In this document: piece after piece, positions 1 to 64,000 of the stretch | Position numbering within the stretch: position 1 is the stretch's first letter | Layout of the letters: every line of letters begins with the position of its first letter | DNA from: Candidatus Parcubacteria bacterium | GTDB lineage: Bacteria; Patescibacteriota; Minisyncoccia; Phycocordibacterales; JAKFXT01 | Assembly (NCBI GenBank): GCA_021414235.1 | Contig: JAIOOV010000003.1 | Span: 37,560 to 101,559, forward strand | Reading direction: 5' to 3' | DNA: 64,000 nucleotides | The notes under the pieces: model-generated | Seen by the model: only the letters and a program-made list of their open reading frames with translations | Databases searched by the model: none | Told to the model about the DNA's origin: nothing | Translations under genes and position numbers: made by a program

Positions 1-533
1 TTATTTTGTTTTTTTACACACTGATCGGTATTGTCCAGAGTGTAGCCACTATCGCATTCACAGCTTTTGTCAGAATTATTGTAGCTAGAATAGAGACCAA
101 ATTTCGTATGACAAACACTGTCTCCATAAGTGCATTGACCTGACGAACCGATCACATAACCATAGCTACATTTACAGGAGTTACTTAGTGAATCATAGCT
201 TGAGTTATACCCCAATTGATCATGACACATACTGTCCGCGGACACGCAGCTGTTGCCACTTACCACATAACCAAAATTACATTTACATGATGAAATACCA
301 TCGTAATAAGAGTTTGAAGGACAGGTAGGCGTAGACAATGCGGCAGAGTTGTAACTTCCATAGGACGAACCTCCACATCCACTGGTATACCCCAAGTCTC
401 CGCAGACGTAACTTCCGGTATCCGATGGGCAACTATGCCACCGATGACACCCAGATTGGTGTGCAGATACTAGGATAGGAATACAAAAAAATAACGCTAA
501 AAAGATTGCTAAATGTATTAAATTTTTACCCAT
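1..533 (-). CDS. Secreted cysteine-rich repeat protein, 3'-truncated by the window edge (>=177 aa). It has an N-terminal signal peptide and three ~40-aa modules of the form C-K/E-C-x2-G-Y...C.
   Basis: ATG is the complement of 531-533 and the reading frame runs off position 1 with no stop, which explains its absence from the ORF track. Manual translation: MGKNLIHLAIFLALFFCIPILVSA|HQSGCHRWHSCPSDTGSYVCGD...SCKCNFGYVVSGNSC...SCKCSYGYVIGSSGQC...SCECDSGYTLDNTDQC. The region is visibly AT-richer than the rest of the window. Confidence 0.55.
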   Translation of the reverse strand, partial: MGKNLIHLAIFLALFFCIPILVSAHQSGCHRWHSCPSDTGSYVCGDLGYTSGCGGSSYGSYNSAALSTPTCPSNSYYDGISSCKCNFGYVVSGNSCVSADSMCHDQLGYNSSYDSLSNSCKCSYGYVIGSSGQCTYGDSVCHTKFGLYSSYNNSDKSCECDSGYTLDNTDQCVKKQN

Positions 534-579
534 ACTTTAACTAGAATGGTACGCCTTTCAAGCCTTACCGCAAGCACCT

Positions 580-813
580 CTAAAGGGAGCCAGGAACGAC
601 GCTTACTTCTTCAAATTTACCTTCTAGATCAGCTATTCTTTGATCAAGACTATTAAAATCATCTTTTAAGGTTTTTAATTCCGTCTTCTGAGCCTCCAAA
701 ACTGCTGGGATTCGATAGATACAGAGACCTACGAACAATGCGAGTACCGCCCACACCGGCCAACGGATTACTCGCCACACTTTTCCTAGCCATCCCCGCA
801 GGGACATATTCAT
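580..813 (-). CDS. Small membrane-anchored coiled-coil protein (77 aa), hypothetical.
   Basis: ORF track; one predicted TM helix (WPVWAVLALFVGLCIY) followed by a heptad-like segment (LEAQKTELKTLKDDFNSLDQRIADLEGKFEE). Confidence 0.4.
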   Translation of the reverse strand: MNMSLRGWLGKVWRVIRWPVWAVLALFVGLCIYRIPAVLEAQKTELKTLKDDFNSLDQRIADLEGKFEEVSVVPGSL

Positions 814-881
814 ATCCGAATCCTACCAGGCCCAGTTATCTAAAGACCAGCTACTTCTTCACACCACCTGTCTTATTCAGA

Positions 882-1346
882 TTAGGAAGCCCTTTTCAGC
901 GCCTCTCTAGCCAAAAACTTCATCTCGGGAATGAGAGCGTACTGCGGATCTTCCAACTCTTCTTCTGTAAACCAGCGAATCTGATCATGCTCCTCTTCTG
1001 CCAGTACCATCTTGTCCGACTTAGCGCGAGCAAAGTAGGCCAGAGAGATATGCCGATGGGTGTCATTGAAATGATGGATATCCATGTATGCAGGAGTAGG
1101 CAGGAGCTTCCTGCGAGAATCCGTAGGATATCCTTCCATCCTTTTGTCTCCGATGAGCTCAATCTCAAGGCCGCATTCCTCTTTTACCTCCCGATACAAT
1201 GTCTCTTCCGGGTCCTCGTCGAGTTCAACGTGCCCGCCGACAGGAAGCCAGAGCTGAGCCTTCTTATGAAAAATCATAAGCACGCGGTTTTCAAAGACGA
1301 TCCATATCGTCACCACAAAATCAATCTTCTCGTGTATATGAGCCAT
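882..1346 (-). CDS. NUDIX hydrolase.
   Basis: Nudix box GGHVELDEDPEETLYREVKEECGLEIE (GX5EX7REUXEEXGU). Confidence 0.85.
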   Translation of the reverse strand: MAHIHEKIDFVVTIWIVFENRVLMIFHKKAQLWLPVGGHVELDEDPEETLYREVKEECGLEIELIGDKRMEGYPTDSRRKLLPTPAYMDIHHFNDTHRHISLAYFARAKSDKMVLAEEEHDQIRWFTEEELEDPQYALIPEMKFLAREALKRAS

Positions 1347-1349
1347 GCG

Positions 1350-1763
1350 TTATATCTCCCCGCTTATCTTTAAGAAAAACTCTTTGTCCTTAGGATGAGT
1401 CAGTAAATCTGCCACCTTGTCCCTAGCCACCCATCTAGCTTCAGGATTATGCGGATCGATAGGCTTCAGCTCCAGCTGGCTCGTCCTAAACAAGAACATT
1501 ATTAGCGTCTTCAACTCCGTCTGATCGTCTTCCTTGCCGTCCTTACCAATCTTGAAGCGCTGATAGCTCCCGAGGTCACGTACAAATTCAAGCTCAGTAA
1601 CACCAGACTCTTCGTGAATCTCCCTCTTGGCTGTAGTGAGCGCATCTTCCCCGTCATCAATATGTCCCTTGGGGAGCGACCAGGAGACTCCTTTCTGATT
1701 CACCACTAGAACTTCTCCCTGAGGGTTCAGCACTACTCCACCTGCGCTCTGGGTTTCTCTCAT
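1350..1763 (-). CDS. NUDIX hydrolase, second tandem paralog.
   Basis: Nudix box PKGHIDDGEDALTTAKREIHEESGV. Start taken at MRETQ (residue 31 of the track ORF) because the longer ORF would overlap the secA C-terminus; the secA stop lies 2 nt upstream. Confidence 0.8.
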   Translation of the reverse strand: MRETQSAGGVVLNPQGEVLVVNQKGVSWSLPKGHIDDGEDALTTAKREIHEESGVTELEFVRDLGSYQRFKIGKDGKEDDQTELKTLIMFLFRTSQLELKPIDPHNPEARWVARDKVADLLTHPKDKEFFLKISGEI

Positions 1764-1765
1764 TA

Positions 1766-4288
1766 TTATTTCTTCCCTGCCATCAAGCGCTGATGCTCTT
1801 CGGTATTCAAATCTCCGCACTTCTTCCACTTCTTGCCCGATCCGCACGGACAAGGATCGTTGCGGCCAATCCTGTCTCCCTCAGGCGTGATGGCAGAAGA
1901 CGGCAGAGCAGCGCCGGAGCCGTCTTCTGCACCAATGCGCACGGCTTGCTCGTGTACTTCGCGGAGACGCGTATTCTCAGCCTCACGGAAAGCGCCAGAG
2001 GTCACGTGTACCAGGAGCTTGCGAGCCTCATCGTCGATGGACATCTCCAGAGTCTTGAAAAGGCGTAGACCCTCCTTTTTGTACTCAACCAAGGGGTCAC
2101 GCTGGCCGTAGGCGCGCAAATTGACACTGTCCCTGAGGTATTCCATCTGCTCCAAGTGATCCACCCAGAACATATCGATGGTCTGGAGGAGAAGCCGGCG
2201 TGCGCCTTCGCAGAAAGCATCCACTCCGATCTCCTCCTTCCTCTTCTCTATAGCCGCCTCGAACTCGGCGTCTCCCGCAGAGAGCATGGCCACCTCTTCG
2301 GATATCTCCTCTACAGATCCGGTCAAGAGACGATGACGGCGGGAGTAGATGGAGGTGCGCTGGTGATTGAGCACATCATCGAATTCGAGCACGTGCTTAC
2401 GAGAGTCGAAGTGGAAACCTTCGATCTTAGTCTGCGCTGCTTCGAGCGAGCGGGTGATGAGACCGTTCTCGATAGGTTCGTCCTCCGGGATGCCGAAGCG
2501 GCCCATCATCTTCTTGATGGTATCGGAAGCAAACACGCGCATGAGGTCGTCCTCAAGAGAAACGAAGAACTGTGTCTCGCCAGGATCACCCTGACGGCCG
2601 GAACGGCCGCGCAACTGGTTGTCGATACGGCGCGCCTCGTGACGCTCCGTACCGAGAACAAAAAGACCTCCGAGCGTTTTGACCTCCTCGTACTCCTCGG
2701 CTGTCGCCGGGTTCCCTCCCAGTTTGATGTCCACGCCGCGGCCTGCCATGTTGGTAGCGATGGTCACTGCGCTCTTGCGTCCCGCCTGAGCGATGATCTC
2801 ACCCTCCTTTTCGTGGTTCTTGGCGTTGAGGATGGTATGCGGCACGCCTTCCTGTCGGAGATATGCGGAGAGGAGCTCGTTCTTCTCGATGGAGACGGTG
2901 CCGATGAGGACCGGCTGCCCTTTGGCGGAGAGTTCCTTGATATGGCGAGCCACTGCACGGAACTTACCCTGTTCCGTCTGGAAGATGAGGTCGTTGTGAT
3001 CCTTGCGGATAGCCGGACGATTAGTGGGAATAGCTACCACATCGAGGCCGTAGACCTTGTAGAACTCCTCAGTAGAGGTCATGGCCGTACCCGTCATGCC
3101 CGAGAGCTTCTTGTAGAGCCTGAAATAGTTCTGGTAGGTGATGGAAGCAAAGGTACGAGACTCTTTCTGCACAGAGACACCCTCTTTAGCTTCGACTGCC
3201 TGATGGAGCCCCTCAGACCATCGGCGGCCTGGCTGTAGGCGCCCAGTGAACTCATCCACAATGACTACTTCCCCATCCTTGACCACATACTCCTTGTCCT
3301 TAGTAAAGAGCGCCTTGGCCCGCACCGCGGTCTCTAGATGGTGTACAAATTTCACCCCTCCTTCCGTATAGATATTCTCCACACCAAGGAGCTTCTCGGC
3401 TTTGGTGATGCCGGAATCCGTGAGCACGATCTGGCGACGCTTCTCATCCACTGTAAAATCCTCCTCTTTAGTGAGGCGCGAAGCGATGCCTGCAAAGGTG
3501 TGATAGAGCTGCTCGGAGTCCGAGGTGGGTGCGGAGATGATGAGCGGAGTACGTGCCTCGTCGATGAGGATGGAGTCGATCTCGTCCACCACCGCATAGT
3601 GGTGCCCCCTCTGGCGAAGCTTGCTCTGCTCATATTCCAAATTGTCGCGGAGATAGTCGAAACCAAACTCGCTATTGGTGCCATAAGTGATATCAGCCTG
3701 GTAGGCCTCGCGGCGAGTCACCGGACGTAGGAATTCGCTCACGATACGAAACGAGCCTTCTGCATCACGCTCCTTGTCGAGATCGCGATGATTGGGATCA
3801 TAGAGAAAAGAAGAGTCGTGCGCGATCACGCCGACAGAGAGCCCCAGGAAGGAATAGATCTGTCCCATCCACACTGCGTCACGACGAGAGAGATAGTCGT
3901 TCACCGTGACCACGTGCACGCCTTTGCCCGCCAAAGCATTGAGATATACCGGAAGCGTCGCCACAAGCGTCTTACCCTCGCCAGTGCGCATCTCCGCGAT
4001 GCCGCGGCGATGAAGGACTTGTCCTCCCATGAGCTGCGCATCGAAGTGACGCTGGCCCAGGGTACGCTTGCCCGCCTCCCGCACGAGTGCAAAAGCCTCC
4101 GGCAGGAGAATATCAAGATCCTCTCCCCCCTCGGCACGGACCCGGAGCGCGGCCGTCTTGTCCCGCAGGGCTCCGTCAGGCAGGGATGCTATCTCCGCCT
4201 CTAGAGCGTTGATTGTAGCCACGGCAGGGGCCAAACCGCTTACTTTGCGGGCATTTCCGTCAGTGAGACTCTGGAGCCAGGAAAACAT
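1766..4288 (-). CDS. secA: Preprotein translocase ATPase SecA.
   Basis: 840 aa, canonical SecA motor (MRTGEGKTLVATLP, DEAD-like motifs) and C-terminal zinc finger CPCGSGKKWKKC. Confidence 0.97.
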   Translation of the reverse strand: MFSWLQSLTDGNARKVSGLAPAVATINALEAEIASLPDGALRDKTAALRVRAEGGEDLDILLPEAFALVREAGKRTLGQRHFDAQLMGGQVLHRRGIAEMRTGEGKTLVATLPVYLNALAGKGVHVVTVNDYLSRRDAVWMGQIYSFLGLSVGVIAHDSSFLYDPNHRDLDKERDAEGSFRIVSEFLRPVTRREAYQADITYGTNSEFGFDYLRDNLEYEQSKLRQRGHHYAVVDEIDSILIDEARTPLIISAPTSDSEQLYHTFAGIASRLTKEEDFTVDEKRRQIVLTDSGITKAEKLLGVENIYTEGGVKFVHHLETAVRAKALFTKDKEYVVKDGEVVIVDEFTGRLQPGRRWSEGLHQAVEAKEGVSVQKESRTFASITYQNYFRLYKKLSGMTGTAMTSTEEFYKVYGLDVVAIPTNRPAIRKDHNDLIFQTEQGKFRAVARHIKELSAKGQPVLIGTVSIEKNELLSAYLRQEGVPHTILNAKNHEKEGEIIAQAGRKSAVTIATNMAGRGVDIKLGGNPATAEEYEEVKTLGGLFVLGTERHEARRIDNQLRGRSGRQGDPGETQFFVSLEDDLMRVFASDTIKKMMGRFGIPEDEPIENGLITRSLEAAQTKIEGFHFDSRKHVLEFDDVLNHQRTSIYSRRHRLLTGSVEEISEEVAMLSAGDAEFEAAIEKRKEEIGVDAFCEGARRLLLQTIDMFWVDHLEQMEYLRDSVNLRAYGQRDPLVEYKKEGLRLFKTLEMSIDDEARKLLVHVTSGAFREAENTRLREVHEQAVRIGAEDGSGAALPSSAITPEGDRIGRNDPCPCGSGKKWKKCGDLNTEEHQRLMAGKK

Positions 4289-4348
4289 CTACCTATGCTA
4301 GCACATTAGGCCTCACTCCCGCAGAAAAAGCGTACCTTCAGCAGAAAA

Positions 4349-4376
4349 GCAAAAACCCCCGTAAGGGGGCTCTTGC
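4349..4376 (-). terminator. Rho-independent terminator (minus strand).
   Basis: gcaaaaaCCCCCgtaaGGGGGctcttgc hairpin. On the minus strand it is followed by UUUUUGCUUUUCU. Confidence 0.5.
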
Positions 4377-4400
4377 TTGAAGTGAGAAACCGAAGAGAAT

Positions 4401-4505
4401 TTATCTCTTCTTCTTTGCGGCCTTCTTGGCCTTTTTCTTCTTTGCCATATGTTTGGTAAGAACTTTTTTAATAACTTTTCGTCCGCTGCCGACCTCTCGA
4501 TTCAT
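4401..4505 (-). CDS. Candidate 34-aa lysine-rich small basic protein (MNREVGSGRKVIKKVLTKHMAKKKKAKKAAKKKR).
   Basis: Manual translation; below the 60-aa cutoff of the ORF track; has its own downstream terminator at 4349-4376. Function unknown (ribosome or nucleic-acid associated peptide?). Confidence 0.25.
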   Translation of the reverse strand: MNREVGSGRKVIKKVLTKHMAKKKKAKKAAKKKR

Positions 4506-4618
4506 CCCGATGATTACAAAAATTGTAGGTACTGAGGATGAGGAGATTTTTAGAGCGAACGCTCTGTGCGTATTATCATACGCGACGCATCACACCGCAA
4601 TATTTTTTCACGCGAATG

Positions 4619-4627
4619 TGTGGATAA
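4619..4627 (+). promoter_or_regulatory. Perfect DnaA box (TGTGGATAA, equal to TTATCCACA on the other strand) in an AT-rich 400-bp intergenic region.
   Basis: Exact 9-mer, extended match TGTGGATAAC shared with sites at 53610 and 62748. Confidence 0.45.
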
Positions 4628-4657
4628 CTTCGTATAAAAAATAAAATAGAAAATATT

Positions 4658-4684
4658 TGTGCGTAAAAAAATATTTTACGCACA
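4658..4684 (-). terminator. Terminator hairpin downstream of murB.
   Basis: TGTGCGTAAAA-aaata-TTTTACGCACA, 11-bp stem, A/T-rich flank, 9 nt after the murB stop. Confidence 0.5.
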
Positions 4685-4692
4685 CGTAATTT

Positions 4693-5709
4693 TTATTTCT
4701 CTATGAAGCGAACTTCAGGTTCAAGCTCGATACCGCACTCTTCACGCACGCGTCGTATCACCTCTTCCGCAAGAACTCGCACCTCTTCCGCGCGTGCACC
4801 AGGCTCTGCAACTACAACAAATGCTTGTTTTTCAAAGAGACGCACGCGGCCTAAAGCATATCCGCGTAACCCCAGCACCTTATCCATTATCCAAGCAGCC
4901 GGCACTTTGACACCCGCAGTCTCCGGCATATCAAAAAGAGGCATCGAGGGATACCGAGCTTGGAGAGCCAGCGCTTCTGCCTTAGGCAATATGGGATTCT
5001 TGAAGAAAGAACCCGCCGTTCCCTCTTTGGAGAGATCCGGGAACTTCTCACGACGGATTTGAAGTACCGCTTCGCGAATATCAATAAGAGAAGGAGAACT
5101 CTCCCCAAAACGCACCGTCAGATCCTTATACGAAAGATTCGGTTGCGACTCCCGAGAGAGAGCGAACGAAGCCGAAAGGACGATGTGCGCTCCGCCATCA
5201 TGCTTGAAGAAACTGTCCCGGTAATCGAAAGAGCAGTCCTGTACTGAAAAAGTGCGAACCTGGCCACTCTTCGTATCGAGTACCTCAGCGCTCTCCAGTA
5301 CTTCAGAGATAGCCGCTCCGTAGGCGCCGATATTCTGAACAACCGCGCCTCCTACCGAACCAGGGACACCCGAGAGGTTCTCCAAGCCCCACAATCCCCA
5401 CTCGACCGTCCGTGCGACGAGCTCATCCCAGGAAACGCCTGCACCAGCACGCACGAGAGGAACACCATCTCTCTCCTCCAGGCGTATGCCGCCCATATCC
5501 ATCTTAATGACCAATCCGCGCCAACCTTCATCAGCGATGAGCACGTTGGAGCCGCCCCCGAGGATGAACATAGGGAGATTCTTCGACGCGGCAAAACGGC
5601 AGGCCTCCTCGAGCTCCGAGAGAGTAGCGGCTTCTACGAAAAAATCAGCCTTCCCGCCGATGCGGAAGGTGGTATAGGGGGCAAGCAGTACGTCAGAGAG
5701 AAGGCGCAT
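4693..5709 (-). CDS. murB: UDP-N-acetylenolpyruvoylglucosamine reductase MurB.
   Basis: LLAPYTTFRIGGKADFF FAD-binding N-terminus typical of MurB, 338 aa. Confidence 0.95.
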   Translation of the reverse strand: MRLLSDVLLAPYTTFRIGGKADFFVEAATLSELEEACRFAASKNLPMFILGGGSNVLIADEGWRGLVIKMDMGGIRLEERDGVPLVRAGAGVSWDELVARTVEWGLWGLENLSGVPGSVGGAVVQNIGAYGAAISEVLESAEVLDTKSGQVRTFSVQDCSFDYRDSFFKHDGGAHIVLSASFALSRESQPNLSYKDLTVRFGESSPSLIDIREAVLQIRREKFPDLSKEGTAGSFFKNPILPKAEALALQARYPSMPLFDMPETAGVKVPAAWIMDKVLGLRGYALGRVRLFEKQAFVVVAEPGARAEEVRVLAEEVIRRVREECGIELEPEVRFIEK

Positions 5710-5718
5710 AGGTTACGG

Positions 5719-5787
5719 CGAGATATGGCTCCCGGGTGCTAGCTCCAAAGAATATCTAATGTGAGTGCAGCCGGGAGCCATATCTCG
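5719..5787. promoter_or_regulatory. Perfect 17-bp inverted repeat (CGAGATATGGCTCCCGG ... CCGGGAGCCATATCTCG, 35-nt spacer) beginning 10 nt upstream of the murB start codon.
   Basis: Read directly from the sequence: arms at 5719-5735 and 5771-5787. A shorter palindrome GCTAACAcTTGTTAGC lies at ~5870-5886. Confidence 0.5.
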
Positions 5788-5828
5788 GCACAACTAGAGA
5801 CATGATAGCAAAAAACGCTCGGGCGCGT

Positions 5829-5850
5829 AAAAGCCCGCTTTCGCGGGCCT
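5829..5850 (-). terminator. Terminator hairpin downstream of the ligase-like gene.
   Basis: GCCCGC-tttc-GCGGGC with a U-run on the minus strand. Confidence 0.4.
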
Positions 5851-5929
5851 TTGCGCAGACATTCTTTTGGAGCTAACACTTGTTAGCACTCACTCATCCA
5901 TCATAGCTCAAAAGAGCCTTCCGTCAATC

Positions 5930-8089
5930 CTATTTACACTCCCTACCCGCCTGAATCTCGGTGATGTAGTAGGTCGCCTGATCTTTGTAGCTCGGTGCGA
6001 TCTCGATAAGCTTCTTGAGAGCCGCTACCGCATTCGTCCCCTGGGAAGCCTGGCAGTAGGCAGCGGCGAGCGTGAGGTAGCCTTGCGCATCGGGATTCGC
6101 TTGGATGCGGAGCTTCACCAATTCGAGCATCTTCCCGTACTGCTGCGTGTCTCCATACGCTTTCACCAGGCGGTCATCTCCTACGAACGGGGTACCGAAG
6201 CCCTCGGTAAGGACCTTGGTCGCGGTCGCATTGTCCCCCGCATAGATAAGACCCATGGCGTAGATGATGCGGGCGTCTCTAAAGCCAGGCTCGAGCTCAT
6301 ACGCCTCCTTGAAGGCAGCGACCGCTTTCGGGAAGTCCTTAGCGTTGAGATAGTTCGAACCGATTTCAAAGAGGATGGTCTGCTTGCGCGGAGAGAGTTC
6401 ATGGGCACGCTCCAGGTAGGGAACGGCTTCTTCGTGGGATCCATAGTTGTTAAGCATAGCCCCGAGGAAGAGTGGGTGGCGGGCATCGTTCGGTACTTCA
6501 CCGATCATCTTCACATATTCGGTACGGGCGAGGTCGAAGAACTCCTGCTTCACCGGAAGCGCGATATTGGCGTTCCTAAGCGCGCTAGTGCCCTGAGAGA
6601 GCTGTTCGCGGATCTCCTGGTCGCCGAAGCTTCCGTAGGCGAGCGCCTTCTTGAAGTAGCTGATATTAGTGGCCGGATCCGCCTGAGGAGAGATAGCCTT
6701 AATCAGTAGATTGCTCGCGAGTATCGGCCGCACATTGAAGAAGTAGAGTGAAGCAAACGCTGCGAGTACGATCGCAGAGACTGCCACCTGGTAGCGATAC
6801 CCTGTCTCCGGAGAAGCCGAGCGAGTATCAGAAGCCGGCAGGCTGCGCTCATGGAGATATGCGAGAAAGGCGACGAAGTAGAGATAGCTGATCAGGTTGT
6901 CGAACACAAAGAGGTTGTGCACGAAATATGCGAGAAGCATACCTGCAAGCACCGCACGTTCGGTGAACGGGAGATTGATCCTGCGGAAGAGCGCATAGAG
7001 CGCAGCGGCGAAGAGGGCGAGATAGCCGAGGAGACCGAGAGCGCCTCCGGCGATGAGCCAGTCGAAGAACACATTGTGCGTACGATCAAACCACTGCTCC
7101 TGGTCGTACATCTTGGGATCGTAGTACTTGTTGAAGACGTAATTGAAATTCTCCTGACCCCAGCCGAAGACCGGATTCTCCTTGAAGCCTTGGAAGGCCA
7201 TGTTCCAGACCAGGAAGCGGGCCTTAACCGTACCCTCCGTGAGAGAGATGGAAGCGAAGCGCTGGAGGACACTGCTCTTCTGGACAAGAGCTGTTTCCTT
7301 AAGGGCTAAGAAAGCACCTACCAAGACGAGGATGCTGACGATGGAACCGATAGCAACACGACGCAGCATGCGGTTGTCGCGTTCAAAGAGCGCGATGAGG
7401 AGCGCCGCGAAACCTACACCAGCGATAAGGCCAAGCATGGAGCCGCGGGTGCCAGTGTTGTAGAGCACGAAGATATTGAGGAGAGCGACGGCGCCATAGG
7501 CGTAGCGCACCCAGGCACCACCCTTGTGACGCAGGAAGAGGAAGGCTGCAAGGAAGATATGAAAGAGTGTGTAGACCGCGAGGTAGGTGGCATTACCGAA
7601 GGTACCATCGAGACGATCCGCGCTCTGACTGATCCCCACTGCACCAAAATACTGGAGGAATGCGTAGCCGCACATGAGCGCGTTCGCGACAAGCGACGTC
7701 TGGAACCATCTCTCCCAAAGAGCCTCACGATTAAGCACCGCTCCAAGCACCAGGAAGTAGGCGCCGAGATGGAGGAGAGTGATGTAGCCCTCCATGCGCT
7801 CGAAGTTACTCCAAAAACTCTTGGCGGGATTCTCCGCGAAGATAGTGGAGATACCCATAGTGAGGACGAGAGCGCCGAAAGAAGCCGCGATAGCGGAGAA
7901 GCGCGGACGGTACGTGACATCGCGAAGCGCGAGCACCGCCCAGAGCGCGAGCATGATCTCTATAAGAGCGCGGAAAGCGAAATTCTTACCAGTGATGTAC
8001 GGGAAGAAGAGCGAGGGAGTGACGATGAAGGAGATGAACGGTACGGCAAAGAGTCCGGTAAGGAGAGCGTAACGAAGGTAGCGATTCAT
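5930..8089 (-). CDS. Polytopic membrane protein, O-antigen-ligase (Wzy_C)-like, fused to a C-terminal TPR-repeat domain.
   Basis: About 12 predicted TM helices in the N-terminal 420 aa; C-terminal ~250 aa with TPR-like repeats (AYELEPGFRDARIIYAMGLIYAG..., SYKDQATYYITE). Confidence 0.75.
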   Translation of the reverse strand: MNRYLRYALLTGLFAVPFISFIVTPSLFFPYITGKNFAFRALIEIMLALWAVLALRDVTYRPRFSAIAASFGALVLTMGISTIFAENPAKSFWSNFERMEGYITLLHLGAYFLVLGAVLNREALWERWFQTSLVANALMCGYAFLQYFGAVGISQSADRLDGTFGNATYLAVYTLFHIFLAAFLFLRHKGGAWVRYAYGAVALLNIFVLYNTGTRGSMLGLIAGVGFAALLIALFERDNRMLRRVAIGSIVSILVLVGAFLALKETALVQKSSVLQRFASISLTEGTVKARFLVWNMAFQGFKENPVFGWGQENFNYVFNKYYDPKMYDQEQWFDRTHNVFFDWLIAGGALGLLGYLALFAAALYALFRRINLPFTERAVLAGMLLAYFVHNLFVFDNLISYLYFVAFLAYLHERSLPASDTRSASPETGYRYQVAVSAIVLAAFASLYFFNVRPILASNLLIKAISPQADPATNISYFKKALAYGSFGDQEIREQLSQGTSALRNANIALPVKQEFFDLARTEYVKMIGEVPNDARHPLFLGAMLNNYGSHEEAVPYLERAHELSPRKQTILFEIGSNYLNAKDFPKAVAAFKEAYELEPGFRDARIIYAMGLIYAGDNATATKVLTEGFGTPFVGDDRLVKAYGDTQQYGKMLELVKLRIQANPDAQGYLTLAAAYCQASQGTNAVAALKKLIEIAPSYKDQATYYITEIQAGRECK

Positions 8090-8159
8090 ACGAAAAAGTG
8101 AAGAAGATTAAGGCGACGCGTACGGAAGCCACTATACCAAGGCGGGATTGCTAAGACAA

Positions 8160-9275
8160 TTAAAGCAAAGCCTCGGCTTCTCGGATAACTTCTTTGGGGG
8201 TAACAGCTTCCGCCTGTCGGCGAGCCTCCTCCAAATTAAATACAGCAGCGTTCATGATATGAAGCATCGGCCGCTCCCGCTGCGGCACCACCACCCGATG
8301 CTTCACACCCTGCGGCGGCTGCTCATTCTCATCCATGGGACCCACGATATCTACCGTAGGGATGCCGAACGCCTCTGCGATATAGATCGGACCAGTGTCG
8401 ACACTGATGAAGAGCGAGAGTTCCCCGATGACCGCCTTCAGCTCTTCGAGCGAAAGCTTGTTTGAAAGATCAATAAGAGGAAGAGATGAGGGAAGAGCGG
8501 AGCGCATCGCCCGGACTTCCTCTGCGTCCCCCGCTCCTCCGATGAGGACGATGCGTCTGCCCGGGCGTTCTCCGAGCGCCTGAGCGACCTCCGCGAAACG
8601 CGCGCCTCCCCAGACCTTGGCCTTGTTCCCTACTCCGGGAGCGATTCCTATAAGCTTCTCGCCGCTCACCCCGGGAACCTCGAGCATGTACTTGGCATGA
8701 GTAGTCGCTTCTTCAGATACATATAGTTCTTTGCGCGTATCCTCAGAAAATATACCGAGCGGTTCAAGCAGACGCAGATATTCTCGCGGAGCGTAGGAGC
8801 CCATATGGTGCGGCGCCGTATCCACGGAACGCGCGAGGAAGCGATATGAGAGGGTCTCATACGGCGACCAGCCGTTCTCGATACGCGGCACGATGACCTG
8901 AGATACACGTGCGAAAAGAAGAGCTTGGAGCGACTCGTTGTCGGGGCCGGGCAGAATAGCTGCGTCCGGCTGTATCTTTGAAATAGACTCTATGAGAGCA
9001 GAGAGACCCGGCGGACGGACCAGATATTCATTGATGTGAGGATTCCCAGCGAGAAGTTCTTTATTCAGCGCATTCCCCATCACATACAGTGCGCATCTCG
9101 GATAACGCTCCTTGATCGCACGGAAGAGCGGCGTCGTGCAGACCATATCTCCCATCTTGGCTCCCTGGATCACCAGGATGCGCTGCGGATCCCCCGCTTT
9201 CTTTCTTCGGAAGAGGTAGACGAAGCTCGCCGCAAGAGCGAGCAGCCCATTCTGAACGCGGGTCAGGAAGATCAT
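8160..9275 (-). CDS. Glycosyltransferase family 9 (ADP-heptose:LPS heptosyltransferase-like).
   Basis: RILVIQGAKMGDMVCTTPLFRAIKERYP N-terminus and GT-B C-terminal half typical of GT9. Confidence 0.8.
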   Translation of the reverse strand: MIFLTRVQNGLLALAASFVYLFRRKKAGDPQRILVIQGAKMGDMVCTTPLFRAIKERYPRCALYVMGNALNKELLAGNPHINEYLVRPPGLSALIESISKIQPDAAILPGPDNESLQALLFARVSQVIVPRIENGWSPYETLSYRFLARSVDTAPHHMGSYAPREYLRLLEPLGIFSEDTRKELYVSEEATTHAKYMLEVPGVSGEKLIGIAPGVGNKAKVWGGARFAEVAQALGERPGRRIVLIGGAGDAEEVRAMRSALPSSLPLIDLSNKLSLEELKAVIGELSLFISVDTGPIYIAEAFGIPTVDIVGPMDENEQPPQGVKHRVVVPQRERPMLHIMNAAVFNLEEARRQAEAVTPKEVIREAEALL

Positions 9276-11098
9276 AGCGATATCTTGTACAGCTTCGCCC
9301 AGACCTGGAAAGTAAGCACAGCCCAGAGCTGATTAAGATGATACGCTTTCGCCTCAGTGTGTTCTTCGAGCATGCGTGATATCTCCGTCCAATTGAAAAG
9401 AGCAGCCGTGGGAGGATAGTAGCTCTCAGAGAGAACTTCGCGCGCAAAAGATTTAAACGGCTCTCGGCGCAGCCACTTAGCACCCGGCGAGAACCAGCCG
9501 CGCTTCGGCTCATTAAAGAGATACGCAGGGAGACGACCGCGAAACGCTTCCTTAAGAACAACCTTGGTATTCCGCAGACTGACCTTCTCAGAGAGCGGCA
9601 TGCGCGCGGAAAGCTCGATCATGTCCACATCAAGAAGCGGAGGCCTGCTCTCTACACCTGCAGACATGGACATGGAATCCGCCATAGCAAACGCCTCGTC
9701 TACGAGCCAGGTCTTACGATCAGCTTCCATGAAGGCGTCTTCGAAGTTTCGTGTGTCATGCACTAGGTGCGGAGCGAATACCTCTTTAAGATTCGGGAGC
9801 TCAATGCCAGGAGCGAGGAGTCGACGCACGGCTTCCTCCTTCTCAGCCATGAAGAGCGCGATGCGCGCAGGACCAGGAGGCGTATTCAATTTCGAGAGCG
9901 TGGGATGGAAAGACAGGAGAGAGCGGAGTACTCCTGGTACGTATTTCTGGTATCTGCTCGCCGCGAGCGAGAGACGATAGCGCTCATAGCCGCCGAAGAG
10001 TTCGTCTCCCCCGTCGCCGCCTAAAACAACAGTGGCTTTGTCTTTGGTGAACGCAGCCAGCTTGAACATCGGAAGGATAGTGGCGTTCGCTACCGGCTGA
10101 TCGAGGTGCCAAACGGCCCGCTCGAAGAGCTCTGCCGCGTCCGTAGTAGTCATCACCACTTCGTGGTGATTGGTGCCGTAGTGCGCCGCGGTGCGGCGCG
10201 CGAGATCAAAATCCGCATTGAAGCGCTCGGACTGCTCGCCCTCTCCGAGTTCGAAGCCGACAGAGAAGGTGTCTACGTTGGAGCGGATGCGCGAGACCGC
10301 ATCGAGCACCACACTCGAATCGATACCACCGGAGAGATAGATACCTATAGGACGATCCGAGACGAGCTGCATGGCGACAGAGGCATCTACCTGAGCAGCG
10401 ACTCGCCTCCTCCACTCGGCCGAAGTGAGTGAATCAGTTTTTACGCCGTTATGGACATCCCAATAGGTCTCGATGGAGAGCTTGCCATCCTTGTAGAGTG
10501 CGCGGGAACCAGCTGGCAGCTTGAAAATACCCTCGAACATTGTCTCTGGCCCCGGCGCGTAGAGGAGTCGCAGGTAGCGTCCGAAAGCTTCCATATTGAG
10601 ACGCCGCGGCAGATCGTACTCCAGGATACCCTTGATCTCGGAAGAGAAGATGAGCCCACGTTCCGTCTCCGCATAGTAGAGGGGCTTGATACCAGCATGA
10701 TCCCGCGCAAGAAAAAGCTCCTTGTTCTCCCTGTCCCAGATAGCGAGCGCGAACATTCCATTGAAACGCTCCACCGCCTTCTTGCCCCAGCGGATATAGG
10801 CTGCGAGGATGACCTCCGTGTCTCCTTCCGAACGGAAAGGATAATCCGAGAGCTCCGCTTTCAATTCTTTAAAATTATAAATCTGCCCGTTGAATACCAG
10901 CGTGTAGCGCCCGCTCGCATCCGTCATCGGCTGAGCAGAGCGCGGGGAGAGATCGATGATGGCAAGACGATTGTGTCCAAAGGAAATCCCCTCCTCAATG
11001 AACGTGTCGGTCGCATCCGGTCCCCGGTGCGCAGTGACCGCGTTCATGCGTTCTGCGAGCGCCTCATCCCTCCAAGTGAATCCGTTGATGGCGCACAT
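9272..11098 (-). CDS. asnB: Asparagine synthetase (glutamine-hydrolysing) AsnB family amidotransferase.
   Basis: MCAINGF N-terminal Cys nucleophile, SGGIDSS PP-loop, 608 aa; 4-nt overlap with the upstream GT9 (operon). Confidence 0.9.
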   Translation of the reverse strand: MCAINGFTWRDEALAERMNAVTAHRGPDATDTFIEEGISFGHNRLAIIDLSPRSAQPMTDASGRYTLVFNGQIYNFKELKAELSDYPFRSEGDTEVILAAYIRWGKKAVERFNGMFALAIWDRENKELFLARDHAGIKPLYYAETERGLIFSSEIKGILEYDLPRRLNMEAFGRYLRLLYAPGPETMFEGIFKLPAGSRALYKDGKLSIETYWDVHNGVKTDSLTSAEWRRRVAAQVDASVAMQLVSDRPIGIYLSGGIDSSVVLDAVSRIRSNVDTFSVGFELGEGEQSERFNADFDLARRTAAHYGTNHHEVVMTTTDAAELFERAVWHLDQPVANATILPMFKLAAFTKDKATVVLGGDGGDELFGGYERYRLSLAASRYQKYVPGVLRSLLSFHPTLSKLNTPPGPARIALFMAEKEEAVRRLLAPGIELPNLKEVFAPHLVHDTRNFEDAFMEADRKTWLVDEAFAMADSMSMSAGVESRPPLLDVDMIELSARMPLSEKVSLRNTKVVLKEAFRGRLPAYLFNEPKRGWFSPGAKWLRREPFKSFAREVLSESYYPPTAALFNWTEISRMLEEHTEAKAYHLNQLWAVLTFQVWAKLYKISL

Positions 11099-11100
11099 GA

Positions 11101-11760
11101 CTATTTAATACAAGAAAAAGCGTACGCTAGCACGAAGCGATCCCGGAACGGGAACCGCTTCCCGAAGAAGCGCAGAAGGAAGGCATCCTTCGCATAGGCA
11201 GCAGCGAACCAAAGCGGCTTCAGGATGCGCGGCAGAAACATCTCCACCTGCGTGTACCCAGCAACGAAAGGTCCACGAGAGGCAGGAAGGATCTCTACCT
11301 CCCGGAATCCCGCTGCAGAGAACATGCGTTCGAGCTTCTCCGCAGTGAAGCGCTGGAAATCATGCGGGTCAGGATGCACGTTCACCAAGAAAGGAACGCT
11401 ACCAATGAGGCGGCCACCCGGAGCAAGGACCCGATGCATCTCTGCGACCACCTTCTCATACTTCTCTATATGCTCGAGCAGATTGAAACAAAGAACCGTA
11501 TCAAAAGATCCGTCAGGGACGGGCATGGGAGAGGCTTCGAGATCGACCACGTAATCAGGCCGTGCTTCCTCACGGATATTGAGCGTCTTCATCGCAAGCG
11601 ACGGATCAAGCCTAAGATACCGATAATGACTCTCTTCCCGCGTCCCACCCACATCGAGCGCGCGGCCTGAGACCGTGAAGCGAGGAAGGAGGATATTGGT
11701 GAGTGCGCGGGAAGCTGACTTCCCCCGGAGCACTTCGCGGAAGACGAGAGAGAAACTCAT
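11101..11760 (-). CDS. Class I SAM-dependent methyltransferase.
   Basis: LDVGGT motif I, VLAPGGRLIGSVP post-I region. Confidence 0.75.
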   Translation of the reverse strand: MSFSLVFREVLRGKSASRALTNILLPRFTVSGRALDVGGTREESHYRYLRLDPSLAMKTLNIREEARPDYVVDLEASPMPVPDGSFDTVLCFNLLEHIEKYEKVVAEMHRVLAPGGRLIGSVPFLVNVHPDPHDFQRFTAEKLERMFSAAGFREVEILPASRGPFVAGYTQVEMFLPRILKPLWFAAAYAKDAFLLRFFGKRFPFRDRFVLAYAFSCIK

Positions 11761-12806
11761 GAGAGCAATTGTACTATGCGCGGGATGAGCCGCACGACGC
11801 TGTGATCGCGCTCGATGGAGCCGCGCAGGTGATTGCCGCTGCTCTGGCCGTTGTCCCCGAGCGCCAGGAGCTCGATCTTACCGGCCAGCTCACGGTGCCC
11901 TCCTTGCGGGAAGAAGTAGGTCTCGTCGAGCACGCCCTTGAAGCTCTCGTTTGAAGTAAGGACCGGAGTGTTGCAGGCCATAGCTTCGAGCACGGTCTTG
12001 TCGAGCGAGCCGGTCTGACTCGTATTCACGAACACATCCGCCGCTTGGTAGTACTTCACGATATCCTGGTACCCCACGCCGCCCACGAAACGCACCAAGC
12101 TCCCGAGGTCGTGTCTCTTGATGTAAGTCTTTATCTCATCGAAGTATTCCCTGTCCACGTCCGTCACCGGAAGCCCTACCACCATGAGGGTCACCGGAAG
12201 CGTCGCTCGCCCGCGGAGTTCCTGGATAGCTCGAACAAGGGTCATGATGTCTTTCACCGGAGCGATACGACTCACCGAGAGTACGCGGAACTGGCGCTCG
12301 GGCGGCGTCTCTACGCTCTTCTTCTCCGCGGGCTTGAAGTATTCGGTATCGATACCATGTCCCAGGACGTGCACCTTAGAAGAAGCGATACGGAAGCTCT
12401 CTGCTGAACCAGTGAACACCAGGTCGGTGAGTGCGAGCGCCCCGCGCAGACGCCAGTTGACCGCCTTGTGCATGTACCAGAGAGCAACGCGTTTGCGGAG
12501 CGCCTTCCAAAAGAGGCCGCCGAGAATCACGTACTCCGGATTCATGTGCACGAAGACCGCGTCGTACTTGTTGCGCTCCGCAAGGATGTATTTATAAAAC
12601 CGGAAGAGCCGCACGATGCGCCAGGTCTTCTTCTCCTTGCCAAGGGAGAGCACCTTCACGTTCTTAGGGAGAGATACCTTGCCCCGCTCCAGGCAGATGA
12701 CCGTGACAAAATCCACGGAACGCGCGAATTCCTCGAGCCAACGATGAAAGAAACCGAGGATGGGATCCTCCCGATCGACCTTCTGGGTAAGTATCAGTAA
12801 TCGCAT
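11757..12806 (-). CDS. Glycosyltransferase family 4 (GT-B).
   Basis: EAMACNTPVLTS E-x7-E region. Start moved to MRLLILTQ (residue 24) to avoid a 52-nt overlap with the next GT. Confidence 0.8.
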   Translation of the reverse strand: MRLLILTQKVDREDPILGFFHRWLEEFARSVDFVTVICLERGKVSLPKNVKVLSLGKEKKTWRIVRLFRFYKYILAERNKYDAVFVHMNPEYVILGGLFWKALRKRVALWYMHKAVNWRLRGALALTDLVFTGSAESFRIASSKVHVLGHGIDTEYFKPAEKKSVETPPERQFRVLSVSRIAPVKDIMTLVRAIQELRGRATLPVTLMVVGLPVTDVDREYFDEIKTYIKRHDLGSLVRFVGGVGYQDIVKYYQAADVFVNTSQTGSLDKTVLEAMACNTPVLTSNESFKGVLDETYFFPQGGHRELAGKIELLALGDNGQSSGNHLRGSIERDHSVVRLIPRIVQLLS

Positions 12807-12822
12807 ACGTGTAGATATACGC

Positions 12823-13947
12823 CTAAACGCCGCGCGCGCAAGCCTCTCTCCAGAGACCGACGATCGTCTCTGCATAGCTCTCTGGCGTGAGCGGCGAGTG
12901 GCGCCTTACCGCCTCCATGGCCAGCTCCGCCTTCTCTCGCATGTACTGCGGATTCTCAAGCGCAGTCTGCCAGGCACGGGCCAGCGCGCGAATGTCTCCC
13001 GGAGGAACTACGGAAGCGTTCTCCTCGGTAATCACTTCGCCCACGATGCCAACGTCGGTGGTAAGGATGGGGCAGCCCGCCTGCGCCGCTTCGATGAGGG
13101 TGAGTCCGTATCCTTCGAAAAGAGAGTTGAGCACGTACAGATCGGCCTCTTTGTAATACGCAGCGGGAGATTGCCAGCCCTCGAAGAGGACGCGCTTCTC
13201 GATCCCGAGCGTGCGCGCATGACGCTCCAGAGCCTCACGCTCTCCCCCCTCCCCCACCAAGACAAGCGCAGCCTTCTCTTCCGTACGGGAGACTTCCGCG
13301 AACGCCTCGAGAAGCCTCCGGAGATCCTTCTCCGGCTCAAGGCGGGAGACAACGAGAGAGAAAGAAGAGAAATCAGAATGCCGCTCCTTGAGATGCACCT
13401 CCTCCGTCGGAACAGAAGAGGGGTTCATTATAGGAAGCACGGTCACTTTTTTCTCCGCGAGGCCATAGCGGGAGAGGATGCTTCTCTTGATGCGCAAAGA
13501 GACGACGCGTATGGAGCGAGCCTTCGGGAGGATGAGGCTAGCAAGCGCCACGCGTACGCGGTTTAGATATGAGTGTCGGGCAAAATACGGGCTCAAGAAA
13601 TCCGTGTGCACCTGCACCTCAAGAGGGATTTTCAAGAGCATGGAGAGGATGAAGCCAGCGAAACCTGTTTCAAAAGGATCTTGTGCCGTGACGAGAGAGA
13701 ACCCTTCCTTACGGAGAGAATATCCGGCACGGGCGAGCGCGAGAGGACGGAGAAAACGGGAGCGTGCGGAAACCGCACCCAAAACCACTCGCGGAGAAAG
13801 AGCCACCTCCTTCTCCTCAGAGAGCCCGCCCGCAGAGACGAGCACTCTGATCCCTTCCGTAAGTTCGCCATACGCAATAAGGCGCGACGCGACCGCGCTC
13901 CTAATATCGAATACCCGCGGATCAGTGGAGAGCATCAGTATTTTCAT
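12823..13947 (-). CDS. Glycosyltransferase family 4.
   Basis: FEGYGLTLIEAAQAGCPILTTDVG. Confidence 0.85.
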   Translation of the reverse strand: MKILMLSTDPRVFDIRSAVASRLIAYGELTEGIRVLVSAGGLSEEKEVALSPRVVLGAVSARSRFLRPLALARAGYSLRKEGFSLVTAQDPFETGFAGFILSMLLKIPLEVQVHTDFLSPYFARHSYLNRVRVALASLILPKARSIRVVSLRIKRSILSRYGLAEKKVTVLPIMNPSSVPTEEVHLKERHSDFSSFSLVVSRLEPEKDLRRLLEAFAEVSRTEEKAALVLVGEGGEREALERHARTLGIEKRVLFEGWQSPAAYYKEADLYVLNSLFEGYGLTLIEAAQAGCPILTTDVGIVGEVITEENASVVPPGDIRALARAWQTALENPQYMREKAELAMEAVRRHSPLTPESYAETIVGLWREACARGV

Positions 13948-15056
13948 AGGGTCTTGAGTTCGCTCACTAACCTCTCCACCAACTCGCTTTCGTCGAATGC
14001 TGAGAGCCTCTCCTTGGCATTCCGCGCGAGCTTCCCTGCAAGGTCATGGTCCTTCAGCACCTCTTTAGCTCCCTCAAGGAGCGCAGTGCGATCGTCATAC
14101 GGCACCAGGAGCCCGCTCTCGCGATGAGTGATGAGCTCAGGATTCCCGCCCACGTTCGTGGTCAGGATGGGCGTCTCCATAGCCATGACCTCTACGAGCT
14201 GATGAGAAAAGCCTTCATAAGAAGTATTGAGCATGAAGAGGTCCGCCGCGCGTACATAATTGAAGACGACCGGCTGTGGCAAGCGGCCGAGGAGGGAAAC
14301 CTTGTCTCCGAGATGCGCCGAGCGGATCTTCTTGTCGAGCGCTCTCCGCTCAGGACCATCCCCGATGATGAGGAGGCGTACGTCCGGGAAGAAGCGCTCG
14401 AGCGCAGGTACAAGCTCGGTAAGCGTAGCGAAGCCCTTCCAAGGGACGAGCCTGCCTACGGAGACGATGATGGTACCCTCAAGGCCTAAGCGCTCCCGCA
14501 GTGCGGCCTTCTCTTCGATTCCGCTCGGCAGGGCATATGAATTGTAGATGACCGCGATACGGGAAGAGGGGACGCCCCACGTTTCCACGATCCGTTTGAG
14601 ATATTCACTCGGCACAATCACCCGATGCGCAGCGCGCACCACTCGGAACTGCAGCTTCCGAAGGAAGATGAGATACGGATTCCACTTCCAGGAAAAGACC
14701 GGAAAAGCATCAAGTGTCTCCGTCACCTTAAACCTCTGCACACCCTGCTCCCAGACATGGTCTCCCGGCACGCGCACGAAGAATCTCTTGCGCAAGAAGA
14801 GATTAGCGACATAGGCAGGCCAGCCCACGCTCATGGTGTCTTGTGCGTAGATGACGTCAGCAGAGAATCCCGCCGCAAGGAGGTGGATGAAATAGATGAT
14901 ATGCCGGATGACCGGAGGGAAATGCCGCACTCTCCCGAAGGAAGCTACAGAGACGGCGATCCCCCTCTTAGGGAGCTCCCGGAGGAGCATGGCGCTGTAG
15001 GTAGCGGGACCTCCGATATCAGGAGGAAAGAGTCCGGTGGCGATGAGCACCCGCAT
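13944..15056 (-). CDS. Glycosyltransferase family 4.
   Basis: EGFSHQLVEVMAMETPILTTNVGG; ATGA overlap with the neighbour. Confidence 0.85.
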   Translation of the reverse strand: MRVLIATGLFPPDIGGPATYSAMLLRELPKRGIAVSVASFGRVRHFPPVIRHIIYFIHLLAAGFSADVIYAQDTMSVGWPAYVANLFLRKRFFVRVPGDHVWEQGVQRFKVTETLDAFPVFSWKWNPYLIFLRKLQFRVVRAAHRVIVPSEYLKRIVETWGVPSSRIAVIYNSYALPSGIEEKAALRERLGLEGTIIVSVGRLVPWKGFATLTELVPALERFFPDVRLLIIGDGPERRALDKKIRSAHLGDKVSLLGRLPQPVVFNYVRAADLFMLNTSYEGFSHQLVEVMAMETPILTTNVGGNPELITHRESGLLVPYDDRTALLEGAKEVLKDHDLAGKLARNAKERLSAFDESELVERLVSELKTL

Positions 15057-15077
15057 AGTTTTTTGATTATGACACGC

Positions 15078-16280
15078 CTAAGAAAGCCTGTCGAAGACTT
15101 CCTCTTTCATCCTCGCCGCGATGAGATCCCAGTCATACTTCTCGGCGGCAGCGCGAGCGTTCTTGCGGATACGCTCGGTCATCTCCCTATCCCCTTCGTA
15201 GAGGTGCACCGCGCGGACAATGCTCGGGACATCCTTACGCTCCACCGCTCTCCCTGTAGGTTCTGCCCCGGCATCTTTCTCGGGATCAAACAGGAAATCG
15301 GAGATACCGCCCACCTGAGTAGCGATGATAGGAACACCTGCAGCCATCGCTTCGAGGAAAGAGATACCCAAGCCCTCTGAGAGAGAAGGACGGATGAAGA
15401 TACTGCCCAGCTTCAAGAATGGAGCGACATCCTTGTGAGCGAGAGCACCGGCGAATCTGACACGCTCCTCTACACCGAGCGAGCGAGCCAGTTCTTCGAG
15501 CTCTGCACGGAGAGGACCGTCGCCAGCGATGACAAAAATTACCTCAGGAAGCTCCGGCATCGCACGGATCACATATTCAACGCCGTTCTTAGGAACAAGA
15601 CGCGAAGTGGTCACCAGGATAGTGCCCTGCTCCGGAAGCTTCAGATACTCGCGAAGAGCCGCGGTCTCTTTCGCGTCCACTTCACTAAGTACCCTGAGAT
15701 CAACTCCGTTCGGTACGACCACCGGTTCTCCTTTGAAGCCAAGAGACTTGGAGAGACCTGCGAGATAGCGTGAGATCGCCTGTACCGCGCGAGCGCGCTT
15801 GAAGGCGGAGCGGATGAGCCAGACAAAGGGACGGATACGCGCGCGCTTGAACATATGCTCTACACTGTCTCCGTCCTGGAGAGTAATGAGGAGCGGTACG
15901 CGGAAAAGCATCGAGGCCAAAGATGCTCCGATGGCGTTGTATGACATGACCGCCCAGAGAAAAGCCGGACGTTCTTTCATGATGAGCCGGCACGCCTTGA
16001 AGAAAGAGAGCGGCGGATAGAACACCTTAGTGAGATACCAGGGCAAACGAAGGAGGTCCGAAGGAGCCGGGTTTCGCTTGGCGAAGCCGACCCGGTGAAT
16101 GCGGATATTTCCCTTCTCTTCGACGCGCGGGGAATTCCCGTCGAGAAGAGCGGTGATGAGGTCGAATTGATAATCAGGGAGTTTTGAAGTGATCTCCCTG
16201 ATAGCCACCTCCGCTCCTCCCCAGAACGGATCGTAGGAAAGGGAGAAGGCGATGACTCGGCGCGACTTAGTATCGGACAT
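15078..16280 (-). CDS. Glycosyltransferase family 4.
   Basis: EGLGISFLEAMAAGVPIIATQVGG. Confidence 0.85.
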   Translation of the reverse strand: MSDTKSRRVIAFSLSYDPFWGGAEVAIREITSKLPDYQFDLITALLDGNSPRVEEKGNIRIHRVGFAKRNPAPSDLLRLPWYLTKVFYPPLSFFKACRLIMKERPAFLWAVMSYNAIGASLASMLFRVPLLITLQDGDSVEHMFKRARIRPFVWLIRSAFKRARAVQAISRYLAGLSKSLGFKGEPVVVPNGVDLRVLSEVDAKETAALREYLKLPEQGTILVTTSRLVPKNGVEYVIRAMPELPEVIFVIAGDGPLRAELEELARSLGVEERVRFAGALAHKDVAPFLKLGSIFIRPSLSEGLGISFLEAMAAGVPIIATQVGGISDFLFDPEKDAGAEPTGRAVERKDVPSIVRAVHLYEGDREMTERIRKNARAAAEKYDWDLIAARMKEEVFDRLS

Positions 16281-16307
16281 AGGGAAAGTAAACCCCGAGA
16301 GGAGTGA

Positions 16308-17747
16308 TTAGTACAGACCTTCAATTTCTTGCCTCCCCGCCCGTCCCAGCCAGAAGACACCGAGCAGAGTAGAGCCGAGAAGCGCTCCTAAGAGATAGAA
16401 CCACTTATACTCCCCCAAGTGCGATGAGGCAGCAGTCGTCGTCGGAAGAGATGCGGCGGCCACAGCCGCTACAACAGGAGAAGAGCGTTCGGGCACAGAA
16501 ACCCTGGTAGGAGCCTCCGGAGAGATCTTCGGCGCAGACCGCTGCGTAGCAACCGAAGAAACAACAACAGAGGAAGGAGCTGGAGTAGGAACAACGGAGA
16601 TAATGCCCTCTGCAGTGCTCGTGAGAGCGGGAGTCCCGTTTGGATAGCGAAGTTCTGCAGAAGGAGTGAAAGGAAGTGAGGTCACCCCTTCGGGGAAACG
16701 GACACTCTTCTTCGCGAGAAGGAAACTATCTTTCGGAAGAGTATACAACTTCCCTCCCGAGAGGAACTGCCAATACGAGAGGTCCACTTCCTCGCTTCCC
16801 CGGTTCTCAATCTCTAGGTACCCTCCGAGCGAATCCCGCCCGCTCCGCAGAGAGAGGTCCGCAGTGGCCACTGTTACGATGAGCTTGTCAGAGTTCGAGA
16901 ACTCTCCAGAAGAGACATCGAGGGTGGCAACGTAACTGCCGGGATAGTGGTAGGTATGGAGGACATGCTTCCCTTCAGCGTACGCTCCGTCCCCGAAGTT
17001 CCAGAGATAGCGGGCATTCTGGAGCGGCTTCTTATCAATCCCGAGCGCCTCTCCTATGAACTCCTCCGGAGTGCCTACGGTTACCGCTCTGTCATCCCCT
17101 GCATAGGAATAGATCTGCGGCTTAGTAGGCCATTTGGAAGAGCTGCCCGAGACAGGGGCGCTCGATTGGGTTACTGATGGAGTAGTCGAGGAAGTCTCTG
17201 TGGAAGTATCGGCAGAGGAAGATTCTGTGGAACTACTCGAGCTTCCTGCGGAAGATGAAGAGAGAGCGGATCCAGGCGTCGGGAGCGCTGCGATCCAGCT
17301 TCCCTCTGACTTTTGCAAACTCTTGCCATCACCTGCCGCACCCATCTCTGAGGAATAGGTGAACTGATCAATATCAAGGAGAGCAGTGTCCTTCAGTACG
17401 AGCGTCTCTCCAGTATTAGAAAGGGAGAAAGAACTATCGAAGATAGTTCCTGAGAACGACGGATTATCCGTCAGGAACTTAGCGGGGTTATCCGCAATAA
17501 TGGCGACACCTCCCGCAGCAAGCATCGCGTCCCCCTGGGAGAGGGTCAGAGCGTGGTTGGTCTCGGCTTCACGGAAGCGATAGTCGGAGACGTCTATAGC
17601 TGAGCTCCCGCTATTGCGTATCTCCACCCACTCCCGCCCACTATCACCCCCGGTCTCGAGGTCGTACATAACCTCGCTGAACTCTACCTGCGCGGAGGCA
17701 GAGAGTGGGAGAGCTATGGCGATGATCAGCGAAATTCGCGTGAACAT
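16308..17747 (-). CDS. Cell-surface protein: signal peptide, lamin-tail domain (LTD), Ser/Thr-rich linker, PKD-like domain, second LTD, C-terminal TM anchor.
   Basis: MFTRISLIIAIALPLSASA signal; LTD signature FSEVMYD...GREWVEIRNSGSSAIDVSDYRF and GGYLEIENRGSEEVDLSYWQF; PKD-like GDGAYAEGKHVLHTYHYPGSYVATLDVS; C-terminal WFYLLGALLGSTLLGVFWLGRAG. Start set at residue 23 of the track ORF. Confidence 0.7.
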   Translation of the reverse strand: MFTRISLIIAIALPLSASAQVEFSEVMYDLETGGDSGREWVEIRNSGSSAIDVSDYRFREAETNHALTLSQGDAMLAAGGVAIIADNPAKFLTDNPSFSGTIFDSSFSLSNTGETLVLKDTALLDIDQFTYSSEMGAAGDGKSLQKSEGSWIAALPTPGSALSSSSAGSSSSSTESSSADTSTETSSTTPSVTQSSAPVSGSSSKWPTKPQIYSYAGDDRAVTVGTPEEFIGEALGIDKKPLQNARYLWNFGDGAYAEGKHVLHTYHYPGSYVATLDVSSGEFSNSDKLIVTVATADLSLRSGRDSLGGYLEIENRGSEEVDLSYWQFLSGGKLYTLPKDSFLLAKKSVRFPEGVTSLPFTPSAELRYPNGTPALTSTAEGIISVVPTPAPSSVVVSSVATQRSAPKISPEAPTRVSVPERSSPVVAAVAAASLPTTTAASSHLGEYKWFYLLGALLGSTLLGVFWLGRAGRQEIEGLY

Positions 17748-17766
17748 AGACCGCGCCGCTTCGAAA

Positions 17767-19782
17767 CTATTCGAGCAGGCGCTTGAGTTCGTCTTCGGGT
17801 ACTTCGCGTACATGCGAAGCCTTGGGTCTTGGGGCAGGACGCTCAGCGGCTTGATTCGACTCAGGAGGATCTTCCCTTCTCTCTTCCTTCGGAAGCGGAT
17901 TAGGGGGAACAGGAGTCGCTTTCGGAGCAGAAGCTAGGCCGCTTGGATTCTGTTTCTTGAGGGCCTCCTGGAGCGCAGCATGGAGGAGCTCTTTGTTGGC
18001 GGTCTTGCCGCCGCGGACTTCCCCTTTCGGCTGGGGAGGTTTCCTGAGGCTTTCGTTCTGGGAAGGCTCGGATGAACGACTCGGGGCCGTTTTAGTCACA
18101 GGAGGACGCGGGGCTTGAGGCGCAGGCGTCTGGCTCTCTGACCTCGGAGGAGACGAGTCGCGTGGCGGTCTCGGCATCTCCGGCGGACGAACGACGGAGG
18201 GTTTCTCTACGGGAGGTCGATGAGCGGGTGCCGCAGCGGGAGGCACTTTGGGAATAGACGGTATGGAAGAAGCGTCTTCCTTTACCACAGAAGCAAGCAC
18301 CGCACGAAGGCCAGTGAGATGCTGCTTGGATTCAAAATTCTCGCGCTCTGCTTCGCGCACCAGCGCGGACGGAACGCGAGGGGCGTCTTCCCTCACAGAA
18401 GGCGGACGAGGCGTAGCTATAGGAGTCGGACGCGGAGCCGAGGTGGAAGCCGAAGGACCAGCAGCCTCTTTCGGCTTGAGGCTCGCCACCACCGCAGACG
18501 ACTGGGTCTGTTCAGCGATACTCACCTCCACCTGTGCACGCGGCTTAGCATAGACCATGCGCGAATTAGCGATGACACTATCCCTGAAAGAAAGCGCGGG
18601 AGCGGGTATCGGCGGCATGGTAGTGGCAGAAAAAGGCGTAGAGCTGACTCCGTCGATCATGAGCTTAAGATATATCTGGCGTATCCCTAGGTTCACGATG
18701 TCTTCGGCCAGGAAGTGTGGAGCGAACTCCTTCTCGAAGAGCTCTGCATCGATTGCCCCCACGCGGAAGGCGATCAGGGTACCGACGTTGCCGATGACTG
18801 CGGCACGCACTTCTTCCGACATCTGCTCCACGTACTGATGGGCGATGGTCAGATTCAACTTATACTTGCGCGCCTCCGAGAGGATGTCTGCGAAGGACTC
18901 GTTGGCGAAGGACTGGAATTCGTCCACGTAGAGATAGAAATTCGGGAGCTTAGCGAGCTTGTCTGCCGGCACATCCGCGCGGCTCATGGCCGCGAGATAT
19001 ATCTTGGTAATGAGCATGCTACCGAGGAGATTGGCATTGCTCTCCCCCACCTTGCCCTTAGAGAGGTTGATGATGAGGATCTTCTTCTCATCCATCATCT
19101 TACGGATATCAAAGGTGGAATTCTCCTGACCCACGATATTGCGGATGAGCGGATTAGAGGTGAACTGTCCCACTTTGTTCTGGATGGCAGGGGTCGCCTC
19201 CGCTGCGAACTTGTCCGTATACTTGGCGAACTCATCCACCCAGAAGGATTTGGTTCCGGGATCCTTCACCGACTCCACCACCTTGTTGCGGAACGCTTTG
19301 TCCGTGAGCATCTTGTTGATACCCATCATGGTGGCGCCGGGGAATTCAAGAAGAGCCAGCACCGTGTTCTGGAGGATGTACTCCATACGCGCAGACCAGG
19401 CATCCTCCCAGATCTTGTGGAAGGCACTCATGAGACCGGAGACCACTAAATGACGACGATCCGCACCGATATCCTCGATGACGTTGAAGCCGATGGGGTA
19501 CTCCATGTCGAAGGGCGCGAAATACAAAACATCCTTCACGCGATCTTCCGGTATGTAATCGAGGAGCTTCTCCGCAGTGCCGCCGTGCGGGTCGATGAAG
19601 GCGAGACCATCCCCATTCTGGATGTCCTGGATTGCCATGTTCTCGAGCAGGGTCGATTTACCCATGCCCGTCTTGCCGATGACGTAGACGTGCTTGGTAC
19701 GGTCCACCGCCTTGATGCCGAAGGGCACCTTCTTATTGCGCGTGTCGGTCAGGCCGAAATAGGTGATGCGATTGTCGTCCAT
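17767..19782 (-). CDS. Soluble VirD4/TraG/TrwB-like (type IV coupling protein family) P-loop ATPase with a ~260-aa proline-rich disordered C-terminal tail.
   Basis: Walker A IGKTGMGKST, Walker B LYVDEFQSF, TraG-D_C-like block KYKLNLTIAHQYVEQM...IGNVGTLIAFRVG. No N-terminal TM helices. Tail PRPTPIATPRPPSVREDAPRVP... Confidence 0.65.
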   Translation of the reverse strand: MDDNRITYFGLTDTRNKKVPFGIKAVDRTKHVYVIGKTGMGKSTLLENMAIQDIQNGDGLAFIDPHGGTAEKLLDYIPEDRVKDVLYFAPFDMEYPIGFNVIEDIGADRRHLVVSGLMSAFHKIWEDAWSARMEYILQNTVLALLEFPGATMMGINKMLTDKAFRNKVVESVKDPGTKSFWVDEFAKYTDKFAAEATPAIQNKVGQFTSNPLIRNIVGQENSTFDIRKMMDEKKILIINLSKGKVGESNANLLGSMLITKIYLAAMSRADVPADKLAKLPNFYLYVDEFQSFANESFADILSEARKYKLNLTIAHQYVEQMSEEVRAAVIGNVGTLIAFRVGAIDAELFEKEFAPHFLAEDIVNLGIRQIYLKLMIDGVSSTPFSATTMPPIPAPALSFRDSVIANSRMVYAKPRAQVEVSIAEQTQSSAVVASLKPKEAAGPSASTSAPRPTPIATPRPPSVREDAPRVPSALVREAERENFESKQHLTGLRAVLASVVKEDASSIPSIPKVPPAAAPAHRPPVEKPSVVRPPEMPRPPRDSSPPRSESQTPAPQAPRPPVTKTAPSRSSEPSQNESLRKPPQPKGEVRGGKTANKELLHAALQEALKKQNPSGLASAPKATPVPPNPLPKEERREDPPESNQAAERPAPRPKASHVREVPEDELKRLLE

Positions 19783-19818
19783 AGAAAGAAAGTCCCAGAT
19801 AGTATACCAAAAATAATT

Positions 19819-19846
19819 CGGGACCCCACTTTTCAGCGGGGTCCCT
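19819..19846 (-). terminator. Terminator hairpin.
   Basis: GGGACCCC-acttttcagc-GGGGTCCC preceded on the plus strand by an A-run (U-run on the minus strand). Confidence 0.5.
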
Positions 19847-19851
19847 TCTGA

Positions 19852-20052
19852 TCATCTTAATTTCCACCGGTTGTGGGTACGATCGTACTGTTTGACCATC
19901 TCTCGGTAGACGGGCTCCATCTGAGCAAGGCCCGGCGAGTAGCCGACAAGCGGCTTTCCACTCTCCAACACCTCTATCATTTCGCCCACATGGCGGGGAT
20001 CCATGCGTCCGACGTAGCCTCCCCAGATAGCTTGGAGGGCTTCGAGCGGCAA
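19852..20052 (-). CDS. Hypothetical small soluble protein (66 aa).
   Basis: ORF track; flanked by the terminator; no recognisable motifs. Confidence 0.35.
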   Translation of the reverse strand: MPLEALQAIWGGYVGRMDPRHVGEMIEVLESGKPLVGYSPGLAQMEPVYREMVKQYDRTHNRWKLR

Positions 20053-20134
20053 TTCATCGATTTCGATCAGAATCCTCCAGGAAAGAGCAGAGGCCGATAT
20101 TACCCTCTTCGACTTCGAATAGGCAAGCCTTCGG

Positions 20135-21355
20135 TTACTTCTCTAAAACCTGCCGCAGACTCGTGTATTTATTCGCCGCATCCCAGAAGATCCAGGACGT
20201 AAGCCCTGCGTCATACGTCGCCTGTATCTGCGCCTTCACCATCTCCGGAGTGTAGGGTACCGGGTAATCGAAGCTTTGGAGCCAGGGGCGCATCTTCGTA
20301 CGATCGTATGAAGGCTTAGCGTAGAGCTGCGGCGAAGTCGAAGCGATTAAGGTATGAGTGAGGGCTGCCACAATAGTCGTAGTGCCAGCCGCGCGGTCCG
20401 CTGCTCTCTTCATGGAAAACTGCACGATGTTGTAGGCATTAGCATTCACGTTCTTGTAGCCGTTGAAGCCTGTGGGATAGTGCGAGGGATAGACCATCGG
20501 ATAGATGTAGTCGAAGTACGGCAGCGCGCGCTCCAAAACCTGGCCGATGTTGAGATCATCCACATTAGTGGCGGTCATGCCGAAGAGATCCGCGGAGAGG
20601 ACTGCGCCCGTCGGGCGGAGCTTCTCACTGAGATATTTGAAAAACTCCTCGAGCGCCTCTGGCTTGCTCTTACCCTTGCTCCAAGTGTAATCCGCCTCCG
20701 CCATGGGGCCGTCGGAGGGGAAGCGTACGTAATCGAAATTGAGCTCGTCGAAGCCGAGCTCGTAGGAAATCTTGCCGAGCTCCACTACGTGATCCCAGTA
20801 CGGACGAGCACCGACATCCACGAAGGCGAGCCCCTTGTTGTCCTTCCAGACTCCCCCGCTCTTCTTCTGTACCGCCTGCTCCGGATACTGCGAAGTGTAG
20901 TAGGGGTTCTGGAACGTGGTAATGCGACCAATGACGAAGATGCCTTTCTCATGGAGCGAAGCGATGAACTCCTTCATATCCTTGGCGCCACAGGCGTCGG
21001 AGACGGAATCCTTCAATAGCGGATTGTCCGTAGGAAAGGAGATCTTGCCGGTGAAATCGCGGATATCGATGATGATCGCGTTAAGCTCTGTATCTTCCAC
21101 TAGCTTCACCAGGCCGTTGCGGATGGATGGAGTACCAGAAACACACTGGCTCATGTAGATGGCCTTGAGAGGTTCCGGAGCAGGTAGATGCTTGGCGGCA
21201 GGAAGAGTCGGCTTTAGAGGAGTCGAGCTTGCTACGGATACTTCAGCTGCAGCCGCCGGAGCATTCTCGTAGGTAATAGGGGTGAGATATGGAAAAGCAG
21301 AGACACCCGCAAGGAGGAGAAGAGCGGGTAAAGCGATGATCGGAAGAAATCGCAT
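20135..21355 (-). CDS. Secreted TIM-barrel glycoside-hydrolase-like protein (GHL/DUF4015-type family).
   Basis: Signal peptide MRFLPIIALPALLLLAGVSA; NAIIIDIRDFTGKISF, GIFVIGRITTFQNPYY blocks. Confidence 0.55.
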   Translation of the reverse strand: MRFLPIIALPALLLLAGVSAFPYLTPITYENAPAAAAEVSVASSTPLKPTLPAAKHLPAPEPLKAIYMSQCVSGTPSIRNGLVKLVEDTELNAIIIDIRDFTGKISFPTDNPLLKDSVSDACGAKDMKEFIASLHEKGIFVIGRITTFQNPYYTSQYPEQAVQKKSGGVWKDNKGLAFVDVGARPYWDHVVELGKISYELGFDELNFDYVRFPSDGPMAEADYTWSKGKSKPEALEEFFKYLSEKLRPTGAVLSADLFGMTATNVDDLNIGQVLERALPYFDYIYPMVYPSHYPTGFNGYKNVNANAYNIVQFSMKRAADRAAGTTTIVAALTHTLIASTSPQLYAKPSYDRTKMRPWLQSFDYPVPYTPEMVKAQIQATYDAGLTSWIFWDAANKYTSLRQVLEK

Positions 21356-21358
21356 GAC

Positions 21359-21616
21359 TTACGCTTCCGAAGACGGATGGAGAGGAGCCGACTGATTACT
21401 CTGGGAAGATCCGCTGAACTCCTTGCGAGAACGACGTACGATGATGGGCTTCCCTGGCACGTGCTTCTTCTTGGGTACGCCCGAGTAGTAGCTCGCAGAA
21501 GCGATTCCCGCGCCGAGGATGAAATACAGAGGGGTCTTCCAGGAACCCGGAAGCCCTAGGAACGGCATGATGGCCACCAAGACGCCGAGCGTAGTAACAA
21601 GCTGTCTATACATCAC
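21359..21616 (-). CDS. Small membrane protein (85 aa), hypothetical.
   Basis: Two predicted TM helices. Confidence 0.4.
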   Translation of the reverse strand: MMYRQLVTTLGVLVAIMPFLGLPGSWKTPLYFILGAGIASASYYSGVPKKKHVPGKPIIVRRSRKEFSGSSQSNQSAPLHPSSEA

Positions 21617-21645
21617 ACGATTATACGACAGCGCTTTTTTCTGCG

Positions 21646-22332
21646 CTAGGCGCGACCGCTCACCATCAGCACGAATTCACCCCGCACTTTCTCTGGATTC
21701 TCGAGGAAATACGCCCTCACCTTCTCTGGCGAATCAGAGACGACTTCTTCATATATCTTGGATATCTCGCGGGAGACCACGAGAGTACGCGTGGGCTCGA
21801 GCTTCTCTACGAGCGCATCAAGCGTCTTTTCGAGACGATGTGGGGATTCATAGAAGGCCACCGTACGGGTGGAATCGGCGATCTCTGCAAACAGCGTGTT
21901 CCTCCCCTTCTTGTGCGGCAGGAATCCTAAGAACAGGAAGTCAGAAGACGGAAGACCGGAGACAGAGAGTGCTGCGGTGAGGGCGGAGGGTCCGGGGATG
22001 GCGATGATGGAAACTTCCGCGCCAAGCGAGGTACGGATAGCAGCCACAAGCTTAGCGCCGGGATCCGAGATCGCAGGCGTCCCGGCGTCCGAGACGAGCG
22101 CTAAATTCTTTCCTTCTTTCAAAAGCTCGACGATCTTCTCTTCTTTGGCCTCATCGGAATTCGAATGATATGAGAGCGTCGGCGTATGGATATCGTAATG
22201 AGAGAGGAGCTTGCGGGTGAGCCGCGTATCCTCGCAGAGGATCATGTCAACTTCTTTCAATATGCGAAGCGCGCGCGGAGAAACATCTTCTAAATTCCCG
22301 ATCGGTGTCGCAACGACGGAGAGAGTAGCCAT
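21646..22332 (-). CDS. rsmI: 16S rRNA (cytidine1402-2'-O)-methyltransferase RsmI.
   Basis: MATLSVVATPIGNLEDVSPRALRILKEVDMILCEDTRLTRKLL; start taken at MATL (the track ORF begins at an upstream GTG). Confidence 0.9.
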   Translation of the reverse strand: MATLSVVATPIGNLEDVSPRALRILKEVDMILCEDTRLTRKLLSHYDIHTPTLSYHSNSDEAKEEKIVELLKEGKNLALVSDAGTPAISDPGAKLVAAIRTSLGAEVSIIAIPGPSALTAALSVSGLPSSDFLFLGFLPHKKGRNTLFAEIADSTRTVAFYESPHRLEKTLDALVEKLEPTRTLVVSREISKIYEEVVSDSPEKVRAYFLENPEKVRGEFVLMVSGRA

Positions 22333-22336
22333 AGAT

Positions 22337-23629
22337 TTATGAAAGTATAGCTTCACCTACCTTGTGCGCCTCGCCAGCGCCAAGCGTAAGTACAAGATCA
22401 GAGGGACCAAGCGTGCTCTTGAGATATTCTTCCGCTTCAATGAAGGAAAGCGGAGAAACTTTGACTCCGCGCTTTCCGAGTTCGTCAGCGAGCATCTCGG
22501 AAGAGGTGGACCCGTCATCCTGCTCGCGCGCGGCATAGATCGGGAGCACAATCACTTCGTTGGCATCCCCGAAGCTCTCCGCGAATTCCGGAAGCAGGAG
22601 CCGCGTACGGCTATAGAGGTGCGGCTGGAAGACCGCCACAATGCGGCGATCCGGATACTTCTCCCGCGTACCTTCGAGCGCCGCTCGTACCTTAGGAGGG
22701 TTGTGCGCGTAATCGTCATAGACAAAGGCTCCCGCAGGAGTCTCACCCTTATACTCGAAGCGCCGTGCGGTACCTTCAAAGGAAGCGAGTGCGGGCAATA
22801 CCACATCGTCTTTCACTCCTACAGTTCGCGCGGCAGAGAGTGCAGCCTTAGCATTCGCGATATTGTGTTTGCCTGGGAGCTTGAGCTGCGGGATTTCCCC
22901 CGCTTCAGCATAATTGACGACCGTAGCCCTGAGCCCCTCAATGACAGGAAACAGATGGGGGTTCGCCGTATCGCAGACGACGAAGCCGTCTTCAGGCACT
23001 TTGAGCGCAAGTTCGCGGAAGGCGCTCTGGATATCTTCAAGATCCCTGTAGTAATCGAGGTGATCCCGATCAATGTTGGTGATGACCAGCACCTGCGGAG
23101 AGAAGTAGAGGAAGTGCCTCATGTATTCGTCCGCCTCCACCACGAAATATTTTCCACCGCCTGGGCGGAAATTACTCTTGGTCTTGACGCGCAGCGATCC
23201 CACAACTGCCGTAGGATCAAGCTTTGCCTCCTCCAATATATCGGTAAGCATGGCAGTCGTGGTCGTCTTGCCGTGAGTACCCGCGACGGCAAAGAGGTAA
23301 TACCCACGGGTCGCTTTCCCAAGGGCTTCGAAATATGAGAGCGTGGGCACGCCGCGCGAGCGCGCTTCTTCAAGCACCGCCGGATGCTTGGTGAGCCAGG
23401 CGTCGCTATATATGTAGCAATCGGCGGAAGGGAGCGCCTTGGGATCTAGGTCAAGGGAGATGGAGACTCCCTGAGCACGGAGCTCATCAAGCGTCGCCGC
23501 GCTTTCGTTATCCTCCGTGCCGGAGATCACACGACCCTCGTGATGCAGGAGCCGTGCGAGCGCGGAGATACCGATCCCTCCGATGCCAATGAGGTGTATC
23601 CGCTTCGCCTGTGTGAGAGATTCTTCCAC
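22337..23629 (-). CDS. murC: UDP-N-acetylmuramate--L-alanine ligase MurC.
   Basis: IHLIGIGGIGISALARLL, GTHGKTTTT P-loop. Confidence 0.95.
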   Translation of the reverse strand: MEESLTQAKRIHLIGIGGIGISALARLLHHEGRVISGTEDNESAATLDELRAQGVSISLDLDPKALPSADCYIYSDAWLTKHPAVLEEARSRGVPTLSYFEALGKATRGYYLFAVAGTHGKTTTTAMLTDILEEAKLDPTAVVGSLRVKTKSNFRPGGGKYFVVEADEYMRHFLYFSPQVLVITNIDRDHLDYYRDLEDIQSAFRELALKVPEDGFVVCDTANPHLFPVIEGLRATVVNYAEAGEIPQLKLPGKHNIANAKAALSAARTVGVKDDVVLPALASFEGTARRFEYKGETPAGAFVYDDYAHNPPKVRAALEGTREKYPDRRIVAVFQPHLYSRTRLLLPEFAESFGDANEVIVLPIYAAREQDDGSTSSEMLADELGKRGVKVSPLSFIEAEEYLKSTLGPSDLVLTLGAGEAHKVGEAILS

Positions 23630-23652
23630 GGAAAGGAGTATAGCAAATGACC

Positions 23653-25005
23653 CTACTTGAGCGCCCTGATGAGCTTCAGGAACTTCTCTCCCCTATCGTA
23701 TTCATTCTGGAAGAGACCGAAGGACGCAAAAGCCGGACTGAAGAGGATGACGTCCCCCTTCTCAGTGGCATCGAAGGCTTCGCGTATCGCCCCCGAGAGA
23801 TTGGTTACTCGCACAACCTTCTTTTCAAGCACCGCAGAAAGCACCAGCTTATCCGTCCCCGTTCCCGGCAGGAGGATTATCTTCTTCGTATGCTTCGGCA
23901 GGACCAAGAGGAGCTTACTCATATCGAGCTCCTTGTCCGCCCCGCCCATGATGAGGATGGGTTTCTGTGGGGCGAGAGCGGCGAGCGCTGCACGAGTCGC
24001 ATCCGGCGTAGTGGCGTTGGTGTCGTTGTACACTTTGACCCCGCGCACCTCGCGCACGAATTCGAGGCGTCCCGGAAGACCGATGAAATTAGCCAGCGTC
24101 TCTCGCATCACATTCTCCGGCACGCCGAGCGCGCGGACAGCTTCCACAGCAAGCGCTGCGTTCTCCCGGTTGTGCTCCCCGGGAATAGCGAGTTTGAAGG
24201 AAGGCGGTAGCTCCGAAGGAAGGATCAGCTTCCCCTTCCACTCATGCTCCTTAACGATGGTACGGATCTGCTTGGCAATCCCGCGGCCCGCCACCAGTAC
24301 ACCCCCTTTATCCTGATGCAGGAAGATCTGCGCCTTGTCCTTGAAATATTGCTCCGGGTCGCTCTTGTAGTAGTTGCGGTGATCCTCGAGCAGATTGCTG
24401 AAGACGGCGACCTGGGGAGAGATCCTGGCTTCGCCAAAGCCCTGGAGCTGCCAGGAGTCGAGCTCAAGGACGGTAATATCGCCCGGCTTCACCTTGGGTA
24501 AAAGACCCAGAGTAGAGACGCCACGGACATTGCCGCCGAGGTGCACTTTTTTTCCTGAGGCCTTGAGCATCTCATACACCAGATGCGTGATGGTGGATTT
24601 TCCGCGAGTGCCGGTGACACCCACGATCGGCCCTGGTGCAAAGCGCGCGAAGAGTGAGGCACTCATCTCCACTGGTATCCCCTGCGCATGCGCTTCCGCG
24701 ATGTAGGGAGAATGGAGCGGCACACCGGCATTCTTCACCACCAAATCAACGTTATGAAAATCTGCGATATCATGCTTCCCCAGGACATAGCGGATGTCTT
24801 TGTATTTCTTGAGCTTCGTAAGCGAAGGGCGAAGTTCCTCCTCGCTCTTGAGATCGGTCACCGTGAGCACAGCTCCGCACTTGGCCAGGAACTCAGCATC
24901 CCCTGCACCGCGGCCGAGAAGGCCTAGGCCCATGAGGGTAATGCGCTTCCCTTTGAAAAACGATTTATAGTCCGCAGGATTCATAGGAGACACTATATCC
25001 ACCAT
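23653..25005 (-). CDS. murD: UDP-N-acetylmuramoylalanine--D-glutamate ligase MurD.
   Basis: KRITLMGLGLLGRG, GTRGKSTIT P-loop. Start at MVDIV (residue 36 of the track ORF); MNP at 24984 is an alternative. Confidence 0.93.
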   Translation of the reverse strand: MVDIVSPMNPADYKSFFKGKRITLMGLGLLGRGAGDAEFLAKCGAVLTVTDLKSEEELRPSLTKLKKYKDIRYVLGKHDIADFHNVDLVVKNAGVPLHSPYIAEAHAQGIPVEMSASLFARFAPGPIVGVTGTRGKSTITHLVYEMLKASGKKVHLGGNVRGVSTLGLLPKVKPGDITVLELDSWQLQGFGEARISPQVAVFSNLLEDHRNYYKSDPEQYFKDKAQIFLHQDKGGVLVAGRGIAKQIRTIVKEHEWKGKLILPSELPPSFKLAIPGEHNRENAALAVEAVRALGVPENVMRETLANFIGLPGRLEFVREVRGVKVYNDTNATTPDATRAALAALAPQKPILIMGGADKELDMSKLLLVLPKHTKKIILLPGTGTDKLVLSAVLEKKVVRVTNLSGAIREAFDATEKGDVILFSPAFASFGLFQNEYDRGEKFLKLIRALK

Positions 25006-25148
25006 ACGGCTCTTTGCCCAGACCAGCCTCGTTAAACGGGATTGACTTTGCGCTGGCTGCGGAGTTATGGTGAAGCTTGGCCTTCCTGTTTTTCTGTGAA
25101 CCGGGGCCAACGTGTAACCATAGACTTCTAGCTTAGGGGACTAAAACG

Positions 25149-25325
25149 ATGAGTGGTCTGGACAAACCTCTGGTCGCACATCCACTGGAACTCGGCGATA
25201 ACGGCGCACCTCTTCCCTTCGGAAGAGAACGCGGGCCACGAGACGAAGGCGAAAAGATCCCTCCTCCCTATGGAGATGATCTTGTCGTCCAAAATTGTCT
25301 CTTGGCTAAGACCAAGAAGCCGTAG
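25149..25325 (+). CDS. Candidate 58-aa proline-rich small ORF with an upstream RBS-like GGGGA.
   Basis: GGGGA-8 nt-ATG; MSGLDKPLVAHPLELGDNGAPLPFGRERGPRDEGEKIPPPYGDDLVVQNCLLAKTKKP. Followed 50 nt later by a plus-strand terminator. Alternatively this region encodes an ncRNA. Confidence 0.2.
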   Translation: MSGLDKPLVAHPLELGDNGAPLPFGRERGPRDEGEKIPPPYGDDLVVQNCLLAKTKKP

Positions 25326-25376
25326 AGCTAGGAACACAACCGGGGGCGAGGGTTCAGCGCAACCCTTGCCCCGGAA

Positions 25377-25409
25377 GGTAACGGCGTCCGATGAGGACGG
25401 CCGTTTTTT
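25377..25409 (+). terminator. Strong plus-strand rho-independent terminator overlapping the stop codon of the minus-strand MFS gene.
   Basis: GGCGTCC-gatgag-GACGGCC followed by GTTTTTT. Confidence 0.55.
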
Positions 25410-26622
25410 AATTTCGTCGCATGAACACGAAGAGGATACCCCAAGAGAGGAAAATGAGGGCGGAACCCGCGAGGAACGGAGCGTTCAAGCCGAGGAATCC
25501 ACCGCCAAGACCGGCGGCCACCGGGATCACTCCCTGAGCGAGCGCCATGAGGGAGCCATTGATGCCGAGTGCTGCTCCCTGCCGGTCCGCAGAGACGCTC
25601 TTTGAGACGAGCGCGCTCATGTTGGCCATAGTGAGACCTTGCGGGATAGCGAAGAACGGCATGAGCACGAAGAGGTAGAGTGCTTCGGGCATGAAGGGAT
25701 AAAGCGCGAGCATAGCCGCTACTGAGAAAATACTCACTTTCAGGATCTTCCTCTCTGCAAATTTTCCGGAGAGGATACGCAGGATCACGAGCTGAGTGAA
25801 GACGATCCAGAAGCCAGTAACAGCAAAGAAGGTGCCGACACCTTTCTCATCGAAGCCAAAGCGGTTTACCAAGAGGATGGAGATGAAGGAAGTGAAGAAA
25901 GCGAAGCCCGCCATATAGAGAAAGCTCGAGAGATATACTGGCCGGGCATCGTGATCATCGAACGCCGCCTTTATATTCTGAATCCCCTTCAGAATGTGGA
26001 AACTGCGCTTCTCAGCAGCAGGAGTGCGGCGTGTCTCCGGCAGGAAGAAATACAGGAAGAGGACGTTGAGGATGCCGAGCGCTCCTGCAAACCAGAACGG
26101 CGCAGACGCGCTATGAAAATACCCAGCGATCAATCCCCCGAGGAGCGGACCGAGGATGAAGCCGATGCCGAAAGCAGCCCCGGTGAGCCCGAAGTTCTTG
26201 GCCCGATCCTTGGGTTCGGTCACGTCCGCGATCGTCGCCTGCGCGATGCTGAAGTTCGCCCCCGCGATACCCGCCACGATACGGCTCACGATGAGGAGTG
26301 CGAGCGAAGCTGTCTCGACGCCGAAACCAAAGAGAAGCTGAGAAAGCGCAAGGACCGCGACGCCGGTAATAAGGAGTCGCTTGCGGCCATAGACGTCAGA
26401 GAGCTCGCCTAAGAGCGGCGCTGCGATGAATTGCATCAATCCGAACAAAGCAGTCACGAGCCCTGCAATGAGAAACTGCGCACTCTGCGAATAGCCCTGC
26501 AGAATAAAGTGCGAAGAAGCTGGATCGGTGAAGATGATCGGAATAATGGGAATGATCATCCCGATACCGATCATGTCGAGAAGCAGCGTGCCGAAGATAA
26601 CGGGGAGGATTCTTTTTTGCAT
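25408..26622 (-). CDS. MFS transporter (drug/H+ antiporter-like).
   Basis: 12 TM helices, MFS motif A-like region [13 protein letters not shown]. Confidence 0.9.
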
Positions 26623-26658
26623 AAATAAAAAGCCTAAAGTTCTTGATTATGCACTTTG

Positions 26659-26742
26659 TGGGCGAGGGGAGACTCGAACTCCCAATCCCTTGCGGGAACT
26701 ACGACCTGAACGTAGCGCGTCTACCAATTTCGCCACTCGCCC
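26659..26742 (-). tRNA. tRNA-Leu(CAG), type II with long variable arm; no encoded CCA.
   Basis: GGGCGAG-UG-GCGA-AAUUGGUAGA-CGCG-C-UACGU-UCAGGUC-GUAGU-long variable arm-GGGAG-UUCGAGU-CUCCC-CUCGCCC-A. Closely resembles E. coli tRNA-Leu. Confidence 0.9.
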
Positions 26743-26791
26743 ACAAAATCCACAATGACCCGCCCATACTAGCGGAAACCCCGATGTCGGA

Positions 26792-27331
26792 CTAGCCCCG
26801 ACTTTCAAAAGAACGAGAAACGAGAGAAACAGCAAGCAACATCAGAAGCGCGCTGATTGCCATCACCGGGAAGGTCACGTAACCGAATTCCTGGAAATAG
26901 ATCTTGGAGCAATCGGGGCCATTCGCAGCACACGGAAGCAGAGAGAGATTGAAGGTCTGGAGAAGCCAGTGCGCCCCAGCGAAGAAGAGGCCGAAAACGG
27001 AGAGCGGGAGCGTGTAGCGCCAGATCCCGTTATCTCTCCGAAGCCAGGCAATGAAGAAGAGGACCACCTGCGGATAGATGAAGATGCGCTGCCACCAGCA
27101 GAGCGTGCATGGCTCGAAACCGACGATCTCTGAATAGTAGAGACTCAAGACGAAGGAGAAGAGAGCGATGAGTGCCCCCCAGAGGAGCATGGGCCGCACG
27201 AGCGAGGCAGGCAGATAATCCTGCGGATATTTCCCGAATAGCATCCCCGCAAATACTGCGACAAGCGCGATGTCCGCCACAACAGTAGCGAAAGAGAGGA
27301 TCGTGGTGATGAGAGCTGCGTTCTCTGCCAT
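26792..27331 (-). CDS. Disulfide bond formation protein DsbB/BdbC family.
   Basis: Four TM helices with CTLCWWQR (CxxC...QR) motif and a second Cys pair (C...C) in the second periplasmic loop. Confidence 0.8.
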   Translation of the reverse strand: MAENAALITTILSFATVVADIALVAVFAGMLFGKYPQDYLPASLVRPMLLWGALIALFSFVLSLYYSEIVGFEPCTLCWWQRIFIYPQVVLFFIAWLRRDNGIWRYTLPLSVFGLFFAGAHWLLQTFNLSLLPCAANGPDCSKIYFQEFGYVTFPVMAISALLMLLAVSLVSRSFESRG

Positions 27332-27337
27332 AAGGAC

Positions 27338-27736
27338 TTAATTGGAAGCAGGCAGCGGACATCCTGTCTTCTCGGCAAGGATGGCAGGAGTAAGCGTCTC
27401 AGCATCCCTCGTGCCGTCCGCGAATTGCCAGGTAGGATAGCCGGTAACGCCAGCATCCGTGCAGACCTTGAGCTGCCCCTTGCCGTTCGGCGTGGAGCAC
27501 TCCACATACGGGAGAAGCTTGGCCGACTTGGCACCGAAGAGCGCCTTCTGCTCCTTGCAGTGCGGGCACCAGAACGCTCCATAGAAGGTCACCCCTTTCT
27601 CCTTGAGACACAAGGCAAGGCCGTCATACTGTCCCGGCGTGCGGGCATCGATGACGTACCAGGCTAGGAGTCCTCCGATGATGAGAACGGTGATAACGCC
27701 CCATACCCATTTAGCGGTTCGGTTCATAGGAAACAT
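27338..27736 (-). CDS. Membrane-anchored thioredoxin-fold thiol-disulfide oxidoreductase (DsbA/VKOR-Trx-like).
   Basis: N-terminal TM anchor; FYGAFWCPHCKEQKALFG active site (CPHC). Confidence 0.8.
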   Translation of the reverse strand: MFPMNRTAKWVWGVITVLIIGGLLAWYVIDARTPGQYDGLALCLKEKGVTFYGAFWCPHCKEQKALFGAKSAKLLPYVECSTPNGKGQLKVCTDAGVTGYPTWQFADGTRDAETLTPAILAEKTGCPLPASN

Positions 27737-27777
27737 CCTAACATGCCGAATGACTCCTTAGGAAAGAGCATCTCCAC

Positions 27778-28851
27778 TCAAGCCGACCATTTGGAAAATG
27801 AGCTGACAATGGTTCCGTATACCGGCAAGGAGGGCAGCCACGTACCAGGGAGCTGTACAGGAGAGGAGGTGTAATTGGCATTTCCAAAGCCTAGCTTGCC
27901 ATTCAACCCATGCCCCCAAAGCCACAATGAACCATCGGCTTTTAAAGCAGATGTATGAAAATTCGCTGCAAAAACAGAAACCCAGGTGCCCGCAAGCTGC
28001 ACTGGAGAAGAACGGTCAATAGTATCCCCGAGCCCCAAGCGACCACTCGCACCAGTGCCCCAGATCCACAGAGAACCATCGTCTTTAATGGAAGCTGTGT
28101 GATTTGCTCCAGCGGCCACCATACTCCACGAGCCAGATATCTGCACCGGAGAAGAACGGTCAGCAGTATCAGCAAGACCGAGCTTCCCAAGCGCTCCAGC
28201 TCCCCAGACCCACAGAGAGTTATCAGGTCTTAAGGCAGCACCGAACGCGCCGCCAAGTTCTACGATTTTCCATGTTCCAGCGAGCTGCGCTGGAGAGGAG
28301 CGATTCAAAGTATTTCCAAGACCCTGTCTCGCGTTAGTACCCGCACCCCACACCCACAACGTTCCGTCCGATCTCACACTTGAGCCGAAGGCGATGCCAA
28401 GAGATACGCTTTTCCAAGTCCCCGCGATCTGCACCGGAGAAGAGTGGTCTATTATGACCCCAAGACCGTGTCGTCCGCTTGTGCCATTACCCCATCCCCA
28501 GAGCGAGCCGTCTGGCTTCAGCGCGATTGAATGGGTGTTACCAAGAGAAGCGGCACTCCATGTACCAGTGATCTGCGTGGGAGAGGAGCGATCAAGAGTA
28601 TCTCCAAGACCGTTCCTCCCGTTGGCAGCAGCCCCCCATAGCCACATGGAAGCATCTGGTCGAAAACCGATGGAGTGAGCGTTACCGAGCGTTATCGCGC
28701 TCCAAGTGCCCGCAAGTTGCACTGGAGAGGAGCGGTCGGCCGTATCTCCAAGACCCATCCGGCCACTGGAACCCGCGCCCCATATAAAAAGATTGGGACC
28801 GATATCCTTAGCGGCAGCCTGAGAATTGAAGGACAACCGATCCGACAGCAT
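27778..28851 (-). CDS. RCC1/BLIP-II-type seven-bladed beta-propeller repeat protein.
   Basis: Seven copies of LW(V/L)WGxxxxGxLGLGDTxDRSSPVQ(I/L)AGTW; no evident signal peptide. Confidence 0.8.
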   Translation of the reverse strand: MLSDRLSFNSQAAAKDIGPNLFIWGAGSSGRMGLGDTADRSSPVQLAGTWSAITLGNAHSIGFRPDASMWLWGAAANGRNGLGDTLDRSSPTQITGTWSAASLGNTHSIALKPDGSLWGWGNGTSGRHGLGVIIDHSSPVQIAGTWKSVSLGIAFGSSVRSDGTLWVWGAGTNARQGLGNTLNRSSPAQLAGTWKIVELGGAFGAALRPDNSLWVWGAGALGKLGLADTADRSSPVQISGSWSMVAAGANHTASIKDDGSLWIWGTGASGRLGLGDTIDRSSPVQLAGTWVSVFAANFHTSALKADGSLWLWGHGLNGKLGFGNANYTSSPVQLPGTWLPSLPVYGTIVSSFSKWSA

Positions 28852-28915
28852 GTCTCTGAATTATTCCACCCTTTCCTGACGTCAACAACCAGAGAAGGGC
28901 AGGGGTTCCTAGGAG

Positions 28916-29329
28916 TTAAGCGAAAAAATTCTCCAAGATCTTGTGATATTCAGGAAAAAGCGTGATTTCCTTAAGATCTTCCTTCCCTATCCAGCGAACC
29001 TCAGCAATCTCCCCATCGTCAAAAGAAAACTGAGTGCTTTCATCCAGAGAACCTCGGAAGGCAATCGCCACAGTTTGAAGACCGGTCTTTCGCTTGATGA
29101 AAGTCCCTGCCCAGATTACTTCCCCTATGGTGGGTTCTACCCCTATCTCCTCGCGGATCTCCCGAGCTAGGCCAATCTCCAAAGTCTCCCCCGCATTCAA
29201 GACTCCCCCAGGAAGATCCCAGAAATCCTGGTCATGCGCGTTCCGACAGACCACTACTTTCCCGTTCGGAGAAACCAAGACCCCTTTGCACGATACCTTG
29301 CCAACAAAATGCTCTTCTCCTTCTTTCAT
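28916..29329 (-). CDS. NUDIX hydrolase (third paralog).
   Basis: GGVLNAGETLEIGLAREIREEIGVE Nudix box. The start codon abuts the 3' end of tRNA-Ile, so the true start may be an internal GTG. Confidence 0.75.
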   Translation of the reverse strand: MKEGEEHFVGKVSCKGVLVSPNGKVVVCRNAHDQDFWDLPGGVLNAGETLEIGLAREIREEIGVEPTIGEVIWAGTFIKRKTGLQTVAIAFRGSLDESTQFSFDDGEIAEVRWIGKEDLKEITLFPEYHKILENFFA

Positions 29330-29330
29330 A

Positions 29331-29405
29331 TGGTGCGAGTGGAAGGAATCGGACCTTCGACCTTTTCATTATCAGTGAAATGCTCTACCACTGAGCTACA
29401 CTCGC
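29331..29405 (-). tRNA. tRNA-Ile(GAT) with encoded CCA.
   Basis: GCGAGUG-UA-GCUC-AGUGGUAGA-GC-A-UUUCA-CUGAUAA-UGAAA-AGGUC-GAAGG-UCCGAUU-CCUUC-CACUCGC-A-CCA. The T-loop UCCGAUU is slightly non-canonical. Confidence 0.88.
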
Positions 29406-29599
29406 TTGTCGGAGGAATATAACAGAAAGGAGGGTAGGTGACAATTGAACCCAAGGAGGGATTCTTGGTTATCCACCCCTTGTGCTCAGGGCCACGGAAT
29501 GTATGATAAGCGGCGTTACCAATTTTTTAGCCTCCTTCAAACAGACGGTCACCGACGTACTGGAGACGGAACGAGCGGAGGAAAATTCTCTAAGAGGAA

Positions 29600-30844
29600 A
29601 TGGATCACCCCCCACAGAAGGAATACGAGACGGAGGTCGTCGAGTACCCTTGGATACCAAGCACTACTAAGAACCGCCAGCAGAAAAAAAGCCTCAAAAG
29701 CTCCCCTATCGCCGCGCCGGATAAACTGTCACGACTGATCGCAGAGCAGAATCCCCAGACGCCCTTCCTGGCTGTCGACCTGGATGTCATCGCCGCCAAC
29801 TACAGATCCCTCCGCACCAACCTGCCGAAAGCGGAGGTCTTTTACGCAGTGAAAGCCAACCCAGAGCCAGAGGTGGTCCGTCTCCTCGTAGGACTCGGCT
29901 CCTCCTTCGACGTCGCGAGCCCTGCCGAGATAGAGCTCGTCCTCGGAGCCGGCGCAGAGGCGAACCAGGTCTCCTACGGCAACACCATCAAGAAGGAGCG
30001 CGATATCGCCTTCGCCTACGAGCAAGGCGTCCGCCTCTTCGCCTTCGATTCCGAAGAGGAACTCCTGAAGATCGCGCGAGTGGCCCCGAGATCCAAAGTC
30101 TTTTGTCGGATACTCACCAGCAATGAAGGCGCAGAGTGGCCGCTCTCACGCAAATTCGGCTGCGAGATAAGTATGGCCCGCGATCTCCTCATCAAAGCGC
30201 AGGAACTCGGCTTAGAGCCGCACGGAGTTTCCTTCCACGTAGGCTCACAGCAGACTCGTCTGGATCAGTGGGATACGCCACTCCGCGAAGCCTCTGAACT
30301 ATTCACCTCGCTCAAAGAGGCTGGTATCACCCTCTCCATGGTCAACATCGGCGGAGGACTCCCTGCACACTACCAGAACGACATCGAACCAGTAGAGGCC
30401 TATGCCGCCGCGATCTCTGATGCGATGACGAAGTCTTTCAGGACAGAGCAGCCGCAGATGATCATCGAGCCAGGTCGCTCGCTCGTCGGCGACTCCGGCA
30501 CTATCGAGACAGAGATCGTCCTTATATCTAAGAAGTCCTACACAGACGATGTCCGCTGGGTCTACCTCGATATCGGAAAATTCGGGGGTCTCGCCGAGAC
30601 GCACGACGAAGCCATCAAATACCGCATCGAAGTGATCGGGCGCAGCGGCCCCACCGCCCCCGTGATCCTCGCCGGTCCCTCCTGCGATTCCGTAGATATC
30701 CTCTACGAGAAGTTCCAGTATCAGCTGCCGCTCTCGATGAGGGTGGGTGACCGCATCCGCATCCATGCGACCGGTGCATATACCTCGAGCTATTCCTCCG
30801 TCGGCTTCAACGGCTTTGCGCCGCTGCCCACCTATTGCATCTAG
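29600..30844 (+). CDS. PLP-dependent Orn/Lys/Arg decarboxylase (fold III, eukaryote-type ornithine-decarboxylase-like).
   Basis: FYAVKANP PLP-lysine motif, GGG loop (NIGGGLP), EPGR, GPSCDSVD substrate-binding Cys motif. Confidence 0.85.
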   Translation: MDHPPQKEYETEVVEYPWIPSTTKNRQQKKSLKSSPIAAPDKLSRLIAEQNPQTPFLAVDLDVIAANYRSLRTNLPKAEVFYAVKANPEPEVVRLLVGLGSSFDVASPAEIELVLGAGAEANQVSYGNTIKKERDIAFAYEQGVRLFAFDSEEELLKIARVAPRSKVFCRILTSNEGAEWPLSRKFGCEISMARDLLIKAQELGLEPHGVSFHVGSQQTRLDQWDTPLREASELFTSLKEAGITLSMVNIGGGLPAHYQNDIEPVEAYAAAISDAMTKSFRTEQPQMIIEPGRSLVGDSGTIETEIVLISKKSYTDDVRWVYLDIGKFGGLAETHDEAIKYRIEVIGRSGPTAPVILAGPSCDSVDILYEKFQYQLPLSMRVGDRIRIHATGAYTSSYSSVGFNGFAPLPTYCI

Positions 30845-30861
30845 AGAATAGCAGGAATAGA

Positions 30862-30897
30862 CTGCCACCAGACCAAAGTAGGTCTGGTGGCAGTTTT
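30862..30897 (+). terminator. Terminator after the decarboxylase gene.
   Basis: CTGCCACCAGACC-aaagta-GGTCTGGTGGCAG then TTTTG. Confidence 0.55.
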
Positions 30898-30926
30898 GCA
30901 ATCCTTCAACCTTAGAGCAGGGGCAC

Positions 30927-31184
30927 ATGCCAATCAAACGGATTAACGGACGCACCACTCAATACAAGGGACGCTCCAGACAGGCACGCCCTGGAACATC
31001 CCGGGCCCTTAGGACCCAAGAGCAAGACCAAGAGGTAACCCCGAGCGACAAGGTCGCATGGACGGCCAAGCCGCCTGCAAAAGAGACCAGCCGTCCTTCT
31101 GCACAAGCGAGCGCTCGTGCCGCGCGCGATCTCCTCGACAAGAAGGCTGCTGCGCGAGCTGCTGCCAGAACCTCCACCACCTGA
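30927..31184 (+). CDS. Hypothetical small basic Ala/Arg-rich protein (85 aa).
   Basis: ORF track; GGGG-5 nt-ATG; its own terminator immediately downstream. Confidence 0.3.
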   Translation: MPIKRINGRTTQYKGRSRQARPGTSRALRTQEQDQEVTPSDKVAWTAKPPAKETSRPSAQASARAARDLLDKKAAARAAARTSTT

Positions 31185-31195
31185 CCGATACAACC

Positions 31196-31226
31196 CCGCC
31201 CGCCGTTCCTCAGAACGGCGGGCGGC
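31196..31226 (+). terminator. Terminator hairpin (plus strand).
   Basis: CCGCCCGCCGTTC-ctcag-GAACGGCGGGCGG. Confidence 0.5.
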
Positions 31227-31257
31227 GATTCGTTTACATACAAAAACAAAAGACCCC

Positions 31258-31295
31258 CTTGCTCTGCTGCGCGGAGTTGCGCGCAGCAGAGCAAG
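31258..31295 (-). terminator. Terminator hairpin (minus strand) with a 16-bp perfect stem.
   Basis: CTTGCTCTGCTGCGCG-gagtt-GCGCGCAGCAGAGCAAG; A-run upstream on the plus strand. Confidence 0.5.
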
Positions 31296-31307
31296 ATGGG
31301 TCCGAGA

Positions 31308-31538
31308 TCAGACGAGGAGAGACCGGAGCCAGGGATAGATATTCATCCATCCGTGAAGCCAGGGATAGTACTCGCTGTCAGCGAGAAACGTACCGATGCT
31401 GGCGGCGAAATAAAGCAGAAGAAGGAGAGCGAGGAAGGTGCGAATGTTGCCGTTACCAACGCATTCACCCTCGAGGTAGGCCCGTGAGTGGTTCTTGACC
31501 ACTTCAAAGTCGATAAGCTTCGAATCGGAGTTTGCCAC
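31308..31538 (-). CDS. Hypothetical small membrane protein (76 aa).
   Basis: ORF track; one TM helix (TFLALLLLLYFAASIGTFL); flanked by the terminator. Confidence 0.3.
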   Translation of the reverse strand: MANSDSKLIDFEVVKNHSRAYLEGECVGNGNIRTFLALLLLLYFAASIGTFLADSEYYPWLHGWMNIYPWLRSLLV

Positions 31539-31616
31539 GGTGTTCCCCCTTCGGAACGTTAAGCTGTTTTAACTATACACACAATATACATATCTGTCAA
31601 CCCCCTCTCAAACAAA

Positions 31617-31646
31617 GCAAAAACCACCCTTTTGGGGTGGTTTTTG
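31617..31646 (-). terminator. Terminator ~150 nt downstream of the 16S 3' end.
   Basis: AAAACCACCC-tttt-GGGGTGGTTTTT. Confidence 0.5.
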
Positions 31647-31794
31647 CGAGTATTACTATCCTTTCTTTTGTTCCGTTCTAACCGTCCTTTCCCGGTACGG
31701 TGTCGGTCGCTCCAATTTAAGGTTTAAGAGCGATTACCTACTTCTTGCGAAGTATCGGCCGATCAGTCCTAGGCTTGCGCCCGGACATTTCAAT

Positions 31795-33288
31795 TTGAAT
31801 AATTCCACGAACAGCTTCCGCTACCCGTGCCTTGTTACGACTTACTCCCTGTCACCGAGCTTACCGTGATCCCGCTTGCGCGGGGCTTCGGGTATTCCCG
31901 GCTCCCTTGAGTTGACGGGCGGTGAGTACAAGACTTGAGAACGTATTCACCGCGGTATAGCTGACCCGCGATTACTAGCGATTCCGGCTTCATGGAGTCG
32001 AGTTGCAGACTCCAATCTGAATTGGGGCCACCTTTCTAAGGATTTGCTCCGGCTCGCGCCATTGCGTCCCGTTGTAGTGGCCATTGTATCACGTGTGTAG
32101 CCCAGGGTATCTAAGGGCATGCTGACCTGGCGTCATCCTCTCCTTCCTCCCCCGCAGCTACGCACCTTTCTTTTTAGAAAAGCTGCGCAATTGCGGGGGC
32201 AGTCTCGCCTGACACTTGAAACAGGCAACGAGGGTTGCGTTCGTTACCCCACTGAAGGGAACAGTTCAAACCACGAACTGACGACGGCCATGCACCACCT
32301 GTCTAGCCGCCCTTGTGAGGCGCTAAATCTTTCGGCTTAGCTTCGTCTAGATTTCTAACCCTGGTAAGGTTCTTCGTTTAACGTCGAATTAAACCACATG
32401 ATCCACCGCTTGTGCAAGTCCCCGTCTATTCCTTTGAGTTTTAACCTTGCGGTCGTACTACCCAGGCGGTTTTCTTAACGCGTTAGCTTCGCCTCTCAGA
32501 GGGTCGATTCTCCGAAAAGCCAGAAAACAAAGTTTAGGGCGTGGACTACTGGGGTATCTAATCCCATTCGCTACCCACGCTTTCGTGTTTGAGTGTCAGA
32601 AATGCGCCAGCATGCTGCCTTCGCTTTCGGTGTTCCCCATAATATCAACGGATTTCACCCCTACACTATGAGTTCCGCATGCCTCTCGCACTCTCTAGTC
32701 GTACCGTTTCCCCCGCAGATCCAGGGTTGAGCCCCGGGTTTTAACAGAAGACTAATACGACCACCTACACACCCTTTACGCCCAATGATTCCGGATAACG
32801 CTTGGGGCCTCTGTATTACCGCTCCTGCTGGCACAGAGTTAGGAGCCCCTTATTCATGAGGTACCGTCAATTACTTCTTCCCTCATAAAAGACCTTTACG
32901 TCCCGAAGGACTTCATCAATCACGCGGCGTCGCTCCGTCAGGCTTGCGCCCATTGCGGAAGATTCTCGACTGCGGCCACCCGTAGGTGTATGGACCGTAT
33001 CTCAGTTCCATCGGTGGGGGTCAGCCTCTCAGCTCCCCTAAGCGTCGTCGCCTTGGTAGGCCATTACCCTACCAACTAGCTGATACTGCGCAGGCTTCTC
33101 CAGAAGCGATAAATCTTTACTCTCGCGAGACTATCGGGAATTATCCTGCCTTTCGGCAGGTTATGCCCGACTTCTGGGTAAATTCCTACGTGTTACTACC
33201 TCGTCTGCCGTGGGTCTAACCCACTCGACTTGCATGCCTTATCCACGCCGCCAGCGTTCATCCTGAGCTAGGATCAAACTCTAATAAA
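31795..33288 (-). rRNA. 16S rRNA, about 1.5 kb, no large insertions; transcribed alone, unlinked from the 23S-5S unit.
   Basis: 5' end ...UUAUUAGAGUUUGAUCCUAGCUCAG (plus-strand complement at 33271-33287); 3' region ...AAGUCGUAACAAGG plus helix 45 with a CGGAAG loop; many universal blocks (e.g. the complements of GTATTACCGCGGCTGCTGGCAC and GGACTACCAGGGTATCTAAT on the plus strand). Confidence 0.9.
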
Positions 33289-33562
33289 AGAGATGTTGTC
33301 GCGATACAAAGCTTGCGCCTTGTATCGGGACACTATATCCGTTCGAACGGAACAAGAGAAAAGATAGTCTTTACTCATGCGTTTCGATGGTACTCAGGAC
33401 TCCTGTTGATTAGACAGGATCCGAAATCATTTTTTGGAATAATTCTACTCCAACTTGCACAAGACCAATGTCTTGTTTGGCCCCTCGCAGCCGATGAGGG
33501 CGGAGGGGCTATGTCGTAACTTTTTCAAACATCAAGCCTCACCCATTCGTGAGGCAGGAATG

Positions 33563-33590
33563 CATTATACGCACGGGGAACCCTAAGTCA
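33563..33590 (-). promoter_or_regulatory. Consensus sigma70-type promoter for the 16S gene (TTGACT-16 nt-TATAAT).
   Basis: On the minus strand: TTGACTtagggttccccgtgcgTATAAT, giving a leader of about 260 nt. Confidence 0.55.
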
Positions 33591-33670
33591 AGGAGCCCTG
33601 GAGGGCCCTTGACGAGGGGCTGAAATAAGGGCATTTTATGCCTCAGTCCCGTCCCCCACCGAGGTGATCC

Positions 33671-33973
33671 ATGCGCCACTTCTCCCTGGCCATCTTGGCC
33701 TTCGTGGTTCTCGGTTTCCCCCCAAGCTCCGCAGGATGGATGTCGGTCCCAGAGGTCGAGGAGTGCAGTATCTTCGAAGTCGGCAGGACCGGCGTACTGC
33801 GGGCCGAACTCAATGAGACGACGAGGAAGAGGCGGGTATGCAGGATCCCCTGCCAAGCGGATCCCGCAATTCCAGCCTTCGCCCGCCACCCCGCCATCAT
33901 CAAATTCGAGCCCAAAGAAGAAAGGTACTTCTTCAAGTGCGTACAAGAAGGGCCGATGAAGATTGAACGCTGA
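33671..33973 (+). CDS. Small secreted Cys-containing protein (100 aa), hypothetical.
   Basis: Signal peptide MRHFSLAILAFVVLGFPPSSAG; preceded by a perfect SD-like GAGGTGATCC-ATG; strong terminator downstream. Confidence 0.45.
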   Translation: MRHFSLAILAFVVLGFPPSSAGWMSVPEVEECSIFEVGRTGVLRAELNETTRKRRVCRIPCQADPAIPAFARHPAIIKFEPKEERYFFKCVQEGPMKIER

Positions 33974-33980
33974 AGCAGAA

Positions 33981-34018
33981 AGCGCCTGACGACCCATCGT
34001 CAGGCGCTCCCCTTTTTA
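33981..34018 (+). terminator. Strong rho-independent terminator.
   Basis: AGCGCCTGACG-accca-TCGTCAGGCGCT then CCCCTTTTTAT. Confidence 0.6.
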
Positions 34019-34032
34019 TATACGAACACCGC

Positions 34033-34941
34033 CTACTTCCTCCGCTGCCACACTTCCGCAGTCACCAAGAGAGGCGACGCGATGAAGATCGAAGAGTAGG
34101 TACCTGCGATGATACCCACGAGGAGGGCGAGCGAGAAGTGCTGGGTAGAGTGGCTACCGAAGACATAGAGCGCCACGAGTGCAAGGACGGTGGTGAGGGA
34201 GGTATTGATAGAGCGAGCGAAGGTCTGGGAGATACTCTTCCCCACCGTCTCCTCGAAGGTCTCCCGGATACCCTTCTCGGAGTTACGACGCAGATTCTCA
34301 CGCACGCGGTCGAAGACCACGATGGTGTCGTGGATGGAGAAACCGAGGATCACGAGGAGCGCAGTCACGAAGAGTGTATCCACTTCTGCACCCGTGTAGT
34401 GGCCGAGGACGGCGAAGAGGCCGACTGGGATGATCACGTCGTGCGCGAGGCCCACCACCGCCATGAGGCCGTACTTCCAAGAAGAGACAGGTGCAGAGAC
34501 CTTGCGGAAGGCGAAAGCGATAAAGAGCACGATAGCGAGGATCACGAGCAGGATAGAGAAGAGCGCCTTAGTGCGAAGCTCCTTGCCCACGGTAGGCCCG
34601 ATAGCATCAAAACGCGTCTCCGTGAGCGGCACCGTGCCCCCACGAGAAAGGACCGTCAGGGCATCCGCGTGGCCGCTACCCTCCAGGAAAGGAGTGCGCA
34701 AGATGAAGCCCTGCTCACCCGTCGGGCGCACTGAGTAGCCGCGGAAAGCGGGGTTCACATCGAGATCGAGCTTGATCACCTCGATATCCGGACGCTCGGC
34801 GGCATATTCCACCTCCATGATGGAACCGCCTTTAAAATCGATGCCGAAGTTGAGCCCGAAGACCGCCACCGCAGAGAGCGAAGCGACGAGGAGGAGCACC
34901 GAGAGGAGGTAGAAGGCTGCGCGGTGTTTAACGATGAACAT
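34033..34941 (-). CDS. secF: Protein translocase subunit SecF.
   Basis: Six TM helices with conserved SecF periplasmic domain; start at MFIVKH (residue 23 of the track ORF). Confidence 0.9.
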   Translation of the reverse strand: MFIVKHRAAFYLLSVLLLVASLSAVAVFGLNFGIDFKGGSIMEVEYAAERPDIEVIKLDLDVNPAFRGYSVRPTGEQGFILRTPFLEGSGHADALTVLSRGGTVPLTETRFDAIGPTVGKELRTKALFSILLVILAIVLFIAFAFRKVSAPVSSWKYGLMAVVGLAHDVIIPVGLFAVLGHYTGAEVDTLFVTALLVILGFSIHDTIVVFDRVRENLRRNSEKGIRETFEETVGKSISQTFARSINTSLTTVLALVALYVFGSHSTQHFSLALLVGIIAGTYSSIFIASPLLVTAEVWQRRK

Positions 34942-34942
34942 A

Positions 34943-36280
34943 TTATTTGTTGGAAAAGCCATTACCGAAGAGGAAGCGGACCGCGCCCTCGTTCTTACGG
35001 AGACCAAGGCCCAAGGAGAAGAGGAGCGTACGGGTCACAGTGATTGCGGTGAACATGGAGACGAGCACGCCGATGACGAAGACGAGGGCAAAGCCTTTAA
35101 TGATCGGTGTGCCACCCATCCAGAAGAGGATGGCAGCCGTGATGATGCTTGAGAGGTTTGAATCCCTAATGGAGAGCCACGCGCGCGCGAAGCCCTCACG
35201 CACCGCATCATTGAGCAAGCTGCCATTGCGGAGCTCTTCCTTCATGCGCTCGAAGATGAGGATGTTGGCATCTACCGCCATACCGATGGAGAGGATGAAG
35301 GCAGCGAGGCCCGCGGCAGTGAGCGTCACCGGGATGAGCTTGAAGAGCGCCAGGTTAAGGCAGACGTAGAAGATGAGCGCGATAATCGCGAGAAAACCAG
35401 GGAGACGATACCAGAGAAGCAGGAAAGCGGCGATGAGCGCAAAGCCGATGAGACCCGCGTAGACGCTGCGCGCAGTAGCCTCATCACCAAGGGATGCACC
35501 GATGGTCTGGGTAGAGACGAGCTCGATCGGCACGGGGAGCGCACCGTAGTTGAGGTCGCGCACCAGAGTACGCGCTTCCTCCGGAGTGAACTGCCCGAAG
35601 ATCTGAGCCTGTCCGTTCGGGATAGATTCGCGGATGACCGGAGTGGATATCGCTGCGCCGTCGAGGAAGATGGCGAGAGTGCGTCCCGTGTTCTCACGAG
35701 TGATCTTGGCGAACAGCGCCTTACCTTCATCATTGAACTGCAGAGCGACCAGAGGCTCTCCGCTCGTCGAATCGAATTCGAGTGTGGTGCGCTCAAGGAG
35801 ACGACCGGTGAGTCCGGTCTCCTCAAAAGCACTCTTCAACACCTCCGGATCTGCGAGCGTGTCGAGAGAGATTCCCTGCTTCAAGAGCTTGAATTCGAGC
35901 TCGGGAGTAGCGCCGATCATCTTGATAGCCTTGTCGATATCCGTGACTCCCGGGAGCTCCACGATGAGACGCTCTTCTGGAGAACCCGTAAGAAGACCTG
36001 AGCGCTCTACCTGAACCAAGGGCTCGGAGACACCGAAGAGGTTGACCCGGCGCTCGATGACACCGCGAAGAGACTCCATAGAGCTCGCTACATCCCCTGC
36101 CGCGAGCTTGGTAGTATCCGCGCGATACACGAGATGCGCCCCTCCCTTGAGGTCGAGACCAAGGACGAAGGGGAACCGGCCGAGAGCGGAGGATGGCTTC
36201 GTTTCAGAGTTATATACAAACGCAGCGATGAGGCCGGCAGCAAGGATGAGGGCAGCAGCCCCGAGTCGTATTTTCCACAT
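34943..36280 (-). CDS. secD: Protein translocase subunit SecD.
   Basis: N-terminal TM helix, periplasmic P1 domain, C-terminal 5 TM helices; start at MWKIRLG (residue 17). Confidence 0.9.
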   Translation of the reverse strand: MWKIRLGAAALILAAGLIAAFVYNSETKPSSALGRFPFVLGLDLKGGAHLVYRADTTKLAAGDVASSMESLRGVIERRVNLFGVSEPLVQVERSGLLTGSPEERLIVELPGVTDIDKAIKMIGATPELEFKLLKQGISLDTLADPEVLKSAFEETGLTGRLLERTTLEFDSTSGEPLVALQFNDEGKALFAKITRENTGRTLAIFLDGAAISTPVIRESIPNGQAQIFGQFTPEEARTLVRDLNYGALPVPIELVSTQTIGASLGDEATARSVYAGLIGFALIAAFLLLWYRLPGFLAIIALIFYVCLNLALFKLIPVTLTAAGLAAFILSIGMAVDANILIFERMKEELRNGSLLNDAVREGFARAWLSIRDSNLSSIITAAILFWMGGTPIIKGFALVFVIGVLVSMFTAITVTRTLLFSLGLGLRKNEGAVRFLFGNGFSNK

Positions 36281-36333
36281 AGGCGCTAGTATAGCCGCTA
36301 AACAGCTCTGTGCAACTTCGATATGCAAATAGG

Positions 36334-37248
36334 CTACTCCACCCCGAAGATCCTTTTCAGCTCAGCGATGCCCTCTTCAAGCCTCACCTTAGGCTCCCAG
36401 CCGAGGAGCTCCCGCGCCTTCCTGTTGTCCGCCATGGAATCATGCGCTTCGATGCGCGCCGGGCCATAGACGATCTCGCCCCCGAAGAGGTCTGCCAAAG
36501 CCTTGATGGAAACGTTGCGCCCGGCGCCTACGTTTACCACCTCACCCTTCCCCACCCGAGGACTTTCTGCCGCAAGGAGATTTGCTGCCACCACGTCGCT
36601 TACATGAGTAAAGTCGCGGGTCACCGTACCATCCCCATAGATAGTGATGGGTGTACCGTTTTTTCTTGCAGAAAGGAACCTGCCGATGGCGAGCGCATAA
36701 GGACCTTCAGGGTCAAGTCCAGGACCATAGACATTGAAATAGCGAAGAGAGACGGTCTCGATCCCATAGATCTCTGACCACATGCGCGCAAAAAGTTCGC
36801 CGACATACTTCTGGAGACCGTACGGATTCACCGGGTTCGCAGGCAGACCCTCGGAAAGAGGGAGCGTCTCCTGGGATCCATAAGCGGAGCCGGAAGCAGA
36901 ATAGACGACACGGCGCACCTTGGCCCGGGCAGCGGCAGTAAGTACGGAGACGGTGCCAGTGATGTTCTCGTCGGTTGTCTCGACCGGGTGCTCGATGGAG
37001 TACGGCACGCGCGGGATAGCGGCGGTATGAAAAACCACATCCGCACCTTCCATAATCGTCTGGATCTTGTCAGTCTTGCGCACATCTACCTCATGAAGCA
37101 CAGCTTCCTTGGGCAAGGTCGCTCGGCGAAGCGATGGATCCTTATCGATGATGGAGACCTCCCATCCGGCTTTGACGAGGGCGGCGGAGAGATTACTTCC
37201 GATGAATCCAGCACCTCCAGTGACCACCGCTTTTTGAGACTGTCCCAT
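36334..37248 (-). CDS. NAD-dependent sugar-nucleotide epimerase/dehydratase (GalE/WbpP-like SDR).
   Basis: VVTGGAGFIGSNL Rossmann motif, YxxxK (YGLQKYVGE). Confidence 0.9.
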   Translation of the reverse strand: MGQSQKAVVTGGAGFIGSNLSAALVKAGWEVSIIDKDPSLRRATLPKEAVLHEVDVRKTDKIQTIMEGADVVFHTAAIPRVPYSIEHPVETTDENITGTVSVLTAAARAKVRRVVYSASGSAYGSQETLPLSEGLPANPVNPYGLQKYVGELFARMWSEIYGIETVSLRYFNVYGPGLDPEGPYALAIGRFLSARKNGTPITIYGDGTVTRDFTHVSDVVAANLLAAESPRVGKGEVVNVGAGRNVSIKALADLFGGEIVYGPARIEAHDSMADNRKARELLGWEPKVRLEEGIAELKRIFGVE

Positions 37249-37263
37249 GTCGCCGATTATACA

Positions 37264-38598
37264 CTACGCGCCCGAGCGAGAGAGGATTGTCTTTATGGTC
37301 TTAAGCGCGATCTTGAGATCGAGGACGAGGGAGCGGTTCTTGAGATAGTAGAGATCGTAGGAGAGCTTGCGGCGGGTCTCGGGGATATCTACGCCATGAT
37401 GAGGGTGAGCGTCATGGTAGATCTGCGCCCAGCCGGAGAGGCCCGGAGTGATGAGGTGACGGAGGTGATAGAACGGAATGGCGGCGACATACTCAGCGAC
37501 GAGCGCGGGCAATTCGGGACGCGGACCGATGAGCGAATAGTCTCCCCAGAGAATATTCCAGAGCTGCGGCAGCTCATCAATACGGGTCTTGCGGAGGAAG
37601 GCACCTACCGGGGTTACCTTGTTCACTACGCCAGCCACACCCTGCACGCCCTTGTCGTCGACGGACATGGACATGGAGCGGAACTTGATCAGACGGACGG
37701 ATTTTCCCTCCTTGCCGATGCGTTCCTGGTGAATGAAGAGCGGCCCTCCATCCTGGAGCTTCAAAGCGATCCAGACGAAGGGATAGAAGACGAGAGAGAC
37801 TGCGCCGAGCACTGCCGCGAGGAGGATATCGAAGGCACGGCGCATGGCGCTGTACCAAAGAGACACTTCGTTCACATATTCGATCGCCCAGTTAGGCTTC
37901 AGGAGCGTAAGCGGCATGCGGTCAAAAATCTCTTCATAGAGGCGACCCGCATCGACAAAACGCACAGAGGGCTTCCCGTAGAGAGCGGAGGAGATAGTGC
38001 TCGCCACGGAGGAATCGTGAAAGTCAGCGACAATGAGGGAGGCTCCGCTCTTCTCGAGAACTTCCGGAAGCGCGGAGAGGTCGTCCTTGAGGATGACCGG
38101 AAAATGGAACGAGTAACGCGGATTCTGATTAATCTCTCGGGCGAGGTCCTCGATATCTTCCCCGGAACCTATGAGTATCGCCTTCTCGCGGGAGCGGAGT
38201 GCGAGGAGTTCCGGACCATAGAGGCGCCAGAAGAACAGGAGCCCGGAAGAGACCAAGAAGTAGAGGAAGAGACTCGTCTTAGGGTTGATGCCATAGGAAG
38301 GGCTCACATAGAAAAACGCTACCGCTATCCCCGCATTCGCGATCTGGGCGTTCGCGAGAAGAAGAGCGAGCTTCCTCTTGAAGAAGAGCGTGTGCTTTTC
38401 ATAAAGACCGGCGATGAAGAAAACCACGATCCAAAATACGGAGAGGATGGAGAACGGGAGGGCGTGCAGGCTCCAGAGAGATGCGCTCGGCACCTCGAGA
38501 TAGCGGAGATAGAGAGCGAGCCAGAGACCGACGGCGAAACACGCTAAGTCACCCGCAAGGAGTACGAAGGGCTCGCGGCTCTTCGGAGAAATTTTCAT
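37264..38598 (-). CDS. Polyprenyl-phosphate glycosyl-1-phosphate transferase (bacterial sugar transferase, WbaP/PssY-like initiating enzyme).
   Basis: Four or five N-terminal TM helices; C-terminal catalytic domain FIHQERIGKEGKSVRLIKFRSM...DELPQLWNILWGDYSLIGPRPELP. Confidence 0.9.
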   Translation of the reverse strand: MKISPKSREPFVLLAGDLACFAVGLWLALYLRYLEVPSASLWSLHALPFSILSVFWIVVFFIAGLYEKHTLFFKRKLALLLANAQIANAGIAVAFFYVSPSYGINPKTSLFLYFLVSSGLLFFWRLYGPELLALRSREKAILIGSGEDIEDLAREINQNPRYSFHFPVILKDDLSALPEVLEKSGASLIVADFHDSSVASTISSALYGKPSVRFVDAGRLYEEIFDRMPLTLLKPNWAIEYVNEVSLWYSAMRRAFDILLAAVLGAVSLVFYPFVWIALKLQDGGPLFIHQERIGKEGKSVRLIKFRSMSMSVDDKGVQGVAGVVNKVTPVGAFLRKTRIDELPQLWNILWGDYSLIGPRPELPALVAEYVAAIPFYHLRHLITPGLSGWAQIYHDAHPHHGVDIPETRRKLSYDLYYLKNRSLVLDLKIALKTIKTILSRSGA

Positions 38599-38714
38599 AC
38601 GGTATATTATCCCACAGAGTCACCACTTTGACAATGTGTTCAAAAAGTGTTACTTTTAGGGCGATTTCAGGGTTACCTAAGGATAACTCTCCCCGACCAC
38701 CCAAAGTCACACCT

Positions 38715-39833
38715 ATGAGCAAGAAGATTCTCTTCGTGATTACCAAATCAAATTGGGGCGGCGCCCAGCGCTACGTCTTCAATATGGCTCGCGCCATGCA
38801 CGAAAAAGGATACGAGGTATCTGTTGCCGCAGGAACCGCAGGACTGCTCGCTGACAGACTGCGGGAGATTAATATCCCCTTCCGCGCGATCTCCGGCATG
38901 GGCCGCGACATGCGCCCTCTTTCTTCCGATATCCGCGCGTTCTTCTCTCTCGCTCGCATCATCCGCGAAGAGAAGCCGGATATCCTCCATCTCAACAGTT
39001 CCAAAGCTGGCGGCATGGGCGCCCTCCTCGGACGCATCCTTTCCGTACCTCGCATCATCTACACCGCGCATGGCTGGCCGACCAGGGAGAAGCGCTTCTT
39101 TCTCTCCCGCCTCCTCATCACATTCTTCTCCTGGCTTACTGCCGCTTTCGCCCACACAGTCATCGCGGTATCCCGCGCCGATCAGGAAGAAGCATCCGCG
39201 TGGCCATTCATGAGAAAGAAGCTCGTCACCATCCACAACGGAGTCGAAGCGCCTATGCTTCTCCCGCGCGAGGAAGCGCAGCAAGAGCTCGGCATAGAGA
39301 ATAAGGACGCCTGGCAACTCGGAACGATTGCGGAACTTCATCCCAACAAGAATCTCTCCGCCGCCATCCTTGCAGTGGCTGGATACAACGAAACGCATAC
39401 TAAGAAGATCGAGTACACCATCATCAGCGACGGAGAAGAACGAGAGAGACTGGAACACCTCATCGCCGAGAAAAATATAGGTGATTTCGTCCGCCTCGCC
39501 GGTTTCCGGAAGAACGCGACCTCCCTCCTTTCTGCCTTCGATGCTTTCCTCCTGCCCTCGATCAAAGAAGGCCTGCCTCTCACCCTCCTTGAAGCAGGGT
39601 TCGCAGGGCTTCCCACGATTGCTACCACCACGGGCGGTATCCCCGAGATCATCGAACAGAGAGAGACTGGCCTTCTTCTTGCCACGCCAGATACTGCTTC
39701 AATCGCGGATGCGCTTGCCGAGCTTTTCAATGAATATTCAACTCACCTTGGCGAACGCCTAAAAGAAAAAGTACGCGCTGATTTCTCCTTGGAGCGATGC
39801 GTCACGGACACCGTAGCTGTATACGAACGCTAG
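38715..39833 (+). CDS. Glycosyltransferase family 4.
   Basis: MSKKILFVITKSNWGGAQRYV N-terminus, EGLPLTLLEAGFAGLPTIATTTGG; start at residue 79 of the track ORF. Confidence 0.85.
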   Translation: MSKKILFVITKSNWGGAQRYVFNMARAMHEKGYEVSVAAGTAGLLADRLREINIPFRAISGMGRDMRPLSSDIRAFFSLARIIREEKPDILHLNSSKAGGMGALLGRILSVPRIIYTAHGWPTREKRFFLSRLLITFFSWLTAAFAHTVIAVSRADQEEASAWPFMRKKLVTIHNGVEAPMLLPREEAQQELGIENKDAWQLGTIAELHPNKNLSAAILAVAGYNETHTKKIEYTIISDGEERERLEHLIAEKNIGDFVRLAGFRKNATSLLSAFDAFLLPSIKEGLPLTLLEAGFAGLPTIATTTGGIPEIIEQRETGLLLATPDTASIADALAELFNEYSTHLGERLKEKVRADFSLERCVTDTVAVYER

Positions 39834-40972
39834 ATCCCCAGGAATTCCCTGCTGGCGTCCTCACGATGCATCCCGCGGGAGTAGCGCCGCATACTCATGA
39901 GGAGACCTAACCCGAGAAAGGTAGTGATGAGATGAGAGCCGCCGTAGCTCATGAACGGCATAGTCACACCCGTCACCGGAAGCAGCCCGATATTCATACC
40001 GACATGGATGAGGAAGTGCGAGAGCAGGATCACCGCGAGCCCCGCCGCAAAGAGTGTTTCAAAATTAGTAGCCCCGTAGAGTGCAGAGCGCACCAGGCGG
40101 AAGATGACGATACCGTAGAGAAGAAAAAGTACGAGCACTCCGAGGAAGCCCCATTCCTCCGCAAAAGCGGCGAAGATGAAGTCAGTCTGATACTCCGGCA
40201 GGAATTGGAGCTTGGACTGAGTGCCGTAGCCGATACCCTTGCCCCACAGCTCTCCGGAGCCTACCGCGATGGTGGATTGATACGCGTTGTAGCCCGCGCC
40301 GCGAATGTCCGCGAGCGGATGGAGAAAAGTCTTCACGCGCTGCTGCTGATACGGCGCGAGCACGAAGAACCAGAGACAGACGGCTGCTACCGCAGCCCCT
40401 CCGAGCACCAGGAACAGGTGTTTTTTTGAGATGCCGGAAACGAGCACCATCCCGAACCACACCGAGCCGATGATGAGCGCCTGACCGAAGTCAGGCTGTA
40501 TGAATACGAGCCCGAAGAGAAGGCCTGCGTAGAGGCCGGAGATGAGGATATGGCGAAAGTTCGCGATCTCGATATGCCGTCGCGAAAAGTACTTGGCGAG
40601 AACCAACACCAGGATGAGCTTGGCGGGGTCGGACGGCTGCACCGCGAAGAGCCCCAGGTTGAACCAGCTCTGTGCTCCTTTGAATACTGACCCTACTGCG
40701 AAGAGCGCGAGGAGAGTGCCGATGGTCGCGAGGTATAGGAAGACGAGGACCCCCGTACGCCGTAGGAACCGCACGTCTATCCCTGCTACGAAAAAGAATA
40801 CGAGAAGCGCTAGACCAAGGAGAATGAACTGCTTCTCGAAGAAGTAATTCTCCCCCTCGAAGGAGTTCATGGTGAGAAGCCCTGCGCCGAGTATCGGCAC
40901 GAGCGCAGCAAAGAGCACCCAGTCCACCGAAGCGCGCAGCGCCTGGAAGTATTCCCCGAGCACGCGTCCCAT
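39830..40972 (-). CDS. SEDS-family peptidoglycan glycosyltransferase (RodA/FtsW).
   Basis: 10 TM helices; QPDFGQALII, conserved SEDS loops. Confidence 0.9.
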   Translation of the reverse strand: MGRVLGEYFQALRASVDWVLFAALVPILGAGLLTMNSFEGENYFFEKQFILLGLALLVFFFVAGIDVRFLRRTGVLVFLYLATIGTLLALFAVGSVFKGAQSWFNLGLFAVQPSDPAKLILVLVLAKYFSRRHIEIANFRHILISGLYAGLLFGLVFIQPDFGQALIIGSVWFGMVLVSGISKKHLFLVLGGAAVAAVCLWFFVLAPYQQQRVKTFLHPLADIRGAGYNAYQSTIAVGSGELWGKGIGYGTQSKLQFLPEYQTDFIFAAFAEEWGFLGVLVLFLLYGIVIFRLVRSALYGATNFETLFAAGLAVILLSHFLIHVGMNIGLLPVTGVTMPFMSYGGSHLITTFLGLGLLMSMRRYSRGMHREDASREFLGI

Positions 40973-40975
40973 AGA

Positions 40976-41728
40976 TTACTCGCCCTGCGGCACTAAGAAG
41001 TAAATACGCTCTGAGACCGCTGAGGAAGTGAAGGGCGCAAGCCAGGTGAAGACCACGTGGGCAGTGCCACCGCCCGCGATACGATCGATGATCGTCTTGG
41101 ACGCACCGATAGCGTTGTCTTCTTCATCATAGATAACGCCGATAGCTTCGATGTTGCGCAAGGTACTGACACCGGGGTTAGCCACATCAGCCTCCAAGAC
41201 AAGCGCCTGTTCATCAAAGGACTGATTTCTTATCGAGAGATCCGGCGGGCTCGTCTGCGGCCGCCACGCAGGTTCACTGGTGAACTCAAGGAAAGCGCGA
41301 GAAGGGATGCGGTTCCCTACCGGGATACCACCTTCGAAGATAGGAAACTGCGCGTTCGGGAGGATGTCGGCAACTCCGCGACGCTCGGCAATGAGGATAT
41401 TCTCCGTGTCATAGAGACGCAGCCGATAGCTGACATCTGAAGCACCGAGAGCGGGATTCGGATTGAGTACAAAAGCAGCGCCCGAAGCTACTCCCGGAGC
41501 GACGAAGAAGGAGCGAGTCCAGAGTACGCGCAGAGGCTGTGTCGCCGCAGCGCATATCTTGCTGCAAGAGCCGCCGCAATCCACCCCTTGTTCGTCCTGA
41601 TTGCGCTTCCCGTCCGAACAAGAGGGCTTGGGATAGATATACCAGAAGAGCGGAGCGAGAATGGCCGCCAAGATGAGCATCCCGAAGGAGGAATAGAGGA
41701 GTTTCCGGCGCGTCGCCCAGGTAGACAT
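40976..41728 (-). CDS. Hypothetical membrane-anchored extracytoplasmic protein (250 aa), with Cys cluster CSDG...CGGSCSKIC.
   Basis: ORF track; N-terminal TM anchor; no recognisable catalytic motif. Confidence 0.55.
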   Translation of the reverse strand: MSTWATRRKLLYSSFGMLILAAILAPLFWYIYPKPSCSDGKRNQDEQGVDCGGSCSKICAAATQPLRVLWTRSFFVAPGVASGAAFVLNPNPALGASDVSYRLRLYDTENILIAERRGVADILPNAQFPIFEGGIPVGNRIPSRAFLEFTSEPAWRPQTSPPDLSIRNQSFDEQALVLEADVANPGVSTLRNIEAIGVIYDEEDNAIGASKTIIDRIAGGGTAHVVFTWLAPFTSSAVSERIYFLVPQGE

Positions 41729-41744
41729 GCGGATATTGTAACAG

Positions 41745-41784
41745 AAAATAAATAGCCCCGCCGGGAGGCGGGGCTATTTATTTT
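41745..41784 (-). terminator. Terminator with an 18-bp perfect stem just downstream of the 5S gene.
   Basis: AAAATAAATAGCCCCGCC-ggga-GGCGGGGCTATTTATTTT. Confidence 0.6.
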
Positions 41785-41815
41785 ACGATCTAAAATGAGT
41801 CATTGAATGCTTTAA

Positions 41816-41929
41816 CCTGGCGACTACCTACTTTCCCCTTGCGAGTATCATCGGCACTACGGTGCTTAACGGCTCTGTTCGGAATGGGAAGAGGTGTGGC
41901 CACCGCGTTAAATCACCAGATTGAAGGAT
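41816..41929 (-). rRNA. 5S rRNA.
   Basis: Complement reads CUGGUGAUUUAACGCGGUGGCCACACC...CCGAACAGAGCCGUUAAGCACCGUAGUGCCGAUGAUACUCGCAAGGGGAAAGUAGGUAGUCGCCAGG, collinear with E. coli 5S. Confidence 0.85.
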
Positions 41930-42209
41930 TCAATGTCATAAGCAGGAAGAACGGGGAGGGGGAGCTAGTCCGAGAGTTAAGGATATCTCCTAAGGATCAA
42001 AGGTGGCGGTCTGGCACCCTAGTCATCCGAAGAAAAAACCACACTCTCAAGGATTCGCCGTCACACCCTCCCCTGCGCCGCACCACGTCTCTCCGGAGAG
42101 ACTTTCCCTTGCTCCTCAATCGCCATCGAGAGAAACAAGGGTAGGTACGGCATGTCTGCCCTGCTTTTTAACGAATTCGAGTAAGTATGTCAAACAATGC
42201 GTGCTTCAC

Positions 42210-45530
<3,321 letters not shown>

Positions 45531-45679
45531 GTCAGGAGATCTATGAATCACTACTTTGTTGTCTTACTTACCTGCCCCTCTCCATCGCCCTAAAAGACCC
45601 TTAAGCCCCGCTTGCGCGGGAAAAGGAGGCGGCGTGAGGGAATGAAGTTGTCAACGTTCGTGGATTCGGTCGATTCTCC

Positions 45680-45695
45680 CAACAAAAAACCCGCC
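45680..45695 (-). terminator. Terminator hairpin between the upstream membrane-protein gene and the 23S promoter region.
   Basis: aaaaaaCCCGCC-ttcc-GGCGGG. Confidence 0.4.
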
Positions 45696-45896
45696 TTCCG
45701 GCGGGCAGAGCAACTGGCTCGTCCTACCGGTTAACAGTGAGGTTTTTTGTCGTAGCCATAGTCAGAATGAGGGTAAGTATACGGATATATAGATAGCTGT
45801 CAACAAACCCTGAAGAGGGGCAAAAGGAGGCCTAAATATGGCCATAAACGGCAAATCCCCACCGCTCAAAGAGCGGTGGGGATTTGGAGTAAAAGA

Positions 45897-46583
45897 CTAC
45901 TTGTCTGCGAGTTCCTTGCGGGTGCGGTCGATGAGCTTGGCTGCTGCATCCTGGCCGCCGAGGCCGAAGGCGAGGCCCACCGCGATGGAGATGGCCACCA
46001 CGAAGCCAGTGAAGAGTGTCTGGACAAAAGGAGCCGCCACGCCGAGCTGATAGAGCGCGGTAAGGATGGCGAAGATCCAGATGGACCACTTGGTCACTCC
46101 CGCGAGGAAGTTGGCCGAGGAGACGCCGGCCGCGCGCGCAGCGCCACCCACCACTTCCTTCATAGTCTCAGCCACCACGCCTGCCACAAGGAGGACAAGG
46201 ATGGCTACGATGACCTGCGGCAAGTAGAGGAGCACTACCTGCTGGAGGAAGATGTTCACCTGCACCAGACCCAAGACATCAAAAGATGCGATGAGGAAAG
46301 AAACGATGACAAACCACTCCACGAGGAGGCCCAAGAACTTACCGGAATTGAGCCTAAAGCCCGCACGAGAGACGAGCACGCCGATACCAGCGCCCTCGAG
46401 CACCTCGTCGATGCGGAGCATGTCGATCACTCGAGCGATCGCACGCGCGAGGAGAGAGCCCACCACCCAACCGGCGAGGAAGATGATGACTGCTAATAAG
46501 ACCTTCGGCAGGAAGGCCACGAGCCCGAAACCGAGATCCTGGAACGAGCGCAAGAGCACGTCGCCCCACATTTCAAGTGCCAT
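45897..46583 (-). CDS. Membrane protein with repeated 'conserved TM helix' motifs (MscS-family N-terminal-like), hypothetical.
   Basis: Five or six TM helices; start at MALEMW (residue 13; the track ORF starts at a TTG). Confidence 0.55.
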   Translation of the reverse strand: MALEMWGDVLLRSFQDLGFGLVAFLPKVLLAVIIFLAGWVVGSLLARAIARVIDMLRIDEVLEGAGIGVLVSRAGFRLNSGKFLGLLVEWFVIVSFLIASFDVLGLVQVNIFLQQVVLLYLPQVIVAILVLLVAGVVAETMKEVVGGAARAAGVSSANFLAGVTKWSIWIFAILTALYQLGVAAPFVQTLFTGFVVAISIAVGLAFGLGGQDAAAKLIDRTRKELADK

Positions 46584-46655
46584 ACGTATGTTAAACGCGA
46601 CCGCATGATAGCGGCGCAACTATGCTAGTAAAGAACAATGAAATTGTAGCACCCT

Positions 46656-47279
46656 CTAGACACGCGCTGCAGCACGTCGTGTGGATAAGCCAGTCTGCCG
46701 AGCGAGGTCGTAACGATCAACGATGACCCGATGCGGGTAATCAAACACATCGCGCACGAGCTTGTCATAGATATTCAAACGATAGTCGAAGTCCGCACCA
46801 GAGAGCACCGCATAGCGGAGCTCTCTGGTGCACTCGAGCTCGAGTTCGCGCACCGCCTTCTCCAGATGCTTCCTCTTAAGCTTGTCCCCCACGATAAGGA
46901 GATCGAGACGGCTCTCCGGATTGTCCACGAAGAAGCCAGCGGAAACCAGGAGCTTCATCGTGCCCGCCTTAGTGAAGCGCTCCTTAAGCTGGGCATCCCC
47001 GAAAGGGGCTATCTCTCGTACCAGCTCGCGGAGGACATCCGCATGCGGGAACTGACGGTTGAGAGAGAGCCTGACCTCCTTCTTGCCGCGGAGCGGGGTG
47101 CGCTCCATGACGAGCCCCATGCTCTTGAGGGAGGAGAGTTCCCGACGAGCTTTCTTAGCGTCTACGCCGGTGCGCTTGCGGATATGTTCCCCATCGAAAG
47201 CAGTAGTCGGATTGAACAGGAAGAGACGAAGGAGCTTAGCCATGCGTTCTCCACCGAAGAGCTTAGGGGCGATATCCAT
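46656..47279 (-). CDS. Hypothetical protein with putative N-terminal winged-helix DNA-binding region.
   Basis: ORF track; LLRLFLFNPTTAFDGEHIRKRTGVDAKKARRELSSLKSMGLVME resembles a wHTH. Confidence 0.5.
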   Translation of the reverse strand: MDIAPKLFGGERMAKLLRLFLFNPTTAFDGEHIRKRTGVDAKKARRELSSLKSMGLVMERTPLRGKKEVRLSLNRQFPHADVLRELVREIAPFGDAQLKERFTKAGTMKLLVSAGFFVDNPESRLDLLIVGDKLKRKHLEKAVRELELECTRELRYAVLSGADFDYRLNIYDKLVRDVFDYPHRVIVDRYDLARQTGLSTRRAAARV

Positions 47280-47317
47280 AGGTGGCTCAATAGTACTAAA
47301 GGGGTCTAAAAAGAAAA

Positions 47318-47337
47318 GTCCCGCCTTCGGGCGGGAC
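47318..47337 (-). terminator. Terminator downstream of rplL.
   Basis: GTCCCGCC-ttcg-GGCGGGAC with A/T runs on both sides (potentially bidirectional). Confidence 0.55.
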
Positions 47338-47359
47338 TTTTCTGCGAGAAAGATAGGGC

Positions 47360-47755
47360 TTATTTCAGCTCCACCTTGCCGCCTGCCTCTTCGATCTTCT
47401 TCTTGAGAGCTTCTGCCTCTTCCTTCTTCAAGCCTTGCTTGAGCTTGGAAGGAGCGGCATCCACGAGATCCTTGGCTTCCTTGAGGCCGAGAGCGAGGGC
47501 CTCCTTGACCACCTTGATGACGGCGATCTTGTTGGCACCTGCTTCCTTGAGCTCGACATCGAAAGAGGACTTCTCTTCGGCCGCCGATGCTCCGGCACCC
47601 GGGGCTGCCGCAACTGCGACCGCAGCTGCAGAGACACCGAAGCGCTTCTCGAGAAGCTTCACGAGTTCATGGAGGTCGAGCACACTGAGCGCCTCGATGG
47701 AATCCACGAACGACTTGAACTTCGCCGGTACTTCTACCTGAGTGTTTTCGTCCAT
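47360..47755 (-). CDS. rplL: 50S ribosomal protein bL12 (L7/L12).
   Basis: C-terminal domain ...[59 protein letters not shown]. Confidence 0.95.
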
Positions 47756-47789
47756 ACGTTTGAGATGATTGATAAGTTAAGTGATTCGC

Positions 47790-48368
47790 TTAGACCGTAG
47801 CTACTTCGCCTGAAGGCTCCGAAGCCGGAGCTGCTTCTGCCGCAGGAGCGACTGCTTCGGGAGCTGCGGGAGCCGCAGTACCCTTTGATTCCGCGATTGC
47901 ACTCAGCGCCAATACGAGGCCCTGGATCGGCGAGTTGATGAGATTCAACAGCTGGCCATAGAGCACCGGCATGGACGGAATGGATGCGATCGAAACCATC
48001 TTTTCGCGCTCGGCGTAAGTACCTTCGAAGATACCACCGACGATAGAGACGTTGTCCTTCAGCTTCTTCTCGAAGCTGTAGACTTCGCGCGCAGGAGCCA
48101 TAAGGTCCTCTGTGCTGTACGCAATCGCGATCTCGCCTGGAAGCTCCGGTACGGAGCCCTCGAAGCCGAGCTTCTCCAGCACGCGACGGAGAAGGGTCTT
48201 CTTAGCCACGAAGTAGCCCACGCCCTTGGAGCGGAGTTCCTTGCGGAGGGCTGTCGTGTTGGCGACATTGAGCCCGTGGAAATTCACGAAGACCGCAGAA
48301 GAGATGCCGGTGAGGGCTTTCTCCGCCTTCTCCATTATTCCCTGCTTGTCTTTCTTGCTGATTGCCAT
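47790..48368 (-). CDS. rplJ: 50S ribosomal protein uL10.
   Basis: MAISKKDKQGIMEKAEKALTGISSAVFVNFHGLNVANTTALRKELRSKGVGYFVAKKTLLRRV. Confidence 0.95.
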   Translation of the reverse strand: MAISKKDKQGIMEKAEKALTGISSAVFVNFHGLNVANTTALRKELRSKGVGYFVAKKTLLRRVLEKLGFEGSVPELPGEIAIAYSTEDLMAPAREVYSFEKKLKDNVSIVGGIFEGTYAEREKMVSIASIPSMPVLYGQLLNLINSPIQGLVLALSAIAESKGTAAPAAPEAVAPAAEAAPASEPSGEVATV

Positions 48369-48536
48369 AGTTTCTTCTTTTTATAGGGGCAAACAAAAAG
48401 CCCCTTACAGGGCTCTCACCCAGCTGAGCTGGGACGTAGATTCGACCTTCGGTAGGCTAGATTAAGGCTCTTGCGAGCCGCCTACTGTCTTGAGGCCTGT
48501 GAGGAGGATAGTACCGAGAGACTGGCTTGGTGTCAA
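48369..48536 (-). promoter_or_regulatory. Structured rplJ 5' leader (candidate L10(L12)4 autoregulatory leader).
   Basis: ~170 nt between the upstream terminator and the rplJ ATG, with several hairpins (GGGGC-aaacaaaaa-GCCCC; CCCAGCTGAGCTGGG). Confidence 0.35.
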
Positions 48537-48542
48537 ACGAAA

Positions 48543-48566
48543 CCGGCCCCGCTAAAGCGGGGCCGG
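48543..48566 (-). terminator. Terminator.
   Basis: CCGGCCCCGC-taaa-GCGGGGCCGG then TTTCTTCC; A-rich on the other side. Confidence 0.55.
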
Positions 48567-48586
48567 TTTCTTCCTGCTCTTCCCGG

Positions 48587-48742
48587 CTAGCGCAATGCCG
48601 ATTCCCAGAAGGAAGCTACAGAGGCACCAAGCTCTGCACCCGAAGCATAGCTATACAGGGAGAGTCCCAGGAAGAAGATCATGCCCATGGTGATGATCCC
48701 CACGAAGCTCGCTGCGAACCGGAAGAAGGATTTATTGAACAT
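48587..48742 (-). CDS. Candidate 51-aa small membrane peptide (MFNKSFFRFAASFVGIITMGMIFFLGLSLYSYASGAELGASVASFWESALR).
   Basis: Manual translation; begins 15 nt after the TPR gene stop; below the ORF-track cutoff. Confidence 0.3.
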   Translation of the reverse strand: MFNKSFFRFAASFVGIITMGMIFFLGLSLYSYASGAELGASVASFWESALR

Positions 48743-48757
48743 TCTCTATTTCTTTTG

Positions 48758-49561
48758 CTACTCGATAGCTTTGAGTTCGGCCTTGAGAGTGATCACTAGA
48801 GCGTCATTCTTAAGCTCTGTGGCCACCACGATCGCCTGCTGATAGTAAGTGCGTGCATCAGCGAGATTGCCCTTACTGCGATAGTAGGTCGCAAGCGCCA
48901 CCATGAGGTCAACCGCTTTAGGGTTCTGCTTTATCCCCTGCTGCAGGATATCAGCCGCCTTAGTGGTGTTCTGCTGATAAGAGAGACGGTAAAGATCGTG
49001 GAGGTTGAGGTAGGAAAGCAAGTACTGAGGATCATTATGAACAGCCTGCTTTAAGTTCATCTCCGCGCGCACGTAATCCTTGAGCTCGTAGTGATAGAGA
49101 TTGCCGATGTTGTTGTAGGAGACGATGTTGGTCGGACTCATAAGCGAGACATACTCCCAGGCTTCGCGCGCCGCCTCGTAGTCATTAATCGTCTTGTACC
49201 GGATGCCGAGGTCGATCCAAGCATTGAGGTCCTTCGGGTTATTACGGAGTCGGACACGGACAGCTTCAATATCTGCCAAGACGATAGCCTTCTCCTGGAC
49301 CGTGAAGCTCGCAGGAACAGAGATCTCCCGGTTGATGAACGGATGAGGAGGAAGACCAGAGCCAGACTCAGAAGGCACCGGAAGCGGAGTGATGGTTACT
49401 GGCGCGCTCGTGGAAGCACTGACCGGGAAATTAGATTCGGGGGTGGTAGTAGCGCCAGAAGCGGGAGTATCAGAAGAAAGACTCTGCCATTTCCAAACAC
49501 CGAAACCTGCTACTCCTATGAGTACTGCTGCACCGACAACTATCAGGATATTTTTCTGCAT
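48758..49561 (-). CDS. TPR-repeat protein with N-terminal signal/anchor.
   Basis: MQKNILIVVGAAVLIGVAGFGVW; several TPR-like repeats (AWEYVSLMSPTN..., ATYYRSKGNLADARTYYQQAI). Confidence 0.7.
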   Translation of the reverse strand: MQKNILIVVGAAVLIGVAGFGVWKWQSLSSDTPASGATTTPESNFPVSASTSAPVTITPLPVPSESGSGLPPHPFINREISVPASFTVQEKAIVLADIEAVRVRLRNNPKDLNAWIDLGIRYKTINDYEAAREAWEYVSLMSPTNIVSYNNIGNLYHYELKDYVRAEMNLKQAVHNDPQYLLSYLNLHDLYRLSYQQNTTKAADILQQGIKQNPKAVDLMVALATYYRSKGNLADARTYYQQAIVVATELKNDALVITLKAELKAIE

Positions 49562-49594
49562 AGAGCTATTGTAGCTATATTTCCAAGTAACGCA

Positions 49595-49622
49595 AAAACC
49601 CCGCCGTGAGGCGGGGTTTTTG
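49595..49622 (-). terminator. Terminator after the giant surface protein gene.
   Basis: AAAAACCCCGCC-gtga-GGCGGGGTTTTT. Confidence 0.6.
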
Positions 49623-49677
49623 CTAACCGTCCCGACGATTAGCCTAAGCTAACCGTGGGATCCAGAGTAACGATGTG

Positions 49678-52600
49678 TTACTTGGAGATGGTGACGGAAT
49701 CCATGTTGTCGGACGGAAGGCCCGAGACAAAGTATCCGTTGGTCCAGTCGTTGCCAGTCGTAGCAGACGTGGTGGTCGAGTTCGGAGACCAGACGAAGTC
49801 GTCATTGCCATCCGCATCGATTGCCACAGCGTCATCCATGAGAGCGGCGAGAGACGGGTATGCCGCATCTCCATCGATCTTAGTGATGACCTGACCGCTG
49901 GTTACGCCGCCCGTGAGAGTGACATCACCCTGTACCTTGAAGTAGTAGGTGCTGCCAGTCGGGATGCGGAAGTAGCCAGAGGAAGCGCCCGTTACAAGCA
50001 CATCGTTAGCACCGCTCGAGACGAGTCCGGCGATAGTCGTGTTGACCTGACCAGAAGTGGTGAAGCCAGAGACTGCCGAGCTGAACGAGCTATCGGTGTA
50101 GGCCATGATCTTGAGGTTCGTCACGGTCGTGGAAGAAGTTCCAGACGGAGTGGACGAAGTCGAGACGTTGACCGTGAACTTGTAGATGGAGACTCCGTCG
50201 CTGCCGGCCTGACCAGTAGAGGTCACGCTGAAGCGGTAGAGATCCATGCCGGACTGCGTGCTGAGGACGCTATTCGGGATGCTCAAGCGAGCAAATACCG
50301 GATAGGACTTCATGACGCGGATGCCGTCAACGTCGGAGTCCGAAGAGGAACCGGTGTTGAGGGTGGTGCCGGATTCAACGCCCGTACCCTGGGTACCCGT
50401 CGAGTCGTTGCCATCGTAGTCAACCTTCACGAGGTGACCAGAGGAAGTGGCGTTCTGGCCAGTACCAACGGTGCTCAGGTCAACCTTGACGGTGATGAGC
50501 TTGGTGCTGTCCTTAGGGACGCGGAAGGACTGGGTAAGAGTCGAGGTAGCCGTGCGATTCTCACCGGTGAAGGTGGCCTCGCCGACCTTAGTGGAGCCAT
50601 CCCAGAGGGAGACCTTCGTAAGGTGAGACGGGGTGCTCGAAGCGGCTACGCCCGAGAGCTGGAGAGCAACACGAGTGATGTCTACAGCTTCGTTGGTGCC
50701 TGCGAAGCGGAGTACGCCTGCAGTGACACCGGAAGTTCCGCCAGCCGCGATCTGGTAAGACGGGCTAGAAGAATCCTTGGTAACAGTGAACGAACCTGCG
50801 CCGATGGTCTGAGTCTGACCGGTAGCAGCCGTGACAGTCTCAGAGACGTCAGCAGAGGACGTTACGCCAGTGACCGTGATGGAAGGAGACGATGCGATAC
50901 CCCACGAGAAGGTGTTGTTCGTCACAGCAGAAGCCGAGACGTTACACTTAAGCGTAAGAGTCTTGATCGTGCCCTTCGAAACCACGAGGGACTGGTCGAA
51001 GGTGTAAGTCGCAGAGCCAGAAGCCGACGGATTGACCACGTTCGAGCTGTTGAGCGCGGTGGTGCCGTCGTAAAGCTGACAAGACGAGAGAGAGGTGGCT
51101 ACAGCCGATCCGCCGAGCGTGAGCGTAAGCGGGATCGAAGAGAAGCGCACATCCTCGCCAGACTGAGTCGCGTCAAGCTGGACGTTCGTGAAGATACGAG
51201 ACTGTCCACCAGGAACGATGGTCTGAGCAGCCGGATCGGACGAGATCGTGATGGCAAGAGCTGCGCCCTTGACCGTCATGGTGTTCATCGCGAACTGACC
51301 GTTCGAGAGAGTGATGCTGTTACCAGTAGTCTGACCGCGAACCGTCGTCCAGTTGTCCGAAGGAGTAGTGGACGCGATGTAGGTCGAGTTAGAGGCAACA
51401 CCAGTCGGGACCTTACCCTTGAGGGTGTAGGTCTGCTTGCCAACCGGGTAGGTGATGGTGTCCGAGAAGACAACCTTCTGGTTCGTACCGCCTACGGCAG
51501 TTGCATCTACCGGACCTGCGACGACCGCACCGTTCGAGTCAACGAGGGTAACGTTCGTGAGGAGAGCAGAAGAAGCTGCACCGGAAGTGGTGAAGTAGAA
51601 GGTAGAAGACTGGACAGTGATCGCCTCGCCCTTGATGTCGGTCTCATAGCCGCCGAGTACCTGGTTAGGCACGTTGACAGCGATGTTCTGAGAAGCGACA
51701 GAGGTGGCCTTGGCGATCGTGGTTGCAGTACCGCCAGTGACGGTCACGAGAGAACCGTGGAACCAAGGGGTACCAGCGGTGAACTCAGACGTGCTGTCGG
51801 AAGCAGAGCTTGCGCCAGCCGGAGGAGTCACGCCGTAACCGTAGGTCTCGCCAGTTGCGTAGACGTCAGTGCGGTTTGCGATGTCGAAGCGGACCGTGCG
51901 GCCAGCAGCGTTGCCACCGACGATGTCACCCTGGATGTAGATATCCTTGGAGAGACCCTTGTCGATGACGAGACCGGAGCCGAAGGAAGCAGTGACATAC
52001 TTACCATCTGCAGAAACCATGGTGTCGTAGCTCGTGCCATCTACGAAGACCTTGATGTTAGCGAGGTCAGTCGTGAGAGAAGCAGAACCGGCCTGGTTCC
52101 AACGAACGGACCAGAGGCGGAGCTTCTCGGCAGAACCCGCGGTGACGCGGACGCCGGCAAACTTGTAGCCAGTGGTGCCGATCTCCTTGCTTGCCGAAGT
52201 GTTCGGGTCAAACGAAGAGACAGCGTTGGTGATAGTACCGATTGTGAGAGACGCGTTGATGGTGTGACCTGCGCCGGCGATCGGGAGCGAGCCAGAGACC
52301 GTAGCAGAGGTGTTCACTGCGACGACCGAGAGCATTGCTACCTGACCAGCGTAGGAGTCAAGCGTCGAAGCCATGTTACCAGCGACAGTCACCGTCTTAG
52401 AAGTTCCCTTCTTGACGACGAACGGCTCGCCTACAGTAGCCTGGTTGTTCGAGTTGAGAGTCTTTGCGATGCCGATCTGAGTACCGTTCTCATCGAGGAG
52501 GACGATACCGTCGAAGACGGCGTTCTGAGCGAGACCGCCGCGCTCAACCACAAGGCTGTTGACCGTCACATCACCATCGTTAGACGCGGTGAGGACGACC

Positions 52601-53178
52601 TTGGTGAAGGGAACGCGAGAAGCGTTCTCAGGAGCCAAGGAAGCCGCAGGCTGAGTTGCCGCAGAGATCGAGAGACCCGTACCGGCAGGAGTGGTGGGAG
52701 TGGTAGGGGTAGTAGGGGTGGTCGGAGTCGTCACCACGACCAAGGAGTTGAGCTTGGCGCGGGTGAGCGGACCGACAGTACCCGTAGTGGAGATTCCGTA
52801 CTTAGCCTGGAGCTTCATCACTGCAGCCCGGGTAGCCGGACCGAAAGTGGTGGTTTCCATGCCAGGAGAACCTGCACCTGAGAGAGCGACGCGAGTCGCT
52901 GCATCCCTGTTGAGAGCTATCTGGAGCTGCTTCACTGCCTCGCCCTTCGAGCCGAGCTGAAGGTTAGTAGTGAAGTTGTAGCCCGTGCCAGCAGTAGAGC
53001 CGCCCGTGTTGAGCTGACCCTGAAGCTGGGAAATCATCGCCAAGAGGCTGGCAATCTGCGCCTGAAGCTCTTCAGCAGTGGCCGCGTTTGCAGACGACGG
53101 CGCAACTACGAAGGACAGGGCCATTGCGAAGCCCACAAAACCGGCGACTACTTTCGCAGTTTTCGATTTTAATGCCAT
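49678..53178 (-). CDS. Giant (1166 aa) secreted cell-surface protein: signal peptide, peptidoglycan-binding domain, (TPT)n linker, then ~900 aa of Thr/Ser/Gly-rich Ig-like/beta repeats (S-layer or adhesin candidate).
   Basis: Signal MALKSKTAKVVAGFVGFAMALSFVVAPSSANA; PG_binding_1-like LQLGSKGEAVKQLQIALNRD...FGPATRAAVMKLQAKYGISTTGTVGPLTRAKL; TPTTPTTPTTPTTP; no Cys. Confidence 0.85.
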   Translation of the reverse strand: MALKSKTAKVVAGFVGFAMALSFVVAPSSANAATAEELQAQIASLLAMISQLQGQLNTGGSTAGTGYNFTTNLQLGSKGEAVKQLQIALNRDAATRVALSGAGSPGMETTTFGPATRAAVMKLQAKYGISTTGTVGPLTRAKLNSLVVVTTPTTPTTPTTPTTPAGTGLSISAATQPAASLAPENASRVPFTKVVLTASNDGDVTVNSLVVERGGLAQNAVFDGIVLLDENGTQIGIAKTLNSNNQATVGEPFVVKKGTSKTVTVAGNMASTLDSYAGQVAMLSVVAVNTSATVSGSLPIAGAGHTINASLTIGTITNAVSSFDPNTSASKEIGTTGYKFAGVRVTAGSAEKLRLWSVRWNQAGSASLTTDLANIKVFVDGTSYDTMVSADGKYVTASFGSGLVIDKGLSKDIYIQGDIVGGNAAGRTVRFDIANRTDVYATGETYGYGVTPPAGASSASDSTSEFTAGTPWFHGSLVTVTGGTATTIAKATSVASQNIAVNVPNQVLGGYETDIKGEAITVQSSTFYFTTSGAASSALLTNVTLVDSNGAVVAGPVDATAVGGTNQKVVFSDTITYPVGKQTYTLKGKVPTGVASNSTYIASTTPSDNWTTVRGQTTGNSITLSNGQFAMNTMTVKGAALAITISSDPAAQTIVPGGQSRIFTNVQLDATQSGEDVRFSSIPLTLTLGGSAVATSLSSCQLYDGTTALNSSNVVNPSASGSATYTFDQSLVVSKGTIKTLTLKCNVSASAVTNNTFSWGIASSPSITVTGVTSSADVSETVTAATGQTQTIGAGSFTVTKDSSSPSYQIAAGGTSGVTAGVLRFAGTNEAVDITRVALQLSGVAASSTPSHLTKVSLWDGSTKVGEATFTGENRTATSTLTQSFRVPKDSTKLITVKVDLSTVGTGQNATSSGHLVKVDYDGNDSTGTQGTGVESGTTLNTGSSSDSDVDGIRVMKSYPVFARLSIPNSVLSTQSGMDLYRFSVTSTGQAGSDGVSIYKFTVNVSTSSTPSGTSSTTVTNLKIMAYTDSSFSSAVSGFTTSGQVNTTIAGLVSSGANDVLVTGASSGYFRIPTGSTYYFKVQGDVTLTGGVTSGQVITKIDGDAAYPSLAALMDDAVAIDADGNDDFVWSPNSTTTSATTGNDWTNGYFVSGLPSDNMDSVTISK
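52692..52733 (-). repeat. In-frame tandem repeat encoding (TPT)n linker.
   Basis: GGTGGGAGTGGTAGGGGTAGTAGGGGTGGTCGGAGT on the plus strand. Confidence 0.6.
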
Positions 53179-53269
53179 ACGTTATTAATTACTGAACGAA
53201 AGATATGCAGCACGCGTTGTGCCGCATATTCCCTCGGTGTGGGATTTGACGTCGGAATCGACTTACCGA

Positions 53270-53278
53270 CTATCCACA
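53270..53278 (-). promoter_or_regulatory. Near-consensus DnaA box (cTATCCACA) in the 600-bp intergenic region.
   Basis: 8/9 match to TTATCCACA. Confidence 0.35.
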
Positions 53279-53609
53279 CTGCAACGCACACGGAGTGACC
53301 CGCACGCGCTACACAACTATCCCGTACGCTTCTCTATCTTTCGACAGAGGGCGTACAGGGTAGCTTGCGGAATGATAATGGTGGTTCGGACACGCGGTAA
53401 AAGAGAGGGATTGATCATCCATTCGGGAATGCTTTGAGTTTGGTGGTTTTCCAAACCTCTATGAAATTGTCAACGATCGTTCTTTTGAGGGCCGGTCGGA
53501 AACTTCTTCGGTATATCGGTCGTTCAGTAGTGATGACGGACACGACATAGAATATGTCGAACCGTAGCGCGAATTATAGTATTCGCCTCACTCCCCTGCA
53601 AAAGTTTTT

Positions 53610-53618
53610 TGTGGATAA
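53610..53618 (+). promoter_or_regulatory. Perfect DnaA box (TGTGGATAA) within extended motif TTTTTTGTGGATAACTCC. A degenerate copy TTTTTTGTGGGAATAAG lies at 53647-53663.
   Basis: Read directly; the same 15-mer occurs at 62742-62756. Confidence 0.45.
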
Positions 53619-53734
53619 CTCCCGAAAAAAGCCTTTATCAGGCTCTTTTTTGTGGGAATAAGCCACCTCGCCATGCTCGCATAAAAAGACCCCGAAGTCA
53701 ACGAAATTAAGGGATATTCCTATATAAGGAGAAA

Positions 53735-53754
53735 GCCGGCGCACCCGCGCCGGC
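53735..53754 (-). terminator. Terminator hairpin.
   Basis: GCCGGCGC-accc-GCGCCGGC. Confidence 0.45.
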
Positions 53755-53787
53755 TCAAAAGCCCTATCAGAGTAGTTTTAAGGACAC

Positions 53788-54549
53788 TTACCGCAGAGAG
53801 TAGCGGCTCCAGCGACGCTCCCCTTCACGCTTAAGGACACCCTGAGCGACCAAGCTTCCGAGCTCGCGCTGGATGGTCTTCTCACCTACGCCCCGTATAT
53901 GGCTGGCAATGTCTTTTATACTCAACGGCAACGAGCTCCTCTTGATGAGGTCGAGAATAGAGAGGGAGCGCTCCTTGGTCACGGCAGGTTCTTGTCCTTT
54001 ATTCTGTCCCATAGAAGAAGGCGTGCGGCGCGGGAGACTGCTCGCAGGCGTAGCAAAGGTGGAAGCCGATACATAGCTCGGATCAAGCACGCTCGAGACA
54101 GGAAGGAGGCTAGGGACCGGGGGCATCGCATCAGTTTTTAAAAGCTCTTCGGAGAGAGCGATGACCGGAGCTGAGGAGAGATTCTCCGCCTTAGCGAGAA
54201 TCTCAAGCACCTGGTCGTACTCATGCTTCAGCACCTCCGCATTCATAGGAGAGATGAGGCGTGCGCCAGAGGCGATCTCGAGGAGCGAGAGAATCTCCAG
54301 GATCTTCACGGACGGAAGCATCCCGCGCATCGTAGCCGAAGAGAGGATGTCCTTAACGAGTCCCACGGAGAGCTCGCGCAAATCACGACGAAGCTTCTCC
54401 TCCTCAGAGACAAGATCTGTCACCAGGTAGACAGCGGCCGCGAGCTTCTGGCTCTTCTTGAATGCAAAGAGAAGACCGTCATTCCCCTTGAACAGGGCGG
54501 TATTCTGGTAGCTCGGAATCATCTTGTCCTTTTGTTCTGTATCGGACAT
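53788..54549 (-). CDS. Putative transcriptional regulator with C-terminal winged helix (N-terminal domain unknown).
   Basis: C-terminus LSIKDIASHIRGVGEKTIQRELGSLVAQGVLKREGERRWSRYSL (HTH plus wing). Confidence 0.55.
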   Translation of the reverse strand: MSDTEQKDKMIPSYQNTALFKGNDGLLFAFKKSQKLAAAVYLVTDLVSEEEKLRRDLRELSVGLVKDILSSATMRGMLPSVKILEILSLLEIASGARLISPMNAEVLKHEYDQVLEILAKAENLSSAPVIALSEELLKTDAMPPVPSLLPVSSVLDPSYVSASTFATPASSLPRRTPSSMGQNKGQEPAVTKERSLSILDLIKRSSLPLSIKDIASHIRGVGEKTIQRELGSLVAQGVLKREGERRWSRYSLR

Positions 54550-54688
54550 ATTGTATGTCTTTTATACCACGTATGTGTCTTTTAATCAAGTGTAACACCG
54601 TCCTAAACGCCTGTCCAATAGAAAAAAGGCCTTATTTATGGCTGTGCATTAGGTTTTCCCCAGCCTGTGCTAAAATTGCCCTATCTAT

Positions 54689-56902
54689 ATGGCCAGGGCC
54701 AACTCTAAGCAAGATAAGCAGGAGAAGCTCGATGCAGCTCCCCCGTTCAAGAACCCCTGGAGCTCTCTTAAAGAGGGTACTCGTCGCGGCATCGCCGCCG
54801 TGCTCTACGGCTCCGCGACCATCTTCTTCCTTCTTGCCGCCCTCTCGCTCGCGGGCGTAGCCGGGAACGAGGCCTACTCCCTCCTCTCATATCTCTTAGG
54901 TTACGGATACTTCCTCCTCCCCATCCTTTCTCTCTTCCTGACCGTCTCCTACGCCCGCACCAAGCGGGAAGAGCCCATCGGCCTCAAGGCCTTCGGCTCC
55001 GTCCTCTTCGTCATCTCAGGTCTTGGTGTTGCCGCCCTCCTCTCCCCGGAAGCCGGTGGCATCGTGGGCAGCTCCATTGCCTCCCCTCTCCAGAGCGCCT
55101 TCGATTTCTACGCGAGCGCGGTAATCCTCGGCGCAGCACTCCTCGTCTCCGTTTTCATACTCTTCGAACTCTCCTTCCCTGAAGTAGCCTTCTCAGGCTT
55201 CAGCAACCCGTTCAAGAAAAAAGGAGCGAACGAAGACGAACTCCTCGCTCCTCTTGAAAGTGAGCAGTATGAGGATGCGCCGCTACCAGAAGAACGACCG
55301 GAAGCTACCGAAGAACCTCAGGAAGAAGCTGCTCGCCCGACCCCAGTAGTCGCGAGCGAAGCCTCGGGCGACAAGATCGAGGGTTACAATTTTAAGATCA
55401 CCAGCTCCTTCGGCACTCCTTTCGTGCCGCCACCTTTGACCCTCCTCGAGAAGGATCGCGGCAAGCCAGCAGTCGGCGACGTGAAGGCGAACGGCAACAT
55501 CATCAAGCGCACCCTCCAGAACTTCGGCATCGTGGTGGAGATGGATGAGATCTCCATCGGTCCATCGGTGACTCGCTATGCGCTGAAGCCCGCAGAGGGC
55601 GTGAAGCTCTCCCGCATCGTCGCGCTCCAGAACGACCTCTCACTCGCGCTCGCCGCACACCCCATCCGTATCGAAGCGCCGATCCCGGGTAAATCTCTGG
55701 TGGGTGTAGAGATTCCTAATAGCGTAAAGGCGACCGTCGGTCTCTCCGGTCTCCTCTCTAACGAAGAGTTCCAGAAGTCGGACAAGCCGCTCTTGGTAGC
55801 CCTCGGCAAAGGCGTCTCCGGCAAGTTCCACTACGCCAACATCGCCAAGATGCCTCACGGCCTCATCGCCGGCGCTACCGGCTCCGGCAAATCCGTGACC
55901 ATTCACGTAGTGGTCACCTCCCTCCTCTTCCGCAATTCCCCAGAGAACCTGCGCTTCATCATGATTGACCCGAAGCGCGTGGAGCTTACGTTGTACAACA
56001 AGATCCCCCACCTGCTCACTCCAGTCATCACGGATGCAAAGAAAGCCATCCAAGCGCTCAAATGGGCAGCCAAGGAGATGGATCGCCGCTACGACATCCT
56101 GGAAACAGAGAGCGTGCGCGATATCGAGAGTTATCATAAGAACGTGCAGAAAGGCACCACGAAGATGAAGAAGGATGGCCCAGAATCCGCCGGTCCCGAG
56201 CCTATGCCCTACATCGTAATCATCATCGACGAGCTCGCCGACATCATGCAGGCCTACCCACGCGAACTCGAATCCTCTATCGTGCGCCTCGCTCAGATGA
56301 GCCGTGCGGTGGGTATCCATCTCCTGCTCTCCACCCAGCGCCCCTCAGTGAACGTCATCACCGGCCTCATCAAAGCGAACGTCCCCGCTCGTATCGCCCT
56401 CCAGGTAGCCTCCCAGATCGACTCCCGCACCATCCTCGATATGGCAGGCGCCGAGAAGCTCCTTGGCGCGGGCGATATGCTCTACCTCTCGGGCGAGATG
56501 TCCCAGCCACAGCGTATCCAGTCCCCCTACATTTCTGAGGACGAGGTGAAGAAGGTGGTGAAGTTCCTCGCAGAGACATACAAGGATGAAGTGCCGAACG
56601 AGATCAATCTCGGTGGCCCTGCTGCTGCCACTGAAGGCGGGATATTCGCCTCCATGGTCTCTGATGACGACGTGGACGACGACATGTACGAGGACGCTCG
56701 AGAGACGGTCATCTCCGCCGGCAAAGCCTCTACTTCCTACCTCCAGCGCAAGCTCGGCGTGGGTTACGCCAGGGCTGCCCGCCTCATGGATATCCTCGAA
56801 GAGAAAGGTGTCATCGGCCCTGGCTCTGGCTCCAAGCCCCGCGACGTACTCATCAAGTCCGGGAACGCTACTTCCTCCTCCGAAGTCCCTGAAGAGATAT
56901 GA
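54689..56902 (+). CDS. ftsK: DNA translocase FtsK/SpoIIIE.
   Basis: Four N-terminal TM helices, linker, motor domain GATGSGKSVTIH (Walker A), IIIDELAD (Walker B), C-terminal gamma domain TSYLQRKLGVGYARAARLMDILEEKGVIGP. Confidence 0.95.
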   Translation: MARANSKQDKQEKLDAAPPFKNPWSSLKEGTRRGIAAVLYGSATIFFLLAALSLAGVAGNEAYSLLSYLLGYGYFLLPILSLFLTVSYARTKREEPIGLKAFGSVLFVISGLGVAALLSPEAGGIVGSSIASPLQSAFDFYASAVILGAALLVSVFILFELSFPEVAFSGFSNPFKKKGANEDELLAPLESEQYEDAPLPEERPEATEEPQEEAARPTPVVASEASGDKIEGYNFKITSSFGTPFVPPPLTLLEKDRGKPAVGDVKANGNIIKRTLQNFGIVVEMDEISIGPSVTRYALKPAEGVKLSRIVALQNDLSLALAAHPIRIEAPIPGKSLVGVEIPNSVKATVGLSGLLSNEEFQKSDKPLLVALGKGVSGKFHYANIAKMPHGLIAGATGSGKSVTIHVVVTSLLFRNSPENLRFIMIDPKRVELTLYNKIPHLLTPVITDAKKAIQALKWAAKEMDRRYDILETESVRDIESYHKNVQKGTTKMKKDGPESAGPEPMPYIVIIIDELADIMQAYPRELESSIVRLAQMSRAVGIHLLLSTQRPSVNVITGLIKANVPARIALQVASQIDSRTILDMAGAEKLLGAGDMLYLSGEMSQPQRIQSPYISEDEVKKVVKFLAETYKDEVPNEINLGGPAAATEGGIFASMVSDDDVDDDMYEDARETVISAGKASTSYLQRKLGVGYARAARLMDILEEKGVIGPGSGSKPRDVLIKSGNATSSSEVPEEI

Positions 56903-57246
56903 GGACGGTCAGAGAGTCACTCCGTCCCCTTTTTATAATAGTCATCCTGGTTGGCGCTGTAGCCTATGGCTATTTCCAGGCCCGCGCCTACCTCGACGGC
57001 CCCGTCATCACCCTGGAGTCCCCGCTTGAGGGCACACCCTTGGAAGGACCCCTCTTTACGGTCTCCGGCTCTATCAAGAACGCCGCGTTCATAAGCCTGG
57101 ATGGGAGGCAGATTTACACCACGGAAGAAGGCCGCTTTCGAGAGCAGCTCTTAGCCCCCCTGGGCTATACTATAGTCACGCTTAAGGCCCGGGATCGCTT
57201 CGGCCACAGCGCCGAAAGAGAGATCGAGCTGGTACGCACTAAGTAA
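56899..57246 (+). CDS. Hypothetical membrane-anchored protein (115 aa), translationally coupled to ftsK (ATGA).
   Basis: ORF track; one TM helix. Confidence 0.45.
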   Translation: MRTVRESLRPLFIIVILVGAVAYGYFQARAYLDGPVITLESPLEGTPLEGPLFTVSGSIKNAAFISLDGRQIYTTEEGRFREQLLAPLGYTIVTLKARDRFGHSAEREIELVRTK

Positions 57247-57252
57247 TTTTCT

Positions 57253-58302
57253 ATGCAGAAAAATAAGAAAGAAAAGAAGGAGAAGGAAGCAGTAGGAATG
57301 TCCGGCATCGAGGACACCCTACGCTCTATCCGCACCAAGTTCGGCGAAGAATCCATCATGAAGCTCGGCGACAAGCCGCGCGTAGACGTGGAAGCCGTCC
57401 CCACCGGCTCCATCGGGCTCGATGCAGCCCTCGGCATCGGCGGTCTCCCCCGCGGACGCATTGTGGAGATCTTTGGCCCCGAGAGTTCCGGCAAGACCAC
57501 TCTCGCTCTCCATGTGGTAGCAGAAGCGCAGAAGCGCGGCGGCATCTGCGCCTACATCGACGCAGAGCACGCCATGGATCCGGAGTACGCTAAGAAGCTC
57601 GGCGTGAACATCGAGCACCTCCTCATCTCCCAGCCGGACACCGGCGAGCAGGCGCTCGAGATCGTAGAGAGCCTAGTACGCTCGGCCAAGCTCGACGTCA
57701 TCGTCATCGACTCCGTAGCGGCCCTCACCCCCAAAGACGAGATCGAGGGTGACATGGGCGCGCAGCACGTGGGCAAGCAGGCTCGCCTCATGTCCCAGGC
57801 GCTGCGCAAGCTCACCGCCATCGTGGCACGCAGCAAGACCATCATCATCTTCATCAACCAGATCCGCATGCAGATCGGCGTAATGTTCGGCAACCCCGAG
57901 ACTACCCCAGGCGGCAAGGCGCTTAAATTCTACGCCTCCGTGCGTCTCGATATCCGCCGTATCGCCTCGATCAAGAAGGGCGATGAAGTCATGGGCGGCC
58001 GCGCGCGTGTGAAGGTAGTCAAGAACAAAGTGGCTGCTCCATTCCGTCAGACCGAGTTCGACCTCATGTACGGAGAAGGTATCTCCAAAGAGGGCGAAAT
58101 GCTCGCGCTCGGTGAGAAGTTCAACATCATCCAGAAGTCCGGCGCCTCCTACAAGTACGGGAATGAAGCCATCGGCCGCGGCTATGATGCTGCACGCACC
58201 TTCCTCAAGGAGAATCCCAAGATAAGCAAAGAGATTCTGGAAGAGATCAAGAAGAAATTACAGGAAGAAGGAGCGACCGCAGCAGGAGGATCGGAGGATT
58301 AA
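57253..58302 (+). CDS. recA: Recombinase RecA.
   Basis: [12 protein letters not shown] Walker [11 protein letters not shown]2 loop region; K/E-rich 15-aa N-terminal extension (alternative start MSGIED at 57298 with purine-rich SD). Confidence 0.95.
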
Positions 58303-58336
58303 GAGAACTTTTCGCTTGAACGAAAAACTCTGCTCT

Positions 58337-59767
58337 CTACTGCTTCAGACCCAAGCTGTTATTCCTGCCTCCAGACATAAGTCCCCAAGCGCCCGTAACC
58401 TGCACAGGAGATGAACGATTGACGAGATCGCTTAGACCAAGCTGCCCCGTATCGTTGAGGCCCCACGCGAACATCTGACCATTGGTCCTCGATGCTACGT
58501 GATGATATTGGCCGGATCCGACAGATAACCATGTACCCGCAAGCTGAGTCGGCGAAGAGCGAGTGACGACATCGCCATGACCGAGGGCCCCCTGGGAGCC
58601 AAACCCCATAGAGAACAGAGCGCCATTCGAACGGAGAGCCAGTGAATGGTGGCTGGTGTTATGAGAGAAAACCGAAGACCAAGAAGTGTCGGCCCCCACC
58701 TGTACCGGAGACGACCGATTAATCGCATCGCCGAGTCCCATAGCCCCAAGGGCGTTATACCCTCCTATCCCCCAGAGGGTTCCGTTGCTACGCACCCCCA
58801 TGGTGAGATGTACGCCGCAAGCAACAGAAGACCAGGTGCCCCCAATCTGTACTGGGGAGGAGCGGTTTACCTTATCTCCTAAACCTAGATGCCCGAAAGT
58901 GGTATTCCCGCCGGTGCCGAACAGCTCTCCGGAAGAATTTATAAAATGCGAACGTCCGCTCCCGCCGAAGACGTCCGTCCAAACACCAGAAGATATCTGG
59001 ACGGGAGAGGATCGCTTAGCCGTATCAGAGAGGCCAAGTGCGCCAGAGGCGTTATACCCCCACCCCCAGAGCGTACCGTCAGCCTTTATACCGAGAGTAT
59101 GGTACTGCCCCGCAGACACGGCCACCCAGGTCCCCGCGACCTGCGTCGGGGAAGAGCGGCTAGCGATATCGCCAAGCCCTAGTTGTCCGTTGCCATTATC
59201 ACCCCAAGCAAACAAAGAGCCGTCCGTACGCAAAGCCAAAGCGTCATAGCGTCCTCCTGTGGCGCGTACCCAGGTGCCCGCCAATTGGACAGGAGAAGAG
59301 GCGTTGACAGTGGTAAGTCCTTGTCCCACGGCACCAACGCCTCCATGACTGCCCCAACTAAAGAGCTGACTTCCGCTTGATGAGTTTGGCATCGCTACGC
59401 TCCCTCTCCAGGTCGTGCCGTTGTCAGTCGTAAATAAAGTCAGAACATCAGTACCGATAACCGAGAGCGTCGGCGCAACAGAGTTCTGCCACTTAGTGCC
59501 ACTCATCCAGGTAGTGGTGAATCTGCCACCGTTGGTGAGGACTAAGGTGAAAGAAACATATTGAGTGGCAGAGGGAATATTAGTTATCGAGAAGGTGGTG
59601 GCTGCGGTTACCGTAGCCGTCACTACCGTGCCGAGGGAAAGATCTATGGCGGTAGCGCCGCTCACGTTGCCGAGGGCATTCTGTGTCTCCGCGTAGCCAC
59701 GCAGGTCAGCGTTGTCTAAACGCGCATTGCTCAAATCGAGACGGGAGGCAGATAGCTTGATAGCCAT
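58337..59767 (-). CDS. RCC1/BLIP-II beta-propeller protein with ~150-aa N-terminal Thr-rich beta domain (paralog of 27778..28851).
   Basis: Blades W(G/A)xNxxGxLGLGDxxxRSSP(V/T)Q; N-terminal region LDLSNARLDNADLRGY... followed by TVVTATVTAATTFSITNIP...; start uncertain (MAIK vs upstream TTG). Confidence 0.75.
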   Translation of the reverse strand: MAIKLSASRLDLSNARLDNADLRGYAETQNALGNVSGATAIDLSLGTVVTATVTAATTFSITNIPSATQYVSFTLVLTNGGRFTTTWMSGTKWQNSVAPTLSVIGTDVLTLFTTDNGTTWRGSVAMPNSSSGSQLFSWGSHGGVGAVGQGLTTVNASSPVQLAGTWVRATGGRYDALALRTDGSLFAWGDNGNGQLGLGDIASRSSPTQVAGTWVAVSAGQYHTLGIKADGTLWGWGYNASGALGLSDTAKRSSPVQISSGVWTDVFGGSGRSHFINSSGELFGTGGNTTFGHLGLGDKVNRSSPVQIGGTWSSVACGVHLTMGVRSNGTLWGIGGYNALGAMGLGDAINRSSPVQVGADTSWSSVFSHNTSHHSLALRSNGALFSMGFGSQGALGHGDVVTRSSPTQLAGTWLSVGSGQYHHVASRTNGQMFAWGLNDTGQLGLSDLVNRSSPVQVTGAWGLMSGGRNNSLGLKQ

Positions 59768-59849
59768 TTTAGGAATTATAGCAAACTTCAATAGCTTCTC
59801 CTCTTGTCCTAAAGCGTAAGACGAGGCACAAGGAGCCGTCTCCTCCTCT

Positions 59850-60113
59850 ATGAATGTAGCTCTCTACTGGACCATCGGATTTATCGCCCTCGTCATCCTC
59901 GCCGTAGGTGCCTATTTCCTCTTCTTCCGGAGCGAATCCCTCAACATCACCGGAGCGCCGCAATCTTCCAGAGTCTGCACCATGGACGTGAAGCTCTGCC
60001 CTGATGGCTCCTACGTGAGCCGTATCCCTCCCTCCTGTGCCTTTGCCGCCTGCCCCGCTCCCACGGAGGAAGCTCCGGCAGGAGGAAACCCGGATTTCGA
60101 CGTTAAAGGCTAG
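59850..60113 (+). CDS. Small membrane-anchored Cys-containing protein (87 aa), hypothetical.
   Basis: TM helix WTIGFIALVILAVGAYFLFF; Cys pattern C-x5-C...C-x4-C. Confidence 0.4.
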   Translation: MNVALYWTIGFIALVILAVGAYFLFFRSESLNITGAPQSSRVCTMDVKLCPDGSYVSRIPPSCAFAACPAPTEEAPAGGNPDFDVKG

Positions 60114-60125
60114 CCACATAATTTT

Positions 60126-60278
60126 ATGCTTATCACCATCGCCGCCCTCCTCCTCATCCTCTGGTTCCTTGGCGTCATTGGCACCTACTCCATCGGCTGG
60201 TTCGTGCACCTCCTCCTCGTGGCTGCGATCGTCATGTTCCTCATCCGGGTCATCCAAGGAGAGAATCCGTTGAAATAA
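60126..60278 (+). CDS. 50-aa two-TM small membrane protein (lmo0937-family-like).
   Basis: Manual translation MLITIAALLLILWFLGVIGTYSIGWFVHLLLVAAIVMFLIRVIQGENPLK; below the ORF-track cutoff. Confidence 0.45.
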   Translation: MLITIAALLLILWFLGVIGTYSIGWFVHLLLVAAIVMFLIRVIQGENPLK

Positions 60279-60280
60279 CA

Positions 60281-60306
60281 AAAAGCTCCCCGTATGGGGA
60301 GCTTTT
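60281..60306. terminator. Bidirectional terminator between convergent genes.
   Basis: AAAAGCTCCCC-gtat-GGGGAGCTTTT. Confidence 0.6.
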
Positions 60307-60324
60307 TGTTTTCCCTTGTCTTAG

Positions 60325-62667
60325 TTAAACGATCTCGCACGTACCTCCTGCGCACGCTAATTCCTTCTTCTGCTCCGTCTCATCCTGCATCTCGTAGGTC
60401 ACGAGCTTGGAGTAGTCGATGCTGCCGAGGCGCGAAGAGAGGAGTTCGTACGTCTCCTTGGTGCACTTCTCGTAGGGCGCCAGACGATAAACATGGTTCT
60501 CGCGCGGGAGGAAGGAGAGGCCGCCAATTATCTCCCAGTTCTTGTAGACCCAGTTGACCACGTCGATCCATTCATCGTCCCCCACCGAGATGGTGGTCGA
60601 AGGGTTATGCTCGGTGAAGTTGAGCTTGACCATCTTCCAGTACTCGAGCTGCTCGATAGCGGTCTGATCATCTTTGAAGATAGAGCCGCTCGGTGCCTTG
60701 ATCGGGAACTCCAGCACGTAGGTATTGGCGTTCTCCATGGTCTGGCCCACTTCCGGATGATACGGCACACCCTGATCCTTCATCATCTTAAAGAGCGAGT
60801 CGGTCGCAGAGATGCGCACGCGGCGGATGTAGTAGGGCGCATGGCGCGGATGCATGCCGGAAGAGCTGTTGATGGTCTGAGAGACGGTGCCAGAGGGCTT
60901 CACGCAGGTGATGGAGGAGGAGACGTTCACTCCGAAGCGCTTGGCATACTTCTGGTTCACCTTGATAGACTCATTCTTCATAGCCTTCATGGTGTCCGCA
61001 TTACGCACCGCCGGGGAGTCCCACTGGCCGGTGATGGAGACGCCGAGGAGGCGCTCCTTCTCGCAGTTGTCCTTCCATTCCTTGGAGAGGTAGCCGAAAT
61101 TAGTGAGAGTTGATTGATAGGTACCGACGAGGGTGGCGAGGCGCGTCTTCCTGAGGAGAGACTCCTTGGTGTCGCTCGCACGCGCTACCACCTCAGTGAG
61201 ATTACAGAACTGCTTGCTCTGGAGGATGATCTCGCCACAGGGGTTGGTGCCCACCTGACCGAGGCGGCCCTTGCCATACTTCTTCTCGAGGAGCTCGATA
61301 CGGCGCTTCGGCATGGTCTTCGCCAAGGATCCACGATTGAAGATGCCGCGCTCGCCGCTCTTACTCTTCATGAGAGCCACCCACTCATCCATGAGCTCTT
61401 CGGTAGAAGGCTTCTGCTCGTAGACGGCGGAGTTGTTGGAGATGGAGCGGTGTGGGTCGGTGAGGAAGAACTGACCCTTCTTGGCATCACGGATGAGATC
61501 GTCATCGAGGTCAGAGAGGGAGATCATGGCCGAGCGACGCACGCCACCTGCCACTACGCACTCACCGATCTTACAAAGGATGTCGTGGGCATCGATGTTG
61601 CGGAGGCGCCGTCCCTGGCGGGAGAGGATCGCACTGCGGGAGAAAGCGAGAAGAGACTGGAGAGGTGCCGGGCCGGAGGCCTTGCCACCCATGGTCTTGA
61701 GGCGCGCACCGGCTGGCCTGATCTGGGAATAATCAAAATCGATATCCTTGCCTGCGTACCATGTCTCAAGGCCCAAGGTGAGCGCATCGCACCAGCCCTC
61801 CTTGGAGTCGTCGACAACGTGGGTCTTCAGTTTTTCTCCGATCTGCCTCTCAATCTGCGGAAGCTGCTGGATGTTCTGGCTCTCTGCAGAGAAGCCGACG
61901 CCAGTGCCGCACATAGAGATGTACATAACCTCAGCGAAGTCCCGAAGCTTGGTGGGGGCGATAAAGGAGCAGTTGTAAGCACAGACGTTCGTCTTGGCGG
62001 CTGCCTTGCCTGCGAACTGCATGAGACGCATAGACGGCATGATCTCCTGCTTGCGGATGGCTTCGCGCACCTCATCGTACTCTTTCTTAGTGAGCTTGTC
62101 TCCCAAGTTCTGCTTCATGAAATCTATATAACGCTCCACCGTCTCCACCCAGGTCTCGCGGCGGCCTTCTGCTTCGATCCAGGAAGAGTAGCTGCGGAGA
62201 TACACGAACTCGCCGAGCGGATTGTTCTTGAAATATTTAGCGCTCTCCTCCGCGAGCTGACGCACGCGCTCCGGGACTTCCACGCCCATAGAGCGAAGCT
62301 CTGAGCGCTTCTGGCGATAGAGGATGTAGTTCTTGGCAGTCTGCACGTACTCCGAGAGGATGAGCTCCCGCTCCACCGTGTCCTGTATCCCCTCCACCGT
62401 CGGCAGGAAGTTCTTGTACTTCTTGCTGATCCTCACCAGGTCAGCAAGCACCTTGTTGGCCACGAGCGCAGCCTCGTCCACCGAACCCTCGCCGGAGGCG
62501 AGCATGGCCTTGTAGATGGCCGTCTCCACCTTGTCCATGTCGAAAGGAGCGATGGTGCCGTCGCGCTTCTGGATCTGTTTGACGAATTCGTTCGTCTTGG
62601 GCGTCCGAGCCAAGGGCACCTTTGCCTTGGGGAGAGAAGCGGAGACAGCTGTTTTGGTGAGGGTCAT
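60325..62667 (-). CDS. Ribonucleotide reductase large (catalytic) subunit with N-terminal ATP-cone; likely class II (adenosylcobalamin-dependent, NrdJ-type), since no R2 subunit gene is adjacent.
   Basis: ATP-cone VKQIQKRDGTIAPFDMDKVETAIYKA; active-site NPCGEI; C-terminal redox Cys pair CAGGTC. Confidence 0.85.
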   Translation of the reverse strand: MTLTKTAVSASLPKAKVPLARTPKTNEFVKQIQKRDGTIAPFDMDKVETAIYKAMLASGEGSVDEAALVANKVLADLVRISKKYKNFLPTVEGIQDTVERELILSEYVQTAKNYILYRQKRSELRSMGVEVPERVRQLAEESAKYFKNNPLGEFVYLRSYSSWIEAEGRRETWVETVERYIDFMKQNLGDKLTKKEYDEVREAIRKQEIMPSMRLMQFAGKAAAKTNVCAYNCSFIAPTKLRDFAEVMYISMCGTGVGFSAESQNIQQLPQIERQIGEKLKTHVVDDSKEGWCDALTLGLETWYAGKDIDFDYSQIRPAGARLKTMGGKASGPAPLQSLLAFSRSAILSRQGRRLRNIDAHDILCKIGECVVAGGVRRSAMISLSDLDDDLIRDAKKGQFFLTDPHRSISNNSAVYEQKPSTEELMDEWVALMKSKSGERGIFNRGSLAKTMPKRRIELLEKKYGKGRLGQVGTNPCGEIILQSKQFCNLTEVVARASDTKESLLRKTRLATLVGTYQSTLTNFGYLSKEWKDNCEKERLLGVSITGQWDSPAVRNADTMKAMKNESIKVNQKYAKRFGVNVSSSITCVKPSGTVSQTINSSSGMHPRHAPYYIRRVRISATDSLFKMMKDQGVPYHPEVGQTMENANTYVLEFPIKAPSGSIFKDDQTAIEQLEYWKMVKLNFTEHNPSTTISVGDDEWIDVVNWVYKNWEIIGGLSFLPRENHVYRLAPYEKCTKETYELLSSRLGSIDYSKLVTYEMQDETEQKKELACAGGTCEIV

Positions 62668-62747
62668 ACGTGGTGAGGGGGAGCTTAATGAGTAATTAAA
62701 TTGGTAAAGGTAATGACTATTCTACCCCGCCGGGAGCAGGCATTTTT

Positions 62748-62756
62748 TGTGGATAA
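62748..62756 (+). promoter_or_regulatory. Perfect DnaA box within TTTTTTGTGGATAACCCC, ~80 nt upstream of the RNR start codon.
   Basis: Read directly from the sequence. Confidence 0.45.
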
Positions 62757-62942
62757 CCCCCTCATTCCCCTCCTTAGAACGATTTAGGGGGCGTGTAAAC
62801 CTCGGTGGGAGAAAACTAGCGTAAAACAGGGGTTATACGGGACTAAGTGGAGGTAATTTTATTAAAAAGGCGAAAATCAGTTTAAAAAATGTATTTTTGT
62901 GCTCAGTTTTTTGCAAAAGATGTAGATAAAGTTACAAAAAAG

Positions 62943-63140
62943 CTAATCGAGCTTACGAAAGCGGGGCTGCCGCTTGCCTTCTACCTCTATTTCCTCAAGG
63001 AACATAGGCTTAGGACGCACCCAGACCTCCCCTGTATCAAGGTGGCGATAGATGACCATCTCCTCCAAGGTCTCGCTATGCTTGCCGAGGCCGGTCACCT
63101 CTACCTCCGCCCCCTTGTAGTGCCTGTAGCGCCCGAGCAT
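62943..63140 (-). CDS. DUF1653-family small protein (65 aa).
   Basis: GRYRHYKGAEVEVTGLGKHSETLEEMVIYRHLDTGEVWVRP pattern typical of DUF1653. Confidence 0.55.
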   Translation of the reverse strand: MLGRYRHYKGAEVEVTGLGKHSETLEEMVIYRHLDTGEVWVRPKPMFLEEIEVEGKRQPRFRKLD

Positions 63141-63245
63141 AGCCCCATGATACCAGAGGAGGGATAAGAGGGTCGCATGAGGGAGTCAAACAGGGCATAA
63201 TGGGGAGACGTTCCCTCTAGATTGCCGCTCGGGCAGTTTCCCAAC

Positions 63246-63767
63246 ATGAAAAGGACTCTTCACACCGGACCAATCCTCTTTCTCATACTCGCCATAGCCC
63301 TCCTCCTCTATCTCGGATTTGCCAAGAACCTGGAGGGCAACCTGAGCCTCCTCCCCAAGGCCGCTACCTCCCCTATCCCCGTAGTCACAGAAAAGCCCAC
63401 CCCGTCCGTCTCCATACACGGGACCCGCATTCGGGTGGATGTGGCCACCACAACAGCGGCCGTGCGCAAAGGTCTCTCCGGCCGTACCCGGCTCGAGGAG
63501 GATGAGGGCATGCTCTTCATCTTCTCCGTTCCCGATATCTACCGTTTCTGGATGCCTGACATGAATTTCCCGATCGACATCATCTGGGTACACGACGGCG
63601 TAGTGGCGGACATCAGCCGCAACGTGTCCAACGAGTTCGATCCCGCTAAGCCCGTCTTCTACTCCCCCCGCGTCAAGGTAGAGCAGGTGCTCGAGGTGAA
63701 CGCAGGCTTTGCCGCAGAGCACGGCATCGAAGTCGGAGACCCCGTGGTCCTCCGCAATATCTTTTAA
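63246..63767 (+). CDS. DUF192 (COG1430) family secreted/anchored protein.
   Basis: RKGLSGRTRLEEDEGMLFIFSVPDIYRFWMPDMNFPIDIIWV matches the DUF192 core; N-terminal TM/signal. Confidence 0.65.
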   Translation: MKRTLHTGPILFLILAIALLLYLGFAKNLEGNLSLLPKAATSPIPVVTEKPTPSVSIHGTRIRVDVATTTAAVRKGLSGRTRLEEDEGMLFIFSVPDIYRFWMPDMNFPIDIIWVHDGVVADISRNVSNEFDPAKPVFYSPRVKVEQVLEVNAGFAAEHGIEVGDPVVLRNIF

Positions 63768-63770
63768 ACC

Positions 63771-64000
63771 ATGAAGATACTCGCCTATCGTCACGACAAG
63801 GACCACTGGAACGAATTCGTACGTAGGCACTACCCATCGGTAGGAAATTTCATGCTCTCCTGGGAATGGGGCGCGTTCCAGAAGAAGCTGGGACGAGAGA
63901 CGAATCGCTTCGCTATTGAGAATGATGCGGGAGAAACCGTCGGCCTCTTCACCCTCGTCTACTACTCCCTCCCCTTCGGCTTCCGCTACGCCTACCTTCC
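63771..64000 (+). CDS. FemAB-family peptidoglycan aminoacyltransferase (N-terminal fragment, runs off the window).
   Basis: MKILAYRHDKDHWNEFVRRHYPSVGNFMLSWEWGAFQKKLGRETNRFAIEND resembles the FemX/FemAB N-terminus. Confidence 0.45.
   Translation, partial: MKILAYRHDKDHWNEFVRRHYPSVGNFMLSWEWGAFQKKLGRETNRFAIENDAGETVGLFTLVYYSLPFGFRYAYL

What the first reader, a model, noticed from the sequence alone, without database searches (positions are those of the whole stretch)
1..533. Partial secreted Cys-rich three-module repeat protein in an AT-rich patch at the window edge (missed by the ORF track)
The ORF has no stop inside the window, so the track omits it. It encodes a signal peptide followed by HRWHSCPSDTGSYVCGD and three ~40-aa modules, each with the pattern S-C-(K/E)-C-x2-G-Y-(V/T)-x5-7-C, at least 20 Cys in total. 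The local base composition is clearly AT-richer than the ~57% GC of the rest of the window, which suggests horizontal acquisition or relaxed selection. A DsbB/thioredoxin pair (26792..27736) is present to oxidise such proteins. Candidate functions are toxin/bacteriocin-like, adhesin or EGF-like binding modules.
Basis: seen in the sequence. Interest (0 to 1): 0.5.

Follow-up and report, generated by a model that had tools for sequence, protein, structure and literature searches.

The report
Exported cysteine-rich surface protein of Parcubacteria
The window edge cuts through an intact 442-residue exported, disulfide-rich, multi-module protein from a small uncharacterised family found almost only in Patescibacteria; it is most likely a cell-surface stalk or adhesin, not a toxin or a decaying gene, and its codon usage is far more AT-rich than that of its host genome.

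Summary
Window 533..1 (minus strand) encodes a signal peptide, the motif HQSGCHRWHSCPSDTGSYVCGDLGY, and three four-Cys modules. Each module matches the EGF_2 signature. The in-window part has 17 Cys, not 20 or more.

An identical public contig extends past the window edge. The gene is intact: 442 aa with 27 Cys. After module 3 come:
- a highly conserved ~90-aa beta-barrel domain with an OB-like fold and no close PDB relative;
- two more EGF-like modules;
- a Pro/Thr/Ser/Lys-rich spacer;
- a short aromatic-basic C-terminal tail, shared by 71 of 91 family members.

The beta-barrel family is small (136 cluster representatives among 1.84 billion) and almost entirely patescibacterial. The 29-aa head is a near-invariant, shuffled module that always follows the signal peptide. 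It is also fused to SH3, nuclease, G5 and Excalibur domains, including in Deinococcus.

The AT-richness is real: GC 40.7% against 55.4%, and GC3 0.32-0.36 against 0.65. Family genes lag behind host GC generally, so transfer is plausible but unproven, and no mobile-element marks were found. Relaxed selection and the toxin reading are not supported. The DsbB/thioredoxin pair is confirmed.

Best reading: a Sec-exported, disulfide-stabilised surface stalk or adhesin. No part of the function has been tested.

The parts
1..533 (-). 5' part (codons 1-177 plus 2 nt) of a 442-codon gene. The rest lies beyond the window edge and was recovered as L001:2094-3422.
   Evidence: Translation. Logan contig SRR15633504_99165 is 100% identical to window 1-2626 and continues the ORF to a stop.
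462..533 (-). Signal peptide, residues 1-24 (MGKNLIHLAIFLALFFCIPILVSA). Predicted cleavage is VSA|HQ, which leaves His as the mature N-terminus.
   Evidence: n-h-c layout read. AF2 models residues 3-21 as a helix. The motif begins right after an Ala at residue 15-117 (usually 26-45) in 75 of 111 related proteins. No signal-peptide predictor was available.
375..461 (-). Head module, residues 25-53: HQSGCHRWHSCPSDTGSYVCGDLGYTSGC (4 Cys, 3 His). A near-invariant, shuffled N-terminal module.
   Evidence: Searches show fusions to SH3, SNase, G5, Excalibur and PG-binding domains in Patescibacteria and Deinococcus. There is no Pfam or NCBIfam hit. AF2 pLDDT is below 50 here.
324..374 (-). Ser/Gly/Tyr-rich linker, residues 54-70.
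   Evidence: Composition. Low to intermediate pLDDT.
246..323 (-). EGF-like four-Cys module 1, residues 71-96 (C71, C83, C85, C96).
   Evidence: EGF_2 pattern. pLDDT 94-98.
132..227 (-). EGF-like four-Cys module 2, residues 103-134.
   Evidence: C120 and C122 are invariant in 91 family members.
18..113 (-). EGF-like four-Cys module 3, residues 141-172.
   Evidence: C158, C160 and C172 are invariant.
1..17 (-). First residues (VKKQN...) of the family-defining OB-like beta-barrel domain, residues 173 to about 260. Most of it lies outside the window.
580..813 (-). Upstream 77-aa gene (N-terminal TM segment plus coiled coil). It shares the AT-rich codon usage (GC3 0.40), so the compositional patch covers two genes. 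It is not a conserved partner of the family.
   Evidence: There are no homologues next to the family in the other fetched loci (L002-L038).
26792..27736 (-). DsbB and a membrane-anchored CPHC thioredoxin-fold protein. This is candidate machinery for oxidising the 26 mature Cys. It lies elsewhere in the genome and is not linked to the gene.

Best explanation
The gene encodes a Sec-exported, disulfide-stabilised, modular surface protein. It belongs to a small uncharacterised family found almost only in Patescibacteria (CPR).

Shown:
- The ORF is intact, 442 aa.
- The domain order is: signal peptide; a 29-aa His/Cys head; three EGF-like four-Cys modules; a conserved ~90-aa beta-barrel with two invariant Cys; two more EGF-like modules; a ~60-aa Pro/Thr/Ser/Lys spacer; a ~12-aa aromatic-basic tail.
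- The mature protein has 26 Cys, an even number.
- A DsbB/thioredoxin pair is present in the genome.

Inferred:
- After export and cleavage at VSA|H, the Cys are oxidised to 13 disulfides.
- The amphipathic W/F/K tail holds the C-terminus at the membrane or wall surface.
- The spacer crosses the envelope.
- The EGF-like modules form a stiff stalk.
- The OB-like barrel and the swappable N-terminal head sit distally and bind a ligand. The ligand could be a host-cell or envelope glycan, a protein, or a metal ion.

The AT-rich codon usage most likely reflects lateral spread of these genes among Patescibacteria from lower-GC donors, with slow amelioration.
For: - Intact full length.
- Signal peptide and head placement.
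- Modules: five EGF_2-pattern hits against 0.003 expected. pLDDT is 94-98. All top Foldseek hits are tandem EGF arrays such as NELL1, Pfs25 and EMR2.
- Family size: 136 representatives among 1.84 billion.
- Taxonomy: most of the 32 genome loci carry CPR names (Levy-, Doudna-, Nomura-, Paceibacteria, Kazan and others).
- Tail: 71 of 91 family members against about 2-3% of other ORFs.
- Other members replace the C-terminal part with SH3, PG-binding or SLH wall-binding domains.
- Neighbours are often other small exported or anchored proteins.
- DsbB/thioredoxin pair.
- Composition.
Against: - No experiment exists for any family member, and no paper mentions the motif.
- The head does not fold in AF2 (pLDDT below 50).
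- The tail's helical amphipathicity in this protein is only marginally above shuffles (9% of shuffles reach it). Its anchoring role is pure inference.
- No conserved gene partner points to a pathway.
- No mobile-element marks support transfer.
Confidence: 0.55

Rival explanations
1. It is an envelope-building element rather than an adhesin. The protein would act as a spacer or scaffold of the patescibacterial wall or S-layer zone, and the OB-like barrel would self-associate or bind the cell's own wall polymers.
Against: The family is rare (136 representatives), and only 32 of 185,579 species genomes matched the two peptide patterns used. It is therefore not a general envelope component. The N-terminal heads are swapped between members, which fits variable outward recognition better.
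Confidence: 0.2
2. It is a metal-handling protein. The invariant head, with an N-terminal His after cleavage plus two more His, four Cys and two Asp, would bind Cu or Zn. The protein would then scavenge or buffer metal at the cell surface.
For: The head always starts with His directly after the signal peptide and is nearly invariant across phyla. AF2 does not fold it without a ligand. In L004 the family gene lies about 2 kb downstream of a run of four genes (CsoR-like repressor, HMA P-type ATPase, HMA/DsbD_2 protein and a faint cupredoxin-like hit).
Against: Only 5 of 91 members of the barrel family carry this head, so it cannot define the family's function. The copper-gene proximity is a single case. 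In an oxidising compartment the four Cys are more likely to form disulfides. No metal-binding family matches.
Confidence: 0.12
3. It is a freely secreted toxin, bacteriocin or protease inhibitor (TIL-like).
Against: No immunity, ABC-exporter or processing genes lie nearby in any locus. There are no PADLOC or PHROGs hits. The 442-aa multi-domain layout with spacer and conserved tail argues against it. TIL domains have 10 Cys, these modules have 4.
Confidence: 0.06
4. It is a decaying or relaxed-selection gene, with the AT-richness coming from mutational drift.
For: Low GC3. The deposited annotation calls only a 316-aa product.
Against: The 442-codon ORF is uninterrupted. It is 67% identical to P0124 across the head, modules and barrel. 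All family-invariant Cys and Asn are kept. GC3 is uniformly low along the gene and there are no stops.
Confidence: 0.02

Closest known systems
EGF-like domains (PROSITE EGF_2 signature; Pfam EGF clan such as cEGF PF12662 and EGF_MSP1_1 PF12946), arranged in tandem as in NELL1, Pfs25/Pvs25, EMR2 and fibrillin
   Same: Each of the five modules has C-x-C-x2-G-Y-x4-8-C. The modules sit in tandem arrays on an exported protein. The top Foldseek hits are tandem EGF arrays. The best PDB sequence hit is fibrillin, E 0.058.
OB-fold small beta-barrels (PmrD, eIF5A/EF-P domains, cold-shock domains, PAN/Mpa inter-domain)
   Different: Sequence identity is 2-15%. The domain is extracellular and has two invariant Cys and Asp-rich loops (NLGTDFDLDTWD). 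There is no profile match to any PDB sequence or to Pfam. Its function cannot be transferred from these intracellular proteins.
Modular Gram-positive surface proteins: a stalk of repeats, a Pro/Thr-rich wall-spanning spacer and a C-terminal anchor, as in LPXTG adhesins
   Same: Signal peptide, repeated stalk modules, a low-complexity Pro/Thr/Ser/Lys spacer near the C-terminus and a conserved C-terminal element.
   Different: There is no LPXTG motif, no hydrophobic TM segment and no positively charged stop-transfer tail of the sortase type. Instead there is a ~12-residue W/F/K amphipathic tail. Whether it anchors anything is untested.
C-terminal amphipathic-helix membrane anchors of exported enzymes (E. 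coli PBP5/PBP6 type; from general knowledge)
   Same: A short basic-aromatic C-terminal segment without a TM helix on a Sec-exported protein.
   Different: No sequence relation was tested or expected. This is an analogy only.

Membership tests
EGF-like domain | Signature C-x-C-x2-[GP]-[FYW]-x4-8-C (PROSITE EGF_2, recalled from memory and applied as a regex) | tested here: met
   Three hits in the window part and five in the full protein. Shuffles give a mean of 0.003-0.008 and a maximum of 1.
EGF-like domain | Six Cys forming three disulfides per domain | tested here: not met
   Each module has four Cys, with spacing C-x11-16-C-x-C-x10-12-C.
EGF-like domain | A Pfam EGF-clan model above its gathering score | tested here: not met
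   cEGF 22.4 against 26.6, EGF_MSP1_1 13.5-15.2 against 27, Pvs28 10-14 against 26.
EGF-like domain | Fold similarity to solved EGF domains | tested here: inconclusive
TIL (trypsin-inhibitor-like) domain PF01826 | Model above the gathering score, with the 10-Cys pattern | tested here: not met
   23.4 bits against 24.5, covering only 21 residues. The modules have four Cys.
OB-fold | Small closed beta-barrel with a helix between strands 3 and 4 | tested here: met
   DSSP order on the model is E9-18, E23-28, E34-39, H45-50, E55-59, E71-74, E79-88. pLDDT is 89.3 (model of homologue P0124).
OB-fold | Significant structural match to known OB proteins | tested here: inconclusive
Sec signal peptide (SPase I type) | Basic n-region, hydrophobic h-region and small residues at -3/-1, with no lipobox | tested here: met
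   K3, then a 17-18-residue hydrophobic stretch, then V-S-A|H, read. The helix spans 3-21 in AF2. No dedicated predictor was run.
Sortase-anchored (LPXTG) surface protein | LPXTG motif followed by a TM segment and a basic tail at the C-terminus | tested here: not met
   There is no LPXTG and no hydrophobic segment in the last 80 residues.
Bacteriocin or secreted toxin locus | Adjacent immunity, exporter or processing genes, or a match to toxin or defence families | tested here: not met
   Neighbours are Nudix hydrolases, a 77-aa TM/coiled-coil protein, a 133-aa membrane protein, a PRTase and OMP decarboxylase. PADLOC and PHROGs are empty.
Horizontally acquired genomic island | Atypical base composition and codon usage | tested here: met
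   GC3 is 0.32-0.36 (target) and 0.40 (77-aa gene) against 0.65 +/- 0.08. Flanking genes are 0.55-0.73.
Horizontally acquired genomic island | Mobility marks: integrase or transposase, adjacent tRNA, flanking direct repeats | tested here: not met
   None within L001 800-4600. The nearest tRNA in the window is at 26.7 kb. No relatives of the barrel domain were found in IMG/VR viral contigs, and no match to the head in the phage collection.
Patescibacterial 'QNNVYF...NLGTDFDLDTWD' barrel family (unnamed, defined here) | Conserved ~90-aa domain with invariant N177, C212, N228 and C250, preceded by EGF-like modules | tested here: met
   Target residues 173-260 align at 60-76% identity to 98 proteins. 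Identity to P0124 is 67% over 297 aligned positions.

The most novel reading that the evidence does not exclude
Two short, strongly conserved elements of this protein could be new, general envelope signals:
1. The 29-residue AH[QR]SGCHRWHSCPSD[TS]GSY.CGDLGY head. It would be a new metal-binding or sorting/attachment module, placed at the mature N-terminus of many unrelated exported proteins in Patescibacteria and Deinococcus.
2. The W/F/K C-terminal tail. It would be a new sortase-independent anchoring signal of CPR surface proteins.

Together with the undescribed extracellular OB-like domain, the family would then be a host-recognition fibril of episymbiotic bacteria that is exchanged laterally between lineages.
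Probability: 0.2. Interest if true: 0.6.

Novelty: new variant of a known kind. Interest (0 to 1): 0.35.

Why it matters
Patescibacteria are tiny and mostly live attached to other cells, yet very few of their surface proteins are understood. This gene belongs to a compact family, largely restricted to that lineage, with clear and testable parts: a stalk of disulfide-locked modules, an undescribed extracellular beta-barrel, swappable N-terminal heads and a conserved C-terminal tail.

If the barrel or the head turns out to bind host or envelope components, the family would give a handle on how these cells attach. If the head binds metal or serves as a sorting tag, that would apply to hundreds of other exported proteins, including some in culturable Deinococcus where it can be tested.

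There is also a practical point. The deposited annotation of this gene lacks its first 126 residues, so the signal peptide and head are invisible in the public record.

Tried and rejected
- Exact 58-nt pattern scans of genome contigs and metagenome contigs, meant to extend the contig, found nothing. The extension came instead from an exact-protein look-up of the neighbouring Nudix gene.
I modelled the barrel from homologue P0124 and the in-window 177 aa instead.
- The afdb50 fold library was not available.
- Pfam, NCBIfam, PHROGs and PADLOC gave no match above threshold for the protein, its head, the alternative heads of relatives or the two small neighbours.
- PDB sequence searches gave only fibrillin at E 0.058 for the protein, and nothing meaningful for the barrel profile.
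- Three literature searches (CPR + cysteine-rich/EGF-like; the motif WHSCPSD; CPR + disulfide/secreted/surface) returned nothing relevant.
- A search for island boundaries found only short, chance-level repeats.
- The promoter and terminator scan was near shuffle expectation, apart from a strong hairpin after the 133-aa gene.
- No paralogue exists in the window.
- The neighbours have no homologues in the other family loci.
- No viral or phage copies were found: the barrel domain has none in IMG/VR and the head has none in the phage collection.
- Rejected readings: pseudogene, bacteriocin or toxin, TIL inhibitor, LPXTG protein, prophage remnant.

Full report
**1. What is in the window**

On the minus strand an ORF starts at ATG 533-531. 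An in-frame TAA lies two codons upstream, so this is the first possible start. The ORF runs off the window at base 1, giving 177 codons. Because it has no stop inside the window, the ORF lister does not report it.

The product reads as follows:
- A signal peptide, MGKNLIHLAIFLALFFCIPILVSA.
- HQSGCHRWHSCPSDTGSYVCGDLGYTSGC.
- A Ser/Gly/Tyr linker.
- Three repeats with period 37-38 residues.

Each repeat matches C-x-C-x2-[GP]-[FYW]-x4-8-C, the PROSITE EGF_2 signature as I recall it. Five thousand shuffles of the same residues give a mean of 0.008 matches and never more than one.

**2. Base composition**

- Bases 1-533 have 40.7% GC. The mean for 533-bp windows is 55.5%, SD 3.4%, and only 0.16% of windows are as low.
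- This is not just an effect of the Ser/Tyr/Asn/Cys-rich composition. With the host's own codon usage these residues would give 51% GC and GC3 of 0.63. The observed GC3 is 0.36, against 0.65 +/- 0.08 for 42 ORFs.
- On the extended contig, GC3 is uniformly 0.28-0.36 along the whole gene.
- The upstream 77-aa gene also has low GC3 (0.40).
- The downstream 133-aa gene (0.73) and the genes beyond it are host-like. The two Nudix genes upstream are 0.55-0.56.

**3. Recovering the rest of the gene**

Exact-pattern scans of the genome and metagenome collections found nothing. An exact-protein look-up of the adjacent Nudix gene did find a 40-kb Logan contig, SRR15633504_99165. Its first 2,626 bases are identical to the window, with no mismatch.

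The gene is intact: 442 codons, L001:2094-3422.

The organism is a deposited MAG named 'Candidatus Parcubacteria bacterium', with locus tags K8Q93_. Its annotation gives only a 316-aa product, MCE9643668.1, starting at an internal GTG at residue 127. The missing 126 residues are conserved in relatives: 67% identity to P0124 from residue 3 onward. The long ORF is therefore the real one.

**4. Architecture of the full protein**

| Residues | Element |
|---|---|
| 1-24 | Signal peptide |
| 25-53 | Head, 4 Cys and 3 His |
| 54-70 | Linker |
| 71-172 | Three EGF-like four-Cys modules |
| 173 to ~260 | Conserved domain, QNNVYF...GCYSSS...NLGTDFDLDTWDKIVLQ..ETCDIT |
| 263-283 | Short linker |
| 284-361 | Two more four-Cys modules |
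| 363-424 | Pro/Thr/Ser/Lys-rich spacer |
| 425-442 | Tail ending KKIGVWFRNLF |

The protein has 27 Cys, 26 of them in the mature part: 4 in the head, 5 x 4 in the modules and 2 in the conserved domain. All of them could therefore be paired.

**5. The modules**

An AF2 model of the in-window 177 aa, built from a 111-sequence alignment, gives pLDDT 94-98 for residues 71-177. Modules 2 and 3 each form a short helix followed by beta-hairpins; module 1 is strands only.

- Foldseek against the PDB returns only tandem EGF arrays at the top: NELL1, Pfs25/Pvs25, EMR2, uromodulin and MSP1-19. The scores are weak, with best E 6.5e-4 and TM about 0.2.
- No Pfam model reaches its gathering score: TIL 23.4 against 24.5, cEGF 22.4 against 26.6.

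So the modules are EGF-like by signature and by weak fold resemblance. They are four-Cys units and not demonstrable members of any curated EGF family.

**6. The conserved middle domain**

This domain defines the family.
- A search with residues 177-442 found 98 proteins. Most are 340-465 aa and match this ~90-aa stretch at 60-76% identity.
- In a 91-sequence alignment, C120, C122, C158, C160, C172, N177, C212, N228 and C250 are invariant.
- A profile search of 1.84 billion cluster representatives found only 136 at E of 1e-3 or better, and 99 at 1e-10 or better.
- A scan of 185,579 species genomes with two conserved peptide patterns confirmed 32 loci. Most carry patescibacterial names: Levy-, Doudna-, Nomura-, Moranii-, Staskawicz-, Pacei- and Peribacteria, Kazan, and 'Saccharibacteria'. 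A few carry generic or doubtful bin labels.
The model has pLDDT 89.3 and an E-E-E-H-E-E-E small barrel.
- A profile search of PDB sequences found nothing meaningful.

This is an extracellular OB-like barrel with no close solved relative. Its Asp-rich loops (DVDTD, GTDFDLDTWD, QDDDE) might bind Ca2+. That idea comes from the sequence alone and was not tested.

**7. The head**

The motif AH[QR]SGCHRWHSCPSD[TS]GSY.CGDLGY is nearly invariant in 75 of 111 aligned hits. It always begins right after the signal peptide.

It is fused to very different passengers:
- SH3 domains.
- Staphylococcal-nuclease domains.
- G5 domains.
- Excalibur domains.
- A copper-amine-oxidase-like stalk.
- Short proteins of 100-150 aa.

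It also occurs in Deinococcus, including SH3 proteins on two megaplasmids. It is absent from the phage collection.

Only 5 of 91 members of the barrel family carry it. The others start directly with modules, or carry other heads such as YVNGYYRSNGTYV... or AHPGNTASDG.... The head is therefore a shuffled module, not a family trait.

AF2 leaves it unfolded, with pLDDT below 50. No Pfam or NCBIfam model covers it and no paper contains the motif. Its function is unknown. The His at the predicted mature N-terminus, together with the other His, Cys and Asp residues, makes metal binding a reasonable but untested idea.

**8. The tail**

In 71 of 91 family members the last 14 residues hold at least three aromatic residues, at least two Lys/Arg and no acidic residue. 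Examples are KWYKKIFNWFK and KLWKFIWRF. Among other ORFs the figure is about 2-3%, and most of those are ends of membrane proteins.

The tail follows a long low-complexity spacer. There is no LPXTG motif and no TM segment. I read it as an in-plane membrane or wall anchor by analogy. This is inference. In this protein the helical moment is only marginally above shuffles.

**9. Gene context**

In this genome the neighbours are two Nudix hydrolases, the 77-aa TM/coiled-coil protein, a 133-aa membrane protein followed by a terminator-like hairpin, a phosphoribosyltransferase and OMP decarboxylase. A glycosylation cluster comes next: UDP-glucose dehydrogenase, GT4, a GT47-like enzyme, PMT_2 and GtrA.

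Neighbourhoods in the other fetched loci (L002-L038) differ. They often hold other small exported or anchored proteins, including ones with the same head or with Excalibur or PG-binding domains. The two small neighbours here have no homologues in those loci. There is no immunity, exporter, defence or phage signal, and no integrase, adjacent tRNA or flanking repeats.

**10. Why the gene is AT-rich**

Across 29 family loci, gene GC3 rises with host GC3 with a slope of only 0.47 (r = 0.77). In other higher-GC hosts the family gene is also conspicuously AT-rich:

| Locus | Host GC | GC3 deficit of the family gene |
|---|---|---|
| L016 | 58% | -0.30 |
| L027 | 53% | -0.15 |
| L011 | 46% | -0.23 |

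L016 sits in a different genomic position and has a different head.

At a host GC3 of 0.65 the regression predicts 0.42. The observed 0.32 is about two residual SDs lower. So part of the deficit is a family habit and part is specific to this genome.

The simplest reading is repeated lateral spread among Patescibacteria, mostly from low-GC lineages, with incomplete amelioration. A family-intrinsic bias cannot be excluded. Relaxed selection is contradicted by the intact, conserved ORF.

**11. Oxidising machinery**

**12. Verdict**

The finding is real and its description is largely right. The protein is a complete, exported, disulfide-rich modular protein of an uncharacterised, largely Patescibacteria-restricted family. 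It is most likely a tethered surface stalk or adhesin. Its EGF-like modules act as a stiff spacer, and its OB-like barrel, plus here a shuffled His/Cys head, acts as the binding end.

None of this function has been tested anywhere. The architecture is of a familiar general kind, a modular bacterial surface protein. The barrel domain, the head and the tail are undescribed. Interest is moderate.

Noticed in passing
window 1-533 / NCBI protein MCE9643668.1 (K8Q93_00225): The deposited annotation of this gene is N-terminally truncated. It gives 316 aa starting at an internal GTG (residue 127 of 442), so the signal peptide, the head and 1.5 modules are missing from the public record.
   Followed up: yes
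window 31793-33289, 41815-41920, 42214-45536: The 16S and 23S rRNA genes lie about 9 kb apart, with protein-coding ORFs between them. The 23S match spans 3,323 nt against a 2,925-position model, which implies an insertion of about 400 nt. ARAGORN calls an odd tRNA-like element with a 2-nt anticodon inside it, at 44173-44246. Unlinked rRNA genes with insertions are typical of CPR bacteria (general knowledge).
   Followed up: no
window 27781-28851 and 58343-59791: Two RCC1-repeat (beta-propeller) proteins. They also have unusually high GC at codon position 2 (0.56-0.60).
   Followed up: partly
window 16314-17813 and 49684-53178: Two further large proteins with surface-protein-type domains: one with lamin-tail and PKD domains, and a 1,165-aa protein with a PG_binding_1 domain.
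   Followed up: partly
window 4200-4690: A second AT-rich dip (about 41-43% GC) in the ~400-bp gap between secA and murB. Rfam found nothing there at gathering threshold.
   Followed up: no
L001 5505-11745 (beyond the window edge): A glycosylation cluster lies 2 kb downstream of the gene: UDP-glucose dehydrogenase, GT4, a GT47-like enzyme, PMT_2 (protein O-mannosyltransferase-like) and GtrA. The Ser/Thr-rich spacers of the protein could be O-glycosylated, which is speculation.
   Followed up: no
L004 7336-7854, L038 4781-5302, L010/L020/L033 neighbours: Family genes are often flanked by other small exported proteins. Some carry the same CHRWHSCPSD head (plus PG_binding_1). Others carry the motif GY.KPSTG.YV.PHY.TSPN...DN.STKGN.NPYTGKKG, which also serves as an alternative head or tail elsewhere.
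   Followed up: partly
L006 516-1829 (protein P0121): The nearest NCBI relative (AAB649_05035, 295 aa) is also under-called. The ORF continues upstream through a signal peptide and further modules.
   Followed up: partly
cluster of L001:2094-3419 in the protein collection: The 90%-identity cluster holding the target has a 55-aa representative (MGTGREAALGRNDV...) that looks unrelated to it. This is probably a clustering artefact.
   Followed up: no
P0030: The precomputed Pfam list names PF27023, which is not in the local Pfam copy. It might cover either the head or the NSY.SG..WYCN.GYKK repeats of that protein, and I could not check which.
   Followed up: no

What the first reader, a model, noticed from the sequence alone, without database searches (positions are those of the whole stretch)
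4619..62756. Recurring perfect DnaA boxes (TGTGGATAAC) confined to intergenic regions, one directly upstream of the ribonucleotide reductase gene
The exact DnaA-box 9-mer TGTGGATAA occurs three times (4619, 53610, 62748). Each time it is extended to TGTGGATAAC, always in intergenic DNA. Two sites share an 18-mer, TTTTTTGTGGATAAC(T/C)CC. The 53.2-53.8 kb region also has a degenerate copy (TTTTTTGTGGGAATAAG) and an 8/9 reverse box (cTATCCACA at 53270). The expected number of a random 9-mer in 64 kb is ~0.5. DnaA control of nrd genes via upstream DnaA boxes is established in E. coli, and the 62748 site sits ~80 nt upstream of the RNR start. The others lie upstream of secA/the small basic ORF and between the wHTH regulator and the giant surface-protein gene.
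Basis: partly seen in the sequence, partly recalled or inferred. Interest (0 to 1): 0.5.

Follow-up and report, generated by a model that had tools for sequence, protein, structure and literature searches.

The report
Conserved DnaA-box promoter sites in CPR bacterium
Four perfect copies of the classic DnaA-binding 9-mer sit just upstream of four promoters in this small-genome (Patescibacteria/CPR) bacterium. All four are conserved in relatives, so they are real regulatory sites, most likely linking the ribonucleotide reductase gene and three other genes to the replication initiator DnaA.

Summary
TGTGGATAA occurs four times (4619, 46680, 53610, 62748), not three, against 0.2 expected. All copies are on one strand, reading TTATCCACA in the direction of the downstream gene.

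The window comes from a Parcubacteria/Paceibacteria (CPR) genome. Every site is conserved in relatives.
- **RNR site:** 47 of 72 CPR genomes have the box (at most 1 mismatch) upstream of the reductase gene. It ends 21-25 nt before a TAnAAT -10 in promoters that lack a -35. This is the place and orientation of box 2 in the E. coli nrdAB promoter.
- **Site 4619:** this belongs to an unannotated tiny poly-lysine ORF upstream of secA, not to secA itself. In 24 of 40 metagenomic secA loci, box, -35, -10 and ORF recur with a fixed 39-41 nt gap between box and -10.
- **Sites 46680 and 53610:** these lie upstream of an MscS-like channel gene and a giant peptidoglycan-binding protein gene. They stay perfect, with 29-31 nt spacing, in relatives with only 62-74% protein identity.

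The extended consensus gTTATCCACAg equals E. coli oriC boxes R1 and R4.

DnaA as the binding protein is inferred, not shown. Verdict: DnaA-type promoter operators, a known kind, newly seen in CPR.

The parts
62748..62756 (-). DnaA-type box 4 (TTATCCACA on the - strand, preceded by G), 81 nt upstream of the RNR ATG, in the divergent region between the RNR gene and ORF92
   Evidence: Conserved in L003 (90% RNR identity) and in 47 of 72 CPR RNR loci.
62719..62724 (-). -10-like hexamer TAGAAT of the RNR promoter, 23 nt after the box; no recognisable -35
   Evidence: TAnAAT lies 20-25 nt after the box in 27 of 43 loci. The best -35 match is 1-2 of 6 in most.
60325..62667 (-). Class II-type ribonucleotide reductase with an N-terminal ATP-cone (780 aa); downstream target of box 4
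   Evidence: Pfam ATP-cone, RNR_Alpha, RNR-II_ins_dom, Ribonuc_red_lgC.
53610..53618 (-). DnaA-type box 3, directly after the terminator of the 253-aa HTH gene and 8-9 nt upstream of the -35
   Evidence: A perfect box is conserved in L163, L166 and L170.
53573..53602 (-). Promoter of the giant-protein transcript: -35 TTTGCA/TTGCAG and -10 TATAAT (53573-53578), 31 nt after the box, followed by a ~390-nt leader
   Evidence: 10 of 12 consensus matches. Alignment A1 shows the box, -35 and TATAATTCnCGCTACGG as conserved islands.
49678..53178 (-). 1166-aa secreted protein with a PG_binding_1 domain; downstream target of box 3
   Evidence: Pfam. Synteny HTH253 - giant gene in L163, L166 and L170.
46680..46688 (-).
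   Evidence: Perfect box in L163, L164, L165, L166, L168, L170 and L172; relaxed TTTTCCACA in L171; spacing 29-31 nt.
46643..46648 (-). -10-like hexamer TACAAT of the MscS-like gene promoter
45897..46583 (-). MscS-like small membrane protein (228 aa by homologue length); downstream target of box 2
   Evidence: Pfam MS_channel_1st_1. Homologues are 225-232 aa.
4619..4627 (-). DnaA-type box 1, after the murB terminator and 18 nt upstream of the -35 of the tiny-ORF promoter
   Evidence: Box, promoter and tiny ORF recur in 24 of 40 metagenomic secA loci, plus L048 and L029.
4572..4600 (-). Promoter of the tiny ORF: -35 TTGCGG (4595-4600), 17-nt spacer, -10 GATAAT (4572-4577). The gap from box end to -10 is 41 nt.
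   Evidence: the gap is 39-41 nt in 24 of 25 loci.
4401..4448 (-). Unannotated tiny Lys-rich ORF (MAKKKKAKKAAKKKR), preceded by a ~120-nt leader containing GGTCG (4490-4494) and followed by a hairpin terminator (4356-4368)
   Evidence: No Pfam or NCBIfam family. Seven tiny-ORF peptides (six homologues from related loci and the window's own 34-aa reading) are absent from the protein collection.

Best explanation
The four TTATCCACA 9-mers are promoter-proximal operator sites of the DnaA-box type in a Parcubacteria/Paceibacteria (CPR) genome. Each lies upstream of, and points the same way as, a sigma-70-like promoter.

Taking the -10 hexamer as -12 to -7, the inferred box positions are:
- about -44 to -36 at the ribonucleotide reductase promoter, which has no -35 hexamer;
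- about -52 to -44 at the MscS-like and giant PG-binding-protein promoters;
- about -62 to -54 at the promoter of a tiny poly-lysine ORF upstream of secA.

The most likely mechanism is as follows. Monomeric DnaA domain IV binds the single asymmetric 9-mer and, from these positions next to RNA polymerase, modulates transcription. Activation or recruitment is the more likely mode, as at the high-affinity boxes of E. coli nrdAB. This would tie dNTP supply and a few other genes to the level or nucleotide state of the replication initiator.

Shown here: the sites are non-random, conserved, orientation-specific and at fixed distances from promoter elements. Inferred: that DnaA is the binder, and the sign of regulation.
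For: - **Statistics:** 4 copies against 0.2 expected, all on one strand. Three lie in the 10% of the window that is non-genic.
- **RNR site:**
  - In 72 CPR RNR loci, the forward box (at most 1 mismatch) occurs within 250 nt upstream in 47 (perfect in 15). The reverse orientation occurs in 4 (perfect in 1), and coding controls give 0-5.
  - The top 7-, 8- and 9-mers upstream of RNR are all sub-words of GTTATCCACAG.
  - TAnAAT starts 20-25 nt after the box in 27 of 43 loci.
  - The -35 region matches only 1-2 of 6 positions.
- **Tiny ORF site:** 24 of 40 metagenomic secA loci have a tiny Lys-rich ORF, and every one of them has the forward box (22 perfect). Among the 16 loci without the ORF, one (L105) has a one-mismatch forward box and none has a perfect one. 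The gap from box to -10 is 39-41 nt in 24 of 25 loci.
- **Sites 2 and 3:** the boxes stay perfect in relatives of 62-74% MscS-like protein identity and very different GC (43-46% against 55%), while the flanks diverge. Spacing is 29-31 nt.
- **Match to DnaA boxes:**
  - The 9-mer is identical to the canonical box, and the flanks are those of E. coli oriC R1 and R4 (gTTATCCACAg).
  - Mismatches are tolerated at positions 1, 3, 5, 6 and 9 but not at 2, 4, 7 or 8.
  - It is a single asymmetric site without a partner half-site.
- **E. coli parallel:** the nrdAB promoter reads GTTATCCACAaaGTTATGCACTTGCAA-17-TATCTT. Box 2 ends 22 nt before the -10, in the direction of transcription. DnaA control of nrdAB is established, and proposed for B. 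subtilis and Caulobacter (PMC8203912).
- **Specificity:** across 1.92 Mb of CPR loci, 54 of 61 perfect boxes lie outside long ORFs. There are none in 43 kb of unrelated CPR loci.
Against: - No CPR dnaA gene or oriC could be retrieved, so it is not shown that this lineage's DnaA recognises this 9-mer or that the same word marks its origin.
- Each promoter has a single box. E. coli nrdAB has two high-affinity boxes plus a DnaA-ATP site.
- The three spacing classes (23, 31 and 40 nt) differ by 8 and 9-10 bp, so the boxes are not all on one helical face. This is not what a single rigid activation geometry predicts.
- The four targets have no obvious common link to replication apart from RNR.
- About a third of CPR RNR loci have no box within 250 nt at the 1-mismatch threshold.
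- The sign of regulation is not determinable from sequence.
Confidence: 0.78

Rival explanations
1. The 9-mer is the operator of a different, possibly CPR-specific, transcription factor that happens to share the DnaA-box sequence. One candidate would be a relative of the winged-helix protein encoded next to site 3 (53788-54549).
For: No direct evidence ties DnaA to the sites. The targets other than RNR (a channel, a surface protein, a tiny basic peptide) are not classical DnaA targets. The 253-aa HTH gene is syntenic with site 3 in L163, L166 and L170.
Against: - The core and both flanking bases are identical to E. coli R1 and R4.
- The position and orientation match the E. coli nrd DnaA box.
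- A single asymmetric 9-mer without a second half-site is unusual for dimeric HTH regulators.
- The box occurs at RNR and tiny-ORF promoters in scores of genomes where the HTH gene is not nearby.
Confidence: 0.12
2. The boxes are DnaA-binding sites that serve replication control rather than transcription. They would act as titration or reservoir sites (datA- or DARS-like) or as remnants of an origin.
For: High-affinity boxes outside oriC titrate DnaA in E. coli (general knowledge; PMC5742627 listed). Four perfect boxes in 58 kb is dense for a genome that may be about 1 Mb.
Against: - There are no clusters. Each site is a single box 7-42 kb from the next, and no dense cluster was found in any CPR locus held.
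- There is no dnaA or dnaN in the window and no skew inflection.
- Fixed spacing to the -35 and -10 elements and strict co-orientation with the downstream gene are not needed for titration.
Confidence: 0.05
3. The copies arise by chance, or are part of a dispersed repeat or mobile-element end.
For: Sites 53610 and 62748 share 15-18 nt, which might suggest a repeat.
Against: - 0 of 100 shuffles reach 4 copies.
- The four sites share only 9-15 nt and have no flanking direct or inverted repeats.
- All four are conserved at orthologous positions in diverged genomes.
Confidence: 0.01
4. The 9-mer is a core promoter element read by RNA polymerase or a sigma factor itself (an unusual -35 or UP element) rather than by a separate protein.
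For: At RNR promoters the box replaces a missing -35 at a nearly fixed distance.
Against: The distance to the -10 falls in three classes: 21-25, 29-31 and 39-41 nt. In the last two, a separate -35 hexamer is present. Only 4 of the window's many promoters carry the box.
Confidence: 0.04

Closest known systems
E. coli nrdAB promoter DnaA boxes (Tuggle & Fuchs 1986; Augustin et al. 1994; Olliver et al. 2010, as reviewed in PMC8203912)
   Same: There is a TTATNCACA box preceded by G, oriented with transcription and abutting the -35 position. Box 2 ends 22 nt before the -10, against 21-25 nt in CPR. The downstream gene encodes ribonucleotide reductase.
   Different: - E. coli has two adjacent high-affinity boxes plus a DnaA-ATP site, and a recognisable -35 (TTGCAA). 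CPR promoters have one box and no -35.
- The enzyme is class Ia nrdAB in E. coli. Here it is a class II-type single-chain RNR with an ATP-cone.
- Fis, IciA and NrdR inputs are known in E. coli. No NrdR box is present here.
DnaA as a transcription factor with a dispersed regulon (B. subtilis: Goranov 2005, Ishikawa 2007 PMC2533591; Caulobacter: Hottes 2005)
   Same: DnaA boxes lie in intergenic promoter regions of a handful of genes outside oriC. RNR genes are among the proposed targets.
   Different: The stable sites in B. subtilis are clusters of several boxes, whereas here each promoter has a single perfect box. The target set (tiny Lys-rich ORF, MscS-like protein, PG-binding giant protein) has no counterpart in those regulons.
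oriC high-affinity boxes R1 and R4 of E. coli
   Same: The sequence is identical, including flanks: gTTATCCACAg.
   Different: These sites are not at an origin. There is no box cluster, no AT-rich unwinding element and no dnaA or dnaN nearby.
Class I / class II activator sites (CRP paradigm)
   Same: The sites are centred near -40 (overlapping the -35 zone of a promoter that lacks a -35) and near -57, at fixed distances. This is the geometry expected of an RNAP-contacting activator.
   Different: The site is an asymmetric monomer site. A third spacing class, centred near -48, is not in helical phase with the others. No evidence of activation exists.

Membership tests
DnaA box (DnaA domain IV binding site) | Asymmetric 9-bp word matching TTATCCACA / TT(A/T)TNCACA | tested here: met
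   There are four perfect copies in the window. Orthologous copies in relatives are perfect or have 1 mismatch.
DnaA box (DnaA domain IV binding site) | Flanking context of high-affinity boxes (G before, often G after, as in oriC R1/R4) | tested here: met
   The top enriched 9-mers upstream of CPR RNR genes are GTTATCCAC and TATCCACAG. E. coli R1 is ttgTTATCCACAggg and R4 is gagTTATCCACAgta. In the window, three of the four boxes are preceded by G (46680 by C) and none is followed by G.
DnaA box (DnaA domain IV binding site) | Pattern of tolerated substitutions (variable position 5 and partly 3; stringent T2, T4, A7, C8) | tested here: inconclusive
   One-mismatch variants at RNR promoters fall at positions 1, 3, 5, 6 and 9 and never at 2, 4, 7 or 8. 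This is consistent, but the set was selected for at most 1 mismatch, and G at position 3 differs from the E. coli A/T rule.
DnaA box (DnaA domain IV binding site) | Bound by the organism's DnaA protein | not testable with these tools
   This needs EMSA, footprinting, or ChIP/DAP-seq.
DnaA box (DnaA domain IV binding site) | Same word clustered at the organism's own oriC or dnaA promoter | not tested
   No CPR dnaA locus was found among the ~170 loci held. Attempts through T4SS-neighbourhood loci and an exact look-up failed.
DnaA-regulated nrd promoter (E. coli nrdAB type) | Box(es) directly upstream of or overlapping the -35, oriented with transcription, upstream of an RNR gene | tested here: met
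   In the window, the box ends 23 nt before TAGAAT. In CPR relatives the gap is 20-25 nt. E. coli box 2 ends 22 nt before the -10.
DnaA-regulated nrd promoter (E. coli nrdAB type) | Two high-affinity boxes plus a DnaA-ATP-specific box | tested here: not met
   CPR RNR promoters have a single box. The second, one-mismatch copy at 62921 is not conserved in L003.
DnaA-regulated nrd promoter (E. coli nrdAB type) | Transcription responds to DnaA level or nucleotide state | not testable with these tools
   This needs an experiment.
oriC / DnaA-box cluster (datA, DARS, B. subtilis DBCs) | Several boxes within a few hundred bp, an AT-rich unwinding element, and usually dnaA or dnaN adjacent | tested here: not met
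   Boxes are 7-42 kb apart. No clusters of at least 3 boxes occur in the window. There is no dnaA or dnaN and no skew switch.
NrdR operator | Tandem 16-bp palindromes acaCwAtATaTwGtgt upstream of nrd genes | tested here: not met
   There are 0 matches with up to 3 mismatches anywhere in the window. The enriched words upstream of RNR are not palindromic.
Dispersed repeat / mobile-element terminal repeat | Extended similarity beyond the core; paired inverted or direct repeats | tested here: not met
   Only 9-15 nt are shared between sites, and there are no flanking repeats.

The most novel reading that the evidence does not exclude
In Paceibacteria (CPR), DnaA doubles as one of the few global transcription activators of a minimal genome. 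It would act from single high-affinity boxes placed at three fixed promoter registers, centred near -40, -48 and -57.

Its most strictly conserved target would not be nrd. It would be an unannotated 13-80-aa poly-lysine peptide gene with a structured GGUCG-containing leader, usually just upstream of a leaderless secA. That peptide could be a replication-coupled nucleoid- or ribosome-binding factor specific to this radiation.
Probability: 0.3. Interest if true: 0.65.

Novelty: new member of a known kind. Interest (0 to 1): 0.45.

Why it matters
Almost nothing is known about transcription control in the Candidate Phyla Radiation. These organisms are uncultured, with ~1-Mb genomes and few regulators.

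A small regulon defined by a universally recognisable operator, and conserved across the class, gives a directly testable handle. DnaA from these organisms can be expressed and tested on four defined sites.

The result also extends the link between DnaA and ribonucleotide reductase, which is established only in E. coli and proposed in two other model bacteria, to a deeply divergent lineage and to a different RNR class. That suggests the coupling is ancient or repeatedly selected.

As by-products, the analysis exposes an unannotated, widely conserved micro-ORF with a structured leader. It also gives a first picture of CPR promoter architecture: TTGTAT-17-GATAAT, G-TAnAAT promoters without a -35, and a probably leaderless secA.

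Tried and rejected
1. **Reaching a CPR dnaA or oriC locus**, to test whether the same word marks the origin.
   - A scan for clusters of at least 3 boxes found nothing origin-like in CPR loci.
   - A bioRxiv report (10.1101/2025.01.22.634366) says dnaA lies near T4SS genes in Paceibacterota. I therefore fetched neighbourhoods of homologues of the window's T4SS coupling-protein-like gene. They showed conserved murD-murC-DUF4015 synteny but no dnaA.
   - An exact look-up of SecA, to walk off the window's edge, was not on record.
2. **An upstream second RNR promoter.** The recurring TTCTAA just 5' of the box in several relatives is the stop-codon region of the upstream DUF192 gene. Rejected.
3. 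**NrdR boxes.** None found.
4. **Helical phasing of the three spacing classes.** The box centres differ by 8 and about 10 bp, so they are not consistently in phase. I make no phasing claim.
5. **Family assignment of the tiny Lys-rich ORF.** There are no Pfam or NCBIfam hits, the exact sequences are not in the protein collection, and there is no Rfam match for its leader.
6. **GGGAGTGAGGC.** This 11-mer occurs exactly at 4310 and 53585. I considered it as a second shared regulatory motif. It is kept in L170 but lost in L166, so it remains unresolved.
7. **Other perfect boxes in relatives.** They lie upstream of a TPR protein, a pilin-like protein, bPH, a sigma-r4 protein and PadR genes. No further recurrent target emerged.

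Full report
**1. What is in the sequence**

TGTGGATAA occurs four times in the window, at 4619, 46680, 53610 and 62748. All copies are on the + strand. Dinucleotide shuffles give an expectation of 0.20, and 0 of 100 shuffles reach four.

Almost all genes in these regions are on the - strand. Each copy therefore reads TTATCCACA in the direction of the gene downstream of it. Three copies lie in the 10% of the window that is non-genic. The fourth lies in the last codons of a 207-aa ORF.

The four sites share only 9-15 nt and are not flanked by repeats. One-mismatch copies are barely enriched.

**2. Where the window comes from**

- The RNR protein's relatives are nearly all Patescibacteria/CPR MAGs: Paceibacteria, Kaiser-, Taylor-, Vogel- and Wolfebacteria.
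- A 100%-identical protein is recorded by NCBI for a 'Candidatus Parcubacteria bacterium' on a 139-kb contig.
- The window has unlinked rRNA genes (23S-5S at 41.8-45.5 kb, 16S at 31.8-33.3 kb).
- There is no dnaA or dnaN (Pfam scans) and no GC-skew switch.

**3. The RNR site (62748)**

I fetched 80 loci encoding relatives of the RNR from species-representative genomes.

- In the 72 CPR loci with usable upstream sequence, a forward box with at most 1 mismatch lies within 250 nt of the start codon in 47. It is perfect in 15. The reverse orientation occurs in 4 (1 perfect), and two coding control windows give 0 and 5.
- Without using the box as a criterion, the most frequent non-trivial 7-, 8- and 9-mers in these upstream regions are all sub-words of GTTATCCACAG.
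- A TAnAAT hexamer, usually preceded by G, starts 20-25 nt after the box in 27 of 43 loci, and 23 nt after it in the window.
- The place where a -35 should be is T- or A-rich and matches TTGACA at only 1-2 positions.
- Taking the -10 as -12 to -7, the box therefore occupies about -44 to -36 of a promoter without a -35.
- In the closest relative (L003, 90% RNR identity, GC 63%), the box and the -10/leader are conserved blocks. A one-mismatch copy at 62921 is not conserved.

**4. Comparison with E. coli**

The nrdA upstream region of MG1655 reads gaGTTATCCACAaaGTTATGCACTTGCAAgagggtcattttcacacTATCTT. It has two boxes in the direction of transcription. The second abuts the -35 and ends 22 nt before the -10. 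This is the same place and orientation as the CPR box.

DnaA control of nrdAB in E. coli is established, and it is proposed for B. subtilis and Caulobacter (review PMC8203912). E. coli oriC R1 and R4 read tgTTATCCACAgg and agTTATCCACAgt, so the CPR extended consensus gTTATCCACAg has the same flanks.

No NrdR-type palindrome exists anywhere in the window.

**5. The 4619 site**

This box follows the murB terminator. It is followed, on the - strand, by:
1. 18 nt, then TTGCGG (-35);
2. 17 nt, then GATAAT (-10);
3. a ~120-nt leader;
4. a tiny ORF, MAKKKKAKKAAKKKR (4448 down to 4401);
5. a hairpin terminator;
6. secA, whose ATG lies 6 nt after a TAGCAT hexamer.

A distant relative (L048, GC 35%) has the same arrangement with the same 41-nt gap between box and -10.

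A scan of metagenome contigs with SecA gave 40 loci with usable upstream sequence. Of these, 24 have a Lys-rich micro-ORF (13-78 aa, starting MA(A)KKK) upstream of secA. All 24 have a forward box 100-230 nt upstream of that ORF (mostly 130-200 nt), and 22 of the boxes are perfect. Of the 16 loci without the ORF, one (L105) has a one-mismatch forward box and none has a perfect one.

The gap from box end to -10 is 39-41 nt in 24 of 25 promoters, with a TTGTAT-like -35 located 17 nt before GATAAT. So this box belongs to the tiny ORF's promoter (box at about -62 to -54), not to secA.

The ORF has no Pfam or NCBIfam family and is not in the protein collection.

**6. Sites 46680 and 53610**

Homologues of the MscS-like protein led to syntenic contigs. 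The shared order is ftsK / HTH253 / giant PG-binding protein / TPR / L10 / L12 / ORF195-207 / MscS-like.

- **Box upstream of the MscS-like gene:** it is perfect in L163 and L164 (98% identity), L165, L166 and L168 (73-74%), L170 (68%) and L172 (62%). It is TTTTCCACA in L171 (66%, GC 34%). In every case it lies 29-31 nt before a TAnnAT hexamer.
- **Box between HTH253 and the giant gene:** it is perfect in L163, L166 and L170, 30-31 nt before TATAAT.
- **Alignment A1:** the box, the -35 and TATAATTCnCGCTACGG stand out as conserved islands in otherwise diverged DNA.
the 8/9 reverse box at 53270 and the 'degenerate copy' near 53655 are already changed in the 98% strain. Both are chance.

**7. Specificity**

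In 1.92 Mb of CPR loci, 54 of 61 perfect boxes lie outside long ORFs. Part of this is ascertainment, because the loci were chosen around two targets. Two unrelated CPR loci totalling 43 kb contain none.

**8. Interpretation**

All four boxes are functional, conserved, orientation-specific promoter-proximal elements. Their identity with the canonical DnaA box, including flanks, points to DnaA as the binder. So do the single asymmetric site and the parallel with E. coli nrd. This step is inferred, because I could not obtain a CPR dnaA or oriC locus and binding cannot be tested here.

The absence of a -35 at the RNR promoters, and the position of the other boxes upstream of (not over) the core promoter, favour activation over repression. 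This too is inference.

The library holds no paper combining Patescibacteria with DnaA boxes. One Peregrinibacteria genome paper mentions DnaA-box-like repeats near the origin (PMC4736985).

**9. Verdict**

This is a known kind of element (DnaA acting as a promoter-proximal regulator, with nrd as the classical target) found in a new lineage. It has a new, strictly conserved target (the poly-Lys micro-ORF) and an informative promoter geometry. Interest is moderate.

Noticed in passing
window 4401-4571 (- strand); also L048 15660-15900 and L083-L122 upstream of secA: The unannotated tiny Lys-rich ORF has a 50-150-nt leader with a recurring GGTCG pentamer 32-64 nt (106 and 101 nt in L094 and L097) before the ATG. 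In MFE folds, the pentamer sits unpaired just 5' of the 3' strand of a closing stem whose sequence differs between genomes (for example GCAATAA/TTATTGC, GTGAA/TTCAC, GCATCG/CGATGC). This may be a new cis-regulatory RNA motif. There is no Rfam match.
   Followed up: partly
window 4288-4300 (- strand); L048 15990-16011: The secA ATG lies 6 nt (window, TAGCAT) or 8 nt (L048, TAAAAT) after a -10-like hexamer, behind a terminator. secA may be transcribed as a leaderless or near-leaderless mRNA.
   Followed up: no
window 4310-4320 and 53585-53595 (- strand): The exact 11-mer GGGAGTGAGGC occurs twice, each time between a -35-like and a -10-like element (the secA promoter and the giant-protein promoter). 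It is nearly kept in L170 (GGGAGTGGCGC) but not in L166. Its meaning is unknown.
   Followed up: partly
window 53179-53572 (- strand): A ~390-nt leader precedes the 1166-aa PG-binding protein gene. It contains blocks conserved with L166, including the hairpin GGTTTGG...CCAAACT and GTCGnTAnGTCGAT. This could be a structured 5' UTR or a small RNA.
   Followed up: no
window 42214-45536 (23S rRNA, - strand); L163 13910-14745: The 23S gene is about 400 nt longer than the Rfam model. The 98%-identical sister strain has an extra 836-nt insertion with a LAGLIDADG homing-endonuclease ORF at the position equivalent to about window 42601. The window in turn has ~100 nt extra at about 44120-44256, which is where ARAGORN calls a spurious 'tRNA-???'.
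   Followed up: partly
window 29331-45536: The rRNA genes are unlinked. 23S-5S is followed by ~8.5 kb of protein genes (FtsW/RodA, glycosyltransferases, epimerase, secDF), then 16S. tRNA-Ile lies a further 2.4 kb downstream.
   Followed up: no
L040, L041, L042, L055 (Gammaproteobacteria/Legionellales MAGs), L063 (Chlorobi-like MAG): RNR proteins 63-66% identical to the CPR enzyme occur in non-CPR MAGs. This suggests horizontal transfer of this ATP-cone class II-type RNR. L041 also carries dnaA with classical boxes upstream.
   Followed up: no
window 62668-62718 (- strand) and RNR 5' UTRs in L003, L029, L032, L038, L051, L065: An A/T word resembling ATTATTAA(T/A)AA recurs in the RNR 5' UTR shortly before the start codon. 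This was seen by eye in the listing. It could be a translation or second regulatory signal.
   Followed up: no
window 17767-26622; L173, L174: The T4SS coupling-protein-like ATPase (671 aa) sits in a conserved block, murD-like / murC-like / TP_methylase / DUF4015 / ATPase, next to variable glycosyltransferase genes. No other T4SS genes are nearby.
   Followed up: no
L171 380-5321: A Campbellbacteria-like contig has three perfect boxes within 5 kb. One lies 28 nt before a TATAAT upstream of a 168-aa gene and a 1288-aa LTD-domain protein. This hints that large surface proteins are recurrent box-associated genes.
   Followed up: no
L107 12055-12100: A small cluster, TTATCCACA-11 nt-TTTATCCATA-3 nt-TTTTACACA, lies just upstream of a gene whose product starts with an excisionase/MerR-like HTH. 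It is divergent from another small HTH gene.
   Followed up: no

Follow-up and report, generated by a model that had tools for sequence, protein, structure and literature searches.

Type IV coupling proteins (T4CPs) are known to bind partners by C-terminal peptides, the TraD tail with TraM being one example, and systems of the FtsK/SpoIIIE and Streptomyces TraB type combine a membrane-anchored hexameric motor with a DNA-recognition HTH element. For Patescibacteria, passages of Quinonero-Coronel et al. 2025 (PMC12102498) count 5,713 T4CP homologues in 2,918 of 3,035 genomes, more genomes than the 2,417 in which VirB4 was found, and place 148 of the 5,713 near virB4. The same passages report that the fused homologue of S. 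epibionticum is non-essential and the T4SS essential, and the authors leave exaptation of orphan T4CP homologues possible. Here, we describe a P-loop ATPase gene from a 64,000-nucleotide stretch of Parcubacteria DNA (the window), together with the surface-protein gene that follows it, which encodes lamin-tail (LTD) and PKD domains. As far as the passages describe that family, the ATPase almost certainly belongs with its orphan VirD4-type homologues (PMC12102498).

Both open reading frames are present on the minus strand (as are all features given below), adjacent and co-oriented, where an earlier note made from the sequence alone had placed them. The gene for the T4CP-like (VirD4/TrwB-type) ATPase (17767..19782; 671 aa) is transcribed first and that for the LTD-PKD-LTD protein (16308..17747; 479 aa, its likely start being M23 of the listed reading frame) second, with 19 nt between the ATPase stop and the LTD ATG. 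These are genuine genes and not chance reading frames, since the ATPase has more than 8,000 homologues. A terminator-like GC hairpin with a T-run, followed by a TATACT box, lies close 5' of the ATPase start (19820..19845) and suggests a transcription unit of its own, headed by the ATPase. The two genes are co-transcribable, and the pair recurs in relatives. As locus context, envelope-glycan genes follow the LTD gene with tight spacing and the same orientation (5930..16280; four GT4 genes, a methyltransferase, AsnB, GT9, and a Wzy/O-antigen-ligase-TPR protein) and possibly belong to the same operon; on the other side lies a gene for a DUF4015 putative glycosyl hydrolase (20135..21355), the upstream neighbor kept in this lineage (one to three genes upstream in most of 80 loci).

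The ATPase domain (aa 1 to 425; 18508..19782) was delimited by an AF2 model and its fold matches (pLDDT, 84 when modeled alone and >90 in the full-length model) and consists of an N-terminal β-hairpin, a RecA-like core, and an all-helical insertion (about aa 107 to 231). The P-loop ATPase without a TM segment that the earlier note had described is borne out: Walker A (GKTGMGKST, aa 36 to 44; 19651..19677) and Walker B (YLYVDEFQ, aa 283 to 290; 18913..18936) are both intact, as in P-loop domains of the FtsK-HerA superfamily, residues G36, G39, G41, K42, D287, and E288 are invariant across 62 homologues, and no TM-like segment was detected (maximum 19-residue hydropathy, 1.39 [KD19]; P-loop from residue 36). 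Curated models of the coupling-protein family give a mixed answer: TrwB_AAD_bind (PF10412; 28.3 bits versus a threshold of 20.5) and T4SS-DNA_transf (PF02534; 25.8 versus 20.1) pass, and TraG-D_C (PF12696) falls just under its threshold (21.7 versus 22). The DUF87/HerA model also passes (29.0 versus 23.2), and the NCBIfam TraD/VirD4 family models all miss their cutoffs (37 to 50 bits versus 250 to 647). In relatives with 60 to 64% identity, all three coupling-protein Pfam models pass, TrwB_AAD_bind with an E value of 4.5e-18 and TraG-D_C now above its threshold. The coupling-protein models (Pfam and NCBIfam) cover aa 25 to 342. Similarity to NCBIfam CedD is weak for the window ATPase (2.9e-6) and reaches 1e-13 for relatives encoded in the split form described below. 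TrwB was the only relative of solved structure reached by sequence search, and the model has the all-α insertion in the nucleotide-binding domain and the TrwB-like overall fold expected of T4CPs; its fold matches were TrwB, DotL, Cagβ, VirB4, and DptH, a comparison that leaves VirD4, VirB4, and DptH undistinguished. The ATPase is a member of the FtsK-HerA superfamily, in its VirD4/VirB4 branch, and coupling-protein models are its best matches by sequence. The domain is conserved beyond SecA in Parcubacteria (71 to 79% identity across the group; at the same loci compared with the window proteins, 71 to 75% for the ATPase domain, 65% for SecA, and 41 to 47% for MurB), and the gene belongs to the near-universal core that is conserved by vertical descent.

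The remaining 246 residues (aa 426 to 671; 17770..18507) form a tail that is disordered by AF2 and by composition (pLDDT, about 45 to 55 except in three short helices). The proline richness singled out earlier holds for the window (19.5% Pro, no Cys) but is not conserved, since orthologue tails (115 to 304 aa) range from 3 to 21% Pro, with more in higher-GC loci. The tail carries two short conserved motifs. The mid-tail motif LTGLRAVLASVV (family consensus, LSSLKEALASVL; core LxxLRxALxxV; 18283..18318) coincides with a predicted helix at residues 487 to 500 and outscores all shuffled tails in 73 of 80 orthologues; the terminal peptide REVPEDELKRLLE (family consensus, KEVPEDVLRKILKV; core EVPEDVLRKLL; 17770..17808) coincides with a predicted helix at residues 663 to 670 (pLDDT, about 84) and does so in 68 of 80. 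ATPases of other clades end in different C-terminal peptides.

For the second protein, Pfam and hydropathy agree with the earlier description of a secreted, C-terminally anchored protein with two LTDs around a PKD domain and a Ser/Thr-rich linker. A signal peptide-like N terminus (MFTRISLIIAIALPLSASAQ; 17688..17747; signal-like over aa 1 to 23) leads into the first LTD (aa 16 to 132; 17352..17702), the Ser/Thr-rich linker (aa 163 to 204; 17136..17261), the PKD domain with its WNFGDG core (aa 213 to 292; 16872..17111), a second LTD-like domain with approximate boundaries (about aa 296 to 400; 16548..16862), and a TM anchor (aa 449 to 468) with the short cytoplasmic tail RAGRQEIEGLY (16311..16403), a degenerate version of the family ending [YF]-x-I-[IVT]-E. 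Pfam LTD (PF00932) matches in two stretches with 71.3 bits (versus 34.3), and PKD_4 (PF18911; 44.4 versus 27) and PKD (PF00801; 36.0 versus 23.5) both score above their curated cutoffs; the PKD and second LTD assignments draw on alignment as well.

In many Parcubacteria, the ATPase and LTD genes close a module of four genes, ordered as a sigma70-region-4 plus HARE-HTH protein, a single-TM DUF8128 protein, an ATPase with a zinc finger tail, and an LTD-PKD-LTD protein. This order was seen at loci L098/99, L124, L137/143, and L142, and the full module was also present at L166, L167, L168, and L170, which were located via DUF8128 alone; L169 has the HTH and DUF8128 genes without the ATPase. In Saccharibacteria and Microgenomates, DUF8128 and ATPase are fused in one polypeptide encoded after topA and an HTH gene (L161, L162, L163, and L165). 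The tail of the split-form ATPases bears a CxxC...CxxH zinc finger, which is gone in the window's lineage, where the terminal peptide differs as well. The HTH and DUF8128 genes are absent from the window and from loci L001 to L080 (tblastn with both queries), so that the window holds the ATPase-LTD half and not four adjacent co-oriented genes, here set between the DUF4015 gene and the GT4 glycan cluster. We conclude that the window pair is the half that this lineage has kept of the conserved module. The word "soluble," applied earlier to the ATPase, fits the window protein, which lacks a TM segment, but leaves out relatives in which an N-terminal TM segment and DUF8128 anchor are fused to the ATPase or encoded by the preceding gene.

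Our preferred reading, to which we assign a probability of roughly 0.4, is that the ATPase is a membrane-tethered hexameric motor that acts on DNA and is encoded apart from T4SS genes. By analogy with its structural relatives, it would be a hexameric ATP-driven translocase, held at the membrane in trans and not by a TM domain of its own. A DUF8128 protein encoded at another locus, the cytoplasmic end of the LTD protein, or both would anchor it, with the conserved tail peptides as putative docking elements. The substrate would most likely be DNA or nucleoprotein, with the HTH protein supplying DNA recognition; DNA-related hints in the module are the HARE-HTH domain, sigma region 4, the adjacency to topA, and the tail zinc finger. 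The HTH protein resembles RNA polymerase-associated factors (sigma region 4, δ-like HARE-HTH) and could also be a transcription factor that merely adjoins DUF8128. The motor and its partners would form a membrane-associated unit of their own, not encoded with a VirB4-type T4SS, and the LTD-PKD-LTD protein, where its gene is retained, would act outside the cell as an optional partner in surface or ligand binding. DNA uptake or release and surface-protein translocation, put forward in the earlier note, would be candidate functions. Several points count against this reading: the module has no polytopic channel protein, the fused homologue of S. epibionticum is reported as non-essential (PMC12102498), the fold comparison is ambiguous as described above, and, as set out below, most close ATPase orthologues are without an LTD neighbor and gene adjacency weighs little in CPR genomes.

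It is possible, though we doubt it, that the ATPase is instead the true coupling protein of a Patescibacteria monoderm-type T4SS (VirB4/VirB6/VirB8/VirB2-like) encoded elsewhere, recruiting substrates to a VirB-type channel next to an incidental LTD gene. Its homology to T4CPs would fit, and so would partner binding by C-terminal peptides, already familiar from that family. T4CP genes often lie apart from virB4, and VirB4 is encoded in most of the genomes counted, but the passages cited above also have T4CP-like genes in more genomes than VirB4, few of them near virB4, and a non-essential S. epibionticum homologue beside an essential T4SS (PMC12102498). No VirB4, other T4SS component, relaxase, or integrase was detected among about 40 open reading frames of the window (Pfam; several frames without any match), in agreement with the earlier note, and neither T4SS genes, VirB4 included, nor a relaxase were found in the related module loci with gene annotation. 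The ATPase family, moreover, keeps conserved partners of its own (HTH, DUF8128, and LTD proteins).

That the ATPase and LTD genes are functionally unlinked, their order being inherited and the ATPase having an unrelated cytoplasmic housekeeping role, we consider unlikely. Adjacency alone is weak evidence of a link because CPR genomes retain long ancestral gene-order blocks, and the unrelated RsmI-type methylase and Mur ligases are as syntenic at these loci as the pair. The synteny on which the earlier note relied proved asymmetric: of 60 informative metagenome loci seeded with LTD-PKD homologues, about 58 have the ATPase directly upstream, and an LTD-PKD homologue lies directly 3' of the ATPase in 4 of 5 loci reached independently via DUF8128, but only 19 of 68 species-level loci seeded with the ATPase have an LTD homologue. 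The LTD gene is thus nearly always with the ATPase, and most orthologous ATPase loci (about 70%) are without it. Against a mere inheritance of order, the adjacency survives both the change of upstream context (DUF4015 versus HTH-DUF8128) and gene fission; in the 19 loci, the LTD homologue is always downstream of the ATPase and never elsewhere within ±8 kb; the ATPase stop and LTD start often overlap or abut; and the terminal peptide type of the ATPase covaries with the cytoplasmic tail type of the LTD protein (23:7 versus 1:5, counts that are not phylogenetically independent).

As the first gene of a possible operon that also comprises the LTD gene and the GT4/Wzy cluster, the ATPase might drive the export or assembly of the Ser/Thr-rich LTD protein or of a glycan, or their secretion coupled to glycosylation, in loose analogy to the dedicated ATPases for glycosylated adhesins; we hold such a role in envelope biogenesis to be quite improbable. 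It would suit the Ser/Thr-rich linker, the DUF4015-ATPase-GT4 order kept in most of 80 loci, the GT4 genes found behind the LTD genes of split-form modules as well, and the tight spacing of the next gene behind the ATPase whatever its kind (median gap 3' of the ATPase stop, 1 nt to an LTD start and 17 nt to other genes). The fused Saccharibacteria and Microgenomates orthologues, however, adjoin topA and HTH genes with neither GT4 nor DUF4015; the LTD protein has a predicted signal peptide of the ordinary Sec type, and SecA/SecDF are present. To our knowledge, glycan export by a T4CP-type ATPase is without precedent.

A part in an anti-phage defense system of the HerA, DptH, or MADS-mad8 type is highly improbable: the ATPase does match mad8 (1e-16, PADLOC models), but it is the near-universal, vertically inherited gene described above, its base composition is that of the flanking DNA, other defense components were not found nearby, the two neighbors scanned (the LTD and DUF4015 proteins) match no PADLOC model, and it has neither the co-occurring system genes nor the island-like patchiness of MADS (mad8) or DptH.

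Beyond the tethered motor that we prefer, the four proteins may conceivably make up a new device, specific to CPR bacteria, that spans the envelope and translocates DNA or nucleoprotein without a VirB-type channel, an extension that we consider unlikely. The HTH adaptor would pick the DNA, the T4CP-like hexamer would be tethered by its C-terminal peptides to a ring of single-TM DUF8128, and the LTD-PKD-LTD protein would serve as an extracellular receptor or contact element. If so, ultra-small epibionts would take DNA from host cells or deliver it to them by this device, and the window would hold a derived, "unbundled" version of it.

Of the systems already described, type IV coupling proteins (R388 TrwB, VirD4, TraD/TraG, DotL, and Cagβ) differ from the window ATPase in having an N-terminal TM domain; the window gene also has no T4SS, relaxase, or oriT around it, is part of the chromosomal core instead of a mobile element, and belongs to a family with HTH, DUF8128, and LTD-PKD partners. 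VirB4 would be expected at about 800 aa with its N-terminal domain, which is missing here, and its models (TIGR00929 and CagE_TrbE_VirB) fail, TIGR00929 with 16.5 bits versus a cutoff of 643. The C-domain of DptH (DndH) is a fold relative, but the window ATPase has no dnd/dpt neighbors. It likewise differs from HerA (DUF87) helicases/translocases: it has no HAS-barrel domain, since the β-hairpin alone precedes the P-loop in the model; its HerA fold scores are below those of VirD4 and VirB4; and the NurA, Sir2, or other effector partner of HerA-NurA, defense HerA, and MADS mad8 is missing. The 4TM, α, β (motor), and γ architecture of FtsK/SpoIIIE is not present. DNA translocators made of a single membrane protein (FtsK/SpoIIIE and Streptomyces TraB) and the Ced DNA importer of archaea would be functional analogues of the proposed mechanism. 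The LTD protein recalls bacterial LTD surface proteins such as the extracellular ExeM nuclease, whose N-terminal LTD has a counterpart here in a secreted, membrane-anchored protein (NCBIfam ExeM matches via the LTD, 3e-7), but it lacks a nuclease or other catalytic domain and is set apart by its LTD-PKD-LTD-TM architecture, conserved short cytoplasmic ending, and fixed place 3' of the ATPase. DUF8128 (PF26449) goes unmentioned in the searchable papers, as does LTD together with Patescibacteria, and the passages of PMC12102498 considered here contain no DUF8128 anchor, gene fission, HTH or LTD-PKD partners, clade-specific C-terminal peptides, or extreme ATPase conservation. Orphan Patescibacteria T4CP homologues were already published in 2025. 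What appears to be unreported is the module, together with its gene fission and the peptides of the ATPase tail, and through the module the role of a protein found in nearly all CPR bacteria becomes open to testing.

The ATPase gene (19782-17767, minus strand; 671 aa) lies upstream of the gene for the LTD-PKD-LTD protein (17747-16308, minus strand; 479 aa; 17747 being its most plausible start), with 19 nt between the ATPase stop and the likely LTD start. The earlier note had described the pair accurately, both ORFs being present and on the minus strand; its order of transcription is corrected here, with the ATPase first. The catalytic motifs of the ATPase are intact (Walker A, GKTGMGKST, aa 36-44; Walker B, YLYVDEFQ, aa 283-290), TM-like segments are absent (maximum 19-residue hydropathy, 1.39), and the C-terminal tail comprises 246 aa with 19.5% proline and no cysteine. 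Its partner consists, in order, of a signal-like N-terminus, an LTD, an S/T-rich linker (aa 163-204), a PKD domain, a second LTD and a C-terminal TM segment (aa 449-468), and scored 71.3 bits against the Pfam LTD model, in two stretches. The ATPase start is closely preceded by a TATACT box and a strong terminator-like hairpin (19845-19820), so the pair probably opens a transcription unit. This unit may extend into genes for four GT4 proteins, a methyltransferase, AsnB, GT9 and a Wzy-type ligase, which run in the same direction as the pair with short gaps between them.

The 352-nt gap between the DUF4015 and ATPase genes holds a 66-aa ORF (19852-20052, minus strand) that ends just before the hairpin, and immediately upstream of DUF4015 lies an 85-aa membrane protein (21359-21616, minus strand), kept in 33 related loci (cluster s85); neither had a Pfam match. 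In ~13 of 80 related loci (L073:5849-6328, for example, and in L016, L022, L024, L052, L061 and L070), type IV pilin-like genes (~150 aa, N-terminal KGFTLIELLVVIAIIGIL) separate DUF4015 from the ATPase or lie just upstream; the window has none at this position.

The window comes from the chromosome of a Parcubacteria/Paceibacteria (CPR) bacterium, and the surrounding genes serve housekeeping and envelope functions (SecA, MurB, Mur ligases, SecDF, FtsW, FtsK, RecA and RNR). A scan of ~40 window ORFs, a few of which lacked any Pfam match, turned up no VirB4, relaxase or integrase. The window has a complete FtsK gene of its own (54689-56902), which rules out the ATPase as an FtsK replacement. The rRNA genes are unlinked, with 16S (31793-33289) and 5S/23S (41815-45536) ~8.5 kb apart and separated by SecDF, an epimerase, a sugar transferase and FtsW; tRNA-Ile-GAT (29331-29405) lies outside the rRNA operon. 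The 23S rRNA gene (42216-45534, minus strand) exceeds the Rfam model by ~400 nt and contains a tRNA-like element (44176-44246; Rfam tRNA, 42.3 bits against a gathering threshold of 29, E = 7e-7, with this region searched alone), reported by ARAGORN as tRNA-??? with a 2-nt anticodon; the element may belong to an intervening sequence or act as a processing signal. Also encoded are two RCC1-repeat proteins (27778-28851 and 58337-59791, both minus strand) and a 1,166-aa protein (49678-53178, minus strand) whose sole Pfam match is a peptidoglycan-binding domain; the 1,068-aa ORF mirroring it on the opposite strand (49675-52881) is presumably spurious.

Pfam gave weak full-domain matches above threshold for the ATPase to TrwB_AAD_bind, T4SS-DNA_transf and DUF87/HerA, with TraG-D_C slightly under threshold, and NCBIfam gave TraD and VirD4-like matches far under the family cut-offs. 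TrwB was the sole solved relative that sequence searches detected, whether or not a family profile was used; running the family alignment as a profile against the PDB added no other. Relatives 60 to 64% identical are clearer coupling proteins (TrwB_AAD_bind, 4.5e-18; TraG-D_C, 28 to 30 bits against a threshold of 22), and more distant ones of ~1,200 aa (P0206, P0228 and P0244) have two tandem ATPase domains behind an N-terminal region. An AF2 model of aa 1-425 (pLDDT 84, pTM 0.87; domain above 90 with a deeper alignment) placed DotL, Cagbeta, HerA and TrwB at the top of a Foldseek search (E = 4e-9 to 1e-7), which did not separate VirD4 from VirB4 or DptH. From these sequence-model and fold matches, the ATPase falls within the FtsK-HerA superfamily, in its VirD4/VirB4 branch; within that branch sequence comparison favours VirD4, and the fold does not discriminate. 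The coupling-protein family proposed in the earlier note thus holds over a HerA or FtsK assignment, with HerA-type models close behind.

More than 8,000 database proteins matched the ATPase, the best 120 being 76 to 100% identical across the ATPase domain. In 80 species-level genome loci its identity was 71 to 79%, versus 65% for SecA, 48 to 52% for DUF4015, 41 to 47% for MurB, 29 to 38% for the GT4s and ~33% for the LTD protein, a contrast somewhat inflated by the choice of loci by ATPase similarity. In a 2025 study, 5,713 VirD4-type homologues were counted in 2,918 of 3,035 Patescibacteria genomes (~96%), only 148 of them near virB4; the copy in S. epibionticum was reported to be non-essential, and the authors did not rule out exaptation (PMC12102498). 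Orphan coupling-protein homologues are therefore already published as a class. It is unlikely, in our estimate, though the likeliest of the alternatives considered, that the ATPase is the true coupling protein of a distant T4SS; its family placement is what such a protein would have, but the gene is independent of T4SS loci.

The pairing with the LTD protein was followed from both sides. Starting from the ATPase, 68 genome loci extended 2.5 kb or more beyond the gene, and 19 of these had an LTD-PKD homologue, always downstream of the ATPase and never elsewhere within 8 kb on either side; most loci without it have a GT4 gene directly after the ATPase. Starting from the LTD protein, with a six-sequence alignment as query, 80 metagenome loci were retrieved, and the ATPase was immediately upstream in ~58 of ~60 with enough upstream sequence (exceptions, L128 and L148). 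The linkage is therefore real but asymmetric, and the synteny in relatives anticipated by the earlier note stands from LTD to ATPase. The LTD protein is an optional companion which, when present, has one fixed slot. Between the ATPase stop and the LTD start the median distance is 1 nt, and the two genes often overlap; gaps to other following genes are likewise short (median, 17 nt).

In relatives the pair is part of a larger module. Among 1.84 billion representative sequences searched, relatives 47 to 57% identical carry a 300- to 460-aa N-terminal extension consisting of a TM segment and then PF26449/DUF8128, a fused form typical of Saccharibacteria, Microgenomates, Berkelbacteria, WWE3 and Dojkabacteria; Southlakia epibionticum and Nanosynbacter, among the cultivable Saccharibacteria, have it. 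In four contigs (L161, L162, L163 and L165) the fused gene is preceded by topA and a ~345-aa sigma-70 region 4/HARE-HTH protein. A split form recurs in several independent metagenome contigs from the LTD search (L098/99, L124, L137/143 and L142), in the order HTH protein, separate TM+DUF8128 ORF (378 to 421 aa), soluble ATPase, LTD-PKD protein; the tail of its ATPases carries a treble-clef zinc finger (CxxC...CxxH) and finishes with KPGDxIKF. Stand-alone DUF8128 proteins (~390 aa) are abundant in Parcubacteria, and four of five contexts seeded with DUF8128 (L166, L167, L168 and L170) read HTH-DUF8128-ATPase-LTD-PKD-LTD and then GT4 genes, the fifth (L169) having leuS-HTH-DUF8128, followed by neither an ATPase nor an LTD gene. 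With TM+DUF8128 fused to or preceding the ATPase in relatives, the earlier note's emphasis on a soluble protein needs correcting. No DUF8128 or HTH gene was found by tblastn in the 64-kb window or in loci L001-L080; what the window has is a reduced version, with the ATPase-LTD half beside DUF4015 and a glycan cluster. The ~345-aa protein joins an RpoD-like sigma-70 region 4 to an RNAP-delta-like HARE-HTH (e.g., L161:6881-7954, L165:6976-8001 and L167:5918-6943) and, in 13 of 14 contexts from Saccharibacteria, Microgenomates and Parcubacteria, is encoded immediately before DUF8128; the two stay together in L169, where the ATPase is missing.

That the ATPase and LTD genes have no functional link is improbable. 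Gene order is generally conserved in CPR genomes, which also counts against the translocase reading set out below, but the ATPase-LTD adjacency has persisted through a new upstream context as well as a gene fission, which argues for more than passive block synteny. A role for the ATPase in envelope or surface-protein export would suit the LTD partner and the neighbouring glycan genes, and we consider it more doubtful still: DUF4015-ATPase-GT4 synteny was downgraded as proof of glycan function, RsmI and Mur ligases being equally syntenic, and that context is missing from fused and split-form loci. Membership in a defence system (mad8/HerA/DptH) was rejected from distribution and context and merits next to no credence.

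Most LTD-PKD-LTD orthologues end in a TM segment, a basic stretch and an acidic/hydrophobic cytoplasmic peptide, [YF]-x-I-[IVT]-E (YEIIE, FTIIED and YEITEVEE, for example; L011, L041, L068, L083-L120 and others). The window ending (16311-16343) is degenerate, QEIEGLY, and LTD proteins of split-form modules mostly lack the peptide.

The earlier note had stressed the Pro-rich tail of the ATPase. Among orthologues the tail varies in length (115 to 304 aa) and proline content (3 to 21%, higher in higher-GC loci), which rules out proline richness as a functional feature; the conserved part is short motifs, one mid-tail (consensus, LSSLKEALASVL; window, LTGLRAVLASVV, aa 489-500) and one terminal (consensus, KEVPEDVLRKILKV; window, REVPEDELKRLLE, aa 659-671). 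The motif score exceeded the best of any shuffled tail in 73 of 80 orthologues for the mid-tail motif and 68 of 80 for the terminal one, the latter an undercount, since the 14-residue window overlooked several in which the motif is the very C-terminus. In the full-length AF2 model the tail is disordered, with helices exactly at both motifs (pLDDT ~84 at the terminal one). Elsewhere in the family, C-terminal peptides take the form [IL]LKPG[DQE]xI[KR][FL] in one clade and F[EP]EP[IL][IL] in many long forms. Which terminal peptide an ATPase has goes together with whether the LTD protein ends in [YF]-x-I-[IVT]-E (23:7 versus 1:5, counts that are not phylogenetically independent), a further hint of an ATPase-LTD link.

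We put at roughly 40% a reading in which the ATPase, like its structural relatives, would form an ATP-driven hexamer that works as a translocase, would be anchored to the membrane in trans, its tail peptides binding DUF8128 and/or the LTD cytoplasmic tail, and would act on DNA or nucleoprotein, with the LTD-PKD-LTD protein as an optional extracellular element. The substrate is suggested by the HTH partner, the adjacency of topA, the zinc finger and the DNA-translocating T4CP, Ced and FtsK relatives. Against this, the HTH protein resembles an RNA-polymerase-associated factor, and the module contains no obvious channel protein.

The ATPase is here more conserved than SecA, yet the published account ends at an orphan, possibly exapted. 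The four-gene module, the DUF8128 anchor states, the clade-specific terminal peptides and the fixed LTD-PKD-LTD partner appear to be new, being absent from searchable papers. Our analysis adds conserved partners (a DNA-binding HTH protein, the DUF8128 membrane anchor and the LTD-PKD surface protein), an anchor that is fused, split off or unlinked depending on CPR class, and a distinct docking-type C-terminal peptide per clade, which together make the role experimentally approachable. Were the machine to move DNA, it would bear on nucleic-acid exchange or scavenging by reduced-genome epibionts.

With a terminal peptide that differs by clade, joined to a globular NTPase through a linker of variable length and make-up, the ATPase would have the architecture of a partner-docking protein. 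FtsZ is built alike, from a globular NTPase, a disordered linker and a C-terminal peptide, and the tail of TraD with TraM offers an analogy for docking through a terminal peptide.
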